Source: a virus (Duplodnaviria > Heunggongvirae > Uroviricota > Caudoviricetes). Taken from it: a stretch of 43,294 bases of DNA. Where the stretch lies: IMG/VR virus record IMGVR_UViG_2609460053_000008; one strand, written 5' to 3'. The notes beneath the pieces were generated by a model. That model did no database searches, was not told the origin of the DNA, and was given only the letters and a program-made list of their open reading frames with translations. This document shows positions 1 through 43,294 of the stretch, piece after piece. The translations under genes were made by a program, and so were the position numbers. How positions within the stretch are numbered: the first letter of the stretch is position 1; the number at the start of each line of letters is the position of its first letter.

Positions 1-342
1 ATGATGAAAAAAAGTATTCTGGCGTTTCTGTTACTCACCAGTTCTGCAGCGGCGCTGGCGGCACCGCAGGTGATTACCGTCAGCCGTTTTGAAGTGGGTA
101 AAGACAAATGGGCGTTTAATCGCGAAGAGGTGATGCTGACTTGCCGACCGGGTAATGCTTTGTATGTCATCAACCCAAGTACCCTCGTGCAGTATCCTTT
201 AAACGATATCGCACAAAAGGAAGTTACCAGTGGGAAGACTAAAGCCCAGCCCATTTCGGTGATTCAGATTGATGATCCTAACAATCGCGGCGAAAAAATG
301 AGTCTGGCACCGTTTATAGAACGAGCTGAAAAACTCTGTTAA
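1..342 (+). CDS. yebY: Host secreted protein YebY (DUF2511-like), 113 aa with N-terminal signal peptide
   Basis: Complete ORF; N-terminus [22 protein letters not shown] is a signal peptide; size and sequence match recalled E. coli YebY; lies next to the sRNA locus as in E. coli. Confidence 0.6.
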
Positions 343-500
343 TTACCTAAAATAACCTTTTGATTTCCAATAAAAAAACCGCCTCAGTTCTTTCACCAGA
401 ACGGGCGGTTTTTAACATTTAAGCTGATGACCACCGCGCTTTTTATTGACCATTTTGCACGCAAACTGGAAAACCTGGCGTCGTCATCTATTCTTAAAGG

Positions 501-603
501 GCAAGGCAACTAAGCCTGCATTAATGCCAACTTTTAGCGCACGGCTCTCTCCCAAGAGCCATTTCCCTGGACCGAATACAGGAATCGTATTCGGTCTTTT
601 TTT
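501..603 (+). ncRNA. sdsR: Small RNA SdsR/RyeB-like; its 3' end is the prophage attachment core
   Basis: Sequence GCAAGGCAACTAAGCCTGCATTAATGCC...ACAGGAATCGTATTCGGTCTTTTTTT matches recalled SdsR; terminal hairpin CCGAATAC/GTATTCGG plus T-run at 572-603. Confidence 0.6.
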
Positions 604-604
604 A
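578..604. repeat. attL core, left copy of imperfect 27-bp direct repeat ACAGGAATCGTATTCGGTCTTTTTTTA
   Basis: Direct repeat with 42202-42228 (2 mismatches); integrase gene lies immediately inside. Confidence 0.6.
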
Positions 605-640
605 ATTGTATTTAAAATCAATTAGTTGCAACCGTCTCCC

Positions 641-687
641 CGAAATTACTCGAAATTTACTCGAATTTCTGTATTCCGGTCTTTTTT
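641..687. repeat. Tandem CGAAATT(T)ACT repeats (candidate integrase arm sites) followed by a second partial core-like copy GTATTCCGGTCTTTTTT (671-687)
   Basis: Three adjacent 10-11 bp repeats at 641-670; 671-687 resembles core 3' half at 587-603; similar CGAAATTTTCT / CTCGAAAAAAAT motifs at 42059-42085. Confidence 0.4.
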
Positions 688-734
688 GGTTATATCACAA
701 CCAAAACACATTTAACAATCCATTTACGTTAAAA

Positions 735-1811
735 TCAGAGCAGTAAGTACGTTTTTTCTCTCTCATCAAGATACATTTTTGTTGTCTTCTCCGATGTGTG
801 GCCAAGTAGACGTTGAGCAAATTCTTCCCCACATGTTTCTTTGTACAATCGTCCAGCCAGGCTTCTGATCTCGTGAAAAGTTGGTGGGTTTTCACTGAAC
901 TGGATACCTGTTAATTTTCTGGCTGCGACAAATTTCTTTGTCAGGCCGTCCGGGTGAATGCTGCCGTCAGGGCTGTTTTTTCTAATCCCGGCACTGATTA
1001 GATAATCCCCCCTACTTACCATGCGGCACTGTTCAACTACTGCACCAAGTCGTAAACCAGCGACAGGAAGGCTGAGTGACAGGGGGATAGCAATCATCAT
1101 TCCTGTCTTAATTTGCCTGATGTGGAGACGATCATCATAAATCTCACTGAACCGCATATTTGTTATGTCTTCGCGACGTTGTCCTGTTACAAGGGCTAAG
1201 TCCATAGCTAATGGGAACCATGTCGGAAGTTGATCTGCTGCCTCCCTGATGCAGTTGTATGTCTTTAGTTTCAGCCGTTCTCTTGTAACTACTATTTTCG
1301 GTGCTCTTGTTGGCGTTACTGGATTTTGAGATATACGTCCTTCAACAATGGCCTCGCGGAACATATCAGATAACACAGAACGCATTGATCCTGCCATCGT
1401 GTTTTTCCCTCCTTCAATCCACAAATCAAGAAACTCGGCAATATGGCGAGTGGTTATTTCTGTCAGTAAAACCCCTCCTAATTTTTCTTTTATTGTCTCC
1501 AGTTGATTTACCCGAATTTTATAAGTATTTCTGGACACTTTTCTCCTTATAAGAATCGTTTTGTAACGTTCAATCCAGTCTGCCATAGTAAATGAGTCGA
1601 ACCCTTTTAGTTTTTCAATTAAGGCAGCAGGAGAGTAGTTTTTGTATATATAATGATTTGCTTCAATTGCCTGCGCTACTGCATCTCTTCTTGAAATTTT
1701 ACCTAGTGTAAATTCTTCTTTCGTCAGAGGGTTGCGCCAGTAATATGCTTTGTCCCTCCTTCGATATGTTAAGTTTTTAGGCAAATTGGGATCGTATTTT
1801 TTCCGCTGCAT
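735..1811 (-). CDS. int: Tyrosine site-specific integrase (lambda Int family)
   Basis: 358 aa; N-terminus resembles lambda Int arm-binding region ([21 protein letters not shown]); C-terminal catalytic region with HxLRH-type motif ([12 protein letters not shown]...[13 protein letters not shown]). Confidence 0.9.
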
Positions 1812-2064
1812 GTTTTAACTTCTCCAGTAACGGACTGTCTCTCCCTTGTCGCCCATTAGGCTGATGGTGTGTTATATCGGTATCAACCTTATTTGGGTTG
1901 ATATAGAAAGCTTCCGGAACCACCCTGTAACTCCTCCCGTGTAGTTCAGGTGCAGGATAAATGTTTCCATTCCTTGCCCATCGTCTCAGCGTTGATATTG
2001 ATGGTGGGTTATCCGGATATCTGAGTTTTCCCCACGTTTTGAGTGTCACAAGATTCATTGCCAT
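1777..2064 (-). CDS. xis: Excisionase (Xis-like)
   Basis: 95 aa ORF immediately upstream of and overlapping int; TLRRWARNGNIYPAPEL resembles lambda Xis DNA-binding region. Confidence 0.7.
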   Translation of the reverse strand: MAMNLVTLKTWGKLRYPDNPPSISTLRRWARNGNIYPAPELHGRSYRVVPEAFYINPNKVDTDITHHQPNGRQGRDSPLLEKLKHAAEKIRSQFA

Positions 2065-2164
2065 ACCTCTTACGATATGACCGCCAGTAAATATACAGAA
2101 TACTGGCGGGTGTGGTTGATTTTTAATAATCAGCTATGAAGTTCTAATTTGTATATAATGCAAC

Positions 2165-2353
2165 TCACGAGGACAGAAGTTTCTCGCAATTAAAATTTAT
2201 CAGCTTTACTTTCTGCTCTCTGGACACGCCTGCTTCTTTTTTCCCTGAGAGCATTTTTTCGCATTCTGATTTCGTTAATTTAGATTTTGAATATCTTGTC
2301 CAGTTAGTAGGAGTGCCACCTTCTTTTTCAATAGTGGCAGTTATTTTATACAT
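2165..2353 (-). CDS. Hypothetical small protein (62 aa)
   Basis: ATG preceded by GGAGG at 5 nt spacing; overlaps lar stop by 8 nt; start chosen inside the 86-aa ORF. Confidence 0.4.
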   Translation of the reverse strand: MYKITATIEKEGGTPTNWTRYSKSKLTKSECEKMLSGKKEAGVSREQKVKLINFNCEKLLSS

Positions 2354-2540
2354 GAACACCTCCATTATTATTTCCAGTAGTTCGTTTATTCCATCTTTCG
2401 AGTGCTTCTTTTTCACTTCCACCATAGCCAGTTCGGGATTCGCATCCGTTGCATTTTGCCCGGTAATATCCTGAAATGGCTTTCACCGTTACTGATGGAC
2501 AACCACAAAACGGACATGGTTTGACTTTTTCATACCGCAT
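2346..2540 (-). CDS. ralR: Restriction alleviation protein Lar/RalR-like, zinc-ribbon
   Basis: MRYEKVKPCPFCGCPSVTVKAISGYYRAKCNGCESRTGYGG matches recalled Rac RalR; Cys4 motif. Confidence 0.6.
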   Translation of the reverse strand: MRYEKVKPCPFCGCPSVTVKAISGYYRAKCNGCESRTGYGGSEKEALERWNKRTTGNNNGGVHV

Positions 2541-2603
2541 TGTCTTTTCTCTCATAAAATAAAGTTTTGTTATGGCGGTGAGGCTACACCGCCATAGTAA
2601 ATA

Positions 2604-3656
2604 TCAGGAGCCGATATATTCTGGTTTCATATCTGTCAGTGTCGTTTTATACGCCTCATATAATTCTCCCAGATGTGGTCGTGCAGCATTCAGCGTATTT
2701 TCCAGAGCAATAAATTTTTGTTCTGCTTCTGGATCACCTGATGAAGGCAGGTCATTTATCATCTTCTCAATACGGGCAATAGCATTGAGACGGTGATGAC
2801 GCTGAACCACTTTTCCTTTAAGTTCTGTGTAGAGAGCGCCAAGTGTATTTTTATGATCTTCCACTTCCTGGCGAAGTGCTGTTGTTTCTCCGGTGCTTTG
2901 TGCCTGCTCAATACGTTCACGGAAAGCACTGATCCAGTTTTCCCCGGCATCCTGCTCAATAATTGTTGTTTCACGTTCCGCACGGCAGGCGGATGTGTTT
3001 TTATGTTCCTGAACCGGATTAATGATTTTTTCCTGTGGTTCGTCCAGTTCGTCCCGGGTGTACACTCCAAGAATCACTTCAGGGCAATAAAGGCGCGCCC
3101 AGCGTTTCAGAGCCAGATAGGCAAGCTGCTGGCGAGGATCATCGGCCCATAACGTTGAGTTACGTGTTCTGGCCTGCGCCAGAAGTAACTCCAGTACGCG
3201 TGGCTTGCTCTCTCCGCGTAGTGTTGCCTGGACGCGAACACCGATCCCGTTTTCATCGGCCAGCTTCCAGCCAGGTACACGATATTCTTTCCCCTTGTCG
3301 TTCTTCCTGATTTCAAATTTCCCGATAATTTTTTCCCACGGCCCGAACCAGTCATATTCAATACGCCCGGTTAGCGGCCCACGAGTACTGATTACGGCAT
3401 TAACCAGTTGCGCTTCATATCCGAGCACACCATTCACAACGAAAGTTTTCTGAGCTACTGCGTAAGGGTTCATTTGCCACTGCATCGCCTGCATGGTGAT
3501 GGCCATGCAGTCTGATGGATTTCCCCGGAGGTGTTCCGGTACAGTAGCCATGCCGGAAGCCATTACCTGGGAAAATGTCTGAATTGCAGCCAGGGACTGA
3601 GGGCTGAAAACCGCAACATTAGAGTTAATATTTTCTTGTTGAGTTAATTCGTTCAT
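2604..3656 (-). CDS. Putative single-strand annealing recombinase (RecT-like position, downstream of recE)
   Basis: 350 aa; start sits 12 nt after recE stop in the same operon; family assigned by position only, sequence not confidently matched. Confidence 0.5.
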   Translation of the reverse strand: MNELTQQENINSNVAVFSPQSLAAIQTFSQVMASGMATVPEHLRGNPSDCMAITMQAMQWQMNPYAVAQKTFVVNGVLGYEAQLVNAVISTRGPLTGRIEYDWFGPWEKIIGKFEIRKNDKGKEYRVPGWKLADENGIGVRVQATLRGESKPRVLELLLAQARTRNSTLWADDPRQQLAYLALKRWARLYCPEVILGVYTRDELDEPQEKIINPVQEHKNTSACRAERETTIIEQDAGENWISAFRERIEQAQSTGETTALRQEVEDHKNTLGALYTELKGKVVQRHHRLNAIARIEKMINDLPSSGDPEAEQKFIALENTLNAARPHLGELYEAYKTTLTDMKPEYIGS

Positions 3657-3667
3657 TGTGTCCTTCC

Positions 3668-6600
3668 TCAGATGCTCAGTGCTTCAAGACGACGAAGATC
3701 AAAGTCGTTTAATTCGTCGGTATAACTTTCGGTAATCGGTGCTGGCCAGTTGTTTGTCTCCAGAGCTTCGTTTATCTGTCGTAGTGTCCGGCGATATTCC
3801 TGTCGACCAAGTTCCAGGAGTTCCTGCGAGGCTTCCACGACGGCCACCCAGTGATAGCCAGCATCTTTGTTGACGAAGATCCAGAAAAATTTGTCCAGGT
3901 TTGCCACATCGCAATACATTGCTGCGCTGAGGTGATAATCACGTTCAATAATTTCACGGTGCAGGCGATCTTTCAGTCGTTCCTGTCGCACATAACCGAG
4001 GCTGACTGACTTCACGTCGGCGCAAATGCTTTCGTATGGCAGCCGGATTTCGATATCAGGACGGACCCTGATTTCCAGCCCGGTTTCTTCATCAAACCCG
4101 AAATAGCTGATTTCAGATTTGCGATCCGGGTGGTTGAGTAGCCTTGCTGCATCGGTATTGTTTTGCAGTGCCGCGTGAATATTTTTTGCCTGTTCATACA
4201 TATCCGGACTGATAAACGTTTTCCCGGCGTTTTCTTCTTGCTGGCGTTTTTGCCAGTCCTCCAGCGTCACCAGTTCCGGGCGAATTTTCCGCGCGATTTC
4301 GGTTAATTGCTCTTTTGTGCCACTGATGTTGTAAGGCAAAGATTTAGCACGTTCTTTTTTTGCCAGTTCTGGGTCTACAGCTTCAATTTGATCCAGAAGC
4401 TGCTCCCGTGCTCCACTGGTTTTCAACAGAGGAGGGAGGCTTGCGTTGTATTCTTTAATACAGGCTTTCATTGCTGATGCTGTGTGTTTTTCCCCCTCAG
4501 GAATACGCCGAAATTCCACCGGAAGCGAACCGTAAAGGATGCCTGTTTCTTCGGCCCCAGCACTTATAGACAGTGGCTGTATAAGAGTGCTGTTGTAGCT
4601 TTCGATCCACTCTTTCATCTGCTCTGGTGTCATCAGTGCTGGCAGACTGGCATTGTGTTTTTTAATGATGGCGATCAGTTCGTTAGAAGTAGTAACCACA
4701 TATTCAGGAACCGGTACCGGAATGGCATATTCATCAGCGAATTTATCCGTTTCCAGAACATAGCTGTGAATGATCCGCCCACGCAGCAGTGCATCACTTT
4801 CCTCGTTCGGAATAGTTCCGGCAATGTGCCGCCCGTGGTAATACATCAGGCTGATACGGGCATCCTTCAGCATCGTGCTGCTTATTCCGTTGGCGGAGTG
4901 ATAAACCTCGTTCGGGAGGTTTTCATAGCGGCCAGGCTCGAAATATGATGGCCACATGATTTCAGTTACTACAGGTGCTGTCGCTTCACCAGTTTCATCA
5001 CCGCAATCGCGATGCAGATCGCTGCCAGCATTCTCATTGTGCGGATGTTCAGGGCCTTCCATTTCCTCCGGCTCTTTTTCCTGAGATTCATCCAGATTTT
5101 CTTCATTAAAGGTTTCCTGATACGTTGCGTCGCCCATCACCGCGCCACAGTCAGGACAGTTGCCGCCGCCAGTCTGACCGCAGGCGGTGCAAACTTTCTC
5201 CGTTTCCTGTTGTTGCACTACTGGCTCAGGCTGTTTCGTTTCTGGCTCGTTTTGTTGCGTATTTGGGTCGTTCTGTTCCGTTTCTGGCTGATTCTGGTAC
5301 ACAGAATCGCGGGTCTGGATCCCCTTAACCCATTTCGGATCATTCGGGTCGCTAATCCCTTCAACAAATTCTCCGCGAGAGGCAGCCAGTAATTTGTCTG
5401 CATCGACAGGATTTTTGGGCGGAATGTTTTTCCGGGCTTCATAGAGTTCTGCCCGCAGTTTCTGATATTTCGCATCAACAGAATTTACCTGTGACTGAGC
5501 ATCCAGCGGCTGCGTGTCCTGATGATGTTCAGTTGCATCCGGTTCCACTGTTTCAGCCGTTGCCTGTTCATCTGCCATTGCGCAAGATGGTTGCAGTTTT
5601 TCTTCATCATCCTGTTTTTCTTCTTCTGTTACACGCTGCGGCATCGGGGCAGAGGAACGACCGCAGGCAATATCCACGATTTCTGGATCAGGGTTGGCAT
5701 GATCAGTTTCAGTCAGTACTTTGTTAAGATATTCAGTGACGTGTGCGGGGATAACCTCGATCCCAATTGGTGCTTCTTTTACGGACGCAACCACGATGGC
5801 GCGGGAATAATCCAGCCCGCCAGGCATGGTGATGAATTTGTCGCGGAAAACAGAAAAGGGCGGTTTATTTTCAGCGATAATTTCCTCGACACGTTTAGCG
5901 TGTGCCGGATGAAGGTTATAAATGTCCACGTCCATTGAACGAGCCAGTACGCCAGTCGCTACGTCGCGCGCCAGTGACGTCAGATCGTGAACGAAACCTT
6001 CGCCGCGATCGGTGAGGTTCCCGCCGCCAGCATTAGCGCCGGAAGCCGTGCGCGTGATGCATGAAACACGATTTCCTTTCATCCACTCTTTTGTCAGCAG
6101 ACCGCGATCGGTGTAGTCTGCGTCCAGGTATGCTTCGAAAAAAGCAGTCATCAGCCCCAGGCTTGAATTGCCTGGATTAGGGAAAACTCTGTCAGTATCA
6201 CGCACCAGTTTGTGGAGATCGCGAATTTCCAGCGGGTCGAGCAGGCTGGTTTTGTGGGAAACAGCCAGGGCAGTAACAGCTGGTAGTTCTTCAGCTCGTG
6301 CAATGTGTAATGCCTGTAGTTCGTCGCGTGAAACGTGCGTTACCGGTTTTTCGCTGCCGTGTTGAGCAAGCCAGCGAATGGGCAGCTCCTGACCGGAAAT
6401 CGGGAGTAGCATATTCTCCTCAATCTCCGTCATGTCTTCGCCATTAACATTGGTATTGTCAGTGCTGGCTGGTTTGTCCTGCGCAGAGGATGAGGGCGTG
6501 ATAAATACCATTGTGATGCCATCTTCCCCGCCTTTTTCGTAACGGTTGCAGAATTCCGTATCAAATACGCCTTCTGGTGGAAGGTCATCAACAACGGGCA

Positions 6601-6796
6601 AATTGACGCGAACAGGTTTTTTAAAGTCATCTTCATCGTAGCCAGCATCGTCAATCGCAACAGCACCACGGGAGATGGCAATGGATAATTTTTTCGCTTC
6701 AGCCCAGTAGAAACCGCCTTTAATACCGAGACGTTTTCTTACTTTGTCATTTTTTGCTTCGTAATACAGTGGGTAAACTTGTTTATCGGTGCTCAT
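3668..6796 (-). CDS. recE: Exodeoxyribonuclease VIII (RecE), 1042 aa
   Basis: Long stretches match recalled Rac RecE ([43 protein letters not shown]...); acidic/Q-rich low-complexity linker. Confidence 0.85.
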
Positions 6797-6895
6797 TGTT
6801 TTTTAACCTCAACTCAGATTAAAATTAATGCGAGTGATGAATAAATGTCCCAGGTTCTTCACTCAGGCCTGCACAGTGTGCAGGCTTTCTTTTTT

Positions 6896-7171
6896 TCAGA
6901 TTTCACCTTTTAATTTCATTGCAATCAGAGTTGCCAGAAATTCGGCTTTTTTTTCTGCGGGCAGATTCTTTCCTATGTGCACCAGACACATTTTTTTAAC
7001 ACCATCGTTAAGTGTTTTAACGTTGCCTGATGGACCGTCGATATCAACCACAGTGAATGGGGTTTCTTTATTTTCTGTCTTAATCACGTAGCCAATACGC
7101 TTTCCTTCCAGGGTAACTTCGTGAACAATGTCATCAGTAGTAACAACAGTGGCTTCATAACTGGTAATCAT
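6896..7171 (-). CDS. racC: RacC-like protein
   Basis: MITSYEATVVTTDDIVHEV...LATLIAMKLKGEI matches recalled RacC; start taken at internal Met. Confidence 0.7.
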   Translation of the reverse strand: MITSYEATVVTTDDIVHEVTLEGKRIGYVIKTENKETPFTVVDIDGPSGNVKTLNDGVKKMCLVHIGKNLPAEKKAEFLATLIAMKLKGEI

Positions 7172-7245
7172 GTTTTTCTCCTTAATTAAGGTTGAGCGAA
7201 TCCCTGCCATTGCTGGCATAAATTCAGTTTCGGATAGTCAGTTAA

Positions 7246-7416
7246 TTAAAGTTCGTGTGCCATCTGGTCTTTTTCGGCACAGATTTCACTACAATATTTT
7301 TTCATTTCCGTCGTTGGTATAACTCCACGCATGAAATGAAGTGGTCTTGTAATGATTTTGCTCTCTTCAATTTCTTTATTGCAAAGGTGATAAGCACATT
7401 TTATTTTCTTAGTCAT
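7246..7416 (-). CDS. ydaE: YdaE-like small zinc-binding protein (56 aa)
   Basis: Hand-translated (below the ORF-track cutoff): [56 protein letters not shown]; start overlaps kilR stop (TAATG). Confidence 0.55.
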   Translation of the reverse strand: MTKKIKCAYHLCNKEIEESKIITRPLHFMRGVIPTTEMKKYCSEICAEKDQMAHEL

Positions 7417-7637
7417 TACCATGACTCCGCCTTTACAGGTAAACCATCACGACCGAGGAAGACTCTAATCATGCAGTCAGAAATGCATGTTTTTGTAGTC
7501 AGGCTACGAATATAAAGTTTTCGCTTTTTAATATTGTTTGCCGAGGCGATATATGTCCGACCTTCATGAAGAACATAATCGCCAGGGGTCACACACTGAC
7601 GTGGTATTTCATCAGTTCCGAAGTGATGAGCAATCAT
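7416..7637 (-). CDS. kilR: KilR-like cell-division inhibitor
   Basis: [44 protein letters not shown] matches recalled Rac KilR. Confidence 0.7.
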
Positions 7638-8032
7638 AATTATCTCCATTTTTACAAATGAATTTTGTCGATGCGGTGCCTGGTGCCTCCAGGTGACGTT
7701 AACCAGTTAACAATTAACGCCGGATAATCCACCCATAACACTGATGCTTTTAACTGTGCCGCGTGCGCTTAGCCGCATTCACCGCATCACAAAATTCACT
7801 TTAAAAAGGGGCGGCAGGGCAGCCACGGAGTAGAACTGATGCCGCCAAAGACTACACATAGCAATGTCGTTATTTACAACCGGAGGCGCACTCCCACCAT
7901 TTAAATTTAACAGACAAGACCGACTCTTTATGAATACCGGAAATGCGCCTTCGTGTTGTGCGCCTGTCTTTTTACCACTTCAGGCTCGGTGGTATACTGG
8001 AGTTCTCACACAACCAGTAATAAGGTATTCCG

Positions 8033-8227
8033 ATGGATAATAAAGACAAAGCCTGGCTACTTGCTTTAGCTTTCAGCATCAGATCGCAGCGAGAAACAAC
8101 TCATCAAGAATTTTTCTCGGAAATCGAGAATGCTGAGAATGAGTTTTTGTCACTACTCAATGAACGTGATGCTAAAAAAAGCGCCGATTCACTTAAGGCT
8201 TGGGCGAAACTAGGCTCTTCAAAATAA
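8033..8227 (+). CDS. Hypothetical protein (64 aa) in immunity region
   Basis: ORF with upstream GGTATTCCG then ATG; convergent with the 8193-8411 gene. Confidence 0.35.
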   Translation: MDNKDKAWLLALAFSIRSQRETTHQEFFSEIENAENEFLSLLNERDAKKSADSLKAWAKLGSSK

Positions 8228-8411
8228 TTGCTTCTGTAGCGGCATGAACAACTGTTTTTGCCGCCTCTTCAACTTCCTTGTCTGGACGACCAGCCTTTAC
8301 TTTTTCTGCAATGACATCCAGCACAGTTGGAAGAACCTTGCTAATAAGCATGGCTGCCACATCTTTGCTGCACAATTGACCGTTAATAACAACCAGATCT
8401 TCACCAACCAT
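8193..8411 (-). CDS. Hypothetical protein (72 aa), first gene of leftward transcript
   Basis: ATG preceded by AGGGGA at about 8 nt; AACAC-N5-GTGTT operator-like palindrome at 8604-8618 upstream. Confidence 0.45.
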   Translation of the reverse strand: MVGEDLVVINGQLCSKDVAAMLISKVLPTVLDVIAEKVKAGRPDKEVEEAAKTVVHAATEAIILKSLVSPKP

Positions 8412-8654
8412 CTTTTTTCCCCTTAACGCCGGGTGGCGGAACGTTTTATCTACTGCGCTTTGTATCAATCAACAACTGCCGTCATGTTCGTATGCCTCAG
8501 GCTGGCTACTTAGCCCTGTTCAGTGGCTGGATAACTCGAGGTATTGTCCTGCCGTTCTCTGGTGGGGCGTTGTTTGGATATGCTTATTAAACACAATGCG
8601 TTTTCTTATGTCAACACGAAATGTGTTTTATGGTGAGTGTCATATGATGATGGT

Positions 8655-8681
8655 ACAAAAAAGCCCGCTGATAGCGGGCTG
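8655..8681 (-). terminator. Rho-independent terminator downstream of the repressor gene
   Basis: Hairpin AGCCCGCT-GATA-AGCGGGCT followed on the minus strand by a T-run. Confidence 0.6.
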
Positions 8682-8710
8682 ATTGGCATATTACTGTGAT
8701 AGCAAGATCA

Positions 8711-9130
8711 TTACTCCGGTGGGGGATTATCTTTAAGCCTGCCTCTCAAATATTTTTCTACATACTCATCGATTTCTTTTAGCCGGACTTCAAATAGCTC
8801 AATCATTCGTTGTTGTTCTGAGCCCGGTAGCTGGTTAAACAACTCAAGAAGTTTTCGTTGGGATTCATTTAACCACAATTCAGAAGATTCCTGTTCTCCA
8901 AATAGGAGCTCAGGAGGAGATATGCCAAGTGCCTTTCCCAATACGACAGCGTCATGCACTCCAACATTTCTGCTGCCCGCCTCATAGTTACCTATACGCG
9001 ATTGCGTCCATCCGCAGATTTCAGCAAGTTTTCCTTGAGATAAACCAAGCTTCTGCCTGCGCTCTTTAAGACGCATTGCAATTTTGTCATTGAGCCTACT
9101 AGCGGCAATTTTTTCGTTTTCTTTTTCCAT
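8711..9130 (-). CDS. Prophage repressor, HTH XRE family, no S24 peptidase domain
   Basis: 139 aa; HTH LKERRQKLGLSQGKLAEICGWTQSRIGNYEAG; divergent from the Cro-like gene; no Ala-Gly / Ser...Lys autocleavage module. Confidence 0.8.
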   Translation of the reverse strand: MEKENEKIAASRLNDKIAMRLKERRQKLGLSQGKLAEICGWTQSRIGNYEAGSRNVGVHDAVVLGKALGISPPELLFGEQESSELWLNESQRKLLELFNQLPGSEQQRMIELFEVRLKEIDEYVEKYLRGRLKDNPPPE

Positions 9131-9141
9131 TGCATCCTTGT

Positions 9142-9202
9142 ATCACGAATCGTGATTTATATAAAACACAAAACAGCTTGACCATATAACACAAGGTGTG
9201 TT
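9142..9202. promoter_or_regulatory. Divergent promoter/operator region: palindromes ATCACGAATCGTGAT (9142-9156) and AACACAAGGTGTGTT (9188-9202); candidate -35 TTGACC at 9178-9183
   Basis: Perfect inverted repeats between divergently transcribed repressor and cro-like genes. Confidence 0.5.
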
Positions 9203-9226
9203 TAAAATTGTCATCGGAGGTTTTCA

Positions 9227-9469
9227 ATGAACAAAATTTCAACATATCGAAAACAGCTTGGGCTGTCTCAAAGACAACTTGCTGTTCAGTTAGGGTGGAT
9301 ACAAAGCCGACTGGCAAATTACGAAGCAAATTTTCGTACCCCTGGACTAGAGGAGTGCAGAAAAATTGTTTCTACCCTTAATCGGCTTGGCGCTCATTGT
9401 GGACTTGACGATGTATTCCCCCCAGACGGTAAGCATAGCGAAAACAGCATAGGAGCGGTTGATTCATGA
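9227..9469 (+). CDS. Cro-like HTH regulator (YdaS-like)
   Basis: 80 aa; HTH YRKQLGLSQRQLAVQLGWIQSRLANYE; GGAGG RBS; divergent from repressor. Confidence 0.7.
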   Translation: MNKISTYRKQLGLSQRQLAVQLGWIQSRLANYEANFRTPGLEECRKIVSTLNRLGAHCGLDDVFPPDGKHSENSIGAVDS

Positions 9470-9888
9470 AAATCAGGCATGAGCACATCGAATCAGTGTT
9501 GTTAGCCCTGGCAGCCGAAAAAGGGCAGGCGTGGGTCGCTAACGCAATTACTGAAGAATATCTGCGCCAGGGGGGCGGCGAATTGCCCCTTGTACCAGGC
9601 AAGGACTGGAACAATCAGCAGAATATCTATCACCGTTGGTTGAAAGGTGAAACGAAAGCGCAAAGGGAAAAAATTCAGAAACTGATCCCTGCGGTTCTGG
9701 CAATTCTTCCGCGCGAGCTGCGTCACCGACTCTGCATCTTCGATACCCTGGAACGCCGTGCATTACTGGCGGCGCAGGAAGCGTTGAGTACGGCAATTGA
9801 TGCGCATGATGATGCAGTCCAGGCCGTTTACCGGAAAGCACATTTCAGCGGTGGTGGGTCGCCCGGCGATTCTGTCGTAGTGCATTGA
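9466..9888 (+). CDS. YdaT-like regulatory protein
   Basis: 140 aa, translationally coupled to the cro-like gene; N-terminus MKIRHEHIESVLLALAAEKGQAWVANAITEEY resembles Rac YdaT. Confidence 0.55.
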   Translation: MKIRHEHIESVLLALAAEKGQAWVANAITEEYLRQGGGELPLVPGKDWNNQQNIYHRWLKGETKAQREKIQKLIPAVLAILPRELRHRLCIFDTLERRALLAAQEALSTAIDAHDDAVQAVYRKAHFSGGGSPGDSVVVH

Positions 9889-9965
9889 TTGAAATTAATC
9901 GTGCCGGATTGTTTTGTTCGGTATCAGTTAAATGTAACGCTGCGAGCGTTACAAGGTGAAAACAA

Positions 9966-10760
9966 ATGGCTTCAAACTGGATAAAGCTCGAGGTTATTAC
10001 GCCGGATAAGCCGGAAATATTCAGGCTTGCTGAGATTCTGAATATTGATCCAGATGCCGCATTAGGGAAGGTTATTCGCTTCTGGGCATGGGCGGATCAA
10101 CAAATGATAGACGGTAATGCAGATTGTAACGCTCGCGGCGTTACAAAAAGTGCAATAGATCGCATCACTTTTATGGCTGGTTTTGCTGATGCGTTAATTC
10201 AGGTTGGATGGCTGGTCGAAAATGACGGTGGGCTTTCTCTACCTAACTTTGAACGTCATAACGGGAAAAGCTCTAAAAAACGGGCGGTTACAAACGAGCG
10301 AGTTACAAAAATACGCGAACTGAAACGAAAAGGTAACGCTGCCAGCGTTACACAAACGGATCAAAAAGCGTTACCAGAGGAAGAGGAAGAGGAAGAGGAA
10401 GATATAAATACTGATCTCCCCCTAAATCCCCCTCGCCAAAAACGAGCGTCTAAAAAATTCGAGCCGGAGGCTATCGAGCTGCCTGACTGGTTGCCGGAAA
10501 CACTCTGGCATGAGTGGGTTCAGTTCAGGCAGGCATTGCGAAAACCGATTCGAACGGAGCAGGGCGCTAACGGGGCGATACGGGAGCTGGAAAAATTCCG
10601 CCAGCAGGGTTTTACACCTGAGCAGGTGATTCGACACAGCATCGCCAATGAATACCAGGGCCTGTTCGCGCCGAAAGGTGTTCGGCCTGCGACGTTGCTC
10701 CGACAGGTTAACACCGTCTCGTTGCCGGACAGTGCGATCCCGCCAGGTTTCAGGGGGTAA
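9966..10760 (+). CDS. Putative phage replication initiation protein
   Basis: 264 aa directly upstream of the DnaC-like loader; contains acidic run EEEEEEEED encoded by (GAAGAG)n. Confidence 0.5.
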   Translation: MASNWIKLEVITPDKPEIFRLAEILNIDPDAALGKVIRFWAWADQQMIDGNADCNARGVTKSAIDRITFMAGFADALIQVGWLVENDGGLSLPNFERHNGKSSKKRAVTNERVTKIRELKRKGNAASVTQTDQKALPEEEEEEEEDINTDLPLNPPRQKRASKKFEPEAIELPDWLPETLWHEWVQFRQALRKPIRTEQGANGAIRELEKFRQQGFTPEQVIRHSIANEYQGLFAPKGVRPATLLRQVNTVSLPDSAIPPGFRG

Positions 10761-10766
10761 CAGACC

Positions 10767-11513
10767 ATGAAAAATATTGCGACAGGAGGCGTTCTGGAGC
10801 GTATCCGCAGACTGACCCCACCACATGTAACCGCCCCATTCAGAACGGTTGCGGAGTGGCGCGAGTGGCAACTTGCTGAAGGCCAGAAACGTTGCGAGGA
10901 GATCAACCGCCTGAATCGTCAGTTGCGGGTGGAAAAAATCCTGAATCGCTCTGGCATCCAGCCGTTGCACCGCAAATGCTCGTTTGCGAATTACCAGGTG
11001 CAGAACGAAGGGCAGCGATACGCGTTAAGCCAGGCGAAATCCATCGCCGATGAACTGATGACCGGGTGTACAAATTTTGCGTTCAGCGGAAAACCTGGTA
11101 CCGGGAAGAATCACTTAGCGGCAGCTATCGGGAATCGCCTGCTGAAAGACGGTCAGACAGTGATTGTGGTTACCGTGGCTGATGTTATGAGCGCCCTGCA
11201 CGCCAGCTATGACGACGGGCAGTCAGGCGAAAAATTTTTGCGGGAGCTGTGCGAAGTGGATCTGCTGGTTCTTGATGAAATTGGCATTCAGCGCGAGACG
11301 AAAAACGAGCAGGTGGTACTGCACCAGATTATTGATCGACGGACAGCGTCGATGCGTAGCGTGGGAATGCTGACAAACCTGAACTATGAGGCCATGAAAA
11401 CATTGCTCGGCGAGAGGATTATGGATCGCATGACCATGAACGGCGGGTGTTGGGTGAATTTTAACTGGGAGAGCTGGCGTCCGAATGTCGTCCAGCCAGG
11501 AATAGCGAAGTAA
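10767..11513 (+). CDS. DnaC-like helicase loader (IstB-type AAA+ ATPase)
   Basis: Walker [14 protein letters not shown] and Walker B LLVLDEIG. Confidence 0.8.
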
Positions 11514-11535
11514 TTTTTACCGGGAGAAAAATTTA

Positions 11536-12297
11536 ATGGAGACTGTTTTTGACGCACTGAAAGCAATGGGAAAAGCCACATCCATAGAACTTGCTGCGCG
11601 ACTTGATATCAGTCGTGAAGAAGTGCTGAACGAACTATGGGAACTGAAAAAGGCTGGTTTTGTTGATAAAATCGCGTACACCTGGCGTGTGGCTGATAAC
11701 AACGTTCAGCAGGAACAGCCAGAGCAGGCAGAACTGCCGGAAGAAACCACCACGGCAACAGTAGCGAAAATCTCAGAGTGCGATTTAACCGCGACGATTG
11801 AACAACGTGGCCCACAAACGGCGGATGAACTGGCTACGTTTTTCGGCACCACATCACGCAAAGTGGCTTCAACGCTGGCAATGGCAATCAGCAAAGGCCG
11901 TCTGATTCGCGTTAATCAGAACGGTAAATTTCGTTACTGCATGCCGGGCGATGATTTACCAGCAGAGCCGAAAGCTGCATCGGTAACGGAAACTGATGGT
12001 AAAGCCTTTCCTCAACCAGCAGGTGTTGCGTTACCGGGACAGGAAGCTGCAACACAGGAAGATATTAAAACAGAAACTGTGGCGGACATTGTGCAGTCGT
12101 TGCCATCGTTTACCGAAACGCGAGCGGATGACCTCGTTCTGCCATCGCTGCATATGGCAAACCGCGAACTGCGTCGGGCGAAAAATCATGTCCAGAAGTG
12201 GGAGCGTGTCTGCGCCGCGCTGCGGGAGCTGAACAAGCACCGGGATATTGTTCGACAGATTACTGATTCTTCTCGCTGTGTTGCATCGGAAAAGTGA
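11536..12297 (+). CDS. Hypothetical phage protein with N-terminal winged-helix-like region
   Basis: 253 aa ORF with GGAGAAA RBS. Confidence 0.5.
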
Positions 12298-12312
12298 TTG
12301 CCGGAGGCGCTT

Positions 12313-12736
12313 ATGGCAAAAGTATTTACACAAGAAGAGCGGGAAAAAAATCAAGGGACAGGTTGTTGAGCTAGTACGCCGGAGTGGGCGCGAGACGTTA
12401 CGGCAACTGGAAGCCAAGACAGGTGCGACAAGATATCTGATGAGCGTTCTCGCAAGAGAGCTGGTTGCCAGCGGCGATGTATACAACTCCGGCTACGGGT
12501 TATTCCCCTCTGAACAGGCGCGTAAGGACTGGCAAAACGCCCGCAAAAAACTCTCGAGGGCAAAGGTGAAGAAACCTGCTGTGGTTGATCCGGACCTTAT
12601 CTGGTCATCACCTGACGGAGAAATACGTCGCTACGACAGTCGCCTAAACATAATCTGTCGCGAGTGCCGGAAGAGTGAAGCTATGCAGCGTGTACTGGCT
12701 TTCTATCAGGGTAATTTTCAGGAGGCGGTACTGTGA
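12313..12736 (+). CDS. Hypothetical protein; RBS-backed ATG at 12313 is out of frame with the long ORF (A7 tract 12344-12350), or an internal start at 12440
   Basis: GGAGG-ATG at 12313 reads MAKVFTQEEREK then stops at 12367; long frame has no start codon between 12298 and 12440. Confidence 0.4.
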
Positions 12737-12793
12737 GTGAAATTAGCTATCAGGCTTCAATTACCGCTGGCATTCGCATCAAAGGAGAGGAGC

Positions 12794-13150
12794 ATGGAAA
12801 TAAAACCAGAGGATGAGTTAAGCAATATCGTTTTATTTCCGGTAAAAGAGGATGACCCTCGTAATCAGGTTAATTTTCTTTATGAGCCATCGGAAAGACC
12901 ATATTGTCATCACGCCTCTGTCCGGGTTGACGAAAAAGAGCGTCAGGTCCGCTGTAAAATCTGCGGTGCAGTTGTGGAGCCATTTGACTGGATGCTCTCT
13001 GTGGCGAAAAGAGAAACCAGACTGGCAGATGATGTAAGGCTCTTGCGTCAGGAGGAGCGGGAAAGGCGAAAAAATATAGAAAAGCTAATTCAGATTGAGC
13101 GTAACGCGAAAGCGCGGATACGCAGGGCGACAAAATCCAGAACTGAATAA
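12794..13150 (+). CDS. Hypothetical protein with Cys/His-rich motif and basic coiled C-terminus
   Basis: AGGAGAGGAG RBS before ATG (MEIKPEDEL); C-x-H-H...C-x2-C. Confidence 0.5.
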   Translation: MEIKPEDELSNIVLFPVKEDDPRNQVNFLYEPSERPYCHHASVRVDEKERQVRCKICGAVVEPFDWMLSVAKRETRLADDVRLLRQEERERRKNIEKLIQIERNAKARIRRATKSRTE

Positions 13151-13243
13151 TTAAATTTAGCTCTGTTAAAAATTTAATCCTTAACCGGAGGGATTTCTGC
13201 ACCCTCAGAATATCAGGAGGCCGCCCGAAAGGGCGGTAGTTAA

Positions 13244-13426
13244 ATGCGAAAGTTTAAAATAATTATTGAAACGGGAATAGCCGGTGGAGATTTCGAGGAT
13301 GAATTCGAAGTGGATGATGATGCGACGCCTGATGAAATACATGACGAAGCAAAAGATATTTTCTTTAACTACTGCAATTACTCATATCACGAAATAAAAG
13401 ACGAAGAGGAAGAACAAAATGGCTGA
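13244..13426 (+). CDS. Small highly acidic protein (60 aa)
   Basis: ORF rich in D/E (EDEFEVDDDATPDEIHDE...KDEEEEQ). Confidence 0.45.
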   Translation: MRKFKIIIETGIAGGDFEDEFEVDDDATPDEIHDEAKDIFFNYCNYSYHEIKDEEEEQNG

Positions 13427-13595
13427 TTTTGGTTCAACTAAATACAACGTCAGTTTTGAAGAATGGCATGAACTGTTAATGGACTATGCAGAGTTACGTG
13501 GTGGCAGTGCTGCTGATGCTGAAGCATGGCGTGATGATTATGAAGCAGAAAAAACTCCGGTCGAAGCATATTGTGATGAGTGGGGCGATGAATGA
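13419..13595 (+). CDS. Small acidic protein (58 aa)
   Basis: Hand-translated MADFGSTKYNVSFEEWHELLMDYAELRGGSAADAEAWRDDYEAEKTPVEAYCDEWGDE; start overlaps upstream stop (ATGGCTGA), stop overlaps next start (ATGA). Confidence 0.45.
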   Translation: MADFGSTKYNVSFEEWHELLMDYAELRGGSAADAEAWRDDYEAEKTPVEAYCDEWGDE

Positions 13596-13849
13596 GCGAG
13601 GTTAATTATCAGGAAGGGCATGAAACGGCGGGGCAAGCAAAAACAGTGGCATGGCGATATCGCTACGTGAAAAAAAAGGCGTTACGGACTTTCAGGGGAA
13701 GTAGTGGTCTGGTGACTGGAAATATGTACCGAAAAAAGAGGATTGTAACGACAGGCCGAACTATGAAATTCAGGCCTTATTCACTGCCCCGCCAGTCCCG
13801 GTTACATCAGAAGAACTGGTTAAAGCTGTGCACTTTTATGAACAACTAA
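13592..13849 (+). CDS. Questionable ORF; alternative frame is more protein-like but is interrupted by TAG at 13702
   Basis: Start coupled to upstream gene; product highly basic; see findings. Confidence 0.25.
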   Translation: MSEVNYQEGHETAGQAKTVAWRYRYVKKKALRTFRGSSGLVTGNMYRKKRIVTTGRTMKFRPYSLPRQSRLHQKNWLKLCTFMNN

Positions 13850-14078
13850 AACGCGAAAATCCACCAGCATCCGGAAACCTGATTACAGATTCCCAGATAA
13901 GGCAATGAGCTACCTGGCGCAGAACGGGCTGATAAGTATGGGGAATGTTTTACGATGAATATTTAGACTAAAGAGTTTGTAACGCTATGTAAGTGATTTT
14001 TTCTGGTTTAGATATTTATATATCCGGCCAAATTGAGGTGTGTTTAAATGTAATTGCACATTGATTGTAGGAGGAATA

Positions 14079-14258
14079 ATGAAAAACGCATTGCAGTTTT
14101 TGTTTGTTGCGTTCTGGTTGTTCGTATCATGTATGCCCATCATCTTCACAGCAAGGTATATGGAAAAAGTTGATGTTTTGATATTAATATTTGGATATAT
14201 AAATGCCCTTTTTTTAGGGGTGTTCATGGCGGTCATGTGCATTGAATACTGGCGGTAA
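14079..14258 (+). CDS. Small hydrophobic membrane protein (59 aa, two predicted TM helices)
   Basis: AGGAGG RBS 5 nt before ATG; MKNALQFLFVAFWLFVSCMPIIFTA...VLILIFGYINALFLGVFMAVMCIEYWR; AT-rich island. Confidence 0.5.
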   Translation: MKNALQFLFVAFWLFVSCMPIIFTARYMEKVDVLILIFGYINALFLGVFMAVMCIEYWR

Positions 14259-14460
14259 ATACAGCGAACGCCATTGGTTTAGTTGGATATTTACTGTGCC
14301 GGACAAAAACGGTTTGCGGGGAAATCTTAGTTAAGTAGAATGACTGCGGGTGCTTGAGGCTATCTGTCTCAGGCATGAACACCAAAAGGCAGATAGAGAA
14401 AAGCCCCAGTTAACATTACGCGTCCTGCAAGACGCTTAACATTAATCTGAGGCCATATCT

Positions 14461-14520
14461 ATGCGACACATAGAGATTAGCCTCTTACGGACCGAAAGGT
14501 CAAGGAGAAGCAGGCTATGA
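14461..14520 (+). CDS. mok: mok-like leader ORF overlapping the hok start
   Basis: 19-codon ORF MRHIEISLLRTERSRRSRL ending in TGA that overlaps hok ATG (CTATGA). Confidence 0.4.
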   Translation: MRHIEISLLRTERSRRSRL

Positions 14521-14672
14521 AGCAGCAAAAGGCGATGTTAATCGCCCTGATCGTCATCTGTTTAACCGTCATAGTGACGGCACTGGTAACGAGGAAAGAC
14601 CTCTGCGAGGTACGAATCCGAACCGGCCAGACGGAGGTCGCTGTCTTCACAGCTTACGAACCTGAGGAGTAA
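14517..14672 (+). CDS. hok: Hok/Gef family type I toxin (51 aa)
   Basis: MKQQKAMLIALIVICLTVIVTALVTRKDLCEVRIRTGQTEVAVFTAYEPEE; hallmark TRK(D/S)LCE motif; matches recalled HokD/RelF. Confidence 0.8.
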   Translation: MKQQKAMLIALIVICLTVIVTALVTRKDLCEVRIRTGQTEVAVFTAYEPEE

Positions 14673-14742
14673 GAGACCTGGCGGGGGAGAAATCCCTCGC
14701 CACCTCTGATGTGTCAGGCATCCTCAACGCACCCGTACTTAA

Positions 14743-14761
14743 CCCGCTTCGGCGGGTTTTT
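14743..14761 (+). terminator. Rho-independent terminator after hok
   Basis: CCCGC-TTCG-GCGGG hairpin followed by TTTTT. Confidence 0.65.
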
Positions 14762-14946
14762 GTTGCGTGCTGAATGTGCAGGGTGAAAAATAACCATATA
14801 TTTGATTATATACACAACAAAAAATAAAAGTCATTGTACCTGCACATTAAACAATCAAATATACGGCGTGAAATAAATATTTTTCAGATTAATATTTTTG
14901 TCTCTATGTGGATATAACCGTTTGTACTTATAAACCTGGAGGCATC

Positions 14947-15159
14947 GTGGAAAAAATAAAAAAACTATTTAGTAGCAAATACGCAGTCATACGTCGTGAT
15001 GACTTGTCAGTTATAGTCGAAATGGATTACTTCCCTGAAACCACAAAATCAATGATGTATCGTAATGGTCGAAAGGCAATTTTTTTACCGATGAGGGTAA
15101 GTGACATTATGGGAAATGATAAACTGCTGGATGAATTGCGAGTCAGAGCATCCTGTTAG
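14947..15159 (+). CDS. Hypothetical protein (70 aa, GTG start)
   Basis: GGAGG 5 nt upstream of GTG; preceded by AT-rich promoter-like region. Confidence 0.4.
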   Translation: MEKIKKLFSSKYAVIRRDDLSVIVEMDYFPETTKSMMYRNGRKAIFLPMRVSDIMGNDKLLDELRVRASC

Positions 15160-15230
15160 TATTGGCATTAATTCTGGTATACTACGTAACGGGCTGAACA
15201 CCCATTCTACTGCGCCAGCGGAGAACTACG

Positions 15231-15830
15231 ATGGCGCATATACAACTGGTCAAACAAACCTCTTCCGGATTACTTCTCCCGGCGACGCCGGAGAGTTGCG
15301 ATTTTTTGCATCAAATCAAAATAGGTGAGTGGATACACGCAGACTTTAAGCGTGTGCGTAACTACGCATTCCACAGGCGTTTTTTCAAACTCCTGCAGCT
15401 CGGATTCGATTACTGGACTCCGGTCGGTGGGGCGATCACGCCTCGCGAACGAGAACTGGTGTCTGGTTTCGTTGATTTCCTATGCGAATCAGTAGGTCGG
15501 GAACATACGCCAGCCCTGAGTGATGCTGCAGAGCAATACCTTAATACCGTTGCGACGCGTAGAACCCGTGATACGGCATTGCTCAAGTCATTTGATGCCT
15601 TCCGTGAATGGGTAACCATTCAGGCCGGATTTTACACCGAGCATTTTTATCCGGACGGTAGCCGTGGGCGTCGGGCAAAATCCATCGCGTTTGCGAATAT
15701 GGACGAAACCGAGTTTCAGCAGGTTTATAAAGCCGTACTGAATGTGCTGTGGAACTGGATCCTGTTCCGTAAATTTTCCTCTCCGGAGGAAGTCGAAAAT
15801 GTGGCCGCGCAGCTGCTGGAGTTTGCGTAA
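15231..15830 (+). CDS. Nin-region protein (DUF1367/YbcN-like)
   Basis: 199 aa; position upstream of YbcO-like and Q genes; family recalled, not verified. Confidence 0.45.
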   Translation: MAHIQLVKQTSSGLLLPATPESCDFLHQIKIGEWIHADFKRVRNYAFHRRFFKLLQLGFDYWTPVGGAITPRERELVSGFVDFLCESVGREHTPALSDAAEQYLNTVATRRTRDTALLKSFDAFREWVTIQAGFYTEHFYPDGSRGRRAKSIAFANMDETEFQQVYKAVLNVLWNWILFRKFSSPEEVENVAAQLLEFA

Positions 15831-16120
15831 TGGTGGATTTACGTAAAGCGGCGCGGGGGCAGATGTGCACCGTCAGAATTCCTGGCTACTGCAACCACAA
15901 TCCCGAAACTTCTGTGCTGGCGCATTACAGGCTGGCGGGGACGTGCGGAACAGCGACAAAACCACACGATATGCAGGCAGCGATTGCCTGTAGCTCATGC
16001 CACGATTTAATCGACGGGCGGGTAAAAACCAGCGATTACACCAAAGAAGAATTACGCCTGATGCATGCAGAAGGTGTTTTTCGCACACAAGAAATCTGGA
16101 GAAAGGAAGGTTATTTATGA
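15830..16120 (+). CDS. YbcO-like putative nuclease (DUF1364), Cys-rich
   Basis: MVDLRKAARGQMCTVRIPGYCNHNPETSVLAHYR resembles DLP12 YbcO; ATGG start overlap with upstream stop. Confidence 0.6.
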   Translation: MVDLRKAARGQMCTVRIPGYCNHNPETSVLAHYRLAGTCGTATKPHDMQAAIACSSCHDLIDGRVKTSDYTKEELRLMHAEGVFRTQEIWRKEGYL

Positions 16121-16671
16121 TTTACCCAACAAATACAGGCAAAAGCGGGGAACACCTTCGTCTCACCACGCTGGAAAGTGTCTGGATTCAGGGAAAACTG
16201 CGCATGTGGGGGCGCTGGTCGTATATTGGCGGCGGTAAGACGGGAAATATGTTTAACCAGTTGCTGACCTCTAAAAAGCTGACAAAAACGGCAATTAACG
16301 AGGCGCTCCGGAGGATGAAAAAAGCAGGTCTGGACAAACCTGAACTTGAGGCTTTTTTGCGGGATATGATTAACGGCAAGCAAAAGAGCTGGCTGGCACA
16401 TTGTACTGATTCAGAGGCATTAATAATCGACAGGGTTATTGGAGAAGTGTTGGCAGAACACCCAGGATTGATTTGTATCCTCCGGCAACGATATGAAGGG
16501 AGGGGGATGACTAAGCGAAAAATGGCTGAATTGCTGAATGATTCACACCCTGAGTGGTGTTACGCCACGTGCCGTAATCGCATAGATGCGTGGTTGAAAA
16601 TGGCAGAGTTTATGCTCTATCTGCCGATGCGTGATGCATTCTCTTCCGGGGATTTAAAAACCGTCTGTTGA
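16117..16671 (+). CDS. Late-gene antitermination protein Q-like
   Basis: 184 aa; ATGA overlap with the upstream gene; immediately followed by a PR'-like promoter and a short transcript terminator; upstream of lysis genes. Confidence 0.55.
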   Translation: MIYPTNTGKSGEHLRLTTLESVWIQGKLRMWGRWSYIGGGKTGNMFNQLLTSKKLTKTAINEALRRMKKAGLDKPELEAFLRDMINGKQKSWLAHCTDSEALIIDRVIGEVLAEHPGLICILRQRYEGRGMTKRKMAELLNDSHPEWCYATCRNRIDAWLKMAEFMLYLPMRDAFSSGDLKTVC

Positions 16672-16697
16672 CTCAATCTGTTATCCGGGGCTATATT
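16668..16697 (+). promoter_or_regulatory. PR'-like late promoter (TTGACT-N18-TATATT)
   Basis: Near-consensus -35/-10 overlapping the Q stop codon. Confidence 0.55.
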
Positions 16698-16758
16698 CCT
16701 CACGCGCCAGCAAAATCTGGCGTCGGGATTAGCACCCCGGATGTTTACGGAGCGATAT

Positions 16759-16780
16759 GAGACGCGCCCGCGTCTTTTTT
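16759..16780 (+). terminator. tR'-like terminator about 75 nt downstream of the late promoter
   Basis: GACGC-GCCC-GCGTC hairpin followed by TTTTTT. Confidence 0.6.
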
Positions 16781-16944
16781 CATATCGTTTGCACAGTCAC
16801 ATTCGCGATTTATGGCGGGCTGTGTGGGGGAGCCGAAAGGCTCGCCGGTTTCCGTACCCGGTAGTGCTAACCCCGCACAGTTCGCCACCACGATGATTAG
16901 CACCTGACGGTGGCGATAATGTCCAAATGTACGGAGTTATCGTT

Positions 16945-17526
16945 ATGGCTACTCAGATTTCTGTCGAAACTCTTTCCCCAATTACACACAACCAAATTCC
17001 CGTTATCACTACCGAGTTACTGGCACAGCTTTACTGTACCGAGATCAACAACATCAAAGTAAATTACACCCGTAATTCCGAGCGTTTTGTTGAGGGTAAA
17101 CACTTTTTCAAGGTTGTTGGTGATGAGTTGAAAAATTTGCGGGTTACTTTAAGTAACTCACAAAATTTGCAACCATCTTTAAGAGGGTTACAAATTTCCC
17201 CGAAAGCCCGCTCCCTCATCCTCTGGACAGAACGCGGAGCAGCCCGTCATGCCAAAATGCTCGAAACCGATCAGGCGTGGGATGTGTTCGAAAAACTGGA
17301 AGACTGCTATTTCAGACAAAAGGATCCGTCAGCGCCAGTTTCATGCCAGAAAAGTTACGACACGCGAGTTCTCTGTTATCAGCAAGGCGGTGTCACTGTT
17401 TCCACAATTCAGTTGCGGGATGATGATATTGTTATTTCCCTTGAGTCATGGCTGGAACTGGCGAGAGCCAATGGTTGGTTTGTTGTTCGCAGAGATAAAC
17501 TGGTGGAAAGGCTGATGCAGCTTTAA
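16945..17526 (+). CDS. ORF6N/KilA-N-like domain protein, putative antirepressor-like
   Basis: N-terminal ITTELLAQLYCTEINNIKVNYTRNSERFVEGKHFF resembles the ORF6N domain; sits in the Q-to-lysis slot. Confidence 0.4.
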   Translation: MATQISVETLSPITHNQIPVITTELLAQLYCTEINNIKVNYTRNSERFVEGKHFFKVVGDELKNLRVTLSNSQNLQPSLRGLQISPKARSLILWTERGAARHAKMLETDQAWDVFEKLEDCYFRQKDPSAPVSCQKSYDTRVLCYQQGGVTVSTIQLRDDDIVISLESWLELARANGWFVVRRDKLVERLMQL

Positions 17527-17663
17527 AAAAGTTCTTGCAATTTTAGCCATAAACTGCTTCAATTCCGGTACGCTTCGCAAAGCTTTATCGCGAGGCGAAC
17601 CAAGCGCATAAACTTTACCAGAACCCGCCATTGAGCGGGTTTTGTTGTTTCTGGAGAACACCC

Positions 17664-17894
17664 ATGAAATTTTATGAATTATCTTCTGAGTCCCGATCTC
17701 AGGCCAAAATCACACTGGGTCAGTTGATTGTGGCTCGGGCTAACACCGGGATGGATGATTTTGAAAATTTGGGGCATTGCATCGCTGCCGCGTTTATTGC
17801 GATGGAGCGCCATGAAAGCGCCCCTGAGGTTGGTGAGGGGCGTAGCGGGAACGGAATACCCGTTAATGGCGATCAAAACTCACTTCTTGATTAA
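17664..17894 (+). CDS. Hypothetical protein (76 aa)
   Basis: GGAGA RBS; 3' end overlaps the convergent 17880-18157 gene. Confidence 0.4.
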   Translation: MKFYELSSESRSQAKITLGQLIVARANTGMDDFENLGHCIAAAFIAMERHESAPEVGEGRSGNGIPVNGDQNSLLD

Positions 17895-18157
17895 ATGCCA
17901 TGAGCGATCTGCCGCCTGGGTGACTAGCACCCGAGGGTTCTTTTTTATTGTCCCAGCGATGGCTACAACTTCATCTCGGACTGCGCGAGCAGATGCGTTT
18001 TTTTCGGCTGTGTACTCAGCGTCAGGAAGATAAAACCAGTTTCCAGCTCCATCTTGAATTTCGCGAAAGTATCTTCGGGATTCCATCGCCTCATGAAGGC
18101 GATTGTAGTCATCGGATGATGCACCCACAAGCTCAACGCGGACAGTAAAACTAGCCA
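17880..18157 (-). CDS. Hypothetical protein (92 aa), opposite strand to late genes
   Basis: AAGGAG RBS before ATG (MASFTVRVELVGASSDDYNRLHEAMESRRY...). Confidence 0.5.
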
Positions 18158-18375
18158 TATATACTCCTTTAATTGATATGGTTACTTTTGGCGATTTAAC
18201 GATATCAAACACGAGGATATACCGCCAGAAGCTTAATCTGGCACTCCATCTGGCCCCGGCATGTCCCGGGGCTTTTTCGTTGTTAGGCTCCGGAAACATC
18301 CTCGACTTCTTGTGAGCAAGCCTGAGAGCCTGAATCTTACATTTAGCACCATCCGAACTCTCGGAGGTGAGGCTT

Positions 18376-18717
18376 ATGAAAATGCACAATGCCCCTCATT
18401 CCTGGCCTGACTTACTGGAACTCTTACAAAGTTGGTGGCGTGGAGATACGCCGCTGGGCGCAGTGGTCATGTCAATTATTATGGCTGGTTTGCGCATTGC
18501 CTATTTTGGCGGTGGCGGCGGCTGGAAACGAAAAACGCTTGAGATTCTGCTTTGTGGTGCCCTGACGCTGACCTTTGCATCCGCGCTTGAGTACGTTGGA
18601 TGGCCTAAATCACTTTCTGTTGCCATTGGTGGTGGGGTGGGGCTGATTGGTGTTGATGCTATTCGTGGTGCGGCAATGAGGGTCATCGGTAACAAGTTTG
18701 GTGCCCATAAGGAGTAA
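18376..18717 (+). CDS. Holin, lambda S-like class I, with MKM dual-start motif
   Basis: GGAGG RBS; three hydrophobic segments; pattern parallels lambda S; immediately upstream of the endolysin. Confidence 0.75.
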   Translation: MKMHNAPHSWPDLLELLQSWWRGDTPLGAVVMSIIMAGLRIAYFGGGGGWKRKTLEILLCGALTLTFASALEYVGWPKSLSVAIGGGVGLIGVDAIRGAAMRVIGNKFGAHKE

Positions 18718-18720
18718 TTA

Positions 18721-19197
18721 ATGCAGACACTAAATTCCCAGCGTAAAGCTTTCCTTGATATGGTGGCATGGTCAGAAGGAACGGATAACGGACGGCAGAA
18801 AACCAGAAATCACGGTTATGATGTTATTGTCGGTGGCGAACTGTTCACTGATTACTCCGATCACCCCCGCAAACTTGTCACGCTAAATCCGAAACTCAAA
18901 TCAACAGCCGCCGGACGTTACCAGCTTCTTTCACGCTGGTGGGATGCCTACCGCAAGCAACTTGGTCTGAAAGATTTTTCTCCAGAAAGCCAGGATGCTG
19001 TAGCGCTGCGGCAGATTAAAGAGCGTGGCGCTTTACCGATGATTGACCGCGGCGATATTCGTCAGGCAATTGACCGTTGCAGCAATATCTGGGCGTCGTT
19101 ACCTGGTGCAGGTTACGGTCAGTATGAACATAGAATCGGTGACCTGATTGCCCGATTTAAAGAAGCGGGTGGGGTGGTAAATGAAGCTGAGATATAA
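18721..19197 (+). CDS. Endolysin, lambda R-like lytic transglycosylase
   Basis: Near-identity to recalled lambda R (NSQRKAFLDMVAWSEGTDNGRQKTRNHGYDVIVGGELFTDYSDHPRKLVTLNPKLKST). Confidence 0.95.
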   Translation: MQTLNSQRKAFLDMVAWSEGTDNGRQKTRNHGYDVIVGGELFTDYSDHPRKLVTLNPKLKSTAAGRYQLLSRWWDAYRKQLGLKDFSPESQDAVALRQIKERGALPMIDRGDIRQAIDRCSNIWASLPGAGYGQYEHRIGDLIARFKEAGGVVNEAEI

Positions 19198-19573
19198 GCT
19201 GGTTATTGTTGCCTTCTTTGTTACCGTCATCGGTTTTTTTATCTGGTCTGCCGGGCATTACTACAGCAAATATCAGCACGAAAAGGAGCGTGCTGATGAG
19301 GCTGTACGAAATGCTGAATCTGCAACAGCCATTACCAGTAACGTCCTGCAATCACTGCAAATCATCAATACAGTTATAGAGGCTAACCAGCATGCAAAAC
19401 AGCAGATCGCACTGGAGTCACAGAGAACCCAGGAAGATATCAAAGTGGCTGTTGCGGATGATGATTGCGCTGTTCGTATCGTTCCTTCTGGCGCAGTTAA
19501 GCGGTTGCACGAATACGCGAACGGTATACGTGTCGGTGCCGGTCGTTCCGTTACCAGCCAGTCTGACGGATGA
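19181..19573 (+). CDS. i-spanin Rz-like
   Basis: N-terminal TM segment (LVIVAFFVTVIGFFIW), predicted coiled periplasmic domain; overlaps endolysin 3' end. Confidence 0.6.
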   Translation: MKLRYKLVIVAFFVTVIGFFIWSAGHYYSKYQHEKERADEAVRNAESATAITSNVLQSLQIINTVIEANQHAKQQIALESQRTQEDIKVAVADDDCAVRIVPSGAVKRLHEYANGIRVGAGRSVTSQSDG

Positions 19574-19736
19574 AACACCCCAGCCAGATTTACCCGACCC
19601 GTTTACGTGGGGAGCCAGCCTTAACCTGAATGTTGCGTTGCTGTCAGCGTTAGCACAGTGCAACAGGGATAAGGCCGATATCAGGACTTTTGAGAAAAAC
19701 AGGGCAGCACAAACTAATGGCACGATTAAACGTTGA
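19458..19736 (+). CDS. o-spanin Rz1-like lipoprotein, starting inside Rz in another frame and extending beyond it
   Basis: Signal peptide with lipobox LSGC (MMIALFVSFLLAQLSGC), Pro-rich mature region; start could instead be ATG 19392. Confidence 0.55.
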   Translation: MMIALFVSFLLAQLSGCTNTRTVYVSVPVVPLPASLTDETPQPDLPDPFTWGASLNLNVALLSALAQCNRDKADIRTFEKNRAAQTNGTIKR

Positions 19737-19902
19737 AGTTATCCCACCAGACAGCGAAACGATGAACGGGATTTTTGCAGAGATTGAACGTAAATATGCG
19801 CATCAGCCGATGACGCCAAAAGTTATCGATGAAATGCAACGCGAAGCGGCGCGCCTTGTACGGCGAGCGACAAACACGAAGGTTACGTTCGTTCGGGACT
19901 GA
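19717..19902 (+). CDS. Hypothetical small protein (61 aa)
   Basis: ORF between the lysis cassette and terminase; weak RBS. Confidence 0.3.
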   Translation: MARLNVEVIPPDSETMNGIFAEIERKYAHQPMTPKVIDEMQREAARLVRRATNTKVTFVRD

Positions 19903-19959
19903 CATTACAGAAGCTCCTTTGATAAGGGGCTTCGATAATGTCACTAAGAGGAAAAATTC

Positions 19960-20709
19960 ATGGCAAAACCGGACTGGGAGGCCATCGAATCGGCATACCG
20001 GGCCGGAGTCCTTAGCCTCCGTGATATAGGCGAGAAATACGGCGTAACAGAAGGGGCTATCAGGAAGAGGGCTAAAAAGCTTGGTTGGGTACGCAGTGGC
20101 GGTACGCAGGTTTGCAAAAATGGTACGCAAAAAAGAAAAGTGCGTACCAGCAGAAAGCCTGCCATTACTGGCCTTACACAAAAAGGTACGCAACCAAAAA
20201 CAGAAGCTACACCGGATACGAAACCGATACGCGGAATGCGTACCGATCCCCCGACTAACCCATTCCAACCCGGTAACCAGCAGGCATTAAAACACGGTGG
20301 TTATGCCCGTCGCCTTCTGCTCAAAGATGAGGTGATAGAGGACGCTAAAGCGTTGACGCTCGAGGACGAATTATTTCGCCTTCGTGCTAACAACCTTGTC
20401 GCTGCAGAGAATATTGGTCGGTGGCTGGTGTCGCTGGAAGATGCTAATGGGGACCAGGAAAGGAAGATGCTGATGGAAAATATCAGCGCCGCCGAGAAAG
20501 CAATGATGCGCAATACAGTTCGTATTGAGTCCATCGTTGGCACGCTTGCGACGGTAGGAAAAATATTTGCTGATACAGCCTACCGCAAGGCCGCCACTGA
20601 TAAGGTGTCTCTGGAGGCTGATCGTCTTCGCCGTGATGCAGGTATTGATGATGGCAATGGAGAGCGTGACCTCAATGACTTCTACTCTGACATCCAAACC
20701 GACGCTTAA
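19960..20709 (+). CDS. Terminase small subunit
   Basis: N-terminal HTH (LSLRDIGEKYGVTEGAIRKRAKKLGW); immediately upstream of the large subunit; AAGAGG RBS. Confidence 0.7.
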   Translation: MAKPDWEAIESAYRAGVLSLRDIGEKYGVTEGAIRKRAKKLGWVRSGGTQVCKNGTQKRKVRTSRKPAITGLTQKGTQPKTEATPDTKPIRGMRTDPPTNPFQPGNQQALKHGGYARRLLLKDEVIEDAKALTLEDELFRLRANNLVAAENIGRWLVSLEDANGDQERKMLMENISAAEKAMMRNTVRIESIVGTLATVGKIFADTAYRKAATDKVSLEADRLRRDAGIDDGNGERDLNDFYSDIQTDA

Positions 20710-22078
20710 TCCGGCTTTACGTAGTTTCTGGACTACGCGGGCACGTAACAAAGTGCTTTATGGTGGCCGGTCATCGTCAAAATCATGGGATGCCGCTGGC
20801 ATTGCCATATTTCTGTCGAATAAATACACCCTGCGTTTTTGTTGTGCCCGTCAGATCCAGAACAAAATCGAAGAGTCGGTGTATACCCTGCTCAAAATTC
20901 AGATAGACAGGTTTGGCCTGCGGCACCGTTTCCGTATTCTGAACAACAAAATCATTAACCGGGTTACAGGCTCGGAATTTGTTTTTTATGGATTATGGCG
21001 CAACATCGAAGAAATTAAGTCACTGGAGGGGATCGATGTGTTGTGGCTGGAAGAAGCCCACGCACTGACGGAATACCAGTGGAAAATTCTGGAGCCAACG
21101 ATCCGTAAAGAGGGGTCGGAATGCTGGTTCATATTCAACCCCGGACTTGTTACTGATTTCGTCTGGCGCAACTTCGTTGTTGATCCGCCCGAAGGCACTC
21201 TCATCCGCAAAATTAACTATGACGAAAATCCGTTTCTGTCTGACACCATGCTTAAGGTTATCGACGCGGCGCGACGCCGTGATCCGGATGGTTTTAAACA
21301 TGTGTATGAGGGCGTTCCGGAGTCTGATGATGATGCGGCAATCATCAAACTGTCCTGGATAGAAGCCGCAGTGGATGCGCACAAAACGTTAAATTTCGAA
21401 CCCAGTGGAAGAAAGCGTATTGGCTTTGACGTGGCTGACAGTGGTACAGATAAGTGCGCTAACGTTTACCGTCACGGATCCGTTGTTTTCTGGGCCGACG
21501 AATGGAAGGCCAAAGAAGATGAATTACTGAAGAGCTGCCAGCGTACTTATCAGGCGGCGCTGGAGCGTGAAGCAGATATTGTTTACGACTCTATCGGTGT
21601 TGGTGCGTCTGCCGGTGCTAAATTCTCTGAAATTAACGCTGACCGGAAGAGCGAGAATGCATACGCGAGACGTGTGAATTACCAGAGGTTTAACGCCGGT
21701 GCTGGTGTGCATGAGCCAGATGACGAATACAACGGCATCCCCAACAAAGACTTTTTCGCAAATCTTAAGGCTCAGGCATGGTGGCTGGTGGCTGACCGTT
21801 TCAGAAATACGTTTAACGCCATTAACAACGGAGAACAGTATCCTGTGGATGAGCTGATCAGCATAGATTCTCGTTGTCCGTTGCTTGAAAAGCTGAAACT
21901 GGAACTGACAACACCTCATCGCGATTTTGACCGTAACGGACGTGTGATGGTCGAAAGTAAAAAAGACCTCGCAAAACGCGAGATACCGTCACCAAACGTT
22001 GCTGACGCATTCATTATGGCCTTCGCGCCAATTGATACATCGCTGGATATCTGGGAACAGCTGGGGAGACAGGCCTGA
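20675..22078 (+). CDS. Terminase large subunit
   Basis: ATPase and nuclease regions; start ambiguous among in-frame ATGs at 20648-20675. Confidence 0.85.
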   Translation: MTSTLTSKPTLNPALRSFWTTRARNKVLYGGRSSSKSWDAAGIAIFLSNKYTLRFCCARQIQNKIEESVYTLLKIQIDRFGLRHRFRILNNKIINRVTGSEFVFYGLWRNIEEIKSLEGIDVLWLEEAHALTEYQWKILEPTIRKEGSECWFIFNPGLVTDFVWRNFVVDPPEGTLIRKINYDENPFLSDTMLKVIDAARRRDPDGFKHVYEGVPESDDDAAIIKLSWIEAAVDAHKTLNFEPSGRKRIGFDVADSGTDKCANVYRHGSVVFWADEWKAKEDELLKSCQRTYQAALEREADIVYDSIGVGASAGAKFSEINADRKSENAYARRVNYQRFNAGAGVHEPDDEYNGIPNKDFFANLKAQAWWLVADRFRNTFNAINNGEQYPVDELISIDSRCPLLEKLKLELTTPHRDFDRNGRVMVESKKDLAKREIPSPNVADAFIMAFAPIDTSLDIWEQLGRQA

Positions 22079-23544
22079 TGGCACGAAACAAACAAGCCCT
22101 GCGGCGAACTGCGCAGGCCACAGCTGATGGTTATGAGAATTTTATTGCCCGCGTAGGGATGCAGACACCTAACCAGCACTCAGCATCCACCTACCGGGCT
22201 AATTTCACCAGTCGTAACCGCATGCTGGTGGAATGGTCCTATCGTTCGTCCTGGATCATCGGCGAAGCAGTCGATGCTATCCCGGATGATATGACCCGCA
22301 AAGGCATTCGCATCACTTCGGAAATTGATGCAAAAGATCGCGGCATTCTCGAATCACAACTGGATGAGTTGCAAATCTGGGATGCACTGAACGACGTGCT
22401 GAAATGGTCGCGCCTCTATGGCGGCGCGGTGGGTTTCATCATGATTGAGGGGCAGGCACCAATGACCCCTCTGCGACCCGAAACCATCGGTAAAGGCAAG
22501 TTTAAGGGGATTCTCCCGCTCGACCGCTGGATGATTGACCCGGTACTGACCCGCCGCATTAAAGATATGGGGCCGGACCTGGGTAAACCTGAGTTTTACG
22601 ATGTGGTGACCACAGCAACGGGAATTCCTGCCTGGCGCATTCATCACAGTCGCCTGATTCGCTTTGATGGCGTCACGCTGCCATTTCAGCAGAAGATGAC
22701 TGAGAACGAATGGGGAATGTCGGTTGTAGAGCGTATCTGGGATCGTCTTACCGCGTTCGACAGCGCTACTGTCGGTGCGGCGCAGCTGGTCTACAAGGCG
22801 CATCTGCGTACCTACAGCGTGGAGAAGCTACGTGAGCTTATCGCACTTGGTGGTCCTGCGTATGAAGCGTTGCTGAAGAATATCGACCTGATTCGACAGT
22901 TCCAGAGTAATGAAGGCATGACGCTCATGGACTCGCGGGATAAGTTTGAAACCCATCAGTACAGTTTCAGTGGTCTGGATGACATCCTTTCGCAGTTTGC
23001 AGAACAGATTAGTGGCGCTGTTGGTATTCCACTGGTGCGGCTGTTTGGACAGTCCCCGAAAGGATTTTCTACCGGTGATGCAGACCTTGCCAACTATTAC
23101 GACCGGGTAAGCTCGCTGCAGGAGAGGCGTTTACGTCTTCCGGTGCGGCGGATACTGGACATCATGCATCGCTCGGAACTTGGCAAGCCGCTGCCGGACG
23201 ATTTCACGTTTGAGTTTAACCCGCTCTGGCAAATGTCTGATGTCGATCGCTCAACGGTGGCGTTAAACACTACCAACGCAATCAGTACGGCGCTGGGTGA
23301 TGGTCTGATGACACTGAAAGCCGCTATGACTGATTTGCGCGAAAATTCTGACGTAACCGGCATCGGGGCATCCATTACCGACGAGGACATCGAGAATGCC
23401 GAAGATGAAGCGCCGCCCGGCATCGGCGAACCTGATGACGAACCGCAGGAACCGTCAGGCGGAAATCCGCTATCGAACCAGCCTACGCAGGATAGCGCGG
23501 GCGGTCGGAGACATCGTAAATGGTCGCTACGATGGTTCAAATGA
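22078..23544 (+). CDS. Portal protein
   Basis: 488 aa, ATG overlaps terminase stop (TGATG); position and size. Confidence 0.75.
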   Translation: MARNKQALRRTAQATADGYENFIARVGMQTPNQHSASTYRANFTSRNRMLVEWSYRSSWIIGEAVDAIPDDMTRKGIRITSEIDAKDRGILESQLDELQIWDALNDVLKWSRLYGGAVGFIMIEGQAPMTPLRPETIGKGKFKGILPLDRWMIDPVLTRRIKDMGPDLGKPEFYDVVTTATGIPAWRIHHSRLIRFDGVTLPFQQKMTENEWGMSVVERIWDRLTAFDSATVGAAQLVYKAHLRTYSVEKLRELIALGGPAYEALLKNIDLIRQFQSNEGMTLMDSRDKFETHQYSFSGLDDILSQFAEQISGAVGIPLVRLFGQSPKGFSTGDADLANYYDRVSSLQERRLRLPVRRILDIMHRSELGKPLPDDFTFEFNPLWQMSDVDRSTVALNTTNAISTALGDGLMTLKAAMTDLRENSDVTGIGASITDEDIENAEDEAPPGIGEPDDEPQEPSGGNPLSNQPTQDSAGGRRHRKWSLRWFK

Positions 23545-24169
23545 CAGTATCACGGAAATTATTGAGGCGCTGGAACGCTACAGTGAAATCATCACCCCCT
23601 GGGCGACAAAGGTCGCGGAAAACTTTACTGCGGACCTAACCCGGCAGAACGAGAAAGTTTGGCGGCAACACAGCAAGAACATCAGTCGCGAGCTCCGCAA
23701 TCTTGTGGAAAGCGCTCCTGTGGGCCAGGTGATGCAATCCATCATCGCCGAACAGGTCAAGTACATCAAATCGCTCCCCCTCGAGGCGGCTGACAGGGTG
23801 TACGACATCCAGAATCGGGCGATAGAAGCTGTTGTGACCGGTGGGAGAGCAGAACATTTTGCTAAAGAAATAGCCGCATCGGGTGATATAGCAAAGTCCA
23901 GAGCTGACCTGATTGCCCGTACTGAACTTGGACGTGCAACCGGCGCGCTGGATCAGGCGCGTGCGCTGTCAATTGGTTCGAATGGTTATATCTGGCGTAC
24001 AGCCGAAGATGGTGACGTCAGGCATTCTCATCGGGAAATGGAAGGTAAATTTGTCGAATGGGGCAAACCTCCAACGCTTGACGGCATGACCGGTCACGCT
24101 GGCGAGCTCCCGAATTGTCGCTGTTATAAAGAAATCGTTTTTCCCACCTCCCAATCTTATCCCGCCTGA
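23396..24169 (+). CDS. Head morphogenesis / minor capsid protein (Mu F or SPP1 gp7-like)
   Basis: 257 aa following the portal; GAGGA RBS; overlaps portal 3' end by about 149 nt. Confidence 0.65.
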   Translation: MPKMKRRPASANLMTNRRNRQAEIRYRTSLRRIARAVGDIVNGRYDGSNDSITEIIEALERYSEIITPWATKVAENFTADLTRQNEKVWRQHSKNISRELRNLVESAPVGQVMQSIIAEQVKYIKSLPLEAADRVYDIQNRAIEAVVTGGRAEHFAKEIAASGDIAKSRADLIARTELGRATGALDQARALSIGSNGYIWRTAEDGDVRHSHREMEGKFVEWGKPPTLDGMTGHAGELPNCRCYKEIVFPTSQSYPA

Positions 24170-24183
24170 ATCGCAGGTAACAC

Positions 24184-25404
24184 ATGAAATATTTTTTCAA
24201 TACCCGGCTGGGGGAAACCCGCTATCAGCTGGCTGACGGCTCGTTGCTGTGCAGAGACGTGCCGATAGGACGAACAGGTAAGCAGCTCTATGGTGCTGAT
24301 GACTTGCCAAAACTGAAACCCGATAAGTTCGGTGAAATAGTCGTCACGCGTTCTCCTGAGCAGGTATTCCATCCGGCCACGCTTGCCTCATTCGAAGGGA
24401 TGAGCATCACGATTCTGCATCCTGAAGATGAAAACGGGAATGTGCGGCTGGTAAATCCCGAGAACTGGAAAGAGCTTGCTGTCGGGCACCTCCAGAATGT
24501 CCGGCGCGGGACGGGTGAGCAGTCTGATTTGATGCTGGCTGATCTTATCGTCAAAGACGAAAACGCCATTCAGCTTATCGAAGATGGCCTGCGCGAAGTG
24601 TCGTGCGGCTATGACGCGGAGTACGAGCAGACCGAGCCAGGTAAAGCTGAGCAGGTCGATATTACCGGAAACCATGTGGCTCTTGTCCCTAAAGGCAGAG
24701 CCGGAAATCGTTGTGCAATTGGAGACAGAGACACAATGGCAAATCAAAAGAAAAACTGGTGGAACCGCATGCGTGCGGCCATCAAGACAGGAGATGCCGA
24801 CACCATGAACGAACTGGTGGAGTCGGCTCCCGCATCGGTTACAGGAGATGAGGGGGATTTGCCGCAGGGCGTTAATCTCAACATCAACCTGTCCCCGCAG
24901 CAACCACTACCGGACAAAGCACCAGAGATGGGTGGAGGTCCAACCGGCGACAGTGATGATGACCTCAAAACATTACTGAAAGCCCTGCTGGCTAAGCTGG
25001 AAGGACATGCGACGGGCGATAACGATAATAAACCTGACGATAATCCGACCGGTGACGGCGAGGACGATGAAGAGGAAACCACGATTACTGGTGACTCAGC
25101 CTGGCGTGCCGAAGTTATCGTTCCGGGTATCGATCTGAGCCGTAAGATAAAACCGACCGCGTTCAAACGCGAGGTTCTGGCTTCCGCAGATAAAACGCTG
25201 GTTCGCCAGATCGTCGGTGATGCGGATATCCGCAAATTACCGAAACAATCGGTCGACATGGCGTTTAATGCCGTGTCTGAGATTGCCAAAGGGCGAAACA
25301 CCCGCGCCACCACCGGCGATGCACAGCGCCTAAACATGGGCATGACCAGTATCGCTTCCCTGAACAAACAAAACGCTGAATTCTGGGCAAACCGTAAAGG
25401 GTAA
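24184..25404 (+). CDS. Putative scaffold / prohead protein with acidic linker
   Basis: 406 aa between portal and capsid genes; D/E-rich segment (DNDNKPDDNPTGDGEDDEEE). Confidence 0.5.
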   Translation: MKYFFNTRLGETRYQLADGSLLCRDVPIGRTGKQLYGADDLPKLKPDKFGEIVVTRSPEQVFHPATLASFEGMSITILHPEDENGNVRLVNPENWKELAVGHLQNVRRGTGEQSDLMLADLIVKDENAIQLIEDGLREVSCGYDAEYEQTEPGKAEQVDITGNHVALVPKGRAGNRCAIGDRDTMANQKKNWWNRMRAAIKTGDADTMNELVESAPASVTGDEGDLPQGVNLNINLSPQQPLPDKAPEMGGGPTGDSDDDLKTLLKALLAKLEGHATGDNDNKPDDNPTGDGEDDEEETTITGDSAWRAEVIVPGIDLSRKIKPTAFKREVLASADKTLVRQIVGDADIRKLPKQSVDMAFNAVSEIAKGRNTRATTGDAQRLNMGMTSIASLNKQNAEFWANRKG

Positions 25405-25407
25405 AAA

Positions 25408-25914
25408 ATGAATAATGTATTTCTGTACCGGATGCCTGTTGGCATTGCCGGGGCTGTCTCTCGCCCGCAGGACTTAACCGTCGAACCGGTGGTCCTTAAA
25501 TCCGATAACGCCTTCGCTGCCTATGGCCTGGCTGGTAAATACGATGATGACGGTTTTTTCGTGCCGCTGGCAGATGGTGATACCGCAGACAAGGTGAAGG
25601 GGATCTACGTGCGCCCTTATCCGACCACGTCGCAGCCGGACATGGTTCGCCAGGTGGGAACAGGCAAGAACTTCCCGGGAGACGCCATGAAGCGTGGCTA
25701 CGTGACTGTTAATCTCGGTTCTGATTTTGATGCCAGCACCATCAAAAAAGGCGACCCGGTATACGTTGTCGTCTCCACTGATGAATCCATCAAAGTGCCG
25801 CTGGGGGGATTCATGTCCACGTCAGTCAGTGGCAAAAATGTGGTGCTGACCAACGCTGAATTCACAGGTGCCGGTGATGCTGACGGCAATGCAGAAATTT
25901 CCTGGAAGATTTAA
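25408..25914 (+). CDS. Head structural protein (putative decoration/accessory)
   Basis: 168 aa directly upstream of the major capsid gene. Confidence 0.4.
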   Translation: MNNVFLYRMPVGIAGAVSRPQDLTVEPVVLKSDNAFAAYGLAGKYDDDGFFVPLADGDTADKVKGIYVRPYPTTSQPDMVRQVGTGKNFPGDAMKRGYVTVNLGSDFDASTIKKGDPVYVVVSTDESIKVPLGGFMSTSVSGKNVVLTNAEFTGAGDADGNAEISWKI

Positions 25915-25925
25915 GGAACAGACGA

Positions 25926-26867
25926 ATGATTACTTTTGATCAGGCAACCGTTGACAGCTCTGGTGCCTTTCTCATCGGGGAGCTGGAGCGACTCGACCAG
26001 ACGCTGAACCTGCCACTGGTGGGGTACACCTGGACCCGCGATATTCAGTTGCGTGAAGATGTCTCTATCGCAGATGACATTTCCAGCTGGACGAATACCA
26101 GCTTCGCCGCTGCGGGTACTGGTGCAAATCCGAATGGCAAAAACTGGGTAGGCAAAGACTCAACCGCTATTGCTGGCGTAAACGTGAATATCGGCAAATC
26201 CGGTAACCCGCTGAACCTGTGGGGGATGGAACTTGGCTGGACGGTCATAGAATTGCAGGCTGCTCAGCAGGTCGGACGCCCGATTGATACGCAGAAGTAT
26301 GACGGGATGCAACTGAAATGGCAGATGGATAACGATGAACAGGTATATGTTGGCGATTCAGCGTTAAACCTGAAAGGCCTTGTTACCCTGGACGGCGTGC
26401 CTGTCAACAACGCTGCCAAAACGTGGGCAACCTCAACACCGGACGAAATCCGCGCAAGCATTAACCAGGTGCTGTCTGATGCGTGGGCCGCTTCTGGTTA
26501 CTCTGTGGTTCCGCGTGATTTGCTGATCCCGCCTGAGCAGTTTGCTCTGTTGTCCAGCATCATCGTTTCATCTGCGGGTAACCAGTCCCTGTTGACGTAC
26601 CTTCAGACCAACACCATCAGCTATCACCAGAACGGTGTTCCGCTGAATATCCGCGCGGTTAAATGGCTGAAAGGCCGTGGTGTGGGGAATAAGGATCGCA
26701 TGGTTGCGTACACCAACGATAAAAAATACGTCCGCTACCCGCAGGTTCCGCTTCAGAGCGTGCCGGTGCAGTATCGCGGTCTGTATCAGATCGTCACTTA
26801 CTACGGCAAGCTGGGTGCAGTCGAGCCAGTGTACAAAGAAACCATTTCGTACGTTGATGGCATTTAA
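25926..26867 (+). CDS. Major capsid protein
   Basis: 313 aa, AAGGA RBS, position after scaffold-like genes. Confidence 0.65.
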   Translation: MITFDQATVDSSGAFLIGELERLDQTLNLPLVGYTWTRDIQLREDVSIADDISSWTNTSFAAAGTGANPNGKNWVGKDSTAIAGVNVNIGKSGNPLNLWGMELGWTVIELQAAQQVGRPIDTQKYDGMQLKWQMDNDEQVYVGDSALNLKGLVTLDGVPVNNAAKTWATSTPDEIRASINQVLSDAWAASGYSVVPRDLLIPPEQFALLSSIIVSSAGNQSLLTYLQTNTISYHQNGVPLNIRAVKWLKGRGVGNKDRMVAYTNDKKYVRYPQVPLQSVPVQYRGLYQIVTYYGKLGAVEPVYKETISYVDGI

Positions 26868-26908
26868 CAGCCATATGGCCCCCTGGCGGGGCCATTAAGG
26901 ATGACCCG

Positions 26909-27130
26909 ATGGCAAAAAATAATGCAGTAATACACGTACATACCCCGTTTGTGCTCACGCTTCCCGACGGTTCGCGGCGCGAGTTTGTTAAAGGCCGTCA
27001 TGCTGTGGAGGAAGACGTTGCCACGCACTGGTTCACTCGTGCGCACGCGGAAGTATCCGTTGGCAAAGCCACAGACGCGCGTAACGAGGTAAAAAATGCC
27101 AAAGAATCAAAGTCTGCCAGCGGTAAGTGA
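26909..27130 (+). CDS. Hypothetical head-associated small protein
   Basis: 73 aa ORF in the structural operon. Confidence 0.4.
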
Positions 27131-27503
27131 TTTTCGCCGCGACTTCCCGCAGTTTGCTGACCCTGCCAAATATCCCGAAGCGCAAATCCAGTTTCGTCTG
27201 AATCTGGCCGATGAACTGCTGAGCGAAAACGTCACCGGCAAAAAGTTGTTTCCGTACTTTGCCGGATTGTTCGTTGCACACTACATGACGCTCTGGGCGG
27301 CAGACAGCCGGGCGATGCTGGCTGGCGGGCCGGGCGGTTCAACCAATGGTGTTCAGTCCTCAAAGTCCGTGGATAAGGTAAGCGTCAGTTATGACACCAG
27401 CGCGACGCTGAATCCTGATGCAGGTTTCTGGAATAACACCCGATATGGCGCTGAATTTTATCAGTTGATCACGATGTTCGGTGCAGGTGGTCGCCAGCTA
27501 TGA
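27096..27503 (+). CDS. Putative head-tail connector/adaptor protein
   Basis: 135 aa, GAGGT RBS, in head-to-tail joining block. Confidence 0.45.
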
Positions 27504-28054
27504 GTTTCAAAAGCGGTGTAACAACGAGGGTGGATAACGCTAAGGCCATTCTGGATGCGCTCAGGTCGTTAACCAAAAAAGATGTGCTGGTCGGCATCCC
27601 TTCGGAAGACAGCGAGCGGGATGATGTTCCGTTTGGTAATGCGGGCATCGGTTACCTCAACGAATACGGCTCACCAGAGCAGAACATCCCGCCACGACCT
27701 CACCTGGTCCCCGGCGTTAAATCGGCAGAAGAGCAGACGGTGCCGCAGCTCAAAGCCGCGGCGCAGGCTGCACTTGATGGTAATGCTGCGGGAGCAGAAA
27801 GTGCACTCAACCGTGCCGGAACACTGGCCGGTAATGGCGTCAGGCGTTACATGACCATTACCGGCTTTACGCCGCTTGCTGACAGTACTGTTGAAGCCCG
27901 GGCTCGTCGGGGGCGCAAGGGGGCAACACTGGAACTTGCCCGGCGTGTTGCTGGCGAATCCCCGGGAACCGAACTGGCGAAACCATTAATTGACACCGGG
28001 CAATATCGCAGAGCGATTACCCATGTTGTGAGGGATAAAAATGCCGACTCTTGA
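27500..28054 (+). CDS. Putative head completion / virion morphogenesis protein
   Basis: 184 aa, overlapping start/stop with neighbours. Confidence 0.45.
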
Positions 28055-28430
28055 TGTAACAGATGTGCTTTTTGACCCCGATTTTTGCGACTTCAATTTG
28101 TGGGTAACACGCCGTGTGCAAACGGTGGATGAGGACGGGATCGGCAGCGACAGCGAAGTTAAAAAGCAGTTTGCCGGAGTCGTAACTGTTGATCGCTCTC
28201 TGGAAAACCGTCGTATGCAGGCCGGGCAGGTAATCAGTGGTGCAATTCTGATTGTGACGACTGAGCGACTGACGCAGGGACAGACTGGCCGTGATGCCGA
28301 TATCGTGACGTATCAGGGCCGTGATTATCGTGTGACTTTCGTCGACCCGTATACAGCGTATGGTGCCGGATTCGTTCAGGCGCATTGTGAGTTGCTGCCG
28401 TTTGATGGGGGAATTCCGGTTGAGCAATAA
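28041..28430 (+). CDS. Putative head-tail joining protein
   Basis: 129 aa ORF in structural operon. Confidence 0.4.
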   Translation: MPTLDVTDVLFDPDFCDFNLWVTRRVQTVDEDGIGSDSEVKKQFAGVVTVDRSLENRRMQAGQVISGAILIVTTERLTQGQTGRDADIVTYQGRDYRVTFVDPYTAYGAGFVQAHCELLPFDGGIPVEQ

Positions 28431-28968
28431 CACCAGCACAGAGCGCGGATGGCTGATACCAACCAGTGGCGATCCGGATTATGACGAAGCGCTCGACAGG
28501 CTGTTAAGCAAGTGGATGCGTAACGTTTCCGGTCTGTCTGCCGGGATGGTTCGCCCGCGCTGGCAGAAAGAGCAGCCGCCACTGCTACCGGCTGAAACGA
28601 ACTGGTGTGCGTTTGGGGTTATCGGATGGTCAGGTGATGACAGTCCGGCATTCACCAGACAGACTGATGATGGCTCTCAGCTCTGGCGGCATGAAACGAT
28701 TGAGTGTATGGCTTCGTTTTATGGTCCGGCGGGGATGGTGTATGCGTCCCGGTTTCGTGACGGTATATCTGTACCGCAGAACAACGCAGCACTGAATGTG
28801 CTGGGGCTGTCTATTGGCGATTACACAGGTCTGACTCCCTTCCCTGAACTTATTAATCAGCAATGGGTCCGCCGCTACGATATGACGGTGCGTCTGCGCC
28901 GGAAGGTTGTGCGCGAGTACGGTATTAAATCGCTGGTGGAAGCACCAGTCATCTTTTTCGGAGATTAA
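28405..28968 (+). CDS. Putative tail completion protein
   Basis: Start uncertain (ATG 28405 or TTG 28420). Confidence 0.4.
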   Translation: MGEFRLSNNTSTERGWLIPTSGDPDYDEALDRLLSKWMRNVSGLSAGMVRPRWQKEQPPLLPAETNWCAFGVIGWSGDDSPAFTRQTDDGSQLWRHETIECMASFYGPAGMVYASRFRDGISVPQNNAALNVLGLSIGDYTGLTPFPELINQQWVRRYDMTVRLRRKVVREYGIKSLVEAPVIFFGD

Positions 28969-28971
28969 GCT

Positions 28972-30117
28972 ATGGCACAGGGCTTGCCTGTATCAAACGT
29001 TGTTAATGTTGATGTGATCATGTCGCCGCGTGCAGCATCAGGGCGAAATTTTGGTGCATTACTCATTCTCGGCCCGTCCACAATCATTCCGGTAAGTGAG
29101 CGCATTCGCCGTTATTCTGCCGCGGAAGATATTGGAAAAGATTTTGGCGTGGAATCACCAGAATATAAGGCTGCGCAGGTGTTTTTCTCTCAATCACCGA
29201 AACCTCAGGAGGTTTTTGTTGGTCGTTGGGTGAAAACGAAGGGAGACAGCGAACAGGCCACGCCTGAGACGCTGGAGCAGGCTGTGAATGCCATGCTCGA
29301 TTATACTTCATGGTATGGGCTGGGGATTGCAGACGATGCAGATATTCCGGATGCAGACTGGCTGAAAGTGGCTGCGGCGATCGAATCCTCTTCTGTAAGC
29401 CGTATTCTGGCGATTACGACAAGCGATGAGAAATGCCTGCAGACTGCATCCAGCGATGATTTGGCATCAAAACTGAAAACCGCCGGATATTCACGCAGTT
29501 TTATTCAGTATTCATCGGGTAATAAATACGCTGCGTTATCTGCATTTGGCCGGGCATTCACGGTTAATTTCAATGGCAGTAATACCGCGATTACGCTCAA
29601 GTTTAAGCAGGAGCCGGGTGTCGGGTATGAAACACTGACAGTCAGCCAGGCATCGGCACTTGATGCAAAAAACTGCAATGTATTCGTGTACTACCAGAAT
29701 GATACGGCTATCCTCCAGCAGGGAGTGATGGCTAACGGCGATTTCTTTGATGAACGCCACGGCCTGGACTGGTTACAGAATTATGTGCAGACCAACCTCT
29801 ATAACCTGCTTTATACCAGCACCACGAAAGTTCCCCAGACTGAAGCCGGTATTACCCGACTGTTATCAAATGTTGAAAAATCACTGGATCAGGCCGTTCA
29901 GAATGGACTGATTGCTCCGGGCGTATGGAACGGGGGCGACCTTGGTCAGTTGTCATCAGGTGACACACTGCCCAAAGGTTATTACGTATACGCCCAGCCG
30001 CTGGATGAACAGGCACAATCAGAACGTGAAGCCCGTAAGGCTCCGGTGATTCAGGCTGCAATAAAACTTGCAGGCGCGGTTCATTACGCTGACGTACAGA
30101 TTAACGTTGTTCGCTAA
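28972..30117 (+). CDS. Tail sheath protein (putative)
   Basis: 381 aa immediately upstream of a 146-aa tube-like gene, chaperone pair and tape measure. Confidence 0.55.
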
Positions 30118-30127
30118 GGGGAAGTGA

Positions 30128-30568
30128 ATGTCTACCTATTCTTTTATGGATGTCACTGCGACGCTGACCGGGCCGACCGGTTCGATTGACCTCGGGTACG
30201 GTTCGGCAAGTTCTGAAGAGGGGATTGTGGTTGCGATGGGCGGTCCTAAAAACACCATGACCATCGGTGCTGATGGCGAAGTGATGCACAGTCTCCATGC
30301 AGATAAAAGCGGGACGATTACCGTTAACCTTCTGAAGACATCACCGACAAATAAAAAATTGTCGCTGGCGTATAACGCACAGAGCCAGTCTTCTGCCACA
30401 TGGGGGAATAACGTTATCGTGATCCGCAACAAGGTCAGCGGCGACATCATCACGGCACGCAGTGTTGCGTTCCAGAAACAACCGGATAACGCCAACGCTA
30501 AAACCGGTAATACGATGCCGTGGGTGTTTGACTGCGGCAAGATTGACCAGGTTCTCGGGGAGTTTTAA
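30128..30568 (+). CDS. Tail tube protein (putative)
   Basis: 146 aa between sheath and chaperone genes. Confidence 0.5.
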   Translation: MSTYSFMDVTATLTGPTGSIDLGYGSASSEEGIVVAMGGPKNTMTIGADGEVMHSLHADKSGTITVNLLKTSPTNKKLSLAYNAQSQSSATWGNNVIVIRNKVSGDIITARSVAFQKQPDNANAKTGNTMPWVFDCGKIDQVLGEF

Positions 30569-30571
30569 TAC

Positions 30572-31024
30572 ATGGAATTCGAAATCAAAGGCGTGAAATA
30601 TCGCGTGGCAAAACTCAGCGTTTTTGACCAGCTGAAAGTGACCCGCAAACTTCTGCCGGTACTGGCAGGAATGATGTCAGATTTCGGGAGCATTCGCTCC
30701 CGTTTGCCTGCTGACGGCAAAATCGACACCGTGAAATTCGAGCAGTTAAAACCGGTGTTTGAAACCATGCTCCCGCGTATCGCTGAGGAACTGTCTTCCC
30801 TGACCGAAGATGACACCGATGCGATTATTCATCCCTGTCTTGCGGTGGTGTCGCGGCGTCATATGGATGGATGGGTGCCGGTATTTACCCAGGGCGAACT
30901 GATGTTTGATGATATTGACTTGCTGGTCATGCTTCATCTGGTGGCGCGGGTGGTCGCCGATTCGCTGGGAAATTTTTTGCCTACACCCCTTACCAGCACG
31001 ACACAGAGCCTGCAACAGGGCTGA
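30572..31024 (+). CDS. Tail assembly chaperone (zero-frame product)
   Basis: 150 aa upstream of tape measure; slippery heptamer A_AAT_TTT at 30970-30976. Confidence 0.55.
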   Translation: MEFEIKGVKYRVAKLSVFDQLKVTRKLLPVLAGMMSDFGSIRSRLPADGKIDTVKFEQLKPVFETMLPRIAEELSSLTEDDTDAIIHPCLAVVSRRHMDGWVPVFTQGELMFDDIDLLVMLHLVARVVADSLGNFLPTPLTSTTQSLQQG

Positions 31025-31212
31025 CGTTTAACAGCCTGCCGGACGGGCTGTCCTACCTTCTCAATCCGGTTGACGCCGGGTTAATTCCCTATACAGCACT
31101 TAAAGATGGCTCTGTCGATTTGTATGACATTGCTCTCTTGAATGACCATCTGGCGGTAAAAGCGGATAACCAGCGGCGCATTGAGAAATGGAGAGAGGAT
31201 AATGAACGCTGA
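30572..31212 (+). other. Predicted -1 frameshift fusion product of the tail assembly chaperone
   Basis: -1 frame is open from the slippery site to TGA at 31210-31212, overlapping the tape measure start. Confidence 0.5.
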
Positions 31213-33187
31213 AACTATTAAAGATTTCCTCGTCTCGCTTGGCTTCAGTGTGGATGATGCAGGAGCGAAAAAGTTCGGTTCTGTCCTCGCCGGTACAACT
31301 GCAAATGTCATCAAAATGGGGCTGGCTGTTGAAGGAGCTGCGCTGTCCGTGGTGGCCTTCACGGCTAAGATCGCCTCCGGCCTGGATAATCTTTACTGGG
31401 CGTCACAGCGCACCGGTGCGACGGTCCAGGGAATTCAGTCTATTGGCTATGCGGTTTCGCAGGTTGGCGGCAGCGTGGACGCTGCGCGATCTTCTCTGGA
31501 AAGCCTCTCCCGGTTTATTCGTAACAATCCCGGGGCGGAAGGCTTCCTGAATCGCCTTGGTGTACAGACCCGTGACGCCAGCGGCAACATGCGTGACATG
31601 GCCGCTATTTTTACAGGTGTAGGCCAGAAGCTCAGCGGTATGCCGTATTACCGGGCTAACCAGTATGCGCAGATGCTGGGCATTGACGAAAATACCCTGA
31701 TGGCCATGCGTCGTGGTGTGGGGCAGTTCAGCGCTCAGTATTCAGAAATGGTGAAAGCGATCGGATTTAATGCCGATCAGGCTGCCTTATCGTCAAACCG
31801 GTTTATGACCTCGCTGAAATCGCTCGGTGAAATGGCCGGGATGGCGCGGGACAAAATCGGATCGAATCTTGCGGACGGACTGGCGGGGCAGATTGATAAC
31901 CTGCGCAAAAAGATAATTGAAAATTTTCCCAAAATTGAAGTCACCATCACAAAGGTCATAAAGGGGATCCTCTGGCTGGGTGAGATAGTCGGGCGGGTAG
32001 CATTTCGGATAGTCGATGGTGTCGGAGATATCATCGAGTGGTGGGGGAAACTGGATGCCGAAACGAAAACCCTGATAGAGGTTATCGGCGGTCTGGTTGT
32101 CGCCATGCGGATACTTAACTCTACTTTCTGGATGTCACCTATAGGGCTGATTACCGGTCTGATCGTGGCTCTCGGTCTCTTGTGGGAAGACTACAAAACA
32201 TGGAAAGAAGGCGGTAACAGTCTTATCGACTGGGAAAAATGGCAACCGGCAATAGATAAAGCGAAGGATGCGATCACCTGGCTTCGTGATCACCTTCTGG
32301 AACTAAAAGATGGTGTTGGCGGCTGGCAAAATGCACTGGAAATCCTCGGTACATTCATCGCGGGTGTCTGGGTATCCAAGGTTCTGGGGGCTTTCGGGAA
32401 AATATCTGGTTTGCCGGTACCGCCATGGTTAAAAGGCTGGATGGCTTATGCTGCTTATTTGTACTCCGATCGCGAAAATATTGGTGCCAGTGCGAAATCA
32501 TCCTGGGATTACACGAAACAAAATATTGGAGATTCATTGCGCTGGCTTGGCATTGATACCGATTTTGGTCGTAATCCTCATACCGTAAAAGGCGCAAATA
32601 TTCAGTCAGATATTCCAGGTGCTGAGCCGGAACAACATGCACAGGCTACGAAGCGAGGAGAACGGAATAACAATCCGGGAAACCTTAATTTTGCTGGTCA
32701 GGCGGGGGCTTCTCTTGAACGACCGGGCGGGCGATTTGCCAGATTTGAAACTGCTTTTGATGGATTACGGGCTCTTGCTCGTCAGTTAATGCTGTACGCC
32801 GGACGGGGAATAAACAGTGTGGAGAAAATTATCTCTACCTGGGCACCTGCGTCTGATAATAACAACACAACCGCGTATATCAGGGCTGTATCGCAACGAC
32901 TGGGAGTGGATCCCCGGGCTGCCCTGAATATGAGCGATCCGCAAACCATGTCAGCATTGATGAGCAGCATTATCCAGCATGAGAATGGAAGAAATATCTA
33001 TTCTCGAGAGCTGATTAATAAGGCTGCCGTGGCGGGAATTAGTGGCAAAGTGACAGAGGTTAACCAGCAAAATACCTACCACATTTACGGTGGCGGAGAT
33101 CCGCACGCTGTCGGTAATGAGGTTGCACGTCGGCAACAGTCTGCAAATGCTCAGGTCATGCGAAGTAATCAGGTGAGGGTGGGTTAG
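31202..33187 (+). CDS. Tail tape measure protein
   Basis: 662 aa with hydrophobic central segments; GGAGAGAGGA RBS; follows chaperone pair. Confidence 0.8.
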   Translation: MNAETIKDFLVSLGFSVDDAGAKKFGSVLAGTTANVIKMGLAVEGAALSVVAFTAKIASGLDNLYWASQRTGATVQGIQSIGYAVSQVGGSVDAARSSLESLSRFIRNNPGAEGFLNRLGVQTRDASGNMRDMAAIFTGVGQKLSGMPYYRANQYAQMLGIDENTLMAMRRGVGQFSAQYSEMVKAIGFNADQAALSSNRFMTSLKSLGEMAGMARDKIGSNLADGLAGQIDNLRKKIIENFPKIEVTITKVIKGILWLGEIVGRVAFRIVDGVGDIIEWWGKLDAETKTLIEVIGGLVVAMRILNSTFWMSPIGLITGLIVALGLLWEDYKTWKEGGNSLIDWEKWQPAIDKAKDAITWLRDHLLELKDGVGGWQNALEILGTFIAGVWVSKVLGAFGKISGLPVPPWLKGWMAYAAYLYSDRENIGASAKSSWDYTKQNIGDSLRWLGIDTDFGRNPHTVKGANIQSDIPGAEPEQHAQATKRGERNNNPGNLNFAGQAGASLERPGGRFARFETAFDGLRALARQLMLYAGRGINSVEKIISTWAPASDNNNTTAYIRAVSQRLGVDPRAALNMSDPQTMSALMSSIIQHENGRNIYSRELINKAAVAGISGKVTEVNQQNTYHIYGGGDPHAVGNEVARRQQSANAQVMRSNQVRVG

Positions 33188-33774
33188 TGGATATTCTCTC
33201 TACACTTTTTCATCAGCAGAGCAGAAAAATAGGAATGATTGTTCCCAGTGTTGTTATTTCAGAGAAGCATACAGATATGCTTGAAATAACAGAGCATCCG
33301 GTAGAGGTCGGGGCCGCTGTCGCTGATCATGCCTATAAAAAACCGTCAGAAGTGGTGATGGAGGTTGGTTTCGCCGGTGGCGGCGCATTGCTGGATTTTG
33401 CCAGTAACCTGACGGCTACCAGCCTGCTCGGCCTGAGTCCTCAGCAGACGTATCAGGAGCTACTGGATCTGCAGGAAAGCCGTATCCCCTTCGATGTGGT
33501 AACCGGTAAACGGCTGTACAGCAACATGTTGATCCGGGCGCTGGAAGTGACGACGGACAAGACAACCGAAAACGTCCTGTCCGCCGTCCTCACCCTGAGG
33601 GAGGTCATTATCTCCCGGACACAGCAGATTACCGTCGCGGATAAAACCAACATGAAGGAAGGGGCCAGCACGTCGGCGGTACAGAACAGCGGCAACAAAA
33701 CCACAAAACCTCCAGATACTTCACTGCTGAAAAGCATCACGGGTAACGTGGCGTCATTACTGGGGGGCGGCTAA
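33187..33774 (+). CDS. Tail/baseplate protein (GTG start)
   Basis: 195 aa; GAGGGTGGG RBS; translationally coupled (TAGTG). Confidence 0.45.
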   Translation: MDILSTLFHQQSRKIGMIVPSVVISEKHTDMLEITEHPVEVGAAVADHAYKKPSEVVMEVGFAGGGALLDFASNLTATSLLGLSPQQTYQELLDLQESRIPFDVVTGKRLYSNMLIRALEVTTDKTTENVLSAVLTLREVIISRTQQITVADKTNMKEGASTSAVQNSGNKTTKPPDTSLLKSITGNVASLLGGG

Positions 33775-34076
33775 TGACAATTCAGGAAATTCCGCTGACA
33801 GCGGACAACCAGCAGTTCAGCATCGTCCTGGGTGGTGTCACTTGGCGGATTAGCATCATATGGCGCGATCTGTACTGGATTATGGACCTGCAGAACGACA
33901 GAGGGGAGCCGGTAATCTCCGGTATTCCTCTTGTCACTGGTGCTGACCTGCTGGCGCAGTACGCCTGTATGGGGCTTGGTTTTAAGCTGGTGGTGGTCTG
34001 TGATGACAACACACAGGATTACCCCACAAAAACTGACCTGGGCGGTCGCAGCCATTTACTGGTATCAACGGAGTAA
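33774..34076 (+). CDS. Small tail/baseplate protein
   Basis: 100 aa ORF, ATG overlaps upstream stop. Confidence 0.45.
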   Translation: MTIQEIPLTADNQQFSIVLGGVTWRISIIWRDLYWIMDLQNDRGEPVISGIPLVTGADLLAQYACMGLGFKLVVVCDDNTQDYPTKTDLGGRSHLLVSTE

Positions 34077-34078
34077 GC

Positions 34079-35143
34079 ATGTCACAGAACTGGATGAGAC
34101 ATTTCGAGCTGCAGCTTGTGGACGGGAACGGTCAGGGAATTGAGCTAAGTGATTTTAAAGTCACCTTTACGATCGACTGGTTCAACATCAGCAGCGCGTC
34201 CCGGGTAGGGACTATCAAAATTTATAACCTCTCGGCAGATACTGTGAACCGAATTACCGGGCAGGAGTTTTCGAAAGTGCGTCTGATTGCGGGTTACGAC
34301 GGTATCGCGCCGGAGGTGTCGGCAAGCGACGTCGGGACAGTGCGGGAAGTTGACGCGGCGGACGTGGGCCAGAGTGATGGTCGCAACTACGGACTGATTT
34401 TCAGCGGTGAAATTCGCTACTCGGTCACAGGAAAAGACAGTCTGGTTGATTCCTACGTCCTGATTCAGGCAGCCGATACTGATCTGGCTTTTGCCACCAG
34501 TATAACCTCACAGACGCTGGCTGCCGGTTACACGGTCGCTGATGTAAACCGTGCGCTGATGAAAGACTTCGAAGCCAAAGGCGCGACCGAAGGCCTGACG
34601 CCTGAAATGCCTGCTACTGTATTCCCCCGGGGGCGGGTACTCTTTGGCATGACGCGGCATCTAATGGATAACGTAGCCGGGCAATGTGGCGCAACATGGC
34701 AATTCGTGGATGGTCAGCGCCAGATGGTGGCGAATAACGAATATGTTCATGAAGCGATTGTGCTCAACAGCGCTACCGGGCTTATTGGCATGCCGCAGCA
34801 GACTATCGGTAACGGCGTAAACGTCCGCGCGCTTATTAATCCGAACATCCGGGTTAATGGACTCATTCAGCTGGATCAGGCTTCAGTGTATCGTACCGCG
34901 TTGTCGAACAACGATATTGCGATGGCTGGTGGTCAGATCACCGACCAGAACACGGATGGAAATATCACGCTAAGCGGCACCACATCGCAGCCTGCCAGCA
35001 TCGCAACGGATGGCGTTTATATTGTGCGCGGGATTATGTACACTGGCGACACAAGGGGCCAGGCGTGGTACATGGATATGATGTGCGAAGCGCGCGGTGC
35101 GCAGGATATGCCATCCAGCACTGCTTTGCAGAGAGGATTATAG
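34079..35143 (+). CDS. Baseplate hub-like protein
   Basis: 354 aa following tape measure and small tail proteins. Confidence 0.45.
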   Translation: MSQNWMRHFELQLVDGNGQGIELSDFKVTFTIDWFNISSASRVGTIKIYNLSADTVNRITGQEFSKVRLIAGYDGIAPEVSASDVGTVREVDAADVGQSDGRNYGLIFSGEIRYSVTGKDSLVDSYVLIQAADTDLAFATSITSQTLAAGYTVADVNRALMKDFEAKGATEGLTPEMPATVFPRGRVLFGMTRHLMDNVAGQCGATWQFVDGQRQMVANNEYVHEAIVLNSATGLIGMPQQTIGNGVNVRALINPNIRVNGLIQLDQASVYRTALSNNDIAMAGGQITDQNTDGNITLSGTTSQPASIATDGVYIVRGIMYTGDTRGQAWYMDMMCEARGAQDMPSSTALQRGL

Positions 35144-35145
35144 AA

Positions 35146-35493
35146 ATGAAACGATGGATATTTTCATTGCTGGCGTTAGTGTCTGTTGGTGTAAGTGCAA
35201 ACACCATAACGATGCAATGCGGCAACTTTCGTATGGATGCGATCCCTGACTCATTATTTAAAATCAATGGCGAAACAGTAACATCCCAAAAAGTAAAAAT
35301 GTTGGGTAAAGACGGTACAGGCATGCAGATCAAAATGGAGCTGATGCCTGCCAAAGATGGCAACAATTATGGGTTCGAGTATATCCATCGACCGGGCACT
35401 AAAACGCGTTTCCTGAACGTCCAGTTGTTGCAGAACAGCATGGACGCGCCGAAAATTATCGGCTCCTTCCCGTGTAAAAAAGTGCCTGGTTGA
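35146..35493 (+). CDS. Secreted small protein (115 aa, signal peptide), accessory gene inside baseplate operon
   Basis: MKRWIFSLLALVSVGVSA signal peptide; lower GC than neighbours; followed by a hairpin. Confidence 0.55.
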   Translation: MKRWIFSLLALVSVGVSANTITMQCGNFRMDAIPDSLFKINGETVTSQKVKMLGKDGTGMQIKMELMPAKDGNNYGFEYIHRPGTKTRFLNVQLLQNSMDAPKIIGSFPCKKVPG

Positions 35494-35505
35494 AGGCAGG
35501 CACTT
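35480..35505. terminator. Bidirectional hairpin between convergent accessory genes
   Basis: AAGTGCCTG-N8-CAGGCACTT perfect 9-bp stem, A-run upstream and T-rich downstream. Confidence 0.55.
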
Positions 35506-35512
35506 TCTTTAA

Positions 35513-35878
35513 TCATTCCTTTTTGATTTCGATTTCTTCTTTAGCCTCACTGAATAGTTTAAAAAGTTCTTCATCGGTGAGGTTGCTTGCTTCGATTTTG
35601 TAGCCGCCTTTTTTGATGATTATCTTCTTACTGTGTTTTGCTCTAATCCATGCGGCCACAACAGCAGCGACGCTATAACAAACATCTTTGTTTTGGATAA
35701 ATTCAAAAATGTATCCGAGTATCACTGATGCGGGTGAGGATGCAGAAGGCGCTGAATCACCTACCCGCGCCCTTACACCCATTTTTCTGGCTTCAGCGGG
35801 GATGATCTCCTCGATATAAGGGATCAACTCTTCCCCTACGGATTTTGAGAGGCGTACTTTGAAAACTGATTTAGTCAT
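35513..35878 (-). CDS. Hypothetical protein (121 aa) on opposite strand inside tail operon
   Basis: ORF with hydrophobic core (VAAVVAAWIRA) and Lys/Glu-rich C-terminus. Confidence 0.5.
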   Translation of the reverse strand: MTKSVFKVRLSKSVGEELIPYIEEIIPAEARKMGVRARVGDSAPSASSPASVILGYIFEFIQNKDVCYSVAAVVAAWIRAKHSKKIIIKKGGYKIEASNLTDEELFKLFSEAKEEIEIKKE

Positions 35879-36059
35879 AACCTTTGGCGGCTCCTTCCGG
35901 AAAAGAATTAATGCTATATGGTCACTGGCTGGAACTTTGTTGGCTTTGGTCTTTTATGGCGAGGCAAAAATCGTTCTTAAAAACTATTGCCATCAAGATG
36001 AGCCGAAAAAGGTGTAACACCAACACCTGATAATTTATATCCTGATATTTGATCAGTAA

Positions 36060-36081
36060 CCCGCCACCCGGCGGGTTTTTT
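36060..36081 (+). terminator. Rho-independent terminator just upstream of the resumed baseplate genes
   Basis: CCCGCC-ACCC-GGCGGG hairpin followed by TTTTTT. Confidence 0.6.
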
Positions 36082-36100
36082 GCTTTCTGGAGCCTACAAA

Positions 36101-36853
36101 ATGGCAGTATCTGACCAGACCCGCAGCGGCGACCTTGCCGAAACATTCAAATCCGAGCGGGAAACCACAAAGAACCAGATCCGCGTCGCTTTGCCTGGCA
36201 TCGTTCAGTCATTCGATCCTGACGCGGTGACGGCGGTTGTGCAGCCTGCTATTCGTTCGGTTGAAACCGACAACGACGGCAACCGCGTAACCAAAAATTA
36301 CCCGCTGCTGGTGGATGTGCCGGTGGTATTTCCGCGCGGCGGCGGCTGCACGTTAACTTTCCCGGTAAAAGCCGGCGATGAATGCCTGGTGATTTTTGCC
36401 GATCGTTGTATTGATTTCTGGTGGCAGAACGGCGGGATACAGGAGCCTGTTGATGACAGAATGCATGATTTATCGGATGCGTTTTGTATTGTCGGTCCCC
36501 AGTCGCAGGCAAGGAAGATTAGCGGTATTAATACCAGTGCCACACAGTTGCGTAGTGATGACGGCAGCACCTATTTTGAGCTTAATCCTGATACCAGGAA
36601 AATTAAAATTGTCGCTCCGGGGGGCCTTGATGTGGTTGCCCCTCTGGCTGATTTTTCTGAGAAAGTAACCATTCATGGCCTGTTAACCTGGATGGGAGGC
36701 ATGGTGGGGTCTGTTGTTTCTGGTGTGGCTTCAAAAATCACTGGTGCTGTTGAGTTTTTGGGTAGCGTGAAGGCTAACGGCAAGCCAATCGATGATACGC
36801 ACACTCATGGTGGTGTTCAGCGCGGTGGAAGCAATACCGACGGAGTAAACTGA
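36101..36853 (+). CDS. Baseplate spike / V-like protein
   Basis: 250 aa, GGAG RBS, Gly-rich C-terminus; upstream of W/J/I-like genes. Confidence 0.5.
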   Translation: MAVSDQTRSGDLAETFKSERETTKNQIRVALPGIVQSFDPDAVTAVVQPAIRSVETDNDGNRVTKNYPLLVDVPVVFPRGGGCTLTFPVKAGDECLVIFADRCIDFWWQNGGIQEPVDDRMHDLSDAFCIVGPQSQARKISGINTSATQLRSDDGSTYFELNPDTRKIKIVAPGGLDVVAPLADFSEKVTIHGLLTWMGGMVGSVVSGVASKITGAVEFLGSVKANGKPIDDTHTHGGVQRGGSNTDGVN

Positions 36854-37206
36854 TGCGATACAGACGTGAAGACGCCGATGGCGATTACACCTTTGGCAGC
36901 GGTGATGACACCTGGCTGATTAACTCGCCTGAGGCCGTAGCACAGGCTGTGAAAACGCGATTCGAATTGTGGTATGGGCAATGGTTTCTCGACACCACCG
37001 AAGGGACTCCGTGGATCCAGTCCGTGCTCGGTAAGCAGAAGCCGGAAACCTACAACCTGGCGATCCGTAAGCGCATCCTCGAAACGCGGGGCGTTAAATC
37101 AATCCTCTCTTTCAATACGACAGTGGATACCACGACCCGACGTGTCATGTTTTCCGCTGAAATCGACACTCTTTATGGAATAACGACTGTTACATCGGAG
37201 GCGTAA
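36853..37206 (+). CDS. Baseplate protein, gp25/W-like
   Basis: 117 aa directly upstream of the J-like gene, coupled start. Confidence 0.5.
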   Translation: MRYRREDADGDYTFGSGDDTWLINSPEAVAQAVKTRFELWYGQWFLDTTEGTPWIQSVLGKQKPETYNLAIRKRILETRGVKSILSFNTTVDTTTRRVMFSAEIDTLYGITTVTSEA

Positions 37207-38405
37207 TGGCTCTGAACCTTGATTCTCTCGGTTTATCTGCAAAGGTAACTGCGGAGGGGATCAGTGCGCCTGATTATCAGACGATACTCAGCACCCTGAT
37301 TAGCTATTTTCAGCAGATTTATGGCAGTGATGCCTACCTCGAACCGGACAGCAAAGACGGCCAGATGGTGGCTCTGATGGCGCTGGCGATTCATGATGCC
37401 AATAATATGGCGATAACTGTCTACAACTGTTTTTCACCGGCAACCGGCTATGGGGCTGCACTGACCAGTAACGTGAAAATAAATGGTATTTCACGTAAAG
37501 GCGCGACGAACTCTACGGTTGATTTGCTTCTTACAGGAGCTGCCGGAACAACCATCATTAATGGCAGCGTGAAAGACAGTAATAATGTGATATGGCGTTT
37601 GCCTGCTTCAGTGGTGGTCGGCGTGGATGGTACAGTGATGGCGACCGCAACATGTTCCGTCAGTGGTGCAGTGGCGGCGCTGGCTGGAACTATCACTGAA
37701 ATTAATACGCCAACCCGTGGCTGGGTTTCGGTAACTAATCCTGCTGTGGCTACTGTGGGCACTCCGGCAGAAACTGACGCGGAGTTACGTATCCGCCAGT
37801 CGCAAAGTGTTGCGTTGCCATCAATAACCCCATTTGAAGCACTGGATGGTGCTGTTTCTAATGTTACCGGTGTAACCCGCCACAAACTCTATGAAAACGA
37901 TACTGGTTCGGAGGACGGTAACGGGTTACCGCCACACTCTGTTGCTGTAATTGTGGATGGCGGTGATGTGACGGATATTGCTCAGGCTATCAGAGGAAAT
38001 AAAGGCCAGGGGACAGCCACTCACGGTACAACATCCGTTACAGTTCCGGATAAATACGGCAATCCCCATGTAATCAAATTCTCGCGTTCCAGTGATGTGC
38101 CTGTTTATGCCCGGATCAAATTAAAAGTTTTTACGGGTTATACCTCACAGATAGGGCAGCAGATCCAGCAGGCTATTTCCGACTATATCAATAGTCTGAT
38201 GATTGGTGATTCGGTCCTTTTAAGTCGCATTTACTCACCGGCGAATCTTGGCGTGGTGAGTGGCGGGAATGCACGCTATTACGATATTCAGGAACTGACG
38301 ATTGGGAAATCCCCGGGGGCTTTGTCGTCATCAAACATTGATATCAGATACAACGAATCTGCGTCCTGTACCCCGGAAAATATCGTTATAACGGTGGAGT
38401 CATGA
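37206..38405 (+). CDS. Baseplate J-like protein
   Basis: 399 aa; size and position typical of baseplate J. Confidence 0.65.
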   Translation: MALNLDSLGLSAKVTAEGISAPDYQTILSTLISYFQQIYGSDAYLEPDSKDGQMVALMALAIHDANNMAITVYNCFSPATGYGAALTSNVKINGISRKGATNSTVDLLLTGAAGTTIINGSVKDSNNVIWRLPASVVVGVDGTVMATATCSVSGAVAALAGTITEINTPTRGWVSVTNPAVATVGTPAETDAELRIRQSQSVALPSITPFEALDGAVSNVTGVTRHKLYENDTGSEDGNGLPPHSVAVIVDGGDVTDIAQAIRGNKGQGTATHGTTSVTVPDKYGNPHVIKFSRSSDVPVYARIKLKVFTGYTSQIGQQIQQAISDYINSLMIGDSVLLSRIYSPANLGVVSGGNARYYDIQELTIGKSPGALSSSNIDIRYNESASCTPENIVITVES

Positions 38406-39082
38406 GCAAATACACCGAACTGATCACGAACTACCACGCCACCAAACCTAAATTTCTTGCACATGTTGATCTGATGACCCGGCCGCTTATTGATGTTGCG
38501 GCTGCCACCAGAGGGCTGATTACTGCATTTGATATTGACTCTGCGGTTGGTGTGCAACTTGACATTCTTGGATTGTGGATCGGACGTAGCCGTGTTGTCA
38601 GCCAGCCTATCTCAGGTGTCTATTTCAGCTGGGATACCGACGGGCTTGGATATGATCAGGGTGTATGGCAGGGGCCATACGATCCTGATTCCGGATACAT
38701 GTACCTCAGCGATGAAACTTATCGTGTCATCCTTAAAGCGAAGATTGCGATTAATAACTGGGACGGACGGAATGATTCGCTTCCGGCAATTCTTGACGCG
38801 GCGACAGCAGGATCCGGACTGCGAATGCAGATAGTCGATAACCAGGACATGACGATATCGGTCTGGCTCTTTCCTGATACTGATATTTCAGATGTATCGC
38901 GTGAGTTAATTGCTGCAATTAAACAGGGATATCTCACAGTAAAAGCCGCCGGGGTTTGGGCGGGTGGCATTGAAACACCTTCGGTGGAAACTCCATCGGA
39001 AGGTTCAAAATTTTTTGGTTTTGATATGGATAACGAATTCATCAGTGGTTTTGATGTAGGGGCATGGGGAGTATTACTCTGA
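38402..39082 (+). CDS. Baseplate/tail protein I-like
   Basis: 226 aa between J-like and tail fibre genes. Confidence 0.5.
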   Translation: MSKYTELITNYHATKPKFLAHVDLMTRPLIDVAAATRGLITAFDIDSAVGVQLDILGLWIGRSRVVSQPISGVYFSWDTDGLGYDQGVWQGPYDPDSGYMYLSDETYRVILKAKIAINNWDGRNDSLPAILDAATAGSGLRMQIVDNQDMTISVWLFPDTDISDVSRELIAAIKQGYLTVKAAGVWAGGIETPSVETPSEGSKFFGFDMDNEFISGFDVGAWGVLL

Positions 39083-41505
39083 TGGCGAAAAATGACTTTA
39101 AAGCGTTTGCAACTGATCGGAATGCCAATGTTATGTCGCAGGAGGAATGGGAAGCGTTGCCTGCGCTTTTATCCGGATTTACAGCAGGGAAAGCATCCAG
39201 TGCGCAGGTGAACAAAGCCATTCGACAGGCCAGCTTTATTGCTGCAGCTCTGGCCCAGTTTGTAAGTGACAAAACGCAACGGGATGTGCTTGATAATGGT
39301 GATCTGCCCGGTTTTGTTGAATTGCTTGGATCGGGGTTTGCTGTTGAATACCTGAGTCGCAAGAATCCGTTTGGTGATATCAAATCGGACGGCACGGTAG
39401 AACGCGCTCTTGAAAATCTGGGGTTACAGGATGTAAAAGCTGGTTCATTGAACAATCTGTACACTAACCATTCCCGTAGTGTCTTAATGGAATTGCCGTT
39501 ATTATTCCCGGACTACGATACGGTGCTGGCTGCTCAGTCTGGTGCGGAATATATGTATCCACAGGGATTTGTGGTGACAGGAGAAAAAATCTATCTGAGT
39601 TATACCGTTGAGCCAAAGCAGACACGGAACGTTATAGTTCAGTACACAACATCCGGCGAATATGAGGGATATTATTATGTCGATAATGGAGGTCGTGGCG
39701 TTGTCAGCGAAGGCCTTGTGGTGACAACGGATTACGGTGGATTACGTTTGTTCATGTCAGGAGAAAATGGATTACTGAAACAGTTTTCGCTTGATGGGGC
39801 AATTTCTGGTTCAGTATTGCCGTTAATTGATGAACATGATGTCGGTGTTTACAACCAGTTCAGCTATCGTAAAAACCGCTGGGTGGTTGAACAGTCAGCG
39901 CCGGAAGTGGGAGGCCTGATCACCCGCACAGTATTTGCGGTGTATGATTTTCAGTTTCGTCGGACAGGGACATTCACATTACCGTTGCATGATTCCGGAT
40001 ATATCACGGAAAGCACAGACAGCTATGCAAGACGCTTCACAAAACGTCAGGGAATTGCTGTGGGAGACGATTATATTGCCTGTTCTTATGGTGGCTATTT
40101 TAATACCGGGGCATCAGCCGGATTTAACCAGTTTCAGGGGGTTAAGGTCTTTTCTCCGGATGGAGTAAAGCAGCAGGAATCCATTCTTCATCCCCAAAAA
40201 ATGATAGATGTGCTTACCAGGCAGGGTTTTACACCTTCGCGCATTGAGAACGAAGGAATTTGTATTTCTGACGACGGCGGCAGTATATATTCGCTTTATA
40301 TCTTTCTGGAGCGTGGGTTACCACAGGCTTATCAGAAAGGAATTGTTCTGATGAAAGAGTTCAGTACTGGCAGAGATGCTATTGATTTTCGTCAGGCAGC
40401 CTGGTTGTACACGGGGTTTGATGTGTCTCATGCCAGTATTGGAACATTTCCCCGTAGTGCCCAGGGGTTGGTAAACCCGGTGTTGGGGACGGTATTCACA
40501 TCCCTGTCTGAAATTCTGGCATATATGCGTTCTGTGAGTCAGAAATGGTTTTGTCTGCATACAACCACGACACCGATTAAAGATCTGAGTGGAAATGACA
40601 TTCCTGCTGACAATTATGTGTTCATCAAGAATGCTAATAACCAGACATTCTATATAACGCAGGAGTCAGCTGAAGGTGGAATAAAATATAAAGCTGTCAC
40701 TACAGACAGCGGAGAATATGGTTTTCAGCGACAAAGAGAGGCAATCTGGTCCAATGTTATCACCATCGCACAAAAGAGCGATGGTGAGGATCAGTTTAAT
40801 CGTATTATCGCTGCCTCGAAAAGTGGTTCAGGTAAAAATCAGGATAAAATACTGGTAGTTGACCAACAGGCATCAGAGGGGAATAACACGCTGGTAATTG
40901 GCGGTGGTTCATCTGTGTTCAGGTCAGCGACAGTGATTGATTTTGCAACGAATCAGGATGCAAATGCCACAGGAGGAGAAAAGAGATGGCGCATAGATTC
41001 ATCAGGAAATCTCCGCCCTTATACAGATAATACGTATTCGATCGGTTATGCCTCATGGCGACCCGCACAGGTTTATTCAGCTACGGGAAGTATCAGTACA
41101 TCAGACCGGACTCATAAACAGGACGAAACAATTCTGTCGGATGCAGAAAAAAGGGTTGCCAGAAAGCTGCTCGGGTATATCTGTCGGTTCCGTTTCAGGG
41201 ATGCAGTGTCCAGCAAAGGGAACGCAGCCAGATGGCATGTAGGAGTGATTGCTCAGGACGTACAGAAGGTCTTCTCTGAGGAAGGGCTGGACGCTTTTGA
41301 TTACGGTATTTTGTGTCGTGATGAATATCCGGCGGAATATGAAGTGGTTTACGGGACTCGTATGGAGCTTGGTCCTGACGGACTCCTTACAATGGAAGAA
41401 TACGATACCGGAGAGCGCAAGCTGGTCAGGGAGGCTGGTGAAATAATGTCTGTAAGGAATGATGAGCTGCATTATTTCATGCTGGCATCGCTGTCTGGCC
41501 AGTGA
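39082..41505 (+). CDS. Tail fibre protein with C-terminal intramolecular chaperone (peptidase S74-like) domain
   Basis: 807 aa; C-terminal motif SDRTHKQDETI...RWHVGVIAQDVQKVF from 41101; start could be 39064. Confidence 0.85.
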   Translation: MAKNDFKAFATDRNANVMSQEEWEALPALLSGFTAGKASSAQVNKAIRQASFIAAALAQFVSDKTQRDVLDNGDLPGFVELLGSGFAVEYLSRKNPFGDIKSDGTVERALENLGLQDVKAGSLNNLYTNHSRSVLMELPLLFPDYDTVLAAQSGAEYMYPQGFVVTGEKIYLSYTVEPKQTRNVIVQYTTSGEYEGYYYVDNGGRGVVSEGLVVTTDYGGLRLFMSGENGLLKQFSLDGAISGSVLPLIDEHDVGVYNQFSYRKNRWVVEQSAPEVGGLITRTVFAVYDFQFRRTGTFTLPLHDSGYITESTDSYARRFTKRQGIAVGDDYIACSYGGYFNTGASAGFNQFQGVKVFSPDGVKQQESILHPQKMIDVLTRQGFTPSRIENEGICISDDGGSIYSLYIFLERGLPQAYQKGIVLMKEFSTGRDAIDFRQAAWLYTGFDVSHASIGTFPRSAQGLVNPVLGTVFTSLSEILAYMRSVSQKWFCLHTTTTPIKDLSGNDIPADNYVFIKNANNQTFYITQESAEGGIKYKAVTTDSGEYGFQRQREAIWSNVITIAQKSDGEDQFNRIIAASKSGSGKNQDKILVVDQQASEGNNTLVIGGGSSVFRSATVIDFATNQDANATGGEKRWRIDSSGNLRPYTDNTYSIGYASWRPAQVYSATGSISTSDRTHKQDETILSDAEKRVARKLLGYICRFRFRDAVSSKGNAARWHVGVIAQDVQKVFSEEGLDAFDYGILCRDEYPAEYEVVYGTRMELGPDGLLTMEEYDTGERKLVREAGEIMSVRNDELHYFMLASLSGQ

Positions 41506-41516
41506 ATAATATTAAT

Positions 41517-41541
41517 GTAAGGAGCGATATAAGCTCCTTAC
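41517..41541 (+). terminator. Hairpin terminator after the tail fibre gene
   Basis: GTAAGGAGC-GATATAA-GCTCCTTAC perfect 9-bp stem. Confidence 0.5.
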
Positions 41542-42201
41542 ATCATGCATTTTATGCTGCGATTATGCGTTCTCCTGTTGTTTGTTGCTGAGAGTGAAAC
41601 ACCGGAAACATACTGGTGGATTGAAATGTTCTGTGTGGCAGCGTATGAATATGTCGTGGTAGGGTGGATAAAAAATGCCCGTGATGATCCGGGCAACATA
41701 GCAGTATGCATTTTTCTATTGTGAACTGATGCATTATACAAGTAATGCTGTTATTGAGGAAAGTTTAAAGAAGCGGCTCTTCTCCGCCTGTAAAGTTTGG
41801 TCATTATTGCTTTATATATAAGTTCCACCAGTAGGCGATCATCTATGATGTTGGCGTATCGACTTTGTATAAGAAGTTTCCAGTCGGAGATAAATGAAAC
41901 CGTAGCACGTCGTATGCAAGAACGTGCCACGGCTGGCTGATGGACGTTCGATAGCGCGAGTTTGAATGAAAATCAGCCGGAGGTGATTTTACATAATTGT
42001 TGCGGAATCATTCAATATAGGGATTGCTTATTTCTGCCTGGATTGGTCTGAAATAGTCCCGAAATTTTCTCTAAAAAACTCGAAAAAAATGGTAACTAAT
42101 TGAATGCATTAATATGCAATGGTACGTGTTTGGGATTAAAAGATGAGCGTGATTTTGTTTAACACATTAATTTAAAAAGGGTTTCTTGTTTGTTGACGAA
42201 A

Positions 42202-42228
42202 ACAGGAATCGTGTTCGGTCTCTTTTTA
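42202..42228. repeat. attR core, right copy of imperfect direct repeat ACAGGAATCGTGTTCGGTCTCTTTTTA
   Basis: 25 of 27 positions identical to 578-604; flanked inside by CGAAA-type arm-like motifs at 42059-42085. Confidence 0.6.
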
Positions 42229-42358
42229 TCTGTTAAAAGCCAGAAGCATTCCCTTCGCTGACTTTATAGTCAACCATAACACACACTCTACTGTCTGAGT
42301 CCAGCGTTTTTTAACATTCTTGTTAAGATTATGTGATCTTTAGCGCGGGAGGAAAATA

Positions 42359-43018
42359 TTGATGAAACAGCCTGCGCCCGTTTATCAGAGAATTGCGGGT
42401 CATCAATGGCGACATATCTGGCTTTCAGGCGATATACACGGTTGTCTTGAGCAGTTGCGCCGCAAATTATGGCATTGTGGTTTTGAACCGTGGCGAGATT
42501 TACTTATCTCAGTGGGAGACGTTATCGATCGTGGGCCGCAAAGTTTACGTTGCCTGCAGTTACTGGAACAACATTGGGTTCGTGCGGTAAGAGGCAATCA
42601 TGAACAGATGGCGATGGATGCGCTGGCATCCCAGCAGATGTCTTTATGGTTGATGAATGGCGGCGACTGGTTTATTGCGCTGGCAGATAATCAACAGAAA
42701 CAAGCGAAAACGGCGCTGGAAAAATGTCAGCATTTGCCCTTTATTCTTGAAGTACACAGCCGCACCGGCAAACATGTTATTGCTCATGCCGATTATCCAG
42801 ATGATGTTTATGAATGGCAAAAGGACGTTGATTTGCATCAGGTCTTGTGGAGCCGCTCGCGATTAGGTGAACGCCAAAAAGGGCAGGGAATTACAGGTGC
42901 TGATCATTTCTGGTTTGGTCATACACCGTTGCGCCATCGCGTGGATATTGGCAACCTGCATTATATTGATACCGGTGCTGTCTTTGGGGGCGAACTGACT
43001 CTTGTGCAATTGCAATAA
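42359..43018 (+). CDS. pphA: Serine/threonine protein phosphatase 1 (PphA/PrpA)
   Basis: GDIHGC, GDVIDRG and GNHE metallophosphatase motifs; matches recalled E. coli PphA. Confidence 0.9.
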   Translation: MMKQPAPVYQRIAGHQWRHIWLSGDIHGCLEQLRRKLWHCGFEPWRDLLISVGDVIDRGPQSLRCLQLLEQHWVRAVRGNHEQMAMDALASQQMSLWLMNGGDWFIALADNQQKQAKTALEKCQHLPFILEVHSRTGKHVIAHADYPDDVYEWQKDVDLHQVLWSRSRLGERQKGQGITGADHFWFGHTPLRHRVDIGNLHYIDTGAVFGGELTLVQLQ

Positions 43019-43294
43019 TTAAAAATCACCGTACTCCTGTGCAGGTCGCCAGAAACCATCTATAAAATCCTCGATTGGAAAACAACCGCCATGGCGGATC
43101 CGTTGATCGCTCATAGAATAAAGACACTGCTGTTCCGTGTTGTAGACATCCACAACAATATCTTCACAACCGCCATCCAGGTAGCAAACAAAAAGTACCA
43201 GCGCGAACATTTCATCCCCGAAGTGTGGTGCCGTACCGTTAAGTTTAGGAGAGATTTTACAACGGGGGAATAACCAGGACAAATAACCCGCCAT
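43019..43294 (-). CDS. Host hypothetical protein; ORF reaches the window edge so the 5' end may lie outside
   Basis: 91-aa ORF whose minus-strand ATG is the last codon of the window. Confidence 0.35.
   Translation of the reverse strand: MAGYLSWLFPRCKISPKLNGTAPHFGDEMFALVLFVCYLDGGCEDIVVDVYNTEQQCLYSMSDQRIRHGGCFPIEDFIDGFWRPAQEYGDF

Follow-up and report, generated by a model that had tools for sequence, protein, structure and literature searches.

The window, by which we mean the whole 43,294-nt stretch of DNA analysed here, begins with yebY and has pphA near its right end, and the sRNA gene sdsR (ryeB) lies next to yebY (Table 1). Over the full model (positions 1-100 of 100), the Rfam family SdsR_RyeB (RF00111) matches 504-603 on the plus strand at 118.1 bits (gathering score 38), which confirms the name given to this gene in a sequence-only reading that had suggested comparison with Rfam. 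The sigma-S -10 hexamer TATTCT of sdsR, placed with a primer from PMC6610125, lies at 489-494, and SdsR 3' ends have been mapped at +100 to +102 (PMC6610125). On the opposite strand, the antisense RNA RyeA (SraC, RF00101) matches 463-607 with 179 bits; from its published length of 270 nt (PMC6610125), its 3' end would lie near 373. The native ryeA promoter, positioned from the promoter-mutation primer and start-site data of PMC6610125, lies at the other end of the window, with its -10 element TATGGT at 42278-42273 and a start site near 42266, both to the right of attR. A promoter scan found no consensus promoter facing the RyeA body at attL. In K-12, pphA is transcribed via read-through from the sdsR promoter (PMC6610125).

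The pair of near-copy 27-bp repeats pointed out from the sequence alone is upheld. Across the whole window, the 27-mer ACAGGAATCGTATTCGGTCTTTTTTTA at attL has one copy with two mismatches, ACAGGAATCGTGTTCGGTCTCTTTTTA, at attR; there is no third copy in the window at up to three mismatches, and matches to the 27-mer occurred in none of 100 dinucleotide shuffles, the chance expectation being none. The yebY-side flank was found in all of the 5426 complete E. coli genomes. In 5191 of the 5426 the yebY-sdsR-pphA junction is empty, and the flanks are contiguous in one such prophage-free genome (L001), as expected for the site-specific integration into the sdsR 3' end that had been proposed. A phage at the sdsR site, with both junction types, is present in 228/5426. 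Elsewhere in the Enterobacterales, about 20 of about 109 loci have an Int homologue 100-160 nt downstream of sdsR; displaced copies of the attR type number 11.

Table 1 Features of the window, with positions counted from its first letter
Feature	Position	Strand	Basis
yebY, left chromosomal flank	1-342	+	RefSeq annotation of identical record NZ_CP069882.1
RyeA (SraC) antisense RNA body	373-607	-	Rfam RF00101 and inferred 3' end
sdsR (ryeB) sRNA gene	502-603	+	Rfam RF00111, sigma-S -10 hexamer and mapped 3' ends
SdsR rho-independent terminator	569-597	+	Terminator scan and fold energy
attL 27-bp repeat	578-604	+	Four-way attP/attB/attL/attR alignment
Putative IHF-consensus site AATCAATTAGTTG, lambda H' position	616-628	+	Exact match to WATCAANNNNTTR
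Candidate arm-type Int sites P'1-P'3, three tandem CGAA(A/T)T repeats, 10-11-bp period	640-669	+	Repeat search
C'-like half-site GTATTCCGGTCTTTTTT	671-687	+	Repeat search; conserved in family, role unexplained
int, lambda-type heterobivalent tyrosine integrase, 358 aa	735-1811	-	Pfam and lambda Int alignment
xis (excisionase)	1777-2058	-	Pfam PF07825 Exc, 52.1 bits; RefSeq 'excisionase'
Rac-like early/regulatory region	2165-19573		RefSeq annotation and Rfam
RalA	2169-2347		Rfam
DicF	7809-7860		Rfam
sok	14348-14519		Rfam
isrK	16704-16780		Rfam
C4	16808-16892		Rfam
SEN34-like myovirus morphogenesis module, terminase to tail fibre	19960-41505	+	Nucleotide matches and annotation
Putative P arm: three 10-11-bp repeats CCCGAAATTTT, CTCTAAAAAA, CTCGAAAAAA (42058-42088), then inverted IHF-like site (42093-42105)	42058-42105	+	Repeat and motif search
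attR 27-bp repeat, native attB from 42202 rightwards	42202-42228	+	Repeat search and att alignments
Native ryeA promoter and RyeA nt 1-38, at attR	42229-42278	-	PMC6610125 primer and start-site data mapped onto the window
pphA, right chromosomal flank	42362-43018	+	RefSeq annotation

Phage body and attachment-site arms

As the sequence-only reading had noted, an integrase lies just inside the left repeat: the open reading frame is intact and stands 130 bp inside it. Its product matches the Pfam arm-binding domain PF09003 at residues 3-61 (28.1 bits against 22), PF22022, and PF00589 (59.4 bits against 27.1), and it aligns with lambda Int (5J0N) at E = 1.4e-71, with R212, K235, H308, R311, H333 and Y342 all aligned and conserved. 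The xis gene overlaps the start of int. According to RefSeq, the Rac-like early region holds RalR/RalA, recT, recE, kil, DicF, cI-like and cro-like repressors and ydaT, together with replication genes, hokD/sok, isrK/C4/ORF6N and lysis genes. The structural module matches the E. coli myophages vB_EcoM-611R5 and 606R2 at 97.6% identity over 76%, and Salmonella phage SEN34 at 80.7% identity. RefSeq marks three pseudogenes in the prophage (a frameshifted DUF977, a frameshifted hypothetical and a partial gp53-like tail-fibre segment), and because of these virion production is uncertain.

Each attP arm carries three CGAAA repeats at 10-11-bp spacing. This register is kept in 15 of 15 family members, among them a Salmonella phage with an identical core; they come from many enterobacterial genera, and their integrases are 47-98% identical. 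The layout of the P arm recurs upstream of attR-type copies in Pantoea, Kluyvera, Leclercia, Buttiauxella and Enterobacter. A TCA(A/G)NNNN(C/G)TTA-like motif occurs near the IHF position in roughly half of the 15 relatives, and half-sites of the GTATTCCGGTCTTTTTT type are also present in relatives and in the attP of the phage record PP818812.1 ('Actinobacillus phage vB_Apl-pPE4'). Both the arm-type sites and the IHF sites are putative, having been assigned by motif conservation.

Position of the crossover

The SdsR terminator consists of an 11-bp stem (569-579 / 587-597) and the 7-nt loop AGGAATC (580-586), and it folds at -15.8 kcal/mol (z = -4.4) at attL; the left repeat corresponds to its 3' arm and U-tract. 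In the four-way alignment, attL is composed of attB-left and attP-right, and attR of attP-left and attB-right. The heterologies at 589 and 598 (repeat positions 12 and 21) go with the phage side, and that at 577 goes with the bacterial side. In PP818812, where attP is joined, it carries both of the differences seen in the attL copy, and to the right of an 11-bp block its sequence is nearly identical to the 3' arm and U-tract of sdsR, which bears out the proposal that the phage supplies a new 3' end for sdsR. On the alignment, strand exchange is placed within these 11 bp, ACAGGAATCGT (578-588), common to both partners and made up of the terminator loop with 2 bp on each side; the identity is centred on the loop between inverted arms of 10 bp. 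From this sorting of the heterologies, the functional core is therefore at most 11 bp, not 27 bp, and in the other 16 bp of the repeat the phage mimics the 3' end of the sRNA. The loop is a candidate overlap region, and the stem arms are candidate B/C' core-type Int sites.

The sdsR gene is accordingly chromosomal through 577, with the crossover within the stretch identical in both parents, and its last ~15 nt, from 589, are phage-derived; the repeat ends 1 nt beyond the SdsR 3' end, within the RyeA match. The SdsR of the lysogen is full-length with two bases changed, a U·G wobble becoming U-A and the tail CUUUUU becoming UUUUUU. We are highly confident that a mosaic temperate phage of 41,624 bp was put into the sdsR terminator hairpin by its own lambda-type tyrosine integrase.

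The sequence-only reading had explained the difference between the repeats by decay: the phage would have brought a good 3' end, and the displaced attR copy would later have mutated, breaking the hairpin. Two of the 27 positions do differ between the copies, and no terminator hairpin forms in the attR context (-4.7 kcal/mol, z = +0.6), so the described contrast between a perfect left and a weak right fold stands. The G mismatch, however, does not account for it: attR lacks a hairpin solely because the duplication does not extend to the 5' stem arm. From 42202 rightwards, attR with its flank equals, base for base, the native attB of empty-site E. coli, which was matched at ≥99% over a 141-nt query in 5118 genomes. 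The G at repeat position 12 is the native base, pairing as a U·G wobble in the unaltered SdsR terminator, and by ViennaRNA the rebuilt hairpin is no more stable than the native one (-15.8 kcal/mol for both); moreover, both variant bases already exist in the free attP of PP818812. As attR is native attB, we rejected decay of this copy and give it next to no credence. Instead, both repeat differences are, as judged from these alignments, pre-existing attP/attB heterologies sorted by the crossover. It is also highly improbable that the exchange took place further right, in the U-tract part, with the heterologies arising through mismatch correction or from another attP allele. Allelic variation of attP does exist, as the A...C attL core of one lysogen (L127) shows. 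In the window, however, the heterologies stay linked: at attL both follow the phage side, and at attR both follow the chromosome side. In addition, the A at position 12 is found at attL in three lysogens and G...C at attR in two, and across genera the identity in displaced copies always starts at ACAGG. This common start fits exchange in the loop.

A fixed, defective (cryptic) state, in which the prophage would yield neither excision nor particles and its att repeats would be relics, seems unlikely to us. The three PGAP pseudogenes would fit such a state, whereas int and xis are intact, as are the two arms and the two cores, and a 98%-identical int-attP module is known in the joined (excised) form in PP818812. 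Furthermore, the element is patchily spread (228/5426 genomes, only 18 of them ≥99% identical at attR), one att module is borne by differing phage bodies, and isolated phages have structural genes 97.6% identical to its own. The locus provides a clean, well-resolved case in which the seeming decay of a displaced att copy can be mere attP/attB heterology, and in which such heterologies can locate the crossover, here in an sRNA terminator loop.

Native E. coli attB is G...C, and most genera have A...C/T. A single attP common to all these phages could not yield the A...C attL core of lysogen L127, for which attP must be polymorphic.

Proposed mechanism and probable consequences for sdsR, ryeA and pphA

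In the mechanism we propose, Int would carry out the exchange between attP and attB in the terminator loop, with a geometry like that of anticodon-loop or T-loop integration in tRNA genes. The arm-binding domain would deliver Int from the three 11-bp-spaced CGAAA repeats of each arm, IHF would bend the DNA at its consensus site (616-628), and Xis together with Int would reverse the reaction. If the K-12 literature is a guide, insertion would leave the sigma-70 ryeA promoter, with RyeA nt 1-38, at attR and firing into the prophage, would cut off the RyeA body at attL from its own promoter, and would place pphA 41.6 kb away from the sdsR promoter, its source of read-through. Because an antisense RNA overlaps sdsR and a read-through gene lies downstream, insertion here is not neutral for ryeA and pphA.

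A tentative extension of this mechanism is lysogenic conversion by rewiring of the sRNA locus in ~4% of E. coli, in which an uninterrupted U-tract tail, removal of the ryeA promoter, separation of pphA from PsdsR and redirection of PryeA into the P arm might together raise SdsR activity and silence pphA. If so, the convergent ryeA transcription and antisense RNA that normally restrain SdsR would be lost, SdsR activity would be measurably increased (targets tolC, ompD-like porins and mutS), and pphA, lacking its main promoter PsdsR, would be silent in lysogens. In 228/5426 genomes the SdsR/RyeA pair and pphA are wired unlike in K-12, with the ryeA promoter and pphA 40-60 kb from sdsR, and what has been learnt in K-12 about this toxin/antitoxin-like sRNA pair and about pphA read-through may not hold in these lysogens.

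Comparison with known integration systems

Integration at the ryeB 3' end has been in print as a principle since 2008, and this E. coli prophage is a further case. In Salmonella, ryeA/ryeB is an insertion hot spot used by PhiW104 (Balbontín et al. 2008, J Bacteriol 190:4075, as reviewed in PMC7380047, PMC3333887 and PMC3603311). As described there, insertion is into the final ~23 bp of ryeB, a stretch lying within ryeA; phage DNA restores the sRNA, the 5' part of ryeA is replaced, and reuse of the site left remnants. PMC7380047 reports lower RyeA and higher RyeB/SdsR in PhiW104 lysogens. Our prophage shares the target, the rebuilding of the sRNA, the replacement of the ryeA promoter and 5' part, and the empty site in non-lysogens; it differs in its host, E. 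coli, with a native G...C attB, and in its Rac-like/SEN34-like mosaic body. The Int of Salmonella phage ZC-S1_prp, which serves here as a stand-in for PhiW104, is 72% identical to this Int, and its core and arm layout are those of our prophage.

With lambda the prophage has in common the three-domain architecture and catalytic residues of Int, an Exc-family Xis, an int gene abutting the P' arm, and an IHF consensus between the core and three tandem P' repeats. However, this Int is only ~41% identical to HK022/lambda-type integrases, the core and arm sequences differ, and integration is into an sRNA terminator, where lambda uses the intergenic gal-bio attB; beyond the third P' repeat there is an extra C'-like half-site, and the P arm seemingly has three repeats.

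Elements such as P4, P22 and HP1 integrate at the 3' ends of tRNA or tmRNA genes, and Williams reportedly classified such elements in 2002. The likeness to this logic that had been suggested from the sequence holds: the target is likewise a stem-loop of a stable-RNA gene that the carried 3' part keeps intact, int adjoins the intact gene, and the displaced 3' fragment lies at the far end. Nevertheless, the element works like these integrators but is not one of them, as its target is no tRNA or tmRNA gene (ARAGORN found none in the window) but an Hfq-dependent sRNA, which is overlapped by an antisense RNA and followed by a read-through gene.

A close counterpart of the integration module is PP818812.1, whose Int is 98.3% identical and whose P arm, core and P' arm, joined as attP, are 92-97% identical. 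This record also shares RecET/kil/ydaT early genes with the prophage, but it is 47.5 kb long, has another morphogenesis module and is absent among the structural-module matches. Its stated host, Actinobacillus, is odd and doubtful.

The prophage and its target gene

The prophage at sdsR is real and well explained. E. coli FDAARGOS_1289 (NZ_CP069882.1) contains the window at 100% identity, and its annotation places yebY and pphA in the flanks and about 60 phage genes between them, beginning with a tyrosine integrase and an excisionase. The sequence-only reading had proposed a 27-bp direct repeat with 2 mismatches, an integrase gene just inside its left copy, and SdsR as the target; all three are borne out. 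In the window, the 27-mer at 578-604 has one further copy, at 42202-42228, and 0 of 100 dinucleotide-preserving shuffles of the window contained a match to it. The SdsR_RyeB covariance model matches over its full length, and in the SdsR terminator the left repeat copy makes up the 3' arm together with the U-tract. In the prophage-free, K-12-like genome L001, yebY, sdsR and pphA are contiguous, confirming that the flanks are joined when the prophage is absent; the window aligns with this locus up to position 604 on the left and from 42197 onward on the right. A tandem or composite element is ruled out by the presence of only two core copies at up to 3 mismatches. Scanned with ARAGORN, the window yielded neither a tRNA nor a tmRNA gene. 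Base composition fails as an island marker: the GC content is 0.489 in the island, and the two flanks have 0.456 and 0.464.

The late region shares 97.6% identity, over 76%, with isolated E. coli myophages (vB_EcoM-611R5 and others) and 80.7% with Salmonella phage SEN34; the early region is Rac-like (RalR/RalA, RecET, kil, DicF, hok/sok). Regulatory RNAs above their Rfam gathering thresholds comprise RalA opposite ralR, DicF, sok with hokD, and an isrK/C4 pair, which lies upstream of an ORF6N antirepressor-like gene and forms a P1/Gifsy-type immunity module. PGAP marks three pseudogenes in the prophage. Judging from its sequence, the prophage looks competent for excision; its infectivity is uncertain.

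Coordinates of features in and around the prophage
Feature	Position	Strand	Location or basis
SraC/RyeA	463-607	-	Rfam covariance model, 179 bits
SdsR_RyeB	504-603	+	Rfam covariance model, full model, 118.1 bits (gathering score 38)
SdsR terminator	stem 569-579/587-597, loop AGGAATC 580-586	+	
IHF consensus, exact (candidate site)	616-628		P' arm (attL side), motif match
Three CGAA(A/T)T repeats	starts 640, 650, 661		P' arm
C'-like half-site GTATTCCGGTCTTTTTT, second copy of terminator 3' arm	671-687		P' arm, after the three repeats
Tyrosine integrase gene	735-1811	-	NZ_CP069882.1 annotation
Regulatory RNA loci	2169-2540, 7809-7860, 14348-14672, 16691-16892		
Terminator-like hairpin	41513-41545		between tail-fibre gene and attR
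Terminator-like hairpin	41676-41695	-	between tail-fibre gene and attR
Three repeats similar to those of the P' arm	42058-42088		P arm (attR side)
IHF-like site, inverted (candidate)	42093-42105		P arm
ryeA -10 hexamer	42278-42273		right of attR, mapped from PMC6610125
ryeA start	~42266		right of attR, mapped from PMC6610125

Crossover position and proposed recombination geometry

In E. coli with an empty site, the native attB, ACAGGAATCGTGTTCGGTCTCTTTTTA followed by TCTGTTAAA, exactly matches the right repeat copy and its flank. The corresponding phage site is found in PP818812.1, whose integrase is 98.3% identical to that of the window and in which the right and left arms of the window are joined via a single core. 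This attP consists of the left flank GTTGACGAAA, the core ACAGGAATCGTATTCGGTCTTTTTTTA and the right flank ATTGTATTT, and the attB core and right flank are preceded by GGACCGAAT. In the window, attL combines the left flank of attB with the core heterologies and right flank of attP, and attR combines the left flank of attP with the core heterologies and right flank of attB. The two core heterologies, A/G at position 12 and T/C at position 21, are inherited with the right-hand parent, and the T/A difference immediately to the left of the core with the left-hand parent; this segregation limits strand exchange to the 11-bp identity ACAGGAATCGT (578-588, 42202-42212). Two more lysogens carry A at attL position 12. 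In one of them (L127, NZ_CP074756.1, locus 2078-2104), the attL core reads A...C instead of A...T, and hence core position 21 varies among the phage attP alleles.

These data bear on the earlier proposal that the right copy is a displaced original undergoing decay. The right copy is native attB base for base, with G as the native base. The att copies differ through heterologies that the crossover sorted and not through decay, the one point on which the sequence-only reading needs correcting. The accompanying claim that the right copy has lost its pairing holds as an observation but not in its cause, because attR lacks a hairpin only for the reason that the 5' arm of the stem lies outside the duplication. 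In fold predictions, no terminator was formed at attP or attR (-4.0 and -4.7 kcal/mol, z > 0). The native G makes a U·G wobble in the terminator, and the native and phage-rebuilt terminators have equal predicted stability (-15.8 kcal/mol), ruling out the phage-supplied A as a terminator stabiliser.

The integrase has the architecture of lambda Int, with an arm-binding domain (PF09003, 28.1 bits vs a cut-off of 22), a central domain (PF22022) and a catalytic domain (PF00589). Its alignment with lambda Int (5J0N) reaches E = 1.4e-71, and R212, K235, H308, R311, H333 and Y342 are all conserved; the Xis is an Exc-family protein. The exchange block consists of the terminator loop (7 nt) with 2 bp on either side and lies between the inverted 10-bp arms of the stem, such that the loop would serve as the overlap region and the stem arms as core-type sites. 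Anticodon-loop and T-loop integration in tRNA genes has a loop/stem geometry of this sort, reportedly set out in earlier work on tRNA-gene integration, and by analogy the exchange at sdsR would resemble it. Unlike lambda attP, which has no counterpart to it, the P' arm carries a C'-like half-site; a copy is also present in the attP loci L003 and L004 (PP818812.1) and in L128, and it occurs as TAT(T/C)C(C)GGTCT in 15/15 family members examined.

Expected consequences for SdsR, RyeA and pphA

For K-12, Choi et al. (2019) placed the 3' end of SdsR at +100 to +102 and the start of RyeA about 38 nt beyond it, at a sigma-70 promoter in which they mutated the -10 hexamer; ryeA transcription hinders that of sdsR, and pphA is transcribed mainly via read-through from the sdsR promoter (PMC6610125). 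In the lysogen, SdsR is retained with an uninterrupted U-tract. The ryeA promoter maps to the right of attR, and therefore PryeA and RyeA nucleotides 1-38 face the P arm of the prophage. The roughly 700-bp unannotated stretch from the tail-fibre gene to attR contains two terminator-like hairpins; the minus-strand one is the first such site on the strand transcribed from PryeA and would be the first stop for transcripts from the stranded promoter. At attL, a consensus scan of the P' arm found no consensus promoter upstream of the RyeA body, and TTGCAA-N15-TACAAT (631-605, minus strand), picked by eye as a replacement, was rejected due to its too short 15-nt spacer. With pphA 41.6 kb from PsdsR in the lysogen, the two would be uncoupled. 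The effects expected for RyeA and SdsR match those of lysogeny by the Salmonella phage PhiW104, for which a review (PMC7380047) gives decreased ryeA and increased ryeB expression.

The first 12 positions of the RyeA model fall at window 607-596, where the 5' end of the Rfam SraC_RyeA consensus, AauUAAAAAaAG, equals the phage-supplied junction sequence. The native E. coli counterpart, AGAUAAAAAGAG, does not match the consensus, which suggests that the seed alignment is dominated by genomes with a phage-derived sdsR 3' flank.

Occurrence in E. coli and other Enterobacterales relatives

Among 5426 complete E. coli genomes, counted at at least 80% query coverage, a 141-nt query across the empty junction matched 5191, and the attL (545-745) and attR (42060-42290) junctions matched 228 each, so that in about 4% of complete E. 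coli genomes sdsR is occupied by a phage with this att module. In strain ERL03-1416 (L005), a lambda-like siphovirus body stands behind arms 93% identical to those of the window, indicating that the int/att module is common to mosaic phages. In the prophage of this strain (NZ_CP032811.1, locus 18750-31116), an insert of about 10 kb splits the terminase large-subunit gene. Besides a separate integrase, this insert has an Icd-like gene, a primase and a capsid-protease fusion, and it resembles a P4-like satellite or a second phage nested in the first. In an O121 lysogen (NZ_CP119441.1, locus 1782-2479), IS1A separates the P' arm from the integrase gene and probably immobilises the prophage. The attL query had no match in 21 E. 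coli genomes, and one copy of the yebY-sdsR region is plasmid-borne. In NZ_AP027783.1, the left flank matched only to base 516, at two places, suggesting an interrupted sdsR.

The arm layout and its 11-bp repeat register are kept in 15 relatives with integrases 47-98% identical, from E. coli, Salmonella phage ZC-S1_prp, Citrobacter, Lelliottia, Phytobacter, Atlantibacter, Intestinirhabdus and others, and the P arm layout precedes displaced attR-type cores in Pantoea, Kluyvera, Leclercia, Buttiauxella and Enterobacter. A core scan across species, one genome each, gave more than 120 loci with the core; among the matches listed, about 20 of some 109 sdsR loci have a full or remnant integrase homologue 100-160 nt downstream, and 11 displaced core copies are present. 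Together, these homologues and displaced cores mark the sdsR site as a pan-enterobacterial hot spot with a dedicated integrase lineage. PP818812.1 is labelled 'Actinobacillus phage vB_Apl-pPE4'; its genes are of the E. coli Rac type (recET, kil, ydaT, dicA-like) and its int/attP shares 92-97% identity with E. coli prophage DNA. Actinobacillus is a doubtful host for it.

The final 23 bp of ryeB are the insertion site of PhiW104 and of older islands (Balbontín et al. 2008, as related in PMC7380047, PMC3333887 and PMC3603311). Our literature searches found no E. coli-specific description of a phage at the sdsR site; the E. coli case is an event of the PhiW104 kind, with the same core and arm layout in its relatives. 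The one near match in these searches is the ail-carrying prophage vB_Yen_24-YE00064 of Yersinia enterocolitica BT1A, which is reported to have a 27-bp att and to be integrated beside a gene of the YebY family (PMC12653942); that paper does not recognise an sRNA as the target, and the site is probably sdsR.

Follow-up and report, generated by a model that had tools for sequence, protein, structure and literature searches.

The sequence from position 604 to 734 of the window (the whole 43,294-nt stretch of DNA analysed here) is probably the P' arm of a lambda-type attP, and the three tandem repeats in it are probably arm sites for the neighbouring integrase of a Rac-like prophage that sits in the terminator hairpin of the small RNA gene sdsR; this reading draws on sequence comparison and on analogy with lambda. 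An earlier note on this DNA had offered two candidate explanations of the repeats, integrase arm-binding sites and the trace of a secondary or tandem integration. The first proposal is supported by the N-terminal domain of the integrase, by the P'1-P'3-like position of the units, by their conservation and by the phase of the motifs in the P arm, while the second finds no support. The layout follows that of lambda attP, but the arm motif is another one and the P arm is organised differently, and both the target and the hot spot are already known from phiW104. Less ordinary are a conserved distal module beyond the units, and empty sites that keep a fossil integrase end with the ryeA -10.

The 17 nt at 671-687 repeat the 3' part of the core (587-603, GTATTCGGTCTTTTTTT) 84 nt downstream at exactly the coordinates first reported, with one C gained and one T lost, and three tandem units precede this partial copy. 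The motifs noticed at the right end are equally real (CGAAATTTTCT at 42060-42070 and CTCGAAAAAAAT at 42079-42090), and the right arm carries a phased set of units beyond these two. Over the whole 43-kb window and on both strands, the 17-mer is matched within an edit distance of ≤2 at the attL core, at the attR core and at 671-687 only. A run of three yCGAAwT at 9-12 nt spacing occurs once in the window and in 0 of 2000 mononucleotide shuffles, and the shuffles together with the whole-window search rule out a chance origin of the repeats. The loose pattern CGAAATTNNCT with one mismatch allowed is not enriched window-wide (15 found, 13.8 expected), so the evidence lies in clustering and position, not in motif count. 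A weight matrix made from arm units of many lineages places its top three scores on both strands of the window at 42057, 638 and 648, a test that is partly circular because the matrix forces CGAA. Since the core is a perfect dyad, the partial copy can also be read as an inverted left half plus loop (minus strand of the copy, GACCGGAATACAGAAATTCG; core, GACCGAATACAGGAATCG). Feature coordinates are collected in Table 1, in which signed positions are counted from the overlap centre; lambda positions given below were measured on NC_001416.

Table 1. Coordinates of genes and attachment-site features in the window
Feature	Position	Strand	Sequence	Basis or remark
yebY	1-342			left end of window
ryeA (sraC), part antisense to sdsR	463-607	-		Rfam RF00101, 179 bits
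sdsR (ryeB), small RNA gene	504-603	+		Rfam RF00111, 118 bits; empty-site alignment
attL core	578-603	+	ACAGGAATCGTATTCGGTCTTTTTTT	attL/attR/attB/attP comparison
IHF site, H' type (predicted)	616-628	+	AATCAATTAGTTG	matches WATCAANNNNTTR; +33..+45
Arm-type unit 1 (P'1-like)	640-649	+	CCGAAATTAC	+57..+66
Arm-type unit 2 (P'2-like)	650-660	+	TCGAAATTTAC	+67..+77
Arm-type unit 3 (P'3-like)	661-670	+	TCGAATTTCT	+78..+87
Partial core copy	671-687	+	GTATTCCGGTCTTTTTT	free-phage attP; several integrase lineages
Conserved box	688-699	-	GGTTATATCACA	majority fraction 0.90; 8/12 columns invariant
Conserved TTTAACA box	711-717		TTTAACA	majority fraction 0.92
int, lambda-type tyrosine integrase with arm-binding N-domain	735-1811	-		lambda Int structures, Pfam
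xis (excisionase)	1777-2064	-		PF07825, E 6.5e-14; RefSeq annotation excisionase
P-arm arm-type units (42047-42089)	42047-57	+	TCTGAAATAGT	weak
	42058-68	+	CCCGAAATTTT	
	42069-78	+	CTCTAAAAAA	degenerate CTAA
	42079-89	+	CTCGAAAAAAA	
P-arm IHF-like site	42093-42105	-	TAACTAATTGAAT	reverse image of consensus, 1 mismatch; consensus match only
attR core	42202-42227	+	ACAGGAATCGTGTTCGGTCTCTTTTT	bacterial G and C retained
pphA, then yebW				right end of window

The window runs from yebY through sdsR/ryeA and a 41.6-kb Rac-like lambdoid prophage to pphA, and the insertion point of the prophage is the sdsR terminator hairpin. Alignment of the window with a K-12-like empty site (L001) runs to about 604 and resumes at the attR core; lambdoid prophage DNA starts at 604 and includes int, xis, ralR/RalA, recT and recE. 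From the empty-site alignment, the att core is the last ~23-26 nt of sdsR, the phage supplying the 3' part from about 589. A tRNA-like integration target was also considered and dropped, as ARAGORN found no tRNA gene in the window. The alignment of L001 gives attB as ...GACCGAATACAGGAATCGTGTTCGGTCTCTTTTTATCTG... and phage PP818812 (L003) gives attP as ...GACGAAAACAGGAATCGTATTCGGTCTTTTTTTAATTG..., and ACAGGAATCGT is the same in attB, attP, attL and attR, with mismatches at 577 and 589 that bracket the exchange. Since the phage A and T are found in attL and the bacterial G and C in attR, the strands were exchanged within ACAGGAATCGT. The core region is a perfect 10-bp dyad, GACCGAATAC (570-579) and GTATTCGGTC (587-596) around the 7-nt spacer AGGAATC (580-586), which as the SdsR terminator hairpin folds at -15.8 kcal/mol (z -4.3). 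On sequence, AGGAATC is a candidate 7-bp overlap, and the inverted dyad halves on either side of it are candidate core-type sites.

Integration leaves sdsR with a phage-supplied 3' end, GTATTCGGTCTTTTTTT in place of the K-12 attB sequence GTGTTCGGTCTCTTTTT of L001, in which a G-U pair of the terminator stem becomes an A-U pair and the U-tail runs without interruption. Such an altered SdsR 3' end in lysogens could affect termination or Hfq binding. The native ryeA promoter and the first ~40 nt of ryeA now lie on the attR side, 41.6 kb away through the prophage. Elsewhere in the prophage, Rfam hits at gathering score mark RalA, DicF, sok and an antisense-immunity cluster of C4, isrK and c4-a1b1 (at 2169-2347, 7809-7860, 14348-14519 and 16691-16892).

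Viral contigs scanned for the attP/attR form of the core showed that at least 120 IMG/VR loci from many lineages use this site, which confirms the sdsR site as an insertion hot spot. Two loci hold tandem elements of different integrase lineages that share one hybrid att site at sdsR: the cores of L089 lie at 556 and 8867, and those of L205 are about 9 kb apart. In L089, a (GGAAAC)n repeat directly next to the core closes the P arm of the first element.

The units at 640-670 and the partial core copy are phage DNA. The left flank is matched by 5426 of 5426 complete E. coli genomes, with ≥80% query coverage in only 228, which leaves about 5,200 without such coverage, and among the genomes listed the match stops at 604 in the non-carriers. 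Comparison with prophage-free strains, where identical repeats would have refuted the reading of the earlier note, showed that prophage-free E. coli, including the K-12-like empty site, is without the repeats, which excludes host DNA as their source. Comparison with the attP of related phages points the same way, for two free-phage records have an uninterrupted attP beside int, made up of P arm, core, the three units and the partial copy, and so do the IMG/VR attP contigs L055 and L069. PP818812 is 97% identical to the window prophage over int and attP, and Salmonella phage ZC-S1_prp, 72% identical over int, carries a contiguous attP; the partial core copy was found in the attP of PP818812, OK490361 and the IMG/VR contigs L055 and L069. 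PP818812.1 is labelled "Actinobacillus phage vB_Apl-pPE4", and its core matches enterobacterial sdsR; this host label looks doubtful.

The gene next to the arm encodes an integrase of the lambda type in full length, residues 8-353 aligning with lambda Int 10-348 (E 1.4e-71). The isolated lambda arm-binding domain 1KJK is also matched (E 3.9e-4), and the protein scores above the Pfam cut-offs for PF09003 Arm-DNA-bind_1 (28.1 bits vs 22), PF22022 Phage_int_M and PF00589 Phage_integrase; the gene upstream of int belongs to the Exc family of excisionases. Between the core and the arm units lies a predicted IHF site, where AATCAATTAGTTGCAAC of the window aligns without gaps with lambda H' TTATCAATTTGTTGCAAC, and this H'-type site is retained in most diverged relatives. 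Conservation was assessed in a set of 11 non-redundant P' arms, of which one is more distant and the others belong to integrases 69-100% identical. In this set the mean majority fraction is 0.99 for the core, 0.74 for unit 1, 0.85 for unit 2 (8 of 11 columns invariant) and 0.93 for unit 3, compared with 0.46-0.70 in the spacers; among diverged relatives the units are islands of conservation. CCGAAT is common to the arm consensus yCGAA(A)T and the left half-site of the core, ACCGAATAC, and arm-matrix scores are 6.1-6.6 for the core halves compared with 10.5-14.9 for the units. Because binding by the integrase is something we infer, the assignment of the units to this protein rests on analogy and conservation.

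Several relatives (L127, L163, L158, L174 and L107) have two tandem units instead of three and lack unit 1, a loss of one 10-11-bp unit as slippage would give. With such two-unit arms present in nature, unit 1 appears to be dispensable. A larger loss is seen in attL of L030 (IMGVR_UViG_2728369554_000022), where exactly the 84 bp between two GTATTCGGTCTTTTTT copies are missing; without the IHF site and all three units this prophage is presumably locked in. The 84-bp deletion junction was found as a single piece in 0 of the 30 best-matching E. coli genomes, in a search that joins pieces and from which rare cases could escape.

At the other end of the prophage, CGAA starts at -147 and -126 in the P arm of the window, a degenerate CTAA stands at -137, and the units extend over about -147..-117. 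The plus strands of 53 non-redundant P arms from many element lineages contain 139 CGAA, of which 117 lie at -150..-121, with peaks at about -149, -138/-136 and -127 in an 11-bp phase, and no reverse-strand CGAA occurs at -150..-121 in these 53 arms. The IHF-like site of this arm, a consensus match, sits inside the conserved TGGTAACnnnTTGAT, which adjoins the units in many lineages. Two direct repeats, TGGTAAC (42090-42096) and TGGTACG (42120-42126), lie ~30 nt apart and have counterparts in other lineages (ATGGTAAG, ATGGCAAC and ATAGTAAG); they are candidate sites for excisionase or another accessory protein.

Taken together, we propose that the three yCGAAAT units (640-670) would bind the N-terminal domain of the adjacent integrase as counterparts of lambda P'1-P'3, and that IHF on AATCAATTAGTTG would bend the arm so that integrase molecules on the units could also reach the core. 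The units at 42047-42089 would be the P-arm sites of the same system, left at attR by integration, and strand exchange would occur in or beside AGGAATC, between the halves of the hairpin dyad. The partial copy GTATTCCGGTCTTTTTT is a conserved component of the P' arm between the last unit and the GTTATAYCA box, and not the scar of another insertion. This provides a concrete attachment-site map for a prophage family widespread in E. coli, Shigella and Salmonella, and a map of core, overlap, IHF site and P'- and P-arm units helps in calling prophage boundaries and in designing sdsR-site integration vectors.

Beyond the units, every close relative and many distant ones have the partial core copy after unit 3, with the variants GTATTCCGGTC, GTATTCGGTC, GTATCCGGTC and ATATTCCGGCC, and the mean majority fraction of the copy in the 11 P' arms is 0.77. 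Other lineages have a core-like element at this place, GAGTATTCGGTAT in L089 and L131, CAATTCGGGAT in L193 and L096, and CATATCCTGTCT in a second integrase lineage (lineage 2, 47-52% identical), so that the copy is retained in integrase lineages down to about 50% identity. The copy is always followed by the GTTATAYCA box at 7-10 nt, and KTTATANCA at a fixed distance is present in 64 of 74 unique arms, where 0.003 is expected. Read on the minus strand this box is TGATATAAC (697-689), an extended -10-like sequence that faces the core and ryeA. Its TG-A-TATAAC is conserved, but the final T is missing; TTGTTA lies on the same strand, 18 nt upstream of TATAAC. In lineage 2 the equivalent box, AAACCATAACATA, is made of the last codons of int (YVMV-stop).

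The end of a lineage-2 integrase is also found where no prophage resides. The empty-site spacer between attB and pphA (L001:1765-1900, corresponding to window 42228-42340) is homologous to the 3' end of lineage-2 int, and this fossil end spans ...KKYLDARGAEYVMV-stop through TTGTTAAATTTTTGTG. Besides E. coli, seven further flank types show this homology; measured against shuffles, the local-alignment z is as high as 13.9. The native ryeA -10, ACCATA, taken from the mutagenesis primer of a ryeA promoter mutant that swaps ACCATA for CTCGAG (PMC6610125), is located in the empty site 47 nt past the end of sdsR, and this experimentally defined -10 falls on the last codons of the fossil int. Sequences that might have been taken for a bacterial flank with fossil arm repeats proved to be the P' arm and int 3' end of this second lineage.

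Several explanations of the partial core copy have to be weighed against one another. A secondary or tandem integration in this strain, with the copy as its footprint, could be argued from the tandem elements that do occur at the hot spot (L089, L205) and from the L030 deletion, which falls exactly between the two copies. True tandem junctions, however, have full cores kilobases apart (8-9 kb) and not 84 bp, and the copy is present in free-phage attP and in the arm type of all 228 E. coli carriers; its occurrence in free phages and its conservation across lineages contradict this part of the earlier interpretation, which we find scarcely credible. It is also very improbable that unit 3 and the copy together act as a back-up plus-strand terminator of the intrinsic type, which would stop sdsR read-through before the antisense int. 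A T-run does follow a possible CGAAU/AUUCcG stem, and read-through of sdsR into pphA is documented in K-12 (PMC6610125), but the hairpin at the copy folds at only -2.5 kcal/mol (z 0.0) compared with -15.8 for the real terminator, the terminator scan makes no call, and stem and T-run are lost in other lineages (alifold energy about -1). Folding, and RNAalifold on 11 relatives, gave no conserved RNA structure over the copy on either strand (energies 0 to -4), and a reading as RNA structure was rejected on z values that were not significant for the plus-strand hairpin or for the predicted minus-strand RNA. A further possibility, which we regard as rather unlikely, is that the copy is an extra integrase-binding site that helps to build or regulate the attL/attP complex, either a half-site of the core type, comparable to C', or an arm-like site in inverted orientation. 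The copy matches the C' half-site GTATTCGGTC, exactly so in L033, L067, L077 and L085 and, in another lineage, as GAGTATTCGGTAT (L089/L131), and it follows unit 3 in roughly 10-11-bp phase; yet single-base indels in the middle of the site are tolerated (TTCGG, TTCCGG, TCCGG), which is unexpected for a sequence-specific half-site, the window copy gives no arm-unit score on either strand, and lambda has no counterpart. An inverted arm-type site at 671-681 in particular was discarded, since the weight matrix gives it no support in the window. Finally, the copy and boxes might be a functionless relic, a captured attB or int 3' end of an older cassette that is kept because it is short and linked. 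Fossil int 3' ends do persist even in empty sites, the core-like box of lineage 2 is flanked by the last unit and the stop codon of int, and the int stop of the window lies 48 nt further out, as if the cassette had been replaced. Neutral sequence should nevertheless have decayed to the level of the spacers, and the copy and boxes stay at 0.77-0.92 among integrases 69-75% identical, so we consider a relic improbable.

A further reading extends the arm-site explanation instead of competing with it, and we put it forward only tentatively: the distal module (copy, GGTTATATCACA and TTTAACA) may be a phage-carried promoter and 5' end, reading leftward across the arm sites into ryeA, that replaces the native ryeA promoter, the copy then giving the first ~12 nt of a chimeric RyeA. 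The minus strand offers TGATATAAC as extended -10 with TTGTTA as its upstream partner, the box is conserved at a fixed distance though non-coding here, and it is positionally analogous (after the last arm unit and a core-like element) to the one that holds the native -10 ACCATA. This candidate -10 would lie 39 nt further from sdsR than the native -10. In lysogens of phiW104, according to a review (PMC7380047), ryeA is altered in its 5' part and is transcribed less, though still transcribed. Moreover, a SraC longer by ~35 nt is reported for Shigella, where the -10 is located ~35 bp further upstream (PMC3333887), and this P' arm is also present in the representative genome of S. flexneri, which may account for the longer SraC. 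These published observations would fit a weaker start brought in by the phage. On the other side, TATAAC does not end in T, the highly conserved last base of a -10 hexamer, a simple promoter scan is silent, no significant RNA structure appears at the 5' end, and in lineage 2 the equivalent box is merely the end of int. A broader version, for which our confidence is similarly low, is that sdsR phages carry a replacement RyeA promoter and 5' end, and that the native promoter was itself phage-born, from the fossil int, and has been replaced repeatedly.

The SdsR/RyeA pair is toxin-antitoxin-like and controls read-through into pphA (PMC6610125), and if the module is a promoter, lysogeny at sdsR rewires this pair. 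The ryeA/sraC promoter is very variable between species while sdsR is conserved (PMC3333887), and the distal module and fossil int ends bear on why this should be so. In the S. flexneri genome in question (SFBU1023, L005), the P' arm lies beside sdsR in a part of the assembly with many small indels.

Compared with lambda attP, our arm-site reading finds the same basic plan. The Int proteins are homologous over their full length including the arm-binding domain, an excisionase gene lies beside int, and int reads toward the P' arm; in lambda, the intasome is described by a heterobivalent bridging model (PMC4880445). H' occupies +32..+44 in lambda and +33..+45 in the window, with near-identical sequence. 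The three tandem direct units cover +53..+82 in lambda (P'1 at +53..+62, P'2 at +63..+72, and P'3 following P'2) and +57..+87 in the window (+57..+66, +67..+77 and +78..+87). The two systems differ in that int stops at +80 in lambda and at +152 in the window, which leaves room for the conserved non-coding module of partial core copy, GTTATAYCA and TTTAACA, a module without lambda counterpart. The arm motif is yCGAAAT in the window and CAGTCACTAT in lambda. Arm and core sites of lambda are unrelated, whereas the window motif CCGAAAT resembles the left core half ACCGAATAC, and a different binding logic is therefore possible. In the P arm, the window has three phased direct units (-147, -137, -126), whereas lambda, whose P arm comprises P1, H1, P2, Xis sites and H2, has P1 and P2 opposed with H1 between them. 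Unlike that of lambda, the core of the window is the terminator hairpin of a small-RNA gene.

Integrases that target tRNA or tmRNA genes, such as those of P4, P22 and HP1, use a phage core that copies the 3' end of the target, so that the gene is rebuilt after integration, and for the recombinase dyad they use the symmetric stem of the RNA gene. The target in the window differs from these in being a small RNA that binds Hfq and is overlapped by an antisense gene; as sdsR is rebuilt by integration, ryeA is necessarily broken.

The same ryeA/ryeB hot spot is used by phiW104, a Salmonella DT104 phage, whereas the element of the window is a Rac-like lambdoid prophage of E. coli. According to PMC7380047, which summarises Balbontin et al. 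2008, phiW104 attaches within the last ~23 bp of ryeB/sdsR, and ryeA receives a different 5' part on integration. A precedent for a promoter among att arm-type sites is attL of KplE1 (CPS-53), where the sites of the integrase and of the RDF overlap the intS promoter (PMC2951348). The KplE1 promoter drives int, whereas int of the window reads toward the arm and the candidate promoter faces the host DNA.

Follow-up and report, generated by a model that had tools for sequence, protein, structure and literature searches.

Two small genes converge on one another between the leftward operator and kilR of a lambdoid prophage, at a position where lambdoid phages often keep superinfection-exclusion or abortive-infection genes. 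The locus raises the question of whether these genes are exclusion genes in kind as well as in position. The stretch of DNA that was analysed (the window) is 43,294 nucleotides long, and its host element is a Rac-type lambdoid prophage of E. coli. The rightward gene, here called B, occupies 8033-8227 on the plus strand and encodes 64 aa from an ATG start, with an AAGG 8-11 nt on the 5' side of the start codon. The leftward gene, A, occupies 8193-8411 on the minus strand and encodes 72 aa from an ATG with AAGGGG upstream; its mechanical open reading frame extends to a TTG at 8468. The genes overlap at their 3' ends by 35 bp (8193-8227, both strands), and no intrinsic terminator lies between them. 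Both open reading frames are present where the original prediction had placed them, and RefSeq annotates both as hypothetical proteins in a 100% identical prophage (WP_001419881 for B and WP_000232637 for A). No paper mentions either of these accession numbers. A 1121-bp query around A and B is 100% identical to a prophage of E. coli FDAARGOS_1289.

Because short open reading frames are common by chance, coding selection was tested in codon alignments of ten diverse loci, with the overlap left out. For both A and B, dN/dS is approximately 0.1-0.3 and third-position changes are dominant. Against the Klebsiella, Raoultella, Citrobacter and Edwardsiella versions of the two genes, dS is saturated. 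The start codon and ribosome-binding site of B, and the motifs DKAWLL, EFL.EVE and W.KLGS, are kept across the 48 homologue clusters of the B profile. A and B are both real protein genes under purifying selection.

In the RefSeq annotation, the neighbouring genes on one side are int, xis, a DUF1187 gene, ralR, recT, recE, a racC-like gene, ydaE and kil. On the other side are two "hypothetical proteins", a helix-turn-helix repressor (8711-9130, minus strand), a cro-like gene, ydaT and the replication genes. The recE homologue (3668-6796, minus strand) encodes 1042 aa, compared with 866 aa in K-12, and has a long acidic, low-complexity middle. The gene order in the Rac prophage of K-12 is kilR, kilS (an sRNA), sieB (plus strand), ydaF (minus strand), ydaG (minus strand) and racR. 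Window positions 7207-7993 match the K-12 ydaE-kilR-kilS region at 87%, positions 8407-8569 match the leader upstream of ydaG at 75%, and the interval between 7993 and 8407 has no match to K-12 Rac. Because the homologous flanks match and the interior does not, a cassette containing A and B (approximately 7962-8406) replaces sieB-ydaF-ydaG. Within the Rac backbone, B sits where sieB does and points the same way. The expectation that this slot is one used by exclusion genes is therefore borne out, both by the replacement of sieB-ydaF-ydaG and by the region upstream of B, which is homologous to the P22-like sas/sieB control region. The cassette is rare, with only 25-30 carriers among 5426 complete E. 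coli genomes.

The leftward promoter, PL, lies at 8586-8628 on the minus strand. Its hexamers, as read from the sequence, are a -35 TTGACA (8614-8609) and a -10 TTTAAT (8591-8586) separated by 17 nt. They are flanked by operator repeats of the type AACAC-N5-GTGTT (8590-8604 and 8613-8628), which recur in the PR region between the repressor and cro genes (9142-9157 and 9188-9203). The earlier description of this site as a PL-like operator was essentially right. A is the first open reading frame downstream of PL. In the one metagenomic lineage represented by loci L019 and L020, a gene for an N-like antiterminator (5372-5614, minus strand; a weak hit to Pfam N_peptide) lies between PL and A, which argues that A is not the antiterminator analogue. 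A weak terminator-like hairpin is located just before PL (8545-8569, plus strand). It would end a B transcript only after an antisense run across all of A and the leader, and, read on the minus strand, its stem would be located at the 5' end of the transcript from PL. Within 8033-8411 no terminator-like site is found on either strand. With no terminator and a 35-bp coding overlap, the transcripts of A and B would overlap.

A and B occur together, in convergent orientation, in all 54 related loci from six genera, one of which (L018) is decayed. These loci comprise 18 that were found via individual proteins and 36 IMG/VR contigs that were found via A. The overlap is 29-35 bp in representative loci and 83-104 bp in remote pairs. 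The only broken pair is in L018 (5001-5600), where only 32 residues of A remain and B terminates in AWDNK in place of the conserved W.KLGS, a motif that is encoded in the A/B overlap. Remote A homologues (~30% identity) lie just 3' of a prophage repressor gene and face a convergent, overlapping small open reading frame that is B-like or YdiH-like. In a Rac-like prophage of O157:H7, a distant B-like cargo gene follows an identical upstream element and faces a 120-aa protein with an A-like C-terminal half and a YmfJ-like N-terminus; hhalign gives probabilities of 58% and 82% for these assignments. In O157:H7 strain 2571, part of the fused A-type gene is an incomplete pseudogene in RefSeq, yet a 120-codon frame is open. 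The fusion of the A-family domain behind a 42-residue YmfJ-like N-terminus is seen in some prophages, as in protein P0074 (114 aa) and in locus L062 (~2750-3110, minus strand). The neighbours of the cassette vary and include repressors that are helix-turn-helix only or LexA-like, the N-like gene in one lineage, and differing downstream genes. Since the neighbours vary and the pair stays, it is the cassette that is conserved and not its surroundings. The strict co-occurrence of A and B could partly stem from the physical overlap of their reading frames and not from a functional link.

The region upstream of B contains a 59-nt element (7962-8020, minus strand). It lies on the strand of the PL transcript, where it is antisense to the predicted B promoter and to the 5' UTR. 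The element is approximately 95% identical across cassettes whose A and B proteins share only 42-70%. Read on the minus strand from 8020 to 7962, it aligns with the last ~60 nt of the sas RNA of phage P22, the sequence of which is given in Table 2 of PMC13397905 (2026). The 3' block is identical to P22 sas at 34 of 36 positions over ACCACCGAGCCTGA.GTGGT.AAAAGACAGGC, and an equivalent hairpin lies upstream of this block. In the window, the hairpin is formed by 8019-8014 and 8000-7995, and two further stems, S1 (7994-7989/7978-7973) and S2 (7985-7981/7966-7962), are interleaved, all on the minus strand. The interleaving of S1 and S2 suggests an H-type pseudoknot. The hairpin arms covary (TACTGG/CCAGTA, TGCTGG/CCAGCA, TCTTGG/CCAAGA, TTCTCG/CGAGAA and TCCTTAT/ATAAGGA, with loops of 13-14 nt) in at least five variants, which were tabulated by script with no statistical test. 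The closing pair of S1 is U-A, U-G or A-U, S2 is GCCUG/CAGGC or GCCCGG/CCGGGC, and some of the change in S1 and S2 is compensatory. No Rfam family corresponds to the element.

Three other identities for the element were considered and rejected. The spacing is wrong for a LexA box or an immunity operator, and the element is conserved across prophages with unrelated repressors. No U-run follows the stems on either strand, as an intrinsic terminator would have. A put-like antiterminator of the HK022 type was dropped after the match to P22 sas was found.

The element is far more widespread than the cassette. It is present without A and B in 472 of the 5426 E. coli genomes, and approximately 9% of complete E. 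coli genomes carry it, including K-12 in its e14 element. Its left part is found in 140 phage records, many of them P22-like. It always precedes a rightward gene within the PL operon. In K-12 e14, it lies directly upstream of ymfI with 93% identity (L061, 3424-3497). Elsewhere the gene behind it encodes a 63-aa protein (in a UPEC prophage), a zinc-ribbon-like open reading frame (in strain SSGw1) or other small rightward frames. Loci L062, L063, L064 and L065 are further examples. In phage SPN9CC, it is found approximately 100 nt upstream of sieB, and gene N converges on sieB. The similarity at sieB-type loci is limited to the left 36 nt of the element, with no obvious equivalent of the -10.

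A consensus scan predicts a sigma-70 promoter for B at 7971-7998 on the plus strand (TTTACC and TATACT separated by 16 nt), with an upstream TG that makes the -10 an extended one. The predicted transcription start is near 8005. The pattern TG-n-TATnnT is kept in nearly all variants of the cassette and upstream of e14 ymfI. Since the -10 hexamer and the conserved hairpin overlap, part of the conservation of the promoter may be due to the RNA element. The L019/L020 lineage has a different region upstream of B, with two TTCCACAGTCAAA direct repeats around a GATAAT -10.

The 380-bp region upstream of B, in which a 36-codon open reading frame had originally been noticed, is not empty; its minus strand contains a DicF-family sRNA in addition to the sas-like element. 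The sRNA lies at 7809-7860 and extends to approximately 7897 (60.9 bits in Rfam, compared with a gathering threshold of 48), has its own terminator (7826-7811) and is the homologue of the annotated kilS in K-12 Rac. Because this sRNA and its terminator lie between the cassette and kil, leftward transcription must pass the terminator to reach kil and recET. A near-threshold Rfam match to STnc100 (7630-7819, minus strand; 44.3 bits, compared with 47) covers the 5' leader of kil, and a part of this STnc100-like stretch, GCGCTTAGCCGCATTCACCGCAT, abuts the cassette directly in Klebsiella prophages that do not have the DicF-like sRNA. The 36-codon frame exists (7930-8040, plus strand), within a 58-aa frame that begins at 7864. 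It is probably not a gene, because it has no ribosome-binding site, crosses both the sas-like element and the promoter of B, and is missing from most of the other settings in which the cassette is found. K-12 Rac has a counterpart (L002, ~5520-5620) with the same start and the same first ten codons (M..GNAPSCCA) followed by a different tail; conservation of the DNA beside kilS probably explains this common start.

Neither protein resembles a known exclusion protein by sequence or by fold. A and B have no hits above threshold in Pfam or NCBIfam, and A, B and the 36-codon frame have none in PADLOC-DB 2.0 at E <= 1. When the A and B profiles are compared with PDB sequences, the best E value is 0.27. 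A word-indexed homology search returns close relatives only. Pfam, NCBIfam, PADLOC and fold searches give no toxin or antitoxin family or fold for A or B, and no likeness to a known exclusion, abortive-infection or toxin-antitoxin protein is found in PADLOC, Pfam, NCBIfam, PDB or BFVD. A relationship to SieB, YdaF or YdaG of K-12 Rac was rejected since BLASTP gives only noise (E > 4 against SieB), and a relationship to YmfJ and YmfI of e14 was rejected since there is no similarity.

A belongs to phrog_23495, a PHROGs family of unknown function. Its homologues are found in Escherichia, Salmonella, Klebsiella and Raoultella, and an exhaustive HMMER profile search of 1.84 billion representatives recovers only 16 clusters, none of which has a Pfam domain. 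The AF2 model of A (pLDDT 80) consists of an N-terminal beta-hairpin followed by two long amphipathic helices in a helical hairpin. The protein is mildly hydrophobic and amphipathic, with a GRAVY of +0.39 and a borderline Kyte-Doolittle peak of 1.61. Foldseek finds no fold match for A (best E 2.3 against PDB and 0.21 against BFVD).

B belongs to phrog_22868, also a family of unknown function, and its profile range extends to Citrobacter, Edwardsiella and Superficieibacter. A search of genome contigs with the B profile returned nothing. The AF2 model of B (pLDDT 81) has helices at residues 3-17 and 24-62, the first short and the second long, with a loop between them. B is hydrophilic (GRAVY -0.73), has no transmembrane segment (maximum 19-residue hydropathy -0.13) and contains no internal start able to give a meaningful product. 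Against PDB, the best Foldseek E value for B is 8.4, which is not significant.

The one family link is between B and YdiH (PF15930), an uncharacterised 62-aa enterobacterial protein of the same length and register. The B-family profile aligns with K-12 YdiH in hhalign with a probability of 68% and an E value of 4.9e-5, residues 10-57 on residues 10-57, in register. Remote B-like partners match PF15930 in register with E values of 1e-4 (22.6-22.8 bits), and the family member P0067 scores 13.4 bits. The B protein of the window has no hit to PF15930, and all scores in the family are under the Pfam gathering threshold of 27 bits. The motifs LA.EF/YL, sP..yL, E.eF..LL and W.LG are common to YdiH and B. 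Taken together, these alignments weakly suggest that B is a distant relative of the YdiH family. Because that family is itself uncharacterised, the link says nothing about mechanism. Unlike B, chromosomal ydiH does not have a sas-like element, and no A-like partner is found beside it. The earlier statement that neither protein has a nameable family was nearly right, since PHROGs gives only families of unknown function, but it needs this qualification for B. Profile comparison and structure prediction, which had been proposed as checks, leave A with no known fold or family, and B with the YdiH profile match and no fold match.

The closest known counterpart in arrangement is the sieB/esc/sas system of P22, with sieB also in lambda and Rac. 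The sieB gene of P22 is expressed from the prophage and aborts the growth of superinfecting relatives but spares P22 itself (PMC10883804). The sas RNA of infecting or induced P22 switches the translation of sieB, which allows the phage to escape its own exclusion (PMC13397905, PMC7067206). Like sieB, B occupies this slot of the PL operon and would be transcribed against PL. A gene in the PL direction converges on sieB as A converges on B, and the strand opposite to the region upstream of the rightward gene is in both cases homologous to the 3' part of sas. B is placed as sieB is: it is in the PL operon, it opposes PL, it has its own predicted promoter, and a sas-homologous element is antisense to its 5' region. 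The proteins are different. SieB is 162-190 aa long and hydrophobic (maximum 19-residue hydropathy 2.19), whereas B is 64 aa long, soluble and YdiH-like, and the two share no sequence. An internal in-frame product of the Esc type is absent from B, and the cassette has instead a separate, co-conserved gene in the PL direction, A.

Similar arrangements are found in K-12. The ymfI-ymfJ pair of e14 and the sieB-ydaF pair of Rac have overlapping convergent transcription in RNA-seq and have been called convergent excludons (PMC12288877). In both, as at A/B, the order is a repressor, PL, and a leftward gene that overlaps a rightward gene (by 63 bp and 4 bp, respectively). In e14, ymfJ is leftward after the repressor gene ymfK and converges on ymfI, and late in the SOS response its induction is much stronger than that of ymfI (PMC11002266). 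No sequence relationship links YmfI and YmfJ with B and A, except that the N-terminal 42 residues of YmfJ occur elsewhere fused to the A-family domain. A and B, like these pairs, are convergent neighbours with no terminator between them, as expected of a convergent excludon. Two other familiar layouts differ. Type II toxin-antitoxin genes form co-directional operons, whereas A and B are convergent and have no match to a toxin or antitoxin family or fold. In lambda, the OOP RNA is transcribed convergently across the 3' end of the early gene cII in the immunity region, so that, as at A/B, the two directions of transcription work against one another; OOP is, however, short and non-coding and has its own terminator. 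At the present locus a conserved protein is encoded by the opposing transcript, and the antisense element would target the 5' end of that gene and not the 3' end.

These comparisons lead to a tentative reading, to which we give somewhat less than even weight, in which A and B are a conserved two-gene cargo cassette that sits in the sieB slot and is wired like sieB, with B as a factor of the lysogen and A as its antidote. The slot, the antisense element and the lack of a terminator between the genes suggest expression of B in the lysogen and of A on derepression. In the repressed prophage, PL would be off and B would be expressed from the predicted extended -10 promoter that the cassette brings with it. 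Loss of the repressor, or infection, would activate PL and lead to synthesis of A, the first gene of the PL transcript. The PL transcript, with no terminator in its path, would read antisense through all of B and its 5' UTR, and it would carry the stable element that is homologous to the 3' part of P22 sas. Transcriptional collision, together with antisense pairing over the ribosome-binding site of B, would then turn B off. The net effect would be a convergent excludon combined with a sas-type switch, in which A and B are mutually exclusive, with B on in the lysogen and off in the lytic cycle. By analogy with SieB, B would be a lysogen-expressed factor of the exclusion or abortive-infection type that harms lytic growth, and by analogy with Esc, A would be the early antidote of the phage. 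The unbroken evolutionary association of A and B makes it most likely that the two proteins act on each other. An exclusion or abortive-infection role for the pair, as the original prediction had proposed from its position, is a reasonable inference from these analogies.

The roles may also be reversed. In this mirror-image arrangement, A would be a harmful host-takeover protein like Kil, and constitutively made B would neutralise leaky A, in the manner of a toxin-antitoxin pair. At the RNA level, the B transcript, antisense to A and running towards PL, would damp leaky leftward transcription, and on induction the sas-like RNA would remove B and free A. This arrangement fits the data almost as well as that with B as effector and A as antidote, and on balance we consider it rather unlikely. 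It is consistent with the strict pairing of A and B and with the hydrophobic, amphipathic character of A. The location of A also fits, as it is PL-proximal and just upstream of the DicF-like sRNA and kil, both of which are cell-division inhibitors. With no terminator after B, the B transcript would cover all of A, and an antisense antitoxin is already in use in the same prophage family, that of RalR. However, A and B resemble no family of toxins or antitoxins, toxin-antitoxin pairs that act protein on protein are not typically convergent, and in the sieB/sas system of P22 the rightward, lysogen-expressed gene is the effector and not the antidote.

A second alternative, which we regard as a little more doubtful again, is that A and B are unrelated small accessory genes held together by the overlap of their frames and by a slot defined by recombination. 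The 59-nt element would then be a generic device of the slot, for regulation or insulation, and its cargo incidental. The element does precede cargo that is unrelated (ymfI, the UPEC 63-aa protein, the SSGw1 frame, and sieB of the P22-like and Rac type) and is far more conserved than that cargo, and the overlap makes recombinational separation of the genes costly. This explanation does not readily account for pairing that holds down to ~30% identity in A, with overlaps of 29-104 bp and differing flanking genes. The single decayed locus also speaks against it, since there B has lost its conserved C-terminus along with the decay of A, as does the A domain that still faces a B-like gene when fused to a YmfJ-like N-terminus. 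It is very improbable that the B frame is untranslated and the region acts only as RNA (as an antisense partner of A or as the template of the sas-like RNA): B is short, its transcript would be antisense to A, and no part of the cassette is better conserved than the flanking RNA element, but the 52 non-overlapping codons of B are clearly coding by the substitution pattern given above, its start codon, ribosome-binding site and three motifs persist, and its structure model is confident.

The regulatory logic proposed for the cassette, a lysogen factor (B) paired with an antidote (A), is already known in kind. What is new is the cargo, an obligate pair of genes for which YdiH is the only recognisable relative. 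The sas-like element is also reused widely, which earlier work does not seem to have noted. A broader claim, that A and B are a two-protein exclusion or immunity system with B as effector and A as antidote and that the sas-like RNA is a portable switch by which lambdoid prophages across Enterobacterales silence varied lysogen cargo (sieB, ymfI, B and others) as lytic growth begins, is an ambitious one that we put forward as possible, at low confidence. If it is true, the sieB slot would be a general plug-in socket and not the curiosity of a single gene. The antisense-RNA switch would let a prophage carry genes that benefit the lysogen but endanger its own lytic cycle, and A and B would be a new type of cargo for this socket, in which the antidote is encoded as a separate early gene. 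It would also provide a first testable hypothesis for several orphans, namely ymfI and ymfJ of e14, the YdiH family and the two PHROGs families to which A and B belong. Because the element is present in K-12, its control logic can be tested in a standard laboratory strain.

Follow-up and report, generated by a model that had tools for sequence, protein, structure and literature searches.

The Gifsy repressors GfoR, GtgR and GfhR are helix-turn-helix (HTH) proteins of about 136 aa without a cleavage domain; they remain uncleaved and lose their hold on DNA to GfoA, GftA and GfhA, small antirepressors under LexA control (Lemire et al. 2011, PMC3121763), and antirepressors act in trans between Gifsy and Fels prophages (PMC3121763). 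In Qin, the antagonist of DicA is Rem (PMC10448788), and the DicA/DicC pair has been described to switch spontaneously and independently of Rem, with effects of urea and heat (PMC10448788). The Rac (RacR/YdaS/YdaT) and CP-933P (PaaR2/YdaS/YdaT) systems have a CI/Cro/CII-analogue layout (PMC11879457, PMC8630535), and bistability has been described for PaaR2/YdaS (PMC8630535). Gifsy-1 additionally carries the isrK-orf45-anrP locus (Hershko-Shalev et al. 2016, PMC4825925). Ectopic expression of AnrP induces Gifsy-1 and raises the transcripts of the antQ operon, and deletion of the PisrK promoter abolishes stationary-phase phage release; direct binding of a repressor by AnrP was not demonstrated (PMC4825925).

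Here, we analysed a stretch of viral DNA of 43,294 nucleotides (the window) and compared its immunity region with these systems. The region probably acts as the immunity switch of a lambdoid prophage of the Rac type that is integrated beside yebY in E. coli, and the system is a further example of an already described kind, combining a short repressor that apparently lacks self-cleavage, its predicted operators and two genes that are candidates for the antirepressor. We computed features of the sequence, family relationships, conservation in relatives and synteny, and from these we infer DNA binding, promoter positions, the identity of the acting antirepressor and the inducing signal. The immunity region was found in 152 of 5,426 complete E. 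coli genomes. The identical repressor protein was present on at least 1,000 contigs, and its database name is only "helix-turn-helix domain-containing protein".

The repressor gene lies on the reverse strand (8711-9130; ORF list) and encodes 139 aa, with an N-terminal XRE/HTH_3 domain followed by a C-terminal segment of about 50 aa (LLELFNQLPGSEQQRMIELFEVRLKEIDEYVEKYLRGR) that is probably helical. The first-pass annotation had described this protein as an XRE HTH repressor without a LexA/CI-type autocleavage domain, and the description held. HTH_3/XRE was the sole Pfam domain (residues 21-75, E 4.7e-13), Peptidase_S24 gave no Pfam match at E up to 0.1, and the roughly 50-55 residues after the HTH included neither an S24 domain nor a Ser/Lys dyad region (ORF list, Pfam). 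Matches in a PDB sequence search were confined to the HTH domain; the remainder matched DicA and the Gifsy LT2 repressor. BLASTP revealed full-length similarity to DicA (29% identity, E 2e-15), and the DicA model (NCBIfam PRK09706) aligned over the full length at 57.2 bits, below its curated cut-off of 101, so that the protein is a relative of DicA and not an orthologue. Orthology to RacR was likewise ruled out (BLASTP to K-12 RacR, E 2.0). The C-terminal segment was 46% identical over 35 aa to that of the Gifsy LT2 repressor, with a common LFNQLPxxE segment, and 72-78% identical in Chris1, pPE4 and Kp4865-4. A single-sequence structure model was all-helical at pLDDT 49 and was not used otherwise. 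In size, XRE HTH and C-terminal pattern (LL.LF..LP..EQ...), the protein resembles the DicA/GfoR/GtgR class, and it is likely a CI analogue of this short, non-cleavable class, the lack of cleavage being predicted by analogy with its described members.

RecA-stimulated self-cleavage of the repressor, as in lambda CI, is accordingly a highly improbable route. The protein does contain one Ala-Gly pair, and its HTH and that of the cleavable mEp213 CI are related; however, the pair (residues 51-52) is located within the HTH and not in a linker, only about 55 residues follow the HTH, with no S24 domain or dyad among them, and members of the repressor family are not cleaved (PMC3121763). Given that the repressor has no cleavage module, induction would proceed via an antirepressor that inactivates the intact protein.

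Exactly two copies of AACAC-N5-GTGTT were detected in the 43 kb (0.07 expected; none of 100 shuffles reached two), each no more than about 100 bp from an end of the repressor gene. The relaxed pattern A[AT]CAC-N5-GTG[AT]T occurred in only three places (0.18 expected; 0/100 shuffles reached three), and a repeat search grouped 8613-8627, 9142-9156 and 9188-9202 into one family. The exact pair had previously been placed at 9188-9202 and 8604-8618; the former position stood, whereas the latter was 9 nt off and is corrected to 8613-8627. The site at 9142-9156 had been taken for a different palindrome overlapping the repressor start. Since it matches the relaxed pattern and falls into the same repeat family, it represents a variant form of the AACAC-N5-GTGTT operator, and it lies about 12 nt upstream of the repressor ATG (9130-9128), from which it is separated by 11 nt that include an AAGGA Shine-Dalgarno sequence. 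We designate the predicted sites OR1 (AACACAAGGTGTGTT, 9188-9202, a perfect palindrome), OR3 (ATCACGAATCGTGAT, 9142-9156), OL2 (AACACGAAATGTGTT, 8613-8627, a perfect palindrome) and OL1 (AACACAATGCGTTTT, 8590-8604, one mismatch), together with an OR2-like site (AACACAAAACAGCTT, 9165-9179) that retains the left half-site only; this last is the weakest of the five and was assigned from its sequence and a 23-bp register. Centre-to-centre spacing was 23 bp on both the OR side (9149/9172/9195) and the OL side (8597/8620). OR2 and OL1 are degenerate copies.

Promoter hexamers were assigned by eye, and their positions are predictions. A predicted PR on the forward strand (9178-9206; TTGACC, 17 nt, TTTAAA) would serve the cro-like and ydaT genes, and a predicted PRM on the reverse strand (9156-9184; TGGTCA, 17 nt, TATAAA) would serve the repressor, the -35 elements of the two overlapping. 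A predicted PL, also on the reverse strand (8586-8614; TTGACA, 17 nt, TTTAAT), would drive the leftward operon, which comprises a 72-aa ORF, the DicF sRNA (located by Rfam), kil, recE and recT. A TTGAC adjoining the operator, as at the predicted PL, was also present in the relatives L004, L005 and L007. A simple consensus promoter scan of the immunity region returned none of the three and gave two unlikely sites. A terminator scan identified an intrinsic terminator of the repressor transcript at 8662-8680 on the reverse strand (stem AGCCCGCT..AGCGGGCT, then a T run).

The operator register over the predicted PR and PL was identical. OR1 fills the PR spacer and overlaps the -10 element by 2 nt, and the OR2-like site overlaps the PR -35 by 2 nt; correspondingly, OL1 lies within the PL spacer with a 2-nt overlap with the -10, and OL2 overlaps the PL -35 by 2 nt. 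OR3 shares one base, the last, with the predicted PRM -10, and the position at which the repressor transcript should begin falls within the site. To either side of the repressor gene, several copies of one inverted repeat thus overlap predicted divergent promoters, and they are kept together with the DNA-binding domain. From this layout, the repressor would bind the 15-bp operators A[A/T]CAC-N5-GTG[A/T]T, most likely as a dimer. OL1 (spacer and -10) and OL2 (-35) would cover PL and thereby silence the leftward operon with DicF, kil, recE and recT, and OR1 would block PR. The OR2 half-site, which adjoins the PR -35 and the overlapping PRM -35, may require cooperative filling, and OR3 over PRM would permit negative autoregulation and Cro action.

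Comparison with relatives supported these assignments. In Citrobacter L004 and L005, Citrobacter phage Chris1 and Enterobacter L007, whose repressors are 57-66% identical to the 139-aa protein and have the same recognition helix, NACAC-N5-GTGTN was confined to the two flanks of the repressor gene, with one copy on the OR side and one on the OL side (two in L007). The N5 spacers varied among these relatives while the palindrome arms were kept. The motif was not found in pPE4, Phytobacter L008, Kp4865-4, SPN3UB, Gifsy-1 or Qin, where the HTH sequences differ; relatives with another HTH have other palindromes. Phage mEp213, the HTH of whose CI is 58% identical to that of the repressor, carries 3+3 sites of the A[AT]CAC-N5-GTG[AT]T family, arranged in tandem 22-24 bp apart at OR and OL, and single operators there combine AACAC and ATCAC halves. 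Together, the shared register over the predicted PR and PL, the arms that are kept in relatives and change with the HTH, and the 3+3 arrangement in mEp213 bear out the earlier reading of the palindromes as OR/OL-like, and we consider it likely that the AACAC-N5-GTGTT sites are the operators of the 139-aa repressor. The mEp213 CI (like those of ECP1, mEpX1 and VT1-Sakai) shares the HTH type and the operator family but differs in possessing an S24 peptidase domain, annotated as LexA family, where the 139-aa repressor has a short DicA-type segment. Judged by sequence, the DNA-binding module is the same in the two proteins and the induction module is different; the comparison offers a clear-cut case from nature in which one operator/HTH specificity is combined with two induction modules.

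On the other side of the predicted PR, the divergent cro-like gene that the first-pass annotation had noted beside the repressor was confirmed as an 80-aa HTH_3 ORF on the forward strand (9227-9469; ORF list, Pfam). The two proteins were 45% identical over 42 aa of the HTH region (BLASTP), and the recognition region of the cro-like protein (LGWIQSRLANYEA) was close to that of the repressor (CGWTQSRIGNYEA); with a recognition helix nearly that of the repressor, the cro-like protein presumably shares its operator sites. The next forward gene (9466-9888) encodes YdaT, the CII analogue, 95% identical to K-12 Rac YdaT, and a YdaT-box-like site (TTGATTCATGAAAATCAG, 9459-9476) spans its start (site type: PMC11879457, PMC9986795).

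The locus combines features of several described systems. It has the Rac-like backbone and the CI/Cro/CII-analogue layout of Rac and CP-933P (PMC11879457, PMC8630535), and PaaR2 likewise lacks a peptidase motif; however, the PaaR2 operators are other repeats, of the GTTTAGTAA type, there are no toxin-antitoxin genes after the repressor gene here, and the repressor shows no detectable similarity to RacR. With Qin DicA/DicC/Rem it shares a divergent cro-like partner and DicF in a repressed leftward operon (PMC10448788, PMC3441716), whereas the DicA operator Oc is TTGTTAGTCATAACTAACAA (PMC3441716), unrelated to AACAC-N5-GTGTT. The likeness to Gifsy extends along the backbone, with recE/recT on the left and then cro-like, cII-like, O, DnaC-like, irsA/DUF1367 (55% identical), Q-like and AnrP-homologue (54%) genes; the differences lie in the HTH and operators, and in a hok/sok cassette that stands here in place of dinI and its LexA box.

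Two genes of the prophage are candidates for the antirepressor, an ORF6N-domain gene (16945-17526) and a 70-aa ORF (14947-15159). The first had been proposed previously, and reasonably so. Its 193-aa product, encoded on the forward strand (Pfam, BLASTP), was 54% identical to Gifsy-1 AnrP (STM2616; E 3e-57), PHROG 2379 holds both proteins, and the same isrK/C4 RNA module lies upstream. The two proteins differ in the C-terminal third. The C-terminal 67 aa of the ORF6N protein matched phrog_340, the PHROG of Rem (E 6.8e-6), a weak resemblance to the Rem family. A narrow Rem HMM run against the 834 ORFs of the window ranked this C-terminus at the top, yet only at E 0.19, and among full-length homologues of the ORF6N protein (best 120 of 5,155) the Rem Pfam was not found and PF10543 alone was present.

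Upstream of this gene, on the same strand, a promoter-like sequence (16668-16697; TTGACT, 18 nt, TATATT) straddles the stop codon of the Q-like gene (16117-16671); it is conserved with Gifsy-1 and represents the counterpart of PisrK in a pR'-like position. Rfam placed an isrK sRNA at 16704-16780 (terminator 16759-16776) and an overlapping c4-a1b1 target element at 16691-16743, both on the forward strand and above gathering, with 74.4 and 49.8 bits over the stretch 16691-16780. A C4-type antisense RNA followed at 16808-16892 (forward; 78 bits, above gathering), overlapped by a small forward ORF (16812-16907; MAGCVGEPKGSPV...) whose start resembles that of Gifsy-1 orf45. The order of the isrK, c4-a1b1 and C4 RNAs in Gifsy-1 is kept, as is that of the whole locus: Q-like gene, promoter, isrK/a1b1, C4 with the small ORF, and ORF6N gene. 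The c4-icd-ant module of P1 immI is a more distant module of the same sort. Unlike Gifsy-1 orf45, which overlaps anrP, the orf45-like ORF here is shorter (31 aa) and stops 38 nt before the ORF6N ATG, and no isrJ match was found 3' of the ORF6N gene. An interpretation of 16668-16776 as a plain pR'/tR' pair, which would have spoken against the ORF6N candidate, was dropped once Rfam revealed the isrK/C4 module. The ORF6N protein would thus be expressed from the promoter just past the Q-like gene under the gate of the isrK/C4 module, a route that could provide an SOS-independent trigger, with Q-dependent read-through adding positive feedback.

Whether this homologue of AnrP is the sole antirepressor, freed by the isrK/C4 riboregulator on signals other than SOS, for instance stationary phase or oxidative stress, is a possibility that we rate well below even. 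The complete isrK-C4-orf45-anrP module conserved with Gifsy-1, the induction of Gifsy-1 by AnrP and its dependence on PisrK for stationary-phase release (PMC4825925), and the match of the C-terminal domain to the Rem PHROG argue for it, as does the missing LexA box on the 70-aa route in the window. Conversely, the repressor binding of AnrP was never demonstrated directly, and Stx phages with a cleavable CI widely carry the ORF6N N-domain. Moreover, a terminator separates the gene from the Q-like gene upstream of it, and its full expression therefore probably requires prior derepression. The closest repressor relatives also lack an ORF6N homologue, genome-wide in Chris1 and within the stretches examined in pAEv1818, Kp4865-4 and SPN3UB.

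The 70-aa ORF, which is absent from the first-pass annotation, is at least the equal of the ORF6N gene as a candidate. It is a GTG-start ORF of phrog_1813 on the forward strand (14947-15159), directly upstream of the irsA/DUF1367 homologue (15231-15830), and it would hold the slot of gfoA/gftA; in Gifsy, too, a small GTG-start ORF lies immediately before irsA, and in Qin rem follows hokD as the 70-aa ORF does here. The start codon of gftA has been described as GTG (PMC3121763), and the Chris1 and pAEv1818 homologues of the 70-aa ORF start with GTG as well. Homologues were found in only 10 of 50,697 phage records, including all four with the closest full-length repressor homologues. In Chris1, pAEv1818, SPN3UB and Kp4865-4, dinI has a LexA box of 25-27.5 bits in front of it and the homologue immediately behind it; the pAEv1818 and SPN3UB homologues also lie ahead of the irsA/DUF1367 homologue, the arrangement of the window. 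The relatives' homologue would accordingly be the second gene of a LexA-controlled dinI operon. SPN3UB DinI was 98.7% identical to LT2 Gifsy-1 DinI, and the gene that follows differs in step with the C-terminal type of the repressor.

Every source labels the 70-aa family "hypothetical protein", and our searches gave no link to known antirepressors. BLASTP and tblastn returned no matches between the 70-aa ORF and Rem or GftA, the sole Gifsy antirepressor compared by sequence. By hhalign, neither the GftA family (E 0.64) nor the Rem family (E 0.046, probability 1%) was significantly similar, the profiles being shallow (Neff 1.4-2.3), and distant-relative searches from Rem and GftA retrieved close relatives only, with no bridge between the families. 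A model of the protein (pLDDT 83) had four strands and a C-terminal helix, and a fold search in BFVD gave no match at E <= 0.001.

In the window, the LexA box and dinI of the related phages are replaced by the hok/sok cassette and dinI is absent; the direct SOS wiring has thus apparently been lost. A LexA position weight matrix, assembled from 23 E. coli LexA sites, scored 14.7 bits at best over the window (14247-14266, about 700 bp upstream of the 70-aa ORF), a score that 36 of 300 random sequences (12%) also reached, and the site was rejected as evidence of SOS control. An exact CTGT-N8-ACAG occurred once in the window, at 40694, which is chance level. No recognisable promoter was found on the strand of the 70-aa ORF.

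These observations bear on the proposal that the 70-aa protein alone is the cognate antirepressor, with the conserved C-terminal segment of the repressor as its target, and that the AnrP homologue has another role (late-stage reinforcement, action on other prophages or DNA binding). We regard this as a serious possibility that nonetheless falls somewhat short of an even chance. In its favour, the gene is rare yet present in all four closest repressor relatives, sits in a dinI-antirepressor-irsA slot with strong LexA boxes in relatives, and is swapped together with the C-terminal type of the repressor beside a nearly identical dinI. Furthermore, Chris1 has the 70-aa homologue and neither an ORF6N homologue nor isrK/C4, and in Gifsy the small dinI-linked gene, not the ORF6N homologue, was required for mitomycin C induction, being both necessary and sufficient (Lemire et al., PMC3121763). 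Against it stand the missing dinI, LexA box and recognisable promoter in the window and the missing sequence or fold link to GftA or Rem, and the co-occurrence of gene and repressor may partly reflect shared ancestry of neighbouring genes. A broader extension is tentative and rather doubtful: phrog_1813 might comprise small antirepressors for KEIDEYVEKYLRGR-type C-termini, mostly wired to SOS, and the hok/sok swap might uncouple induction from DNA damage here, so that the sole remaining trigger would be the AnrP homologue under its isrK/C4 gate or an antirepressor from a co-resident prophage. As mEp213 joins the same operator and HTH module to a cleavable CI, the induction module would then be exchanged independently of immunity specificity.

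Finally, we considered whether the prophage has any working cis-encoded induction. The repressor might instead silence a partly defective element, as DicA and RacR do in K-12, and derepression would then depend solely on stochastic flipping of the Cro-like bistable switch, on host factors or on antirepressors that co-resident prophages supply in trans; we judge this unlikely. Because two early genes are frameshifted in the RefSeq annotation, the prophage may indeed be partly defective, and the absence of a LexA box, the Rem-independent switching of DicA/DicC with its urea and heat effects (PMC10448788), the bistability of PaaR2/YdaS (PMC8630535) and the action of antirepressors in trans between Gifsy and Fels prophages (PMC3121763) would all fit. 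However, the structural, lysis and packaging genes are apparently intact (RefSeq), neither candidate antirepressor ORF is disrupted and many genomes conserve both, and the near-identical element pPE4 has been deposited as a phage genome.

These findings leave the current picture of lambdoid regulation unaltered. Analysis of the LexA-dinI slot supplies a testable function for an unannotated family of small proteins. Membership in the non-cleavable, antirepressor-controlled class predicts that this prophage would respond to DNA damage unlike lambda; it may answer other signals or neighbouring prophages, which bears on predicting the induction of prophages by antibiotics.

The window is an E. coli prophage of the lambdoid, Rac-like type, integrated next to yebY, and strain FDAARGOS_1289 matches it with 100% identity across the 1.6 kb tested. 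In the RefSeq annotation of that strain, the leftward genes are int, xis, ralR, recT, recE and kil, and the central genes are the repressor, the cro-like gene and ydaT. Rightward follow O-like and DnaC-like genes, several small genes, hokD, a 70-aa ORF, DUF1367, DUF1364, a DUF1133 Q-like gene, the ORF6N gene, and finally lysis and morphogenesis genes. The immunity region was detected in 152 of 5426 complete E. coli genomes (at least 80% query coverage), and the identical repressor protein was found on at least 1000 contigs, under a generic name every time. In the identical FDAARGOS_1289 prophage, RefSeq marks two early genes as frameshifted, one a DUF977 gene and the other hypothetical (12313-12736 and 13592-13908); the prophage may be partly degraded, and its late genes seem intact. 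Separately, PP818812.1 (phage vB_Apl-pPE4) was deposited as a phage of Actinobacillus pleuropneumoniae. Its ydaT, 70-aa ORF and ORF6N gene are 96-97% identical to those of the window prophage, and recE, recT, kil and hok are present as well; this host assignment looks doubtful.

The 139-aa repressor ORF (8711-9130, minus strand) and the divergent 80-aa cro-like ORF (9227-9469, plus strand) were as the first-pass annotation described, and the absence of a peptidase domain was confirmed, Pfam yielding only HTH_3 in both proteins. Of the two AACAC-N5-GTGTT palindromes proposed as operators, one lies at 9188-9202 as reported, whereas the other lies at 8613-8627 rather than 8604-8618, a displacement of 9 bases. 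These are the only two copies in the window (0.07 expected), and no shuffled sequence contained two. The third palindrome, ATCACGAATCGTGAT, is present at 9142-9156, but instead of overlapping the repressor start its near end lies 12 nt 5' of the ATG (9130); it had been considered a different element, yet a repeat finder grouped it with both exact copies in one family. Across the 43 kb, A[AT]CAC-N5-GTG[AT]T occurs only at these three positions (0.18 expected). A copy with one mismatch at 8590-8604 (OL1) and a copy retaining only the left half at 9165-9179 (OR2) complete two arrays, the right one with site centres at 9149, 9172 and 9195 and the left one with centres at 8597 and 8620, spaced by 23 bp within each.

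Reading the sequence by eye, we assigned a near-consensus leftward promoter, PL (TTGACA-17-TTTAAT, 8614 to 8586, minus strand), a promoter facing the cro-like gene, PR (TTGACC-17-TTTAAA, 9178-9206, plus strand), and a weaker leftward promoter for the repressor gene, PRM (TGGTCA-17-TATAAA, 9184 to 9156, minus strand). These hexamers were not in the output of a simple promoter scan and are therefore a reading of the sequence. OL1 and OR1 each occupy a predicted spacer and overlap the -10 by two bases, OL2 and OR2 each overlap a predicted -35 by two bases, and OR3 overlies the start region of the predicted PRM. Such a mirrored register at both arrays would be hard to get by chance. The predicted -35 elements of PR and PRM overlap almost completely at 9178-9184, which would place the start sites only ~65 bp apart, closer than the ~82 bp between those of lambda PR and PRM. 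A further element, TTGATT-N6-AATCAG, occurs twice (0.23 expected), each copy differing from the published YdaT box at one position: 9459-9476 straddles the cro stop and ydaT start, where the Rac box drives a reverse, PRE-like promoter, and 2116-2133 lies immediately upstream of xis/int, a PI-like position (PMC11879457, PMC9986795).

Scanning species-representative genomes, we recovered five loci with repressors 43-66% identical to that of the window. The recognition helix (QSRIGNYE or close) is kept in two Citrobacter loci, Citrobacter phage Chris1 and one Enterobacter locus. In all four, every NACAC-N5-GTGTN copy within the 6-45 kb of sequence sits at one or other end of the repressor gene, with one copy on the OR side and one (two in Enterobacter) on the OL side. 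The N5 bases vary from locus to locus, and the Enterobacter arms are GACAC...GTGTC. The Phytobacter locus, Kp4865-4, pPE4, SPN3UB, Gifsy-1 and Qin have different helix-turn-helix sequences; there the motif is absent and other palindromes are found. The self-cleaving CI of coliphage mEp213 is 58% identical to the window repressor over the HTH, and mEp213 carries A[AT]CAC-N5-GTG[AT]T sites, three each at OR and OL (arrays at 2431-2492 and 3226-3286 of its locus), spaced by 22-24 bp, with AACAC and ATCAC halves combined in single operators. Together, these comparisons indicate that operator sequence tracks the DNA-binding domain, whatever the C-terminal domain, and provide strong indirect evidence that the predicted operators are the repressor's own sites. 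The cro-like protein presumably uses the same sites, since it is 45% identical to the repressor over the HTH, recognition helix included.

DicA aligns with the repressor over its full length, including 55 residues past the HTH (29% identity, E 2e-15), and an end-to-end match to the NCBIfam DicA model scores below the model's cut-off. The C-terminal segment LLELFNQLPGSEQ is common to the Gifsy repressor of LT2 and is 72-78% identical in Chris1, pPE4 and Kp4865-4, whose HTH domains differ. RacR showed no similarity to the repressor, although the YdaT proteins of Rac and the window are 95% identical. Gifsy repressors (~136 aa), of which DicA and RacR were named as relatives, are uncleaved on induction and are freed from DNA by small antirepressors of the LexA-controlled dinI operon (PMC3121763); the Ala-Gly site is missing from DicA, which Rem antagonizes (PMC10448788), and PaaR2 also lacks a peptidase motif (PMC8630535). 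Antirepressor-dependent induction is thus known behaviour of this family, and the earlier suggestion that the window repressor needs an antirepressor is consistent with it. We also observed a DicF sRNA match (7809-7860, minus strand; Rfam 60.9 bits, above gathering) flanked by a 72-aa ORF (8193-8411) and kil (7416-7637) within the leftward operon, so that the repressor would have a cell-division regulator of the DicF type under its control, like DicA in Qin.

The ORF6N gene (16945-17526), previously proposed as an antirepressor, gains support as a candidate: it is 54% identical to STM2616 (AnrP) of Gifsy-1, likewise lies 3' of a Q-like gene, and has an isrK/C4 module upstream. Between a promoter (16668-16697) and the gene, Rfam placed isrK (16704-16780), an a1b1 target element and a C4-type antisense RNA (16808-16892), all above gathering, with a terminator at 16759-16776. 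This order is identical in Gifsy-1, and conservation extends to the promoter and a small ORF resembling orf45, which identifies the region, by sequence, as the isrK-orf45-anrP locus of Hershko-Shalev et al. (PMC4825925). An initial reading of 16668-16776 as a plain late promoter, making ORF6N a poor trigger, was dropped once Rfam revealed the module. In Gifsy-1, IsrK turns on orf45-anrP translation, ectopic AnrP increases antQ-operon transcripts and induces the prophage, and deletion of the isrK promoter abolishes stationary-phase phage release (PMC4825925). The C-terminal 67 residues of the ORF6N protein match phrog_340 (E 6.8e-6), as does Rem itself; narrower tests of Rem relatedness were not significant. 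The ORF6N N-domain is common also among Stx phages with cleavable CI.

A second candidate antirepressor, absent from the first-pass annotation, is the 70-aa ORF (14947-15159, phrog_1813, GTG start) directly upstream of the DUF1367 gene (15231-15830), whose product is 55% identical to the Gifsy irsA homologue. The Gifsy operon runs LexA box, dinI, antirepressor, irsA homologue (PMC3121763, PMC5322425). Homologues of the 70-aa ORF occur in only 10 of 50,697 phage records, among them every one of the four phages that carry the closest full-length homologues of the repressor. In Chris1, pAEv1818, SPN3UB and Kp4865-4 the homologue lies immediately 3' of dinI, itself preceded by a LexA box of 25-27.5 bits. 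DinI is 98.7% identical between SPN3UB (8703-9237 compared) and Gifsy-1 LT2 (6666-7232), whereas the following gene is completely different (phrog_1813 gp59 versus gftA), in parallel with the repressor C-terminal types, as if repressor-antirepressor pairs had been swapped as cassettes. Neither profile nor fold comparison linked the 70-aa family to GftA or Rem. In the window, pPE4 and Salmonella ZC-S1_prp, a hok/sok cassette (window 14348-14672; sok Rfam 106.7 bits, hokD 14517-14672), a terminator (14741-14758) and an AT-rich stretch replace dinI and the LexA box, ZC-S1_prp having a matching hok 3' end and AT-rich arrangement (76% mean column identity). The best LexA-like site in the window, TACTGGCGGTAAATACAGCG (14247-14266; 14.7 bits with a matrix built from 23 E. 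coli LexA sites), was not significant and is probably due to chance, because 36 of 300 random sequences scored as high; it shares bases with the stop codon of a short hydrophobic ORF (14040-14258) and precedes the sok match by ~100 bp.

Collectively, the reported finding is real and its interpretation essentially right, and the repressor system belongs to an already characterised class. What is specific to this element is an operator family held in common with a cleavable CI, a pair of candidate antirepressors, one AnrP-type and one in the Gifsy slot, and an apparent loss of LexA wiring. The mEp213 CI is cleavable and the window repressor, with the same operator family, has a different induction module; one DNA-binding and operator specificity would thus be joined to two different induction modules, and cross-immunity between mEp213 and the window prophage is conceivable.

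Follow-up and report, generated by a model that had tools for sequence, protein, structure and literature searches.

The window analysed here, a stretch of DNA of 43,294 nucleotides, is a Rac-like lambdoid prophage of E. coli. It carries, in order, genes for an integrase, an excisionase, RecT, a 1042-aa RecE-like exonuclease and a repressor, followed by a CII-like gene (assigned with PHROG), O-like and DnaC-like replication genes, DUF1627, a DUF977/Ren-like gene and a zinc-ribbon ORF. These are followed by two adjacent small genes, which we call ORF60 and ORF58 after the lengths of their products, and by a frameshifted phrog_660 gene, hok/sok, NinB and an HNH gene. The antiterminator Q lies further downstream, as seen in the corresponding region of phage 640R1. 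This placement of the pair, with the replication genes on one side and hok/sok, NinB and Q on the other, bears out the Nin-like location given in the original prediction. The hok/sok locus is a type I toxin-antitoxin system, and an isrK-like sRNA match follows it (Table 1).

Table 1. Features at and around ORF60 and ORF58, in window coordinates.
Feature	Positions	Strand	Remarks
RecT-like annealing protein and RecE-like exonuclease	2604-6796	-	
Block shared with other E. coli prophages	13150-13900		751 bp
ORF60 Shine-Dalgarno sequence	13215-13220	+	AGGAGG; 23 nt before the AUG in linear distance; read from the sequence
Hairpin	13220-13237	+	GCCGCCC-GAAA-GGGCGGU; 7 bp, GC-rich, GAAA tetraloop; in the gap between Shine-Dalgarno sequence and AUG; in minimum-free-energy and centroid folds
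ORF60	13244-13426	+	60 aa; DUF7167/phrog_1997; net charge -15; stop codon TGA at 13424-13426
ORF58 Shine-Dalgarno sequence	13406-13410	+	GAGGA; in the poly-Glu tail codons of ORF60 (GAC GAA GAG GAA GAA CAA A-ATG)
ORF58	13419-13595	+	58 aa; phrog_519; without Pfam family; net charge -13
ORF58 codon 44	13548-13550	+	GAA (Glu)
ATGA overlap	13592-13595	+	ORF58 stop overlapping the ATG of the following ORF
phrog_660 remnant	13592-13849	+	frameshifted; RefSeq (CFT073): "frameshifted; internal stop"
A-run in the phrog_660 remnant	13670-13677	+	A8
hok/sok	14348-14672		Rfam sok match 14348-14519 (106.7 bits); Hok ORF 14517-14672
isrK-like sRNA match	14681-14762		sub-threshold; 24.8 bits, E = 0.009

Both ORFs encode strongly acidic proteins. 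ORF60 contains 20 D/E, 5 K/R and 8 F/W/Y residues (33% acidic, pI 4.05) and ORF58 contains 17 D/E, 4 K/R and 9 F/W/Y residues (29% acidic, pI 4.05), the richness in acidic and aromatic residues that had been claimed for them. Net charge per residue is -0.250 for ORF60 and -0.224 for ORF58. When all window ORFs of at least 50 aa in the six frames were ranked by acidity (n = 242), the two came first and second and the third-ranked ORF reached -0.115; when the window was block-shuffled 100 times, an ORF with a charge per residue of -0.22 or lower never arose. The prediction of two adjacent, very acidic small ORFs was thus confirmed by their coordinates, their net charges and their rank. Small size combined with dense D/E content (pI about 3–5) is a trait of DNA mimics, and ORF60 and ORF58 both show it.

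A scan of positions 12600–14600 found no promoter-like or terminator-like site on the + strand, so that ORF60 and ORF58 appear to be transcribed with the rightward early genes. The ATG of ORF58 lies 8 nt within ORF60. Coupling through an overlapping stop and start had also been predicted: the 8-nt overlap stands, whereas a functional pair does not follow from it, as stop/start overlaps are the rule in this operon. ORF60 ends in QNG, three residues contributed by the join to the ORF58 module; in other members of DUF7167 the acidic tail is the end of the protein.

The Shine-Dalgarno sequence of ORF60 is partly paired with UCCU (13178–13181) in the minimum-free-energy fold. If the hairpin that fills the gap before the AUG is folded, it would bring the Shine-Dalgarno sequence to about 6 nt from the AUG, forming a split ribosome-binding site; phage T4 gene 38 has a similar one. 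The hairpin is kept in the phages PhiR42_1, 606R7 and “Rac” 442/2 (L018, L019 and L020) with one mismatch, one wobble and zero compensatory changes, and it had no match in Rfam. We rejected it as a terminator, as it has no T-run and the + strand terminator scan was negative here, and as a nut/boxB-like site, given its position, which is wrong for nut, and the missing Rfam match.

ORF60 and ORF58 are real, conserved genes. The shared block has a 100% identical counterpart in a prophage of E. coli CFT073, where RefSeq annotates proteins identical to both ORFs (WP_001224662.1, a DUF7167 family protein of 60 aa, and WP_000753059.1, a hypothetical protein of 58 aa). ORF60 DNA was present in 1871/5426 complete E. 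coli genomes and ORF58 DNA in 1903/5426, about 35% in each case; both families are short and abundant. The dN/dS ratio was 0.06 for ORF60 (window against 606R7) and 0.10 for ORF58 (window against an IncI2 plasmid copy), indicating purifying selection on both. In distant homologues synonymous sites are saturated and the proteins can still be aligned.

These data bear on the possibility that the ORFs are decaying or meaningless frames of a cryptic prophage, their acidity being a by-product of GA-rich sequence. Inactivated copies do occur. In PhiR42_1, 606R7 and “Rac” 442/2 the block is 91–92% identical and the acidic genes are mutated: PhiR42_1 has nonsense codons in both ORFs, 606R7 has W37* in ORF58 (TGG to TAG), and “Rac” 442/2 has lost the ORF60 start (ATG to ATA) and carries C44* (TGC to TGA); AAA to TAA is also among the inactivating ORF60 changes in these copies. 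The acidic genes are therefore dispensable in resident prophages, and dead copies are expected of lytic-cycle genes in cryptic prophages. Decay would also fit the frameshifted gene after ORF58 and the Glu that the window ORF58 has where the family has Gly. Against it stand the low dN/dS values, the intact homologues in many virulent phages and on hundreds of plasmids, the confident AlphaFold2 models of both proteins and a charge that shuffling never reproduced. We consider decay scarcely credible as an account of these ORFs, and for the families as wholes it is largely refuted.

Among 78 non-redundant family members, 86% have Gly at position 44 of ORF58, in the turn between helix 2 and helix 3, and so does phage 640R1, which is 99.6% identical. 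The Glu at this position may be damaging; the same prophage has a frameshifted neighbor. That neighbor, the phrog_660 remnant, lies outside the acidic pair but inside the shared E. coli prophage block. Its A-run has eight residues in the window and six in PhiR42_1 and 606R7, and the intact copy in 606R7 encodes 119 aa that match phrog_660 at 1e-42. An 85-aa basic ORF starting at 13592 (pI 11) was considered as a partner of the acidic proteins and rejected, as it is an artefact of the frameshift in the phrog_660 gene.

ORF60 is a member of the DUF7167 family (Pfam PF23768; 55.1 bits against a cut-off of 24.4, over residues 2–53 of 60) and matched phrog_1997 with E = 9e-31. AlphaFold2 predicted a beta-beta-alpha-beta fold followed by an acidic C-terminal tail (pLDDT 78.8), with strands at residues 2–9, 16–23 and 46–51 and the helix at 29–39. 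Invariant in the family are E9, T10, E22, I32, A36, F40 and C44, and the loop at 24–26 and the tail at 53–57 are about 90% acidic or more. Homologues elsewhere are equally acidic (-0.18 to -0.30 per residue) and were found in a temperate Klebsiella phage, Guernseyvirinae, the 140-kb Enterococcus Brockvirinae, Phapecoctavirus and a Pseudomonas phage. On plasmids the family is nearly absent (15 records only). In Guernseyvirinae the DUF7167 gene overlaps the start of a DUF2800/PD-(D/E)XK nuclease gene. A functional link of DUF7167 with an exonuclease, as labels in phage records have it, was rejected, the Klebsiella neighbor being DUF2800/PD-(D/E)XK and the Enterococcus “exonuclease” being DUF3850/ASCH. 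We also rejected the equation of DUF7167 with TifA of Enterococcus phages, which has an SH3-like fold and belongs to a different phage group, and a DUF7167-Ead/Ea22 “fusion” as a functional clue, which looks like a read-through or wrong-start artefact.

ORF58 matched phrog_519 with E = 5e-22 at profile positions 76–137 of 143, and orf183 of phage CBA120 matches the same part of the profile. The long profile is probably made of fused or mis-started members, such as the DUF1187-ORF58 read-throughs P0139 and P0140; a 127-aa “fusion” of this kind occurs in some databases. Longer family members (NADAR, GemA and DUF1187 fusions) were set aside as clues, the DUF1187 fusion resembling a read-through or wrong-start artefact and the others sharing no consistent theme. 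Among 1.8 billion representatives the family forms 117 clusters at 50% identity, nearly all of stand-alone proteins of 50–65 aa. The AlphaFold2 model is a three-helix bundle (13–27, 34–42 and 47–55; pLDDT 87.1) whose weak fold neighbors are AAA+ lid and UBA-like bundles. The family motif is F-x2-W[HYF]-x2-L...AWR-x2-Y-x2-G-x-TP-x2-A[WF]-x-DE[WY]. Across the 78 non-redundant members, F13, W16, [Y/H/F]17, L20, A24, G28, W37, R38, Y41, G44, T46, P47, A50, [W/F]51 and [W/Y/F]55 are nearly invariant, and nine positions (14, 15, 33, 35, 39, 42, 49, 53 and 54) are at least 60% acidic.

The phages that carry ORF58 homologues include Ackermannviridae (CBA120 orf183, Menlow gp075), the KP34-like phage phiKDA1, where the gene lies between those for DNA polymerase and a 5'-3' exonuclease, and P22-like and Enterobacter prophages. 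The family was also found on 560 plasmids, of which 516 are conjugative and most are IncI2, including the mcr-1 plasmid pHNSHP45. On the IncI2 plasmids the homologue (86% identical) follows a DUF1187 (RcbA/YdaC-like) gene, which takes the place of DUF7167, and again overlaps it by 8 nt (L009 1090–1474, L010 5793–6177), in an operon that also has a CaiF/GrlA regulator, SPFH and NfeD and sits between repA and the type IV secretion genes. ORF58-family genes recurrently adjoin Ead/Ea22-like genes, in the int-xis arm as well as the nin region of prophages of Salmonella, Enterobacter and E. coli (L008, L020, L022–L026), and this repeated adjacency suggests joint movement as an accessory cassette.

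ORF60 and ORF58 are members of two independent families, and the genes do not form an obligate two-gene module. Eight non-E. coli loci with one of the families were examined, and at none of them did a gene of the other family lie adjacent: DUF7167 genes had a DUF2800 nuclease, a DUF3850 protein or ORFs without a Pfam match as neighbors, and ORF58-family genes had DUF1187, Ead/Ea22-like or unannotated genes. As the families are found apart from each other in non-E. coli elements, the pairing is not obligate; within E. coli the two genes move as a single block (1871 versus 1903 genomes). The acidity is position-specific in both families, which argues that it is selected and not the result of compositional drift. 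DUF7167/phrog_1997 and phrog_519 are catalogued but uncharacterised families, of which ORF60 and ORF58 are ordinary full-length members. Literature searches on DUF7167, the WP accessions, R721_90, LygF and IncI2 with DUF1187 returned nothing relevant, and the sequence motifs and family identifiers did not occur in the supplements of two anti-defence catalogues.

Our preferred reading, to which we give a probability of about 0.42, is that ORF60 and ORF58 inhibit nucleic-acid-binding proteins as electrostatic decoys, each independently of the other. They are two separate, very acidic accessory proteins of the Rac-like prophage, predicted to be folded and apparently expressed with the rightward early genes; the genes are tightly packed, each with its own Shine-Dalgarno sequence, and each protein would work alone. 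Each may act as a stoichiometric protein inhibitor whose conserved acidic surface, together with a small number of conserved aromatic and basic residues, would bind to a positively charged nucleic-acid-binding surface of a protein of the host or of a rival element and thereby block it. We infer the inhibition, the target protein and the kind of mimicry, whether geometric or merely electrostatic. The logic of an electrostatic decoy is that of Ocr, gp5.9, Gp2, TifA and several anti-CRISPRs. It is plausible to class the two proteins broadly as acidic inhibitors that serve anti-defence or host takeover; that they are DNA mimics in particular is unproven.

The main rival to host inhibition is a role inside phage or plasmid biology, which we judge unlikely. 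The proteins would then be acidic adaptors or chaperones for replication, recombination or lysis-lysogeny proteins, or would neutralise a basic partner encoded nearby. Their genes lie directly behind the replication genes and ahead of NinB and Q, ORF58-family genes recur beside Ead/Ea22-like genes, the IncI2 homologue follows a regulator and the DUF1187 gene with the same 8-nt overlap, and in E. coli the two genes are nearly always together. However, no neighbor is constant across the families, and the same proteins are found in virulent phages whose machinery for replication and regulation is altogether different, which points to a target that the host provides.

Many a small acidic phage protein has proved to counter host defences broadly (examples are Ocr, gp5.9, TifA and several anti-CRISPRs), and for this reason ORF60 and ORF58 are cheap, well-defined candidates for anti-defence screening; as such they are reasonable and in themselves unsurprising. 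Should either turn out to inhibit, the decoy repertoire would gain a new fold, and the protein might help to explain the spread of IncI2 plasmids and lambdoid phages among restriction-rich strains; if neither inhibits, they are ordinary nin-region “dark matter” genes. It is rather improbable, in our estimate, that at least one family is a structurally unprecedented class of nucleic-acid-mimicking inhibitor that disarms a DNA-processing enzyme conserved in Enterobacterales, for instance RecBCD, a component of a restriction or BREX system or a type IV nuclease. The better candidate for such a class is the three-helix ORF58/phrog_519 family, which is common to lambdoid, Ackermannviridae and KP34-like phages and to hundreds of IncI2 (mcr-1-type) conjugative plasmids. 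Were that true, an unrecognised counter-defence gene would be present in about one in three E. coli genomes and on a major class of resistance plasmids.

The proteins of phage T7 offer a calibration, with net charges per residue of -0.239 for Ocr, -0.154 for gp5.9 and -0.078 for Gp2. In a tiny sample, the small early and middle proteins of T7, the two most acidic are Ocr and gp5.9, both known DNA mimics. The charge density of ORF60 and ORF58 is practically identical to that of Ocr (gp0.3, a DNA mimic active against type I restriction-modification and BREX), and this is the strongest argument for the DNA-mimic idea; all three are phage-encoded and without enzymatic motifs. T7 gp5.9, a RecBCD inhibitor of 52 aa in the T7 record, is similar to both in size and acidity, and its gene occupies a slot comparable to that of the ORF58 homologue in phiKDA1. 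It shows no profile similarity to either protein, and it is a coiled-coil dimer, unlike the three-helix bundle of the ORF58 model.

The profile comparison with Ocr-type families that the original prediction proposed gave no similarity (hhalign probabilities below 1% against Ocr and gp5.9). Searches of the PDB with phmmer and hmmsearch returned nothing below E = 0.05 for either ORF, and those of Pfam, NCBIfam and PADLOC found no known DNA mimic and nothing relevant. Foldseek of the models against BFVD returned uncharacterised phage proteins only. Neither model resembled the fold of a solved DNA mimic, both being compact globular single domains and not elongated DNA-like shapes, and no homology to an unrelated characterised protein was found in the sequence, profile and fold searches. 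Because DNA mimics are polyphyletic, a lack of homology to them is compatible with a mimic mechanism.

That one or both proteins are strict B-DNA mimics, blocking type I restriction-modification, BREX or RecBCD-type enzymes in the manner of Ocr, ArdA or gp5.9, appears quite improbable to us. Besides a charge density equal to that of Ocr, it is in keeping with acidity that is conserved by position in both families, with the movement of both between unrelated mobile elements and with the frequency of the ORF58 family on conjugative plasmids. Mimics as small as gp5.9 exist, phiKDA1 has its ORF58 homologue roughly in the gene 5.9 position, and the prophage has RecE and RecT and lacks a Gam-like RecBCD inhibitor among the ten ORFs scanned against PHROGs (the long ORFs of the RecE/RecT arm, NinB and the HNH gene). 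Yet the proteins have no similarity in sequence, profile or fold to Ocr, gp5.9 or any solved mimic, their models are compact, unlike known mimics, and the two are not paired outside E. coli; for action against restriction enzymes the support is limited to charge and size.

Gp2 of T7, an inhibitor of host RNA polymerase, offers a different comparison, in which ORF60 would be a distant analogue, a small beta-beta-alpha-beta protein that inserts a negative strip into the downstream-DNA channel of RNA polymerase. The hhalign alignment of the two is in register, with a probability of 0.23% that is not statistically significant. Gp2 needs a C-terminal Arg pair to bind the beta-prime jaw, but its basic C-terminus is absent from ORF60, which has a poly-acidic tail there instead. 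ORF60 thus shows neither homology to Gp2 nor the Arg pair, and we regard the analogy as highly unlikely.

TifA (Orf65 of Enterococcus phage phi47) is a small, highly electronegative inhibitor of type IV restriction enzymes; it binds DNA-targeting defence enzymes and inhibits them, yet its geometry is not obviously that of B-DNA (PMC11322646). Its fold is SH3-like, 21% of its residues are acidic, and neither its sequence nor its fold is related to those of ORF60 or ORF58. We consider TifA the most apt functional model for the two proteins.

Follow-up and report, generated by a model that had tools for sequence, protein, structure and literature searches.

The window that we analyzed is 43,294 nucleotides of DNA from a virus of the Caudoviricetes (IMG/VR record IMGVR_UViG_2609460053_000008), and it holds a Rac-like prophage of Escherichia coli, of about 41 kb, that looks complete. 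In the nin region of this prophage there is a hok/mok/sok cassette, and upstream of the cassette there is a 59-codon open reading frame that is probably the gene of a small membrane protein. The cassette is a known system that has already been annotated, and we have nothing new to say about it as such; the only fresh point is the upstream gene. All the sequence features named in an initial annotation of the locus were found where it had put them, give or take one base. What we say below of the identity of the cassette, of the positions of its elements, of their folds and of the constraint on them across relatives is read from the DNA itself and from alignments.

The toxin gene, hok (hokD), lies at 14517-14672 on the plus strand, behind a Shine-Dalgarno sequence (AAGGAG at 14502-14507), and encodes 51 amino acids. 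An initial annotation, made from the letters of the sequence, had called the product a Hok/Gef toxin with the motif TRKDLCE, and the translation does contain VTRKDLCEV. The build of the protein (hydrophobic residues 3-27, then TRKDLCE, and a cysteine at position 30) is the Hok/Gef layout of a single N-terminal transmembrane helix and a polar tail with the conserved cysteine. Pfam's HOK_GEF (PF01848) is matched over all 42 positions of the profile, with E = 1.2e-23 and a score of 82.9 bits (cut-off 22). It also matches PHROG 251, "MokW-like host killing" (2.8e-33). The protein is identical to HokD (RelF) of E. coli K-12, the nucleotides of the coding sequence are identical to K-12 hokD as well, and it is 92% identical to HokW. 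Two Hok models from NCBIfam scored below their cut-offs (the subfamily model NF007279, 48.5 against 73, and the HokA equivalog NF007290, 40.2 against 89). RefSeq labels this exact protein HokD (WP_000813254.1, with the gene annotated as hokD), and we do not count the low NCBIfam scores against its membership in the family. HokW is toxic, is neutralized by sokW, and aids the release of phage Sp5 (PMC8621323), and HokD, the identical protein, has served as a toxic control (10.1101/2025.08.07.668861). In Sp5, phage yield after induction has been seen to drop when hok-sok is deleted.

The predicted hok promoter is at 14313-14341 on the plus strand (-35 TTTGCG at 14313-14318, a 17-nt spacer, and -10 TAGAAT at 14336-14341). 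With so weak a -35, it was passed over by a scan for consensus promoters. Its -10 and start region are kept in 933W, in vB_EcoS-640R1, and in the Rac-type phage. The predicted full-length mRNA (14348-14766, about 415 nt) begins where the match to the Rfam family RF01794 begins, at 14348. It runs through an intrinsic terminator at 14741-14763 (a 7-bp stem with 5 GC pairs, the loop TTCG, and a T run); the terminator that the initial annotation had placed after hok is this stem-loop, at 14741-14758, and the T run behind it. The tac element is at the 5' end of the mRNA (14348-14359) and the fbi element is near its 3' end (14722-14734). In both the minimum-energy and the centroid fold, these ends close on each other, with approximately 14346-14359 pairing with 14722-14736; the minimum-energy fold of the mRNA is at -176.5 kcal/mol (z = -8.9 relative to shuffled sequences). 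RF01794 matches 14348-14519 over the full model (1-157 of 157); the score is 106.7 bits and the cut-off 59. Although Rfam names this family "sok," the model describes the hok-sense strand from the 5' end of the mRNA to the AUG of hok, so the match confirms the conserved leader and not the antisense transcript itself. Also, an isrK-like match at 14681-14762 (24.8 bits, cut-off 50) can be ascribed to a resemblance to the terminator hairpin.

Within the leader, mok (14461-14520, plus strand) has 19 codons and a Shine-Dalgarno sequence, GAGG, at 14449-14452, and in the alignment with mokW of 933W the two start codons coincide. It is below the 20-amino-acid floor of our listing of open reading frames and was read directly from the sequence. 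The initial annotation had described a 19-codon mok-like frame that overlaps the start of hok, which is what we find: the frame opens with ATG at 14461-14463, and its TGA (14518-14520) and the ATG of hok (14517-14519) share the letters ATGA. The mok stop lies downstream of the hok Shine-Dalgarno sequence at 14502-14507, and the mok frame spans that sequence. The hairpin in mok is variable, and the register of its stem differs between variants.

On the minus strand we predict a Sok antisense RNA of about 69 nt, running from 14467 down to 14399; its position was transferred from the misc_RNA feature for sokW in 933W. It would have a single-stranded 5' tail of 13 nt, a 24-bp hairpin, and then UUUUCUCU, a U run. 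The minus strand folds at -29.8 kcal/mol and the plus strand at -18.8 kcal/mol, so folding favors the minus strand by 11 kcal/mol. The predicted sok promoter (minus strand, 14503-14474; -35 TTGACC at 14503-14498, an 18-nt spacer, and -10 TAATCT at 14479-14474) has the position of the sokW promoter region in 933W. This promoter, too, was missed by the consensus scan, because its -10 fits at only 3 of 6 positions. The inverted repeats noticed in the initial annotation are present (TTAACATTA at 14410-14418 and at 14436-14444, around GCGTC at 14420-14424 and GACGC at 14431-14435), and they are the terminator hairpin of Sok together with its target in the hok mRNA. The initial annotation had also suggested an Rfam search for Sok on the minus strand. 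That search did find RF01794 at the locus, but on the hok-sense strand, with no separate match on the minus strand. Because the model was built on the hok-sense strand, we placed the antisense gene by homology to 933W and by folding. The sokW RNA of Stx phage, which neutralizes hokW in a duplex that RNase III cleaves, has been validated experimentally (PMC8621323). Judging from the sequence, then, the window appears to contain a cis-antisense Sok gene, with a promoter, an RNA that would cover the initiation site of mok, and a terminator hairpin.

The GC content of the whole window is 48.7%. The stretch from 13850 to 14950 had been described as an AT-rich island, which is correct for the two spacers that flank the cassette (38.1% GC at 13850-14300 and 30.4% at 14766-14946) but not for the hok cassette proper (14301-14765), which is 51.0% GC. 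A block that starts at 13875 or 13923 and ends at 14765, and that includes both the small open reading frame and hok, behaves as one mosaic unit. The consensus promoter scan reported only two sites, both on the minus strand and both in the AT-rich spacer (14834-14805 and 14887-14858); we set these aside, as 2 were found and 2.9 would be expected by chance. We also considered K-12 Rem as the identity of a 70-amino-acid open reading frame 3' of hok, and there is no similarity between them.

The small open reading frame is at 14079-14258 on the plus strand. As the initial annotation had it, the frame encodes 59 mostly hydrophobic amino acids, has a Shine-Dalgarno sequence AGGAGG (14069-14074, 4 nt before the ATG), and belongs to no recognized family, as it has no match in Pfam, NCBIfam, PHROG, or PADLOC. 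AlphaFold2 models the protein as a helical hairpin (helices at 2-26 and 31-58, pLDDT 71), and we predict that it resides in the inner membrane. The Shine-Dalgarno sequence varies: it is AGGGGG (A14072G) in 8 of 28 aligned sequences (27 haplotypes and the window), GGGGGG in the allele that we call A2, and AGGGA in allele B. Further upstream, TGTTTAAAT at 14041-14049 may be an extended -10 element; the consensus scan did not report it, and the alignment of all three alleles keeps the pattern TGnTTAAnT. One phage record gives the name "hornerin" to a minus-strand open reading frame of 85 amino acids (13985-14242); we reject it as a shadow of this gene, because it has two stops in allele B.

The three alleles of the small frame (100, 76, and 41% amino-acid identity) are widespread. 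Allele A is found in 1,585 of 5,426 complete E. coli genomes, and allele B in 1,045. Every allele that we found has a hok promoter, or a remnant of hok, about 55 nt downstream of it. Conversely, just 15 of 80 HokD loci from IMG/VR carry the small frame. In the settings of allele B that we examined, a decayed remnant and a copy interrupted by IS1, there was no intact hok beside it; the allele also occurs on one viral contig. A scan of genome contigs for the small frame gave only two loci from Shigella flexneri and one match from Asticcacaulis (27 residues, 41% identity), which we take to be spurious. A full-text search of the literature with peptide strings from both alleles gave no match.

Our overall reading is that the window carries an intact hok/mok/sok cassette of the hokD/hokW type (approximately 14313-14766), that this cassette works as related ones do, and that the upstream gene is probably a passenger; we give this reading as a whole a probability of about 0.88. 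The first suggestion, a type I hok/mok locus that has both an antisense partner and a terminator, is correct, and is supported by the annotation of hokD, by the match to RF01794, and by the mapping of sokW, mokW, and hokW from 933W. As for transcription, processing, toxicity, and timing, we infer these from the paradigms of hok/sok from plasmid R1 and hokW/sokW from Sp5. The weak promoter would yield a hok mRNA (about 415 nt) that is stable and that tac-fbi pairing would keep closed and untranslatable until slow trimming of its 3' end opened it. Ribosomes would then start at mok (14461), cross the hok Shine-Dalgarno sequence in the course of 19 codons, and stop on AUGA, which would lead to translation of hok. 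While the abundant and unstable Sok (about 69 nt, 14467 to 14399) was present, it would pair across the Shine-Dalgarno sequence and start codon of mok and block mok translation, and the duplex of Sok and hok mRNA would be a target for RNase III. If Sok fell, for example upon induction or loss of the prophage, the 51-amino-acid Hok would enter the inner membrane and depolarize the cell.

One alternative is that the cassette is a silent relic and that its 19-codon mok is a frameshifted derivative of the usual 70-codon frame. In the window, mok and hok are offset by 56 nt, which arises from a -2/+1 indel pattern, while in 58 of 80 IMG/VR HokD loci the offset is 57 nt and mok is in frame with hok as a 70-codon open reading frame. 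The window's form, for which coupling is a prediction, is in the minority (11 of 80). Decay is common among related loci: 11 of the 80 have no leader, as in K-12, and 21 of 117 are broken exactly at the ATG of hok. Also, chromosomal hok loci often fail at post-segregational killing, according to work cited in 10.1101/2025.08.07.668861. Against this, every known element of the cassette is intact and correctly spaced, and the host prophage looks complete. The 76-nt stretch at the mok-hok junction is shared, at 99% identity or more, by about 785 E. coli records. The +1 insertion looks compensated rather than random, because it restores a 4-bp stem, with GACC/GGTC in place of UGCC/GGCA. And in R1, where exactly the first 19 codons of mok precede hok, mok translation is needed only up to the start of hok and is dispensable past it (PMC9841398). 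We consider it unlikely that the cassette is a relic.

The 59 codons upstream of the cassette could be a chance frame in a T-rich spacer, hydrophobic only through base composition: the AT skew of the region is -0.19, and when the local sequence is shuffled, about 10% of the shuffles contain an ATG-initiated frame of at least 59 amino acids, so its length alone is no evidence for coding. The polymorphism within allele A is also almost all nonsynonymous (about 11 changes, with at most 1 synonymous), variants that are frameshifted at the T7 run at 14209-14215 exist in databases, RefSeq does not annotate the gene in the genomes that we checked, and the four libraries hold no family for it. It is the comparative data that argue for coding. 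Start, stop, and the length of 59 codons are unchanged in the alleles at 76% and 41% identity, with no indels in the frame although the flanks do carry indels. Of 117 loci that were sampled with a DNA pattern, 115 have the frame intact. Values of dN/dS are 0.35, 0.23, and 0.26, and between alleles A and B the identities at the three codon positions are 35, 43, and 29 of 60, with the second position the most conserved and the third the most variable. This frame is the only one that is open in both A and B; the other five have stops in allele B (four also in A) and BLOSUM62 scores of at most 62, compared with 150 for the small frame. Between A and A2 the frame is 84% identical while its flanks are only 66% and 75% identical. 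All alleles share a charge pattern (an N-terminal K or R, an acidic loop, and a C-terminal R), and the conserved residues are W13, S17-C18, P20, T24, FG-x-x-NAL, and a C-terminal IE-x-WR. So a chance frame seems improbable to us, and, as the three-allele comparison and the AlphaFold2 hairpin suggest, this is probably a real gene that is conserved and translated into a two-helix inner-membrane protein. Its product might be an effector, namely a second membrane toxin or a factor for superinfection exclusion or immunity, acting with Hok or alongside it. It is small, with two transmembrane helices and conserved polar and helix-breaking residues, its position upstream of hok is constant and resembles that of a moron, and it may have its own promoter. 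However, there is no antisense RNA, Rfam match, or second antitoxin nearby (the best Rfam hit near the gene, with E = 0.18, is to a snoRNA model and falls far short of the gathering score), and the strand opposite 13900-14340 has no pair of promoter and terminator for an antisense antitoxin. Allele B is intact in about 1,045 genomes with hok and sok deleted, which argues against an unguarded toxin and against strict dependence on Hok; PADLOC has no match, and the gene is missing from most HokD loci. The effector role is conceivable but doubtful. We rejected a type I toxin in particular, as there is no antisense partner and allele B persists partnerless in a decayed prophage remnant. We also rejected a class II holin: the C-terminus is just ...IEYWR, with no charged tail, there is no PHROG match, and the lysis cassette, with its annotated holin of the lambda family (18376-18717), is about 4 kb further downstream. 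Class II holins and superinfection-exclusion proteins are similar to it in size and in the predicted N-in/C-in hairpin, but this likeness is one of shape only, with no sequence match in the libraries.

We favor a passenger: the small gene is probably a moron that is carried with hok, rather than a part of the toxin-antitoxin mechanism. That the small gene and hok work together as a two-gene module in the membrane is a long shot. If it were true, the small protein might tune the insertion or toxicity of Hok, protect the membrane of the lysogen, or exclude superinfecting phage; prophage hok loci would then have a third protein component that has been overlooked, and roughly 30-50% of E. coli genomes would carry one or the other allele. 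As it stands, the gene offers small-protein work on prophage morons a target that is cheap and well defined.

The closest known systems are hokW/mokW/sokW of the Stx phages 933W and Sp5, which are the same cassette and are likewise hosted by lambdoid prophages. Their DNA is 90.6% identical to the window over 14302-14744, and the promoter, leader, Sok hairpin, fbi, and hok come in the same order, with sokW, mokW, and hokW collinear with their counterparts. But mokW has 70 codons in frame with hokW, while mok in the window has 19 and stops on the start of hok, and the terminator and neighboring genes downstream are unlike those of the window. Also, about 7 of about 17 positions differ in the 5' tail of Sok and its target, so the Sok RNAs of the window and of 933W may not cross-react.

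In K-12, hokD (relF) of the Qin prophage has a 3' untranslated region, including fbi and the terminator, that is nearly identical to the window's, but on the 5' side the two sequences are homologous only up to about 15 nt before the ATG. Further upstream K-12 has relBE instead, and so it has no hok promoter, tac, Sok target, sok, or mok; the window holds the regulatory half that K-12 lacks. What K-12 keeps as a relic, hokD, is present in the window in its intact form.

The paradigm of these systems is hok/sok (parB) of plasmid R1. R1 Hok is reported to be 44% identical to HokW (PMC8621323), and the R1 system is hosted by a plasmid rather than a prophage. The closure by tac and fbi is shared, as are a mok Shine-Dalgarno sequence and start that are covered by Sok, and the 19 codons of mok before hok. 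Both Sok RNAs have a 5' tail and a hairpin, and their mechanisms are presumably alike, although the hairpin in the window has an extra insert of 16 nt relative to the Rfam consensus. In R1, mok continues to 70 codons and overlaps hok in another frame, while in the window it ends after 19. So the window is a natural case of mok cut down to the 19 codons that are sufficient according to mutagenesis of R1.

The initial annotation reported a hok/mok toxin locus, which is right and unremarkable: the locus is an already known and annotated hok/mok/sok cassette in intact prophage form. What we can add is modest: a conserved gene for a predicted small membrane protein that travels with hok and has no annotation in any of the RefSeq records that we inspected. 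The window's sequence is identical to part of the chromosome of Escherichia coli FDAARGOS_1289, and it contains, between yebY and pphA, a complete prophage of roughly 41 kb. The early genes of this prophage are Rac-like (integrase, excisionase, ralR, recT, recE, kil, a repressor pair, ydaT, and ydaV), and the rest includes a nin-type region, a Q-like gene, a lysis cassette, and tail genes. Within the nin-type region, the hok locus and the upstream 59-codon ORF (the small ORF) are flanked by a frameshifted pseudogene (13592-13908) on one side and a hypothetical gene (14947-15159) on the other. The pseudogene's counterpart is intact in strain MSB1_4I (171 amino acids, WP_016236032.1). The hypothetical gene, which follows hok and a spacer of 30% GC, encodes 70 amino acids and belongs to PHROG 1813 (function unknown); we considered whether it might be Rem, which is downstream of hokD in K-12, but the two are unrelated. 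The locus had been described as an AT-rich island. There are two AT-rich spacers (13850-14300, 38% GC; 14766-14946, 30%), but the hok cassette between them has an ordinary composition (51%, versus 48.7% for the whole window).

The ORF at 14517-14672 encodes MKQQKAMLIALIVICLTVIVTALVTRKDLCEVRIRTGQTEVAVFTAYEPEE. The product matches Pfam's HOK_GEF (82.9 bits, cut-off 22) and PHROG 251 ("MokW-like host killing"), and RefSeq names it hokD (WP_000813254.1). It scores below the cut-offs of two NCBIfam Hok models, which we do not read as evidence against membership. The coding sequence is nucleotide-identical to that of K-12 hokD, and the protein is 92% identical to HokW of the Stx phages 933W and Sp5. 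HokW is toxic and is neutralised by sokW, in part via RNase III and Hfq; it also roughly doubles the release of Sp5 after mitomycin C (PMC8621323). Codon 47 of hok is TAC, in a UACG context (14655-14658). A preprint that surveys Hok reports A-to-I editing of hokB by TadA and something comparable for hokC, hokD, and hokE, with reference to "cysteine 46" (10.1101/2025.08.07.668861). We take codon 47 to be the reported site, where editing would recode Tyr47 to Cys.

The alignment of K-12 hokD to the window is limited to a stretch that begins about 15 nt before the ATG and runs to the terminator; further upstream, K-12 has relE, so the window has a regulatory half that is absent from the K-12 relic. 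Rfam's RF01794 ("sok") does match here (14348-14519, 106.7 bits), as the initial annotation proposed to check, but on the plus strand. Because the match extends from GGGUGCUUGA to the hok AUG, this model describes the hok mRNA leader and not the minus-strand antisense RNA. The predicted hok promoter (plus strand; -10 TAGAAT at 14336-14341 and a weak -35 TTTGCG at 14313-14318) is at the right distance from 14348, and both elements are conserved in other phages. When we folded 14346-14766 (-176.5 kcal/mol, z = -8.9), the first 14 nt were predicted to pair with 14722-14736, which in this model is the classical closure of the mRNA's 5' end (tac, 14348-14359) with its 3' element (fbi, 14722-14734). 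The terminator that had been noted after hok is an intrinsic terminator at 14741-14758, downstream of the fbi pairing region.

As for Sok itself, sokW is annotated in 933W on the strand opposite hokW, and via alignment it maps to the window from 14467 down to 14399. The predicted Sok is a minus-strand RNA of 69 nt that folds into a free 5' tail of 13 nt, a 24-bp hairpin, and UUUUCUCU. The segment's fold energy is -29.8 kcal/mol on the minus strand versus -18.8 kcal/mol on the plus strand, which we attribute to positions where the minus strand has G-U pairs and the plus strand has C-A mismatches. The inverted repeat that was noticed previously (TTAACATTA, GCGTC, GACGC, TTAACATTA; 14410-14444) is present and can be refined to the predicted Sok hairpin. 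Upstream of Sok, promoter-like hexamers (minus strand; TTGACC at 14503-14498 and TAATCT at 14479-14474) are 18 nt apart. The predicted RNA spans the mok Shine-Dalgarno sequence (GAGG, 14449-14452) and the mok start codon.

Is the small ORF a gene? It lies at 14079-14258 (plus strand), encodes MKNALQFLFVAFWLFVSCMPIIFTARYMEKVDVLILIFGYINALFLGVFMAVMCIEYWR, and has an upstream AGGAGG, all as first described, and we found no family match in four libraries. Some observations do not favour coding. About 10% of shuffles yield an equally long ORF, so its length is not significant. Polymorphism within the window's form (allele A), with about 11 nonsynonymous and at most 1 synonymous differences, does not favour coding or is neutral. 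A T7 homopolymer inside the ORF (14209-14215) is frameshifted in entries P0019, P0021, P0024, and P0025, which have altered C-termini; these could be true variants or sequencing errors. On the other side are two relatives: allele B, a 59-amino-acid form at 41% identity from an exhaustive HMMER search, and allele A2, at 76% identity from a profile search. Start, stop, and length are shared by all three alleles without any indel, whereas indels do occur in the flanking sequences. The dN/dS ratios are 0.35 (A vs A2), 0.23 (A vs B), and 0.26 (A2 vs B), and A and B agree at 35, 43, and 29 of 60 sites at codon positions 1, 2, and 3. Apart from this frame, none is free of stops in both A and B; its BLOSUM62 score is 150, versus at most 62 for the other five. 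(An 85-amino-acid minus-strand ORF, "hornerin" in one phage record, is a shadow ORF with stops in allele B.) The ORF is intact in 115 of 117 copies, which were sampled by DNA pattern and not by protein. AlphaFold2 predicts helices at 2-26 and 31-58 (pLDDT 71), and the basic residues at both ends and the acidic loop of every allele would fit an N-in/C-in hairpin. Given the allele comparison, the intactness, the structure prediction, and the charge pattern, we consider the ORF, with moderate confidence, to be a real gene for a predicted small inner-membrane protein. The upstream regions of all three alleles conserve TGnTTAAnT (14041-14049), which, speculatively, could be an extended -10 element.

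Allele A is found in a mosaic block, usually from about 13875 or 13923 to about 14765, and hok follows it in 84 of 117 sampled copies. In 21 of the 117 loci (IMG/VR), the leader with sok and mok is retained but similarity ends precisely at the hok ATG, which looks like recurrent disarming of the toxin. In E. coli IAI1, no hokD is annotated downstream of the small ORF, and the annotation continues with an HTH gene and an IS1202-like transposase. In E. coli TA280, allele A2 has an intact hok leader downstream (Rfam, 115 bits). Allele B is found in 1045 genomes, among them ST131, within a decayed Rac remnant at ttcA; the 3' half of hok is 55 nt downstream, and the 5' half of hok is deleted together with its promoter, sok, and mok. 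In ST131 (NZ_CP063774.1:124518-125018) and related strains, this remnant, at the Rac attachment site, is highly decayed and contains fragments of an integrase, of DUF1627, and of the 3' end of hok, and a metal ABC permease pseudogene. Allele B is unannotated there in RefSeq, and one translated copy (a Logan contig) has an intact 59-codon ORF. Thus, every allele of the small gene that we examined adjoins hok or a remnant of it. The converse is uncommon: among 80 IMG/VR loci that encode identical HokD, only 15 have the small gene, and in 933W and many other phages the shared unit is the hok cassette alone (about 14300-14765). From the small gene's survival without hok or sok, we argue that its product does not depend strictly on Hok and is not an unguarded toxin.

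The window has other small RNAs. A second type I toxin-antitoxin system in this prophage comprises the RalA antitoxin RNA (2169-2347, plus strand; Rfam, 219 bits), opposite the annotated ralR endonuclease toxin gene (2346-2540, minus strand). A DicF-type sRNA (60.9 bits) is at 7809-7860 (minus strand) in the early region. Rfam matches to C4 antisense RNA, its a1/b1 targets, and isrK (16691-16892, plus strand) are just upstream of an ORF6N-domain gene (16945-17526); we take these to be a putative P1/P7-type C4-antirepressor immunity module beside the Q-like gene. At 463-607, the host sRNA pair SraC/RyeA (minus strand) and SdsR/RyeB (plus strand) lies between yebY and the integrase, so the prophage inserted right beside this locus.

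The 19-codon mok-like ORF was also described accurately: it starts at 14461, and its TGA (14518-14520) overlaps the hok ATG. Around its start is the only hypervariable patch (about 14453-14477; alignment columns 106-131) in a leader that is otherwise 93% conserved, and this corresponds to Sok's 5' tail and the target hairpin. Genomes have a median of 2 hok loci and a maximum of 9, and the patch probably sets pairing specificity among them. At least eight sequence variants of it occur among otherwise near-identical loci, with varying hairpin register, which suggests diversification of Sok/target specificity. In 58 of the 80 HokD loci, mok and hok are offset by 57 nt, so that mok reads in frame into hok and has 70 codons, as in the mokW annotation; 11 have the window's 56-nt offset and 11 lack the leader. 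A 76-nt stretch across the window's junction is found at 99% identity or more in 785 E. coli records, which makes the 56-nt form an established allele. With the extra T of this form, a predicted stem changes from UGCC/GGCA to GACC/GGUC, which as paired is a compensated change. In plasmid R1, which has the paradigm hok/sok, the first 19 codons of mok are those upstream of hok, and stops before the hok start abolish toxicity while stops after it do not (PMC9841398). The window's mok keeps exactly the part that is required in R1.

Follow-up and report, generated by a model that had tools for sequence, protein, structure and literature searches.

What does a lambdoid prophage carry between its antiterminator gene and its holin gene, and do the two convergent, overlapping genes found in this slot belong together? 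The question is raised by an IMG/VR virus record (IMGVR_UViG_2609460053_000008), of which the whole stretch of 43,294 nucleotides is the window analyzed here. The left edge of the slot is a Q-type antiterminator gene (16117–16671, plus strand; Pfam DUF1133 E 6e-108, Phage_antitermQ E 1.6e-6) and the right edge is a lambda-family holin gene (18376–18717, plus strand; Pfam Phage_holin_3_1 E 2.1e-27 and RefSeq annotation). Three genes had been placed between them in an earlier note on this DNA, in agreement with the ORF list, Pfam and RefSeq, which annotates all three in an identical prophage of E. coli FDAARGOS_1289 as well. The first gene encodes 193 amino acids (16945–17526) and not 194, and the minus-strand gene, previously ended at 18157, is one base longer (17880–18158, 92 aa). 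Direct reading of the sequence confirmed the 15-bp convergent 3′-3′ overlap at 17880–17894, in which the codons of the two genes are in register.

The interval was rightly recognized as a cargo slot, for the same flanks enclose differing gene sets: orf76 and orf92 as here, orf76 with a gene for a 189-aa membrane protein, or the gene for that membrane protein with a 71-aa minus-strand gene. The three genes are not a single cassette as had been assumed, because the first is the antirepressor gene of an IsrK/C4 module. We propose that the interval consists of two independent units, an antirepressor module (16668–17650) and a cassette (17655–18166) that may act as a mobile two-gene switch coded by gene orientation. 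Taken as a whole, with the mechanisms proposed for both units, this explanation is tentative, and we put its chance a little under even. Between orf92 and the holin gene, a terminator-like hairpin followed by a T run (18252–18283, plus strand; 8 pairs, 7 of them G-C) would halt late-strand transcripts that are not antiterminated.

The antirepressor module and its RNA elements

The first gene had been regarded as unexplained cargo, and it proved to be the antirepressor gene of a known IsrK/C4 module that lies just upstream of 16945. Its assignment to ORF6N was correct (Pfam ORF6N E 8.6e-20, N-terminal domain), and its product matches the anti-repressor family phrog_2379 over the full length (E 3.9e-91) and is a homologue of AnrP of Gifsy-1 (STM2616; 54% identity, E 2e-65). 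All features of the module are on the plus strand. A promoter-like site equivalent to the isrK promoter (TTGACT-18-TATATT, 16668–16697) has 10 of 12 consensus matches, and both of its hexamers are conserved in Gifsy-1. With a PWM score of 13.1, compared with at most 7.5 for the remaining scored intervals, it is the only strong promoter-like site in the scanned parts of the Q-to-holin interval. It is followed by an IsrK RNA (16704–16780; Rfam isrK RF01394, 74.4 bits, gathering 50) with an intrinsic terminator at 16759–16776, and this RNA is overlapped by an a1/b1 target of C4 (16691–16743; Rfam c4-a1b1 RF03163, 49.8 bits, gathering 46.7). The IsrK-a1/b1 region (16691–16780) carries the C4 target motif GATTAGCAC at 16727–16735. 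A C4-type antisense RNA follows at 16808–16892 (Rfam RF01695, 78 bits, gathering 45, full model 1–87), and its loop GTGCTAAC at 16864–16871 is complementary to both GATTAGCAC targets, at 16727 and at 16895. The second target (16895–16903) lies at the 3′ end of a 31-aa leader ORF from the ORF list (16812–16907), which corresponds by position to orf45 of Gifsy-1. The ATG of this ORF is found about 109 nt past the predicted IsrK start, and the first AUG of Gifsy-1 is at +107. An intrinsic terminator found by sequence scan after the antirepressor gene (17619–17650) ends the isrK-leader-antirepressor transcript. Thus a C4 RNA, an IsrK target with its own promoter and terminator, a loop and targets that covary, and a leader ORF followed by an antirepressor gene, the four features by which the module was tested, are all present.

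In Salmonella, the isrK-orf45-anrP-isrJ locus of Gifsy-1 has a published mechanism (Hershko-Shalev et al., 2016; PMC4825925), and its IsrK terminator is partly read through (PMC4825925). In the present module, the constitutive-looking promoter would give a short IsrK RNA, while read-through transcripts would include the C4-type RNA, the 31-aa leader ORF and the antirepressor gene. Pairing of the C4 loop with its two identical targets would determine whether the leader is translated and hence also the antirepressor, which would promote prophage induction. The coupling of antirepressor translation to that of the leader ORF is suggested by analogy with Gifsy-1 (PMC4825925).

Gifsy-1 has the same order of elements, in which a Q gene (antQ, matched in position by the Q gene here) is followed by a promoter, IsrK with its terminator, a C4-like RNA (STnc1160) over a small leader ORF, an ORF6N-type antirepressor and a terminator. 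The RNA region between antQ and anrP shares 82% DNA column identity with the present module, and the transcripts are of similar length, about 947 nt here and about 910 nt in Gifsy-1. At three positions the C4 loop differs from that of Gifsy-1, and each of the two targets has compensating changes, so that target and loop read GATTAGCAC and GTGCTAAC here compared with GATTGGCGT and ACGCCAAC in Gifsy-1. The leader ORF is shorter (31 aa, compared with 45), and no Rfam isrJ match was found 3′ of the antirepressor gene, unlike in Gifsy-1. The two Q genes carry different annotations, DUF1133 and Phage_antitermQ here and phage 82 Q-like in the Gifsy-1 record. The downstream cargo also differs, being the orf76/orf92 cassette here and tRNA-Arg and gogA in Gifsy-1.

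A related arrangement is known from the immI region of phages P1 and P7 (c4 RNA - icd - ant), where the C4 antisense RNA lies between an upstream a1/b1 target and a downstream target. It controls translation of a small ORF to which the antirepressor is coupled, and the complementarity of loop and targets sets the specificity. The present module resembles immI in having C4 between two targets, a small ORF and an antirepressor, with matches to both RF01695 and RF03163. Unlike immI, it belongs to the late region of a lambdoid prophage, where it directly follows Q; a terminated sRNA, IsrK, serves as its upstream target, and its antirepressor is of the ORF6N type. Its sequence places 16668–17650 among the antirepressor modules gated by antisense RNA, like Gifsy-1 isrK-orf45-anrP or P1 immI, with predicted RNA control and antirepressor activity. 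Such a module is already understood, and only the variant of antisense specificity is new here.

The orf76 and orf92 genes

The gene orf76 (17664–17894, plus strand) is co-oriented with the late operon, has GGAG 7 nt before its ATG, and encodes an acidic 76-aa protein (pI 4.8) that matches phrog_26625 over its full length (E 2e-46) and represents partner family P1. Its ribosome-binding site is directly abutted by the terminator at 17619–17650, and the same succession of terminator and TCTGGAG-ATG precedes the orf76 homologues in Kluyvera and Enterobacter loci. None of the 19 homologues is named; they occur in Escherichia, Enterobacter, Citrobacter, Kluyvera, Kosakonia, Yersinia, Xenorhabdus and Photorhabdus, share 19 invariant residues within the N-terminal 48, and have in-frame indels. 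Structure prediction, which the earlier note had recommended, gave a helical hairpin for orf76 (AlphaFold pLDDT 68.7; helices 8–27 and 33–49, disordered tail 55–76). No match to PDB folds was found for this structure, no usable match to the protein in Pfam, NCBIfam or PADLOC, and none by tblastn against 50,697 phage records; orf76 is thus without an assignable family.

Could orf76 be no real gene, and its overlap with orf92 an artefact of annotation? The structural confidence is moderate with the last third disordered, the protein has no family name, and its variation is mostly at the protein level (pN/pS around 1 or higher between close alleles), all of which would agree with such an artefact. 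This reading is nevertheless very improbable in view of the full-length PHROG family, the homologues in eight genera with their invariant residues and in-frame indels, the good Shine-Dalgarno sequence and the independent RefSeq call. Full-length PHROG families, homologues in several genera, the recurrent overlap and purifying selection on orf92 together indicate that both small genes are real and more than chance ORFs.

The gene orf92 (17880–18158, minus strand) runs against the late operon, has AGGAG 6 nt before its ATG, and encodes a 92-aa YmfI/GhoS-like protein of ferredoxin fold that matches phrog_8894 over its full length (E 2e-38). Homologues are found in several genera, and the protein family comprises about 1,460 clusters (50% identity) at E ≤ 1e-10. 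Together with this family size, the purifying selection on orf92 (pN/pS about 0–0.2 among close alleles, from small counts) indicates that the protein itself matters. A 499-aa homologue that might have been taken for a domain fusion was rejected, as it looks like an integrase joined to the next gene by gene-calling.

In structure comparison, the best match of orf92 is the type V antitoxin GhoS (E. coli YjdK, PDB 2LLZ), with which it shares the GhoS (Cas2-like ferredoxin) fold at 14% identity. One orf92 homologue carries the GhoS label in NCBI records, and two relatives pass the Pfam GhoS cut-off of 21 bits, namely P0007 (22.1 bits; 70% identical to orf92) and P0021 (22.9 bits). No match of orf92 itself to Pfam GhoS (PF11080) was found at E ≤ 0.1, hhalign gave a probability of only 19.9% with GhoS, and a sequence profile of the orf92 family found nothing significant in the PDB, GhoS being found by fold comparison only. 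A Foldseek search of viral structures (BFVD) gave no match at E ≤ 0.001. With YmfI, the hhalign probability is 94.5%, and orf92 scores 60.8 bits with the NCBIfam YmfI equivalog model NF051477 (cut-off 140). As orf92 shares phrog_8894 and the hhalign match but stays under this cut-off, it is a YmfI homologue and not an equivalog. For neither small gene was homology seen to late regulatory or lysis-accessory proteins of the ordinary kind, an alternative that the earlier note had allowed for.

In the hhalign register, GhoS Arg28 aligns with His22 of orf92, which is invariant in a 21-sequence alignment, and Asp15 with Glu9; in K-12 YmfI, Arg28 aligns with Glu. Since the catalytic Arg28 of GhoS is not conserved, the RNase activity of orf92 is uncertain. 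As a protein of GhoS/YmfI fold, orf92 is probably RNA-binding or RNA-cleaving. In the type V GhoS/GhoT system the toxin is the co-transcribed downstream cistron, whereas the neighbor of orf92 is a soluble acidic protein encoded on the opposite strand, and the setting is a prophage lytic operon. No GhoT-like membrane toxin gene is adjacent, and the ORF list has no small hydrophobic ORF downstream of orf92.

Upstream of orf92, a conserved block TTTGATATCGTTAAATCGCCAAAAGTAACCATATCAA (18173–18209, minus strand), found by cross-locus conservation, is a candidate promoter, operator or leader. The GhoS-like genes of Kluyvera, Silvania and Enterobacter loci, and those of IMG/VR contigs, are preceded by a near-identical block, beyond which the sequences diverge. 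An inverted repeat within the block is not claimed as an RNA hairpin, as it is without compensatory changes. A strict TTGACA-N-TANNNT search and PWM scoring of 18159–18430 gave no convincing sigma-70 promoter for orf92 (best score 4.4, compared with 13.1 for the isrK promoter), so expression of orf92 in the lysogen is an assumption.

Cassette boundaries and conserved convergent geometry

The two small genes form a swappable cassette of 512 bp (17655–18166) with exact boundaries at 17654/18167. The homology shared with E. coli strain E9 (L003) and with phage record PP818812 ends at 17654/17659, the terminator being the left boundary, and a replacement of orf92 alone was seen at 17878/18170. Among 23 E. 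coli genomes, orf76 occurs without orf92 in five and orf92 alone in none.

A convergent partner overlapping the 3′ end of the GhoS-like gene is present in 70 of the 80 IMG/VR viral contigs, as well as in 16 Enterobacterales genome loci, three phage genomes and e14, with overlaps of 4–63 bp in the related loci. With Burkholderia phage BgManors32 as the one exception, every mapped context has the GhoS-like gene as the only gene that runs against a PL-type or late operon, and its partner is co-oriented with that operon. A conserved convergent partner is absent in BgManors32 and in most non-enterobacterial loci. The pair stands directly upstream of the holin gene here and in five further loci (L009, L010, L011, L013, L120) and upstream of kil in phiES15, while in Xenorhabdus and Photorhabdus it follows the lysis genes or stands beside terminase or tail genes.

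The partners belong to at least six families, all acidic, whose occurrences are intermingled when placed on a rough GhoS-like protein tree. In profile comparison five are mutually unrelated, and the only signal, a weak one, is between P4 and P5. The idea of one ancient partner family was dropped, as no homology was seen between orf76 and YmfJ or between families apart from this weak signal. The tails of the partners are Cys/Gly-rich. The gene overlap was considered as the cause of this composition and rejected, as the tails lie outside the overlapped bases.

The coupling of the convergent pair suggested in the earlier note is well supported by the conserved geometry and by the co-orientation of the partner with the lytic operon, and the unit recurs across many independent loci. 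On these grounds, some functional coupling of orf76 and orf92 is very likely. The toxin-antitoxin or exclusion role raised in the earlier note is not supported: a GhoT-like membrane toxin is missing, orf76 is soluble and acidic, PADLOC gave no match, and the search for an orf92 promoter gave none that convinces. It could be argued instead that there is no protein partnership, the genes being separate morons placed tail to tail or orf92 being a cis-acting antisense unit or roadblock that damps read-through into the lysis genes. The free exchange of unrelated partner families relative to the GhoS-like tree, the occurrence of orf76 without orf92, and a geometry that is invariant where partner sequence is not are all consistent with this. 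Most viral loci do, however, have the partner, which without exception keeps its orientation and its overlap; the cassette is transferred whole, with boundary elements in common; and the orf92 protein is under purifying selection in a very large family, so that this reading is quite unlikely.

The arrangement resembles an excludon in its convergent 3′ overlap with one gene embedded against a long operon, and a phage moron in being a terminator-bounded cassette of swappable content, as is gogA in the same slot of Gifsy-1. It differs from both in that one protein family retains the geometry in many phages, the gene facing it being drawn from several families. No description of such a GhoS-like family with an exchanged opposing gene was found in the searchable literature, nor any functional study of DUF2622, GhoS-like proteins or ymfI/ymfJ, and the PADLOC-DB v2 defence models gave no match for orf76, orf92, YmfI, YmfJ or the P2 partner.

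A pair of this kind is also carried by E. coli K-12 in the cryptic prophage e14, where YmfI belongs, like orf92, to phrog_8894 (8.6e-40). In both ymfI-ymfJ and orf92-orf76, a single counter-oriented gene in a lytic operon has a small, convergent and overlapping partner, and it was from e14 that this arrangement was taken as the feature sought, and found, for orf92. The ymfI-ymfJ pair was classed as a convergent excludon by RNA-seq (PMC12288877). It is ymfJ and not ymfI that belongs to the e14 lytic (YmfT) iModulon, and ymfJ is strongly induced late in SOS. By analogy with this homologous pair, from which the transcript data come, transcription of orf76 and orf92 may be mutually exclusive. The two pairs differ in their partners, YmfJ and orf76 being unrelated, in the length of the overlap (63 bp in ymfI-ymfJ, 15 bp here) and in location, ymfI-ymfJ lying after the repressor in the early-left operon and orf76/orf92 after Q; several invariant residues of the orf92 clade also differ in YmfI.

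Orientation and the possible roles of the pair

How might the orientation of the two genes be used? As orf92 is transcribed against the late operon, its product would accumulate only as long as that operon is silent, as it is in the lysogen, which may benefit from it. As orf76 sits immediately behind the terminator and points with the operon, it would be made only when Q-modified polymerase reads through. The same polymerase would then run antisense across orf92 and switch it off by convergent transcription, and the orf76 protein would probably also antagonize leftover orf92 protein. Restraint of a GhoS-fold protein may plausibly be needed, for the fold turns toxic with two substitutions (PMC4010927). 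The antagonism by orf76 is the weakest step of the proposed switch, and a specific protein-protein lock is disfavored by partner families that are unrelated and scattered over the GhoS-like tree. The retention of orf76 without orf92 in five of 23 genomes, and the missing conserved partner in BgManors32 and most non-enterobacterial loci, also count against the switch.

GhoS acts by cutting the mRNA of a small toxin that damages membranes (PMC4010927), and this, with GhoS as the best structural match, fits a type V-like guard in which the orf92 RNase destroys leaky transcripts of lethal prophage genes (holin, or kil in the PL versions) and orf76 lifts the block at lytic onset. The position of the pair directly upstream of holin or kil would suit such a role, and leaky transcription of the lysis genes is a genuine danger, since the isrK-type promoter looks constitutive and the Gifsy-1 terminator is partly read through. 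No lethal gene follows the pair in Xenorhabdus and Photorhabdus, though, orf92 lacks the catalytic arginine of GhoS, and any RNA target of orf92 is putative; we consider this reading unlikely.

It has also to be asked whether orf92 is a toxic RNase and orf76 a labile antitoxin, both made in the lysogen, in a classical toxin-antitoxin or abortive-infection system that stabilizes the prophage or kills infected cells. A conserved core with many unrelated, fast-evolving small acidic partners resembles toxins with promiscuous antitoxins, the GhoS fold is two substitutions short of toxicity, the cassette occupies a variable cargo slot beside other candidate exclusion genes, and orf76 kept without orf92, but never the reverse, fits this as well, without proving it. 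Against it, the genes are convergent and not an operon, no PADLOC match was obtained, and a steady supply of antitoxin in the lysogen is doubtful, as orf76 lies directly behind a terminator without its own promoter. This explanation, too, appears improbable.

The orientation-coded switch that we prefer can be carried further. The GhoS-like gene and its convergent partner may constitute a widespread, undescribed RNase switch of phages in which the acidic inhibitor gene has often been replaced by genes for unrelated proteins. In the lysogen, the GhoS-fold protein would cut leaky holin or kil transcripts or the RNAs of invading phages; on lytic entry, the GhoS-like gene would be silenced by antisense transcription and the acidic inhibitor made. 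In this wide form the idea is speculative and has only a small chance of being right. If true, it would supply ymfI and ymfJ, two genes of the K-12 y-ome, with a function and carry the logic of type V toxin-antitoxin systems over to the control of prophages.

Should the pair be an RNase and its antagonist, switched between lysogeny and lysis, it would represent a kind of regulatory or defence module new for temperate phages, and a naturally occurring example of a single conserved effector with many unrelated partners. The idea is testable at once in a standard strain, since the family includes the two uncharacterized K-12 genes. A large unnamed protein family is here linked to the GhoS/Cas2 fold, embedded against phage lytic operons nearly everywhere mapped (with the exception of BgManors32) and accompanied by a convergent, exchangeable partner. 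The cassette of a GhoS/YmfI-like gene and a tiny acidic partner recurs in dozens of temperate phages, its geometry unchanged.

Exchangeable cargo between Q and the holin gene

The window is a lambdoid prophage, identical across the 1.8 kb tested to E. coli FDAARGOS_1289, in whose prophage the same three genes are annotated by RefSeq. They are flanked by a Q gene on the left (16117-16671; DUF1133, E 6e-108) and a lambda-type holin gene on the right (18376-18717), and comprise the ORF6N antirepressor gene (16945-17526, + strand, 193 aa), orf76 (17664-17894, + strand, 76 aa) and orf92 (17880-18158, - strand, 92 aa). The three ORFs of the earlier note are thus present, with the corrections that the first encodes 193 and not 194 aa and that the minus-strand gene ends at 18158, one base beyond the 18157 given (17880-18157 translates with stop codons). 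The 15-bp 3'-3' overlap of orf76 and orf92 was confirmed in the sequence. The holin gene, as read from the sequence, starts Met-Lys-Met (18376-18384), which we take to be the dual-start arrangement of lambda S (holin/antiholin).

The interval had been described as a cargo slot, which is correct, since its contents exchange among strains and differ among E. coli genomes. Three variants were found: orf76 with orf92, orf76 with a 189-aa predicted membrane protein (phrog_11870), and this membrane protein with a 71-aa minus-strand gene. orf76 is present in 23 of 5,426 complete E. coli genomes, of which 18 have the full pair and 5 have orf76 with the membrane protein; orf92 without orf76 was found in none. 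The membrane protein (L002 2921-3490 and L003 2637-3206, loci in two strains) is 59% identical between these strains. In strain E9 (L003), the 71-aa gene (phrog_14506, 3175-3390) is convergent with the membrane-protein gene and overlaps it, forming a second convergent overlapping pair at the same slot site. The same slot in Gifsy-1 holds a tRNA-Arg and the counter-oriented effector gene gogA. The metagenome-assembled contig L120 (ENA ERZ22282808), which encodes P0046, an orf76 homologue named by NCBI as from Kluyvera ascorbata, also has a tRNA-like sequence (~3620-3700) between its GhoS-like gene and the lysis genes.

An IsrK/C4 antirepressor module upstream of the pair

The slot does hold cargo, but the three genes are not one accessory cassette as had been suggested, for the first is part of a known module that begins upstream of 16945. 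A strong promoter-like site, TTGACT-18-TATATT (16668-16697), stands ahead of IsrK (16704-16780). IsrK, the a1/b1 target of C4 (16691-16743) and the C4 antisense RNA (16808-16892) all match Rfam above the gathering score. A 31-aa leader ORF (16812-16907) and intrinsic terminators at 16759-16776 and 17619-17644 were also located. The whole of the ORF6N protein is covered by a match to a PHROG family of antirepressors (E 3.9e-91), and the protein is 54% identical to Gifsy-1 STM2616 (AnrP antirepressor). In Gifsy-1, the order is antQ, isrK, orf45, anrP, isrJ, and read-through yields a transcript of ~910 nt; IsrK-dependent translation of the leader ORF is coupled to the antirepressor, and the antirepressor then triggers induction (PMC4825925). 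The window has the same gene and RNA order, with a predicted transcript of ~947 nt, 82% column identity in the RNA region and the 31-aa leader ORF in place of orf45. Every sequence-level feature of the IsrK/C4 antirepressor kind was found, and judged by its sequence the module is a member of that kind. Given this match to Gifsy-1, it is ordinary and already explained, save for its own antisense specificity. The C4 targets are GATTAGCAC (16727-16735 and 16895-16903) and the C4 loop is GTGCTAAC (16864-16871), whereas Gifsy-1 (L128, 34070-34360) has GATTGGCGT twice and the loop ACGCCAAC. Three positions are compensated in the loop and both targets, which suggests that distinct antisense 'immunity' types exist among these modules. 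Phages P1 and P7 have comparable distinct antisense immunity types.

Several minor observations were made around this module. The spacer 3' of the antirepressor gene (17566-17652, + strand), preceded by a weak promoter-like site (17535-17563), has two predicted hairpins (z = -3.9) and the same position as the sRNA isrJ of Gifsy-1; no isrJ match to it was found in Rfam. Window 16611-17659 matches 15496-16545 of the phage record PP818812.1 ('Actinobacillus phage vB_Apl-pPE4') at 97.7% identity, and the two antirepressors are 97.4% identical, a closeness unexpected for a Pasteurellaceae phage; the cassette boundary is precisely where this match stops. At 14348-14672, an Rfam sok match (106.7 bits) and a 51-aa HokD-like ORF mark a hok/sok type I toxin-antitoxin locus, and a weak second isrK-like match (24.8 bits, below threshold) lies at 14681-14762.

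The GhoS-like protein orf92 and the acidic protein orf76

No match to orf92 was found in Pfam, and its score against the NCBIfam 'YmfI family phage protein' (60.8 bits) is below the cut-off of 140. It shares phrog_8894 with E. coli K-12 YmfI, and a profile of 21 orf92 homologues matched YmfI with 94.5% probability. By these comparisons, orf92 is a homologue of YmfI and not an equivalog. NCBI labels one of the homologues GhoS and another DUF2622; 12 of the 21 match Pfam GhoS weakly, and two pass the cut-off, including one with 70% identity to orf92. The confident AlphaFold model (pLDDT 96.3) is ferredoxin-like, beta-alpha-beta-beta-beta-alpha-beta. In the hhalign register, GhoS Asp15/Arg28/Gly45/Phe55 correspond to orf92 Glu9/His22/Gly39/Tyr49, of which the last three are invariant in the orf92 alignment and Glu9 nearly so. 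Arg28 is reported to be the residue most important for GhoS catalysis (PMC4010927); this position is Glu in K-12 YmfI, and therefore catalytic conservation is not general. The family is large: clustering at 50% identity gives 2,383 clusters at E <= 0.001 and 1,460 at E <= 1e-10, and almost all are proteins of ~95 aa with a single domain. The sole long GhoS-like member among the top 150 matches, P0059 (499 aa), joins an integrase-like part to a downstream MASFTTRVELH... gene and is probably a gene-calling fusion.

orf92 has its fold in common with GhoS, but this does not make the locus a GhoS/GhoT system: orf92 stays under the Pfam cut-off, a GhoT-like toxin is missing and the gene arrangement differs. 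That orf76 and orf92 form a classical toxin-antitoxin or abortive-infection pair is unlikely.

orf76 is acidic (pI 4.8); helices are predicted at residues 8-27 and 33-49, and the tail is disordered. It forms a PHROG family of its own, to which no function is assigned there, and no match was found in Pfam, NCBIfam, PADLOC, phage records or PDB folds. Its homologues come from at least eight genera of enterobacteria and share 19 invariant residues within the first 48. There is hardly any chance that the gene is an artefact.

Convergent geometry across phages and a possible switch

When one genome per species was scanned, 16 Enterobacterales loci showed a small ORF that converges on a GhoS-like gene with a 3'-end overlap of 4-15 bp. 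Convergent overlaps of 24-63 bp were found in Aeromonas phage pAEv1818, Cronobacter phage phiES15, Pseudomonas phage Cruim01 and e14 ymfI/ymfJ. A convergent partner of a recurrent family is present at 70 of 80 IMG/VR loci, some of whose contigs may duplicate prophages of the genome loci: 29 orf76-like (family P1), 21 P2, six YmfJ-like (P3), six P4, five P5 and three P6. There are exceptions: Burkholderia phage BgManors32 has no conserved convergent partner, nor do most of the genome loci outside the enterobacteria. A search from orf76 homologues gave eight Kluyvera/Enterobacter places with Q (three gene-call variants: PF06530, PF06323 and none recorded), orf76 and, convergent with it and sharing 4 bp, a GhoS-like gene of 95 aa. 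The boundary elements recur in the two whose DNA was read (L120 and L123), where a terminator directly abuts the ribosome-binding site of orf76 and the GhoS-like gene is preceded by a conserved block. It is the convergent geometry that is conserved.

In every mapped neighbourhood except BgManors32, the GhoS-like gene is the lone counter-oriented gene in a lytic-operon run, either early-left just past the repressor or late, after Q, antirepressor or Rz, and the partner always runs with the operon. A rival reading, in which the cassette would be a type V-like guard that keeps leaky expression of holin or kil in check, is unlikely. As far as our searches show, a counter-oriented GhoS-like gene with an exchangeable convergent partner in phage lytic operons is undescribed in the searchable literature, where we also found no study on the function of ymfI, ymfJ, DUF2622 or GhoS-like phage proteins. 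The arrangement would be a variant among toxin-antitoxin-like or excludon-type phage morons. It is robust as an architecture and can be tested directly in K-12, while its function is what we infer.

Expression evidence comes solely from the K-12 homologues. The ymfI-ymfJ pair is among the RNA-seq-detected convergent excludons listed by ExcludonFinder (PMC12288877), the e14 lytic (YmfT) iModulon includes ymfJ and not ymfI, and ymfJ shows strong late induction during the SOS response. As the likeliest mechanism we tentatively propose, at a little under an even chance, that the cassette is an orientation-coded switch. orf92 would build up only as long as the late operon stays quiet. orf76, right behind the 17619-17644 terminator and lacking its own promoter, would be made on read-through by Q-modified polymerase, which, heading for the holin gene, would then transcribe orf92 antisense. 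No sigma-70 promoter could be identified for orf92, which counts against the switch and, together with the uncertain catalytic residues, is among its main weaknesses.

The acidic partner may add antagonism at the protein level. The six partner families are all acidic, lack detectable homology to one another apart from weak P4-P5 similarity, and are intermixed in a rough phylogeny of the GhoS-like proteins. Antagonism is the least supported step, because the partners are unrelated and freely exchanged; it is plausible, since orf76 changes fast at the protein level while orf92 is under purifying selection, and the GhoS fold turns toxic with two substitutions (PMC4010927). That orf76 and orf92 have no protein partnership at all is considered quite unlikely.

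In alignments of loci L004-L119, the unrelated partner families have similar short C-terminal tails, Gly/Ser/acidic-rich and often with one Cys (for example SAPDVCEDG, GEAACDGS, GAACSGS); these lie outside the overlapped bases, and therefore the overlap does not explain them. Directly upstream of the GhoS-like genes, a ~37-nt block (window 18173-18209, - strand), compared in the window, L009, L013, L069, L078, L120 and L123, is near-identical across genera, and the sequence beyond it diverges. A second leader class has the repeat TTCCACAGTCAA twice, and a third, including e14 ymfI, has TTCACC-16-TGGTATGCT, resembling an extended -10 promoter.
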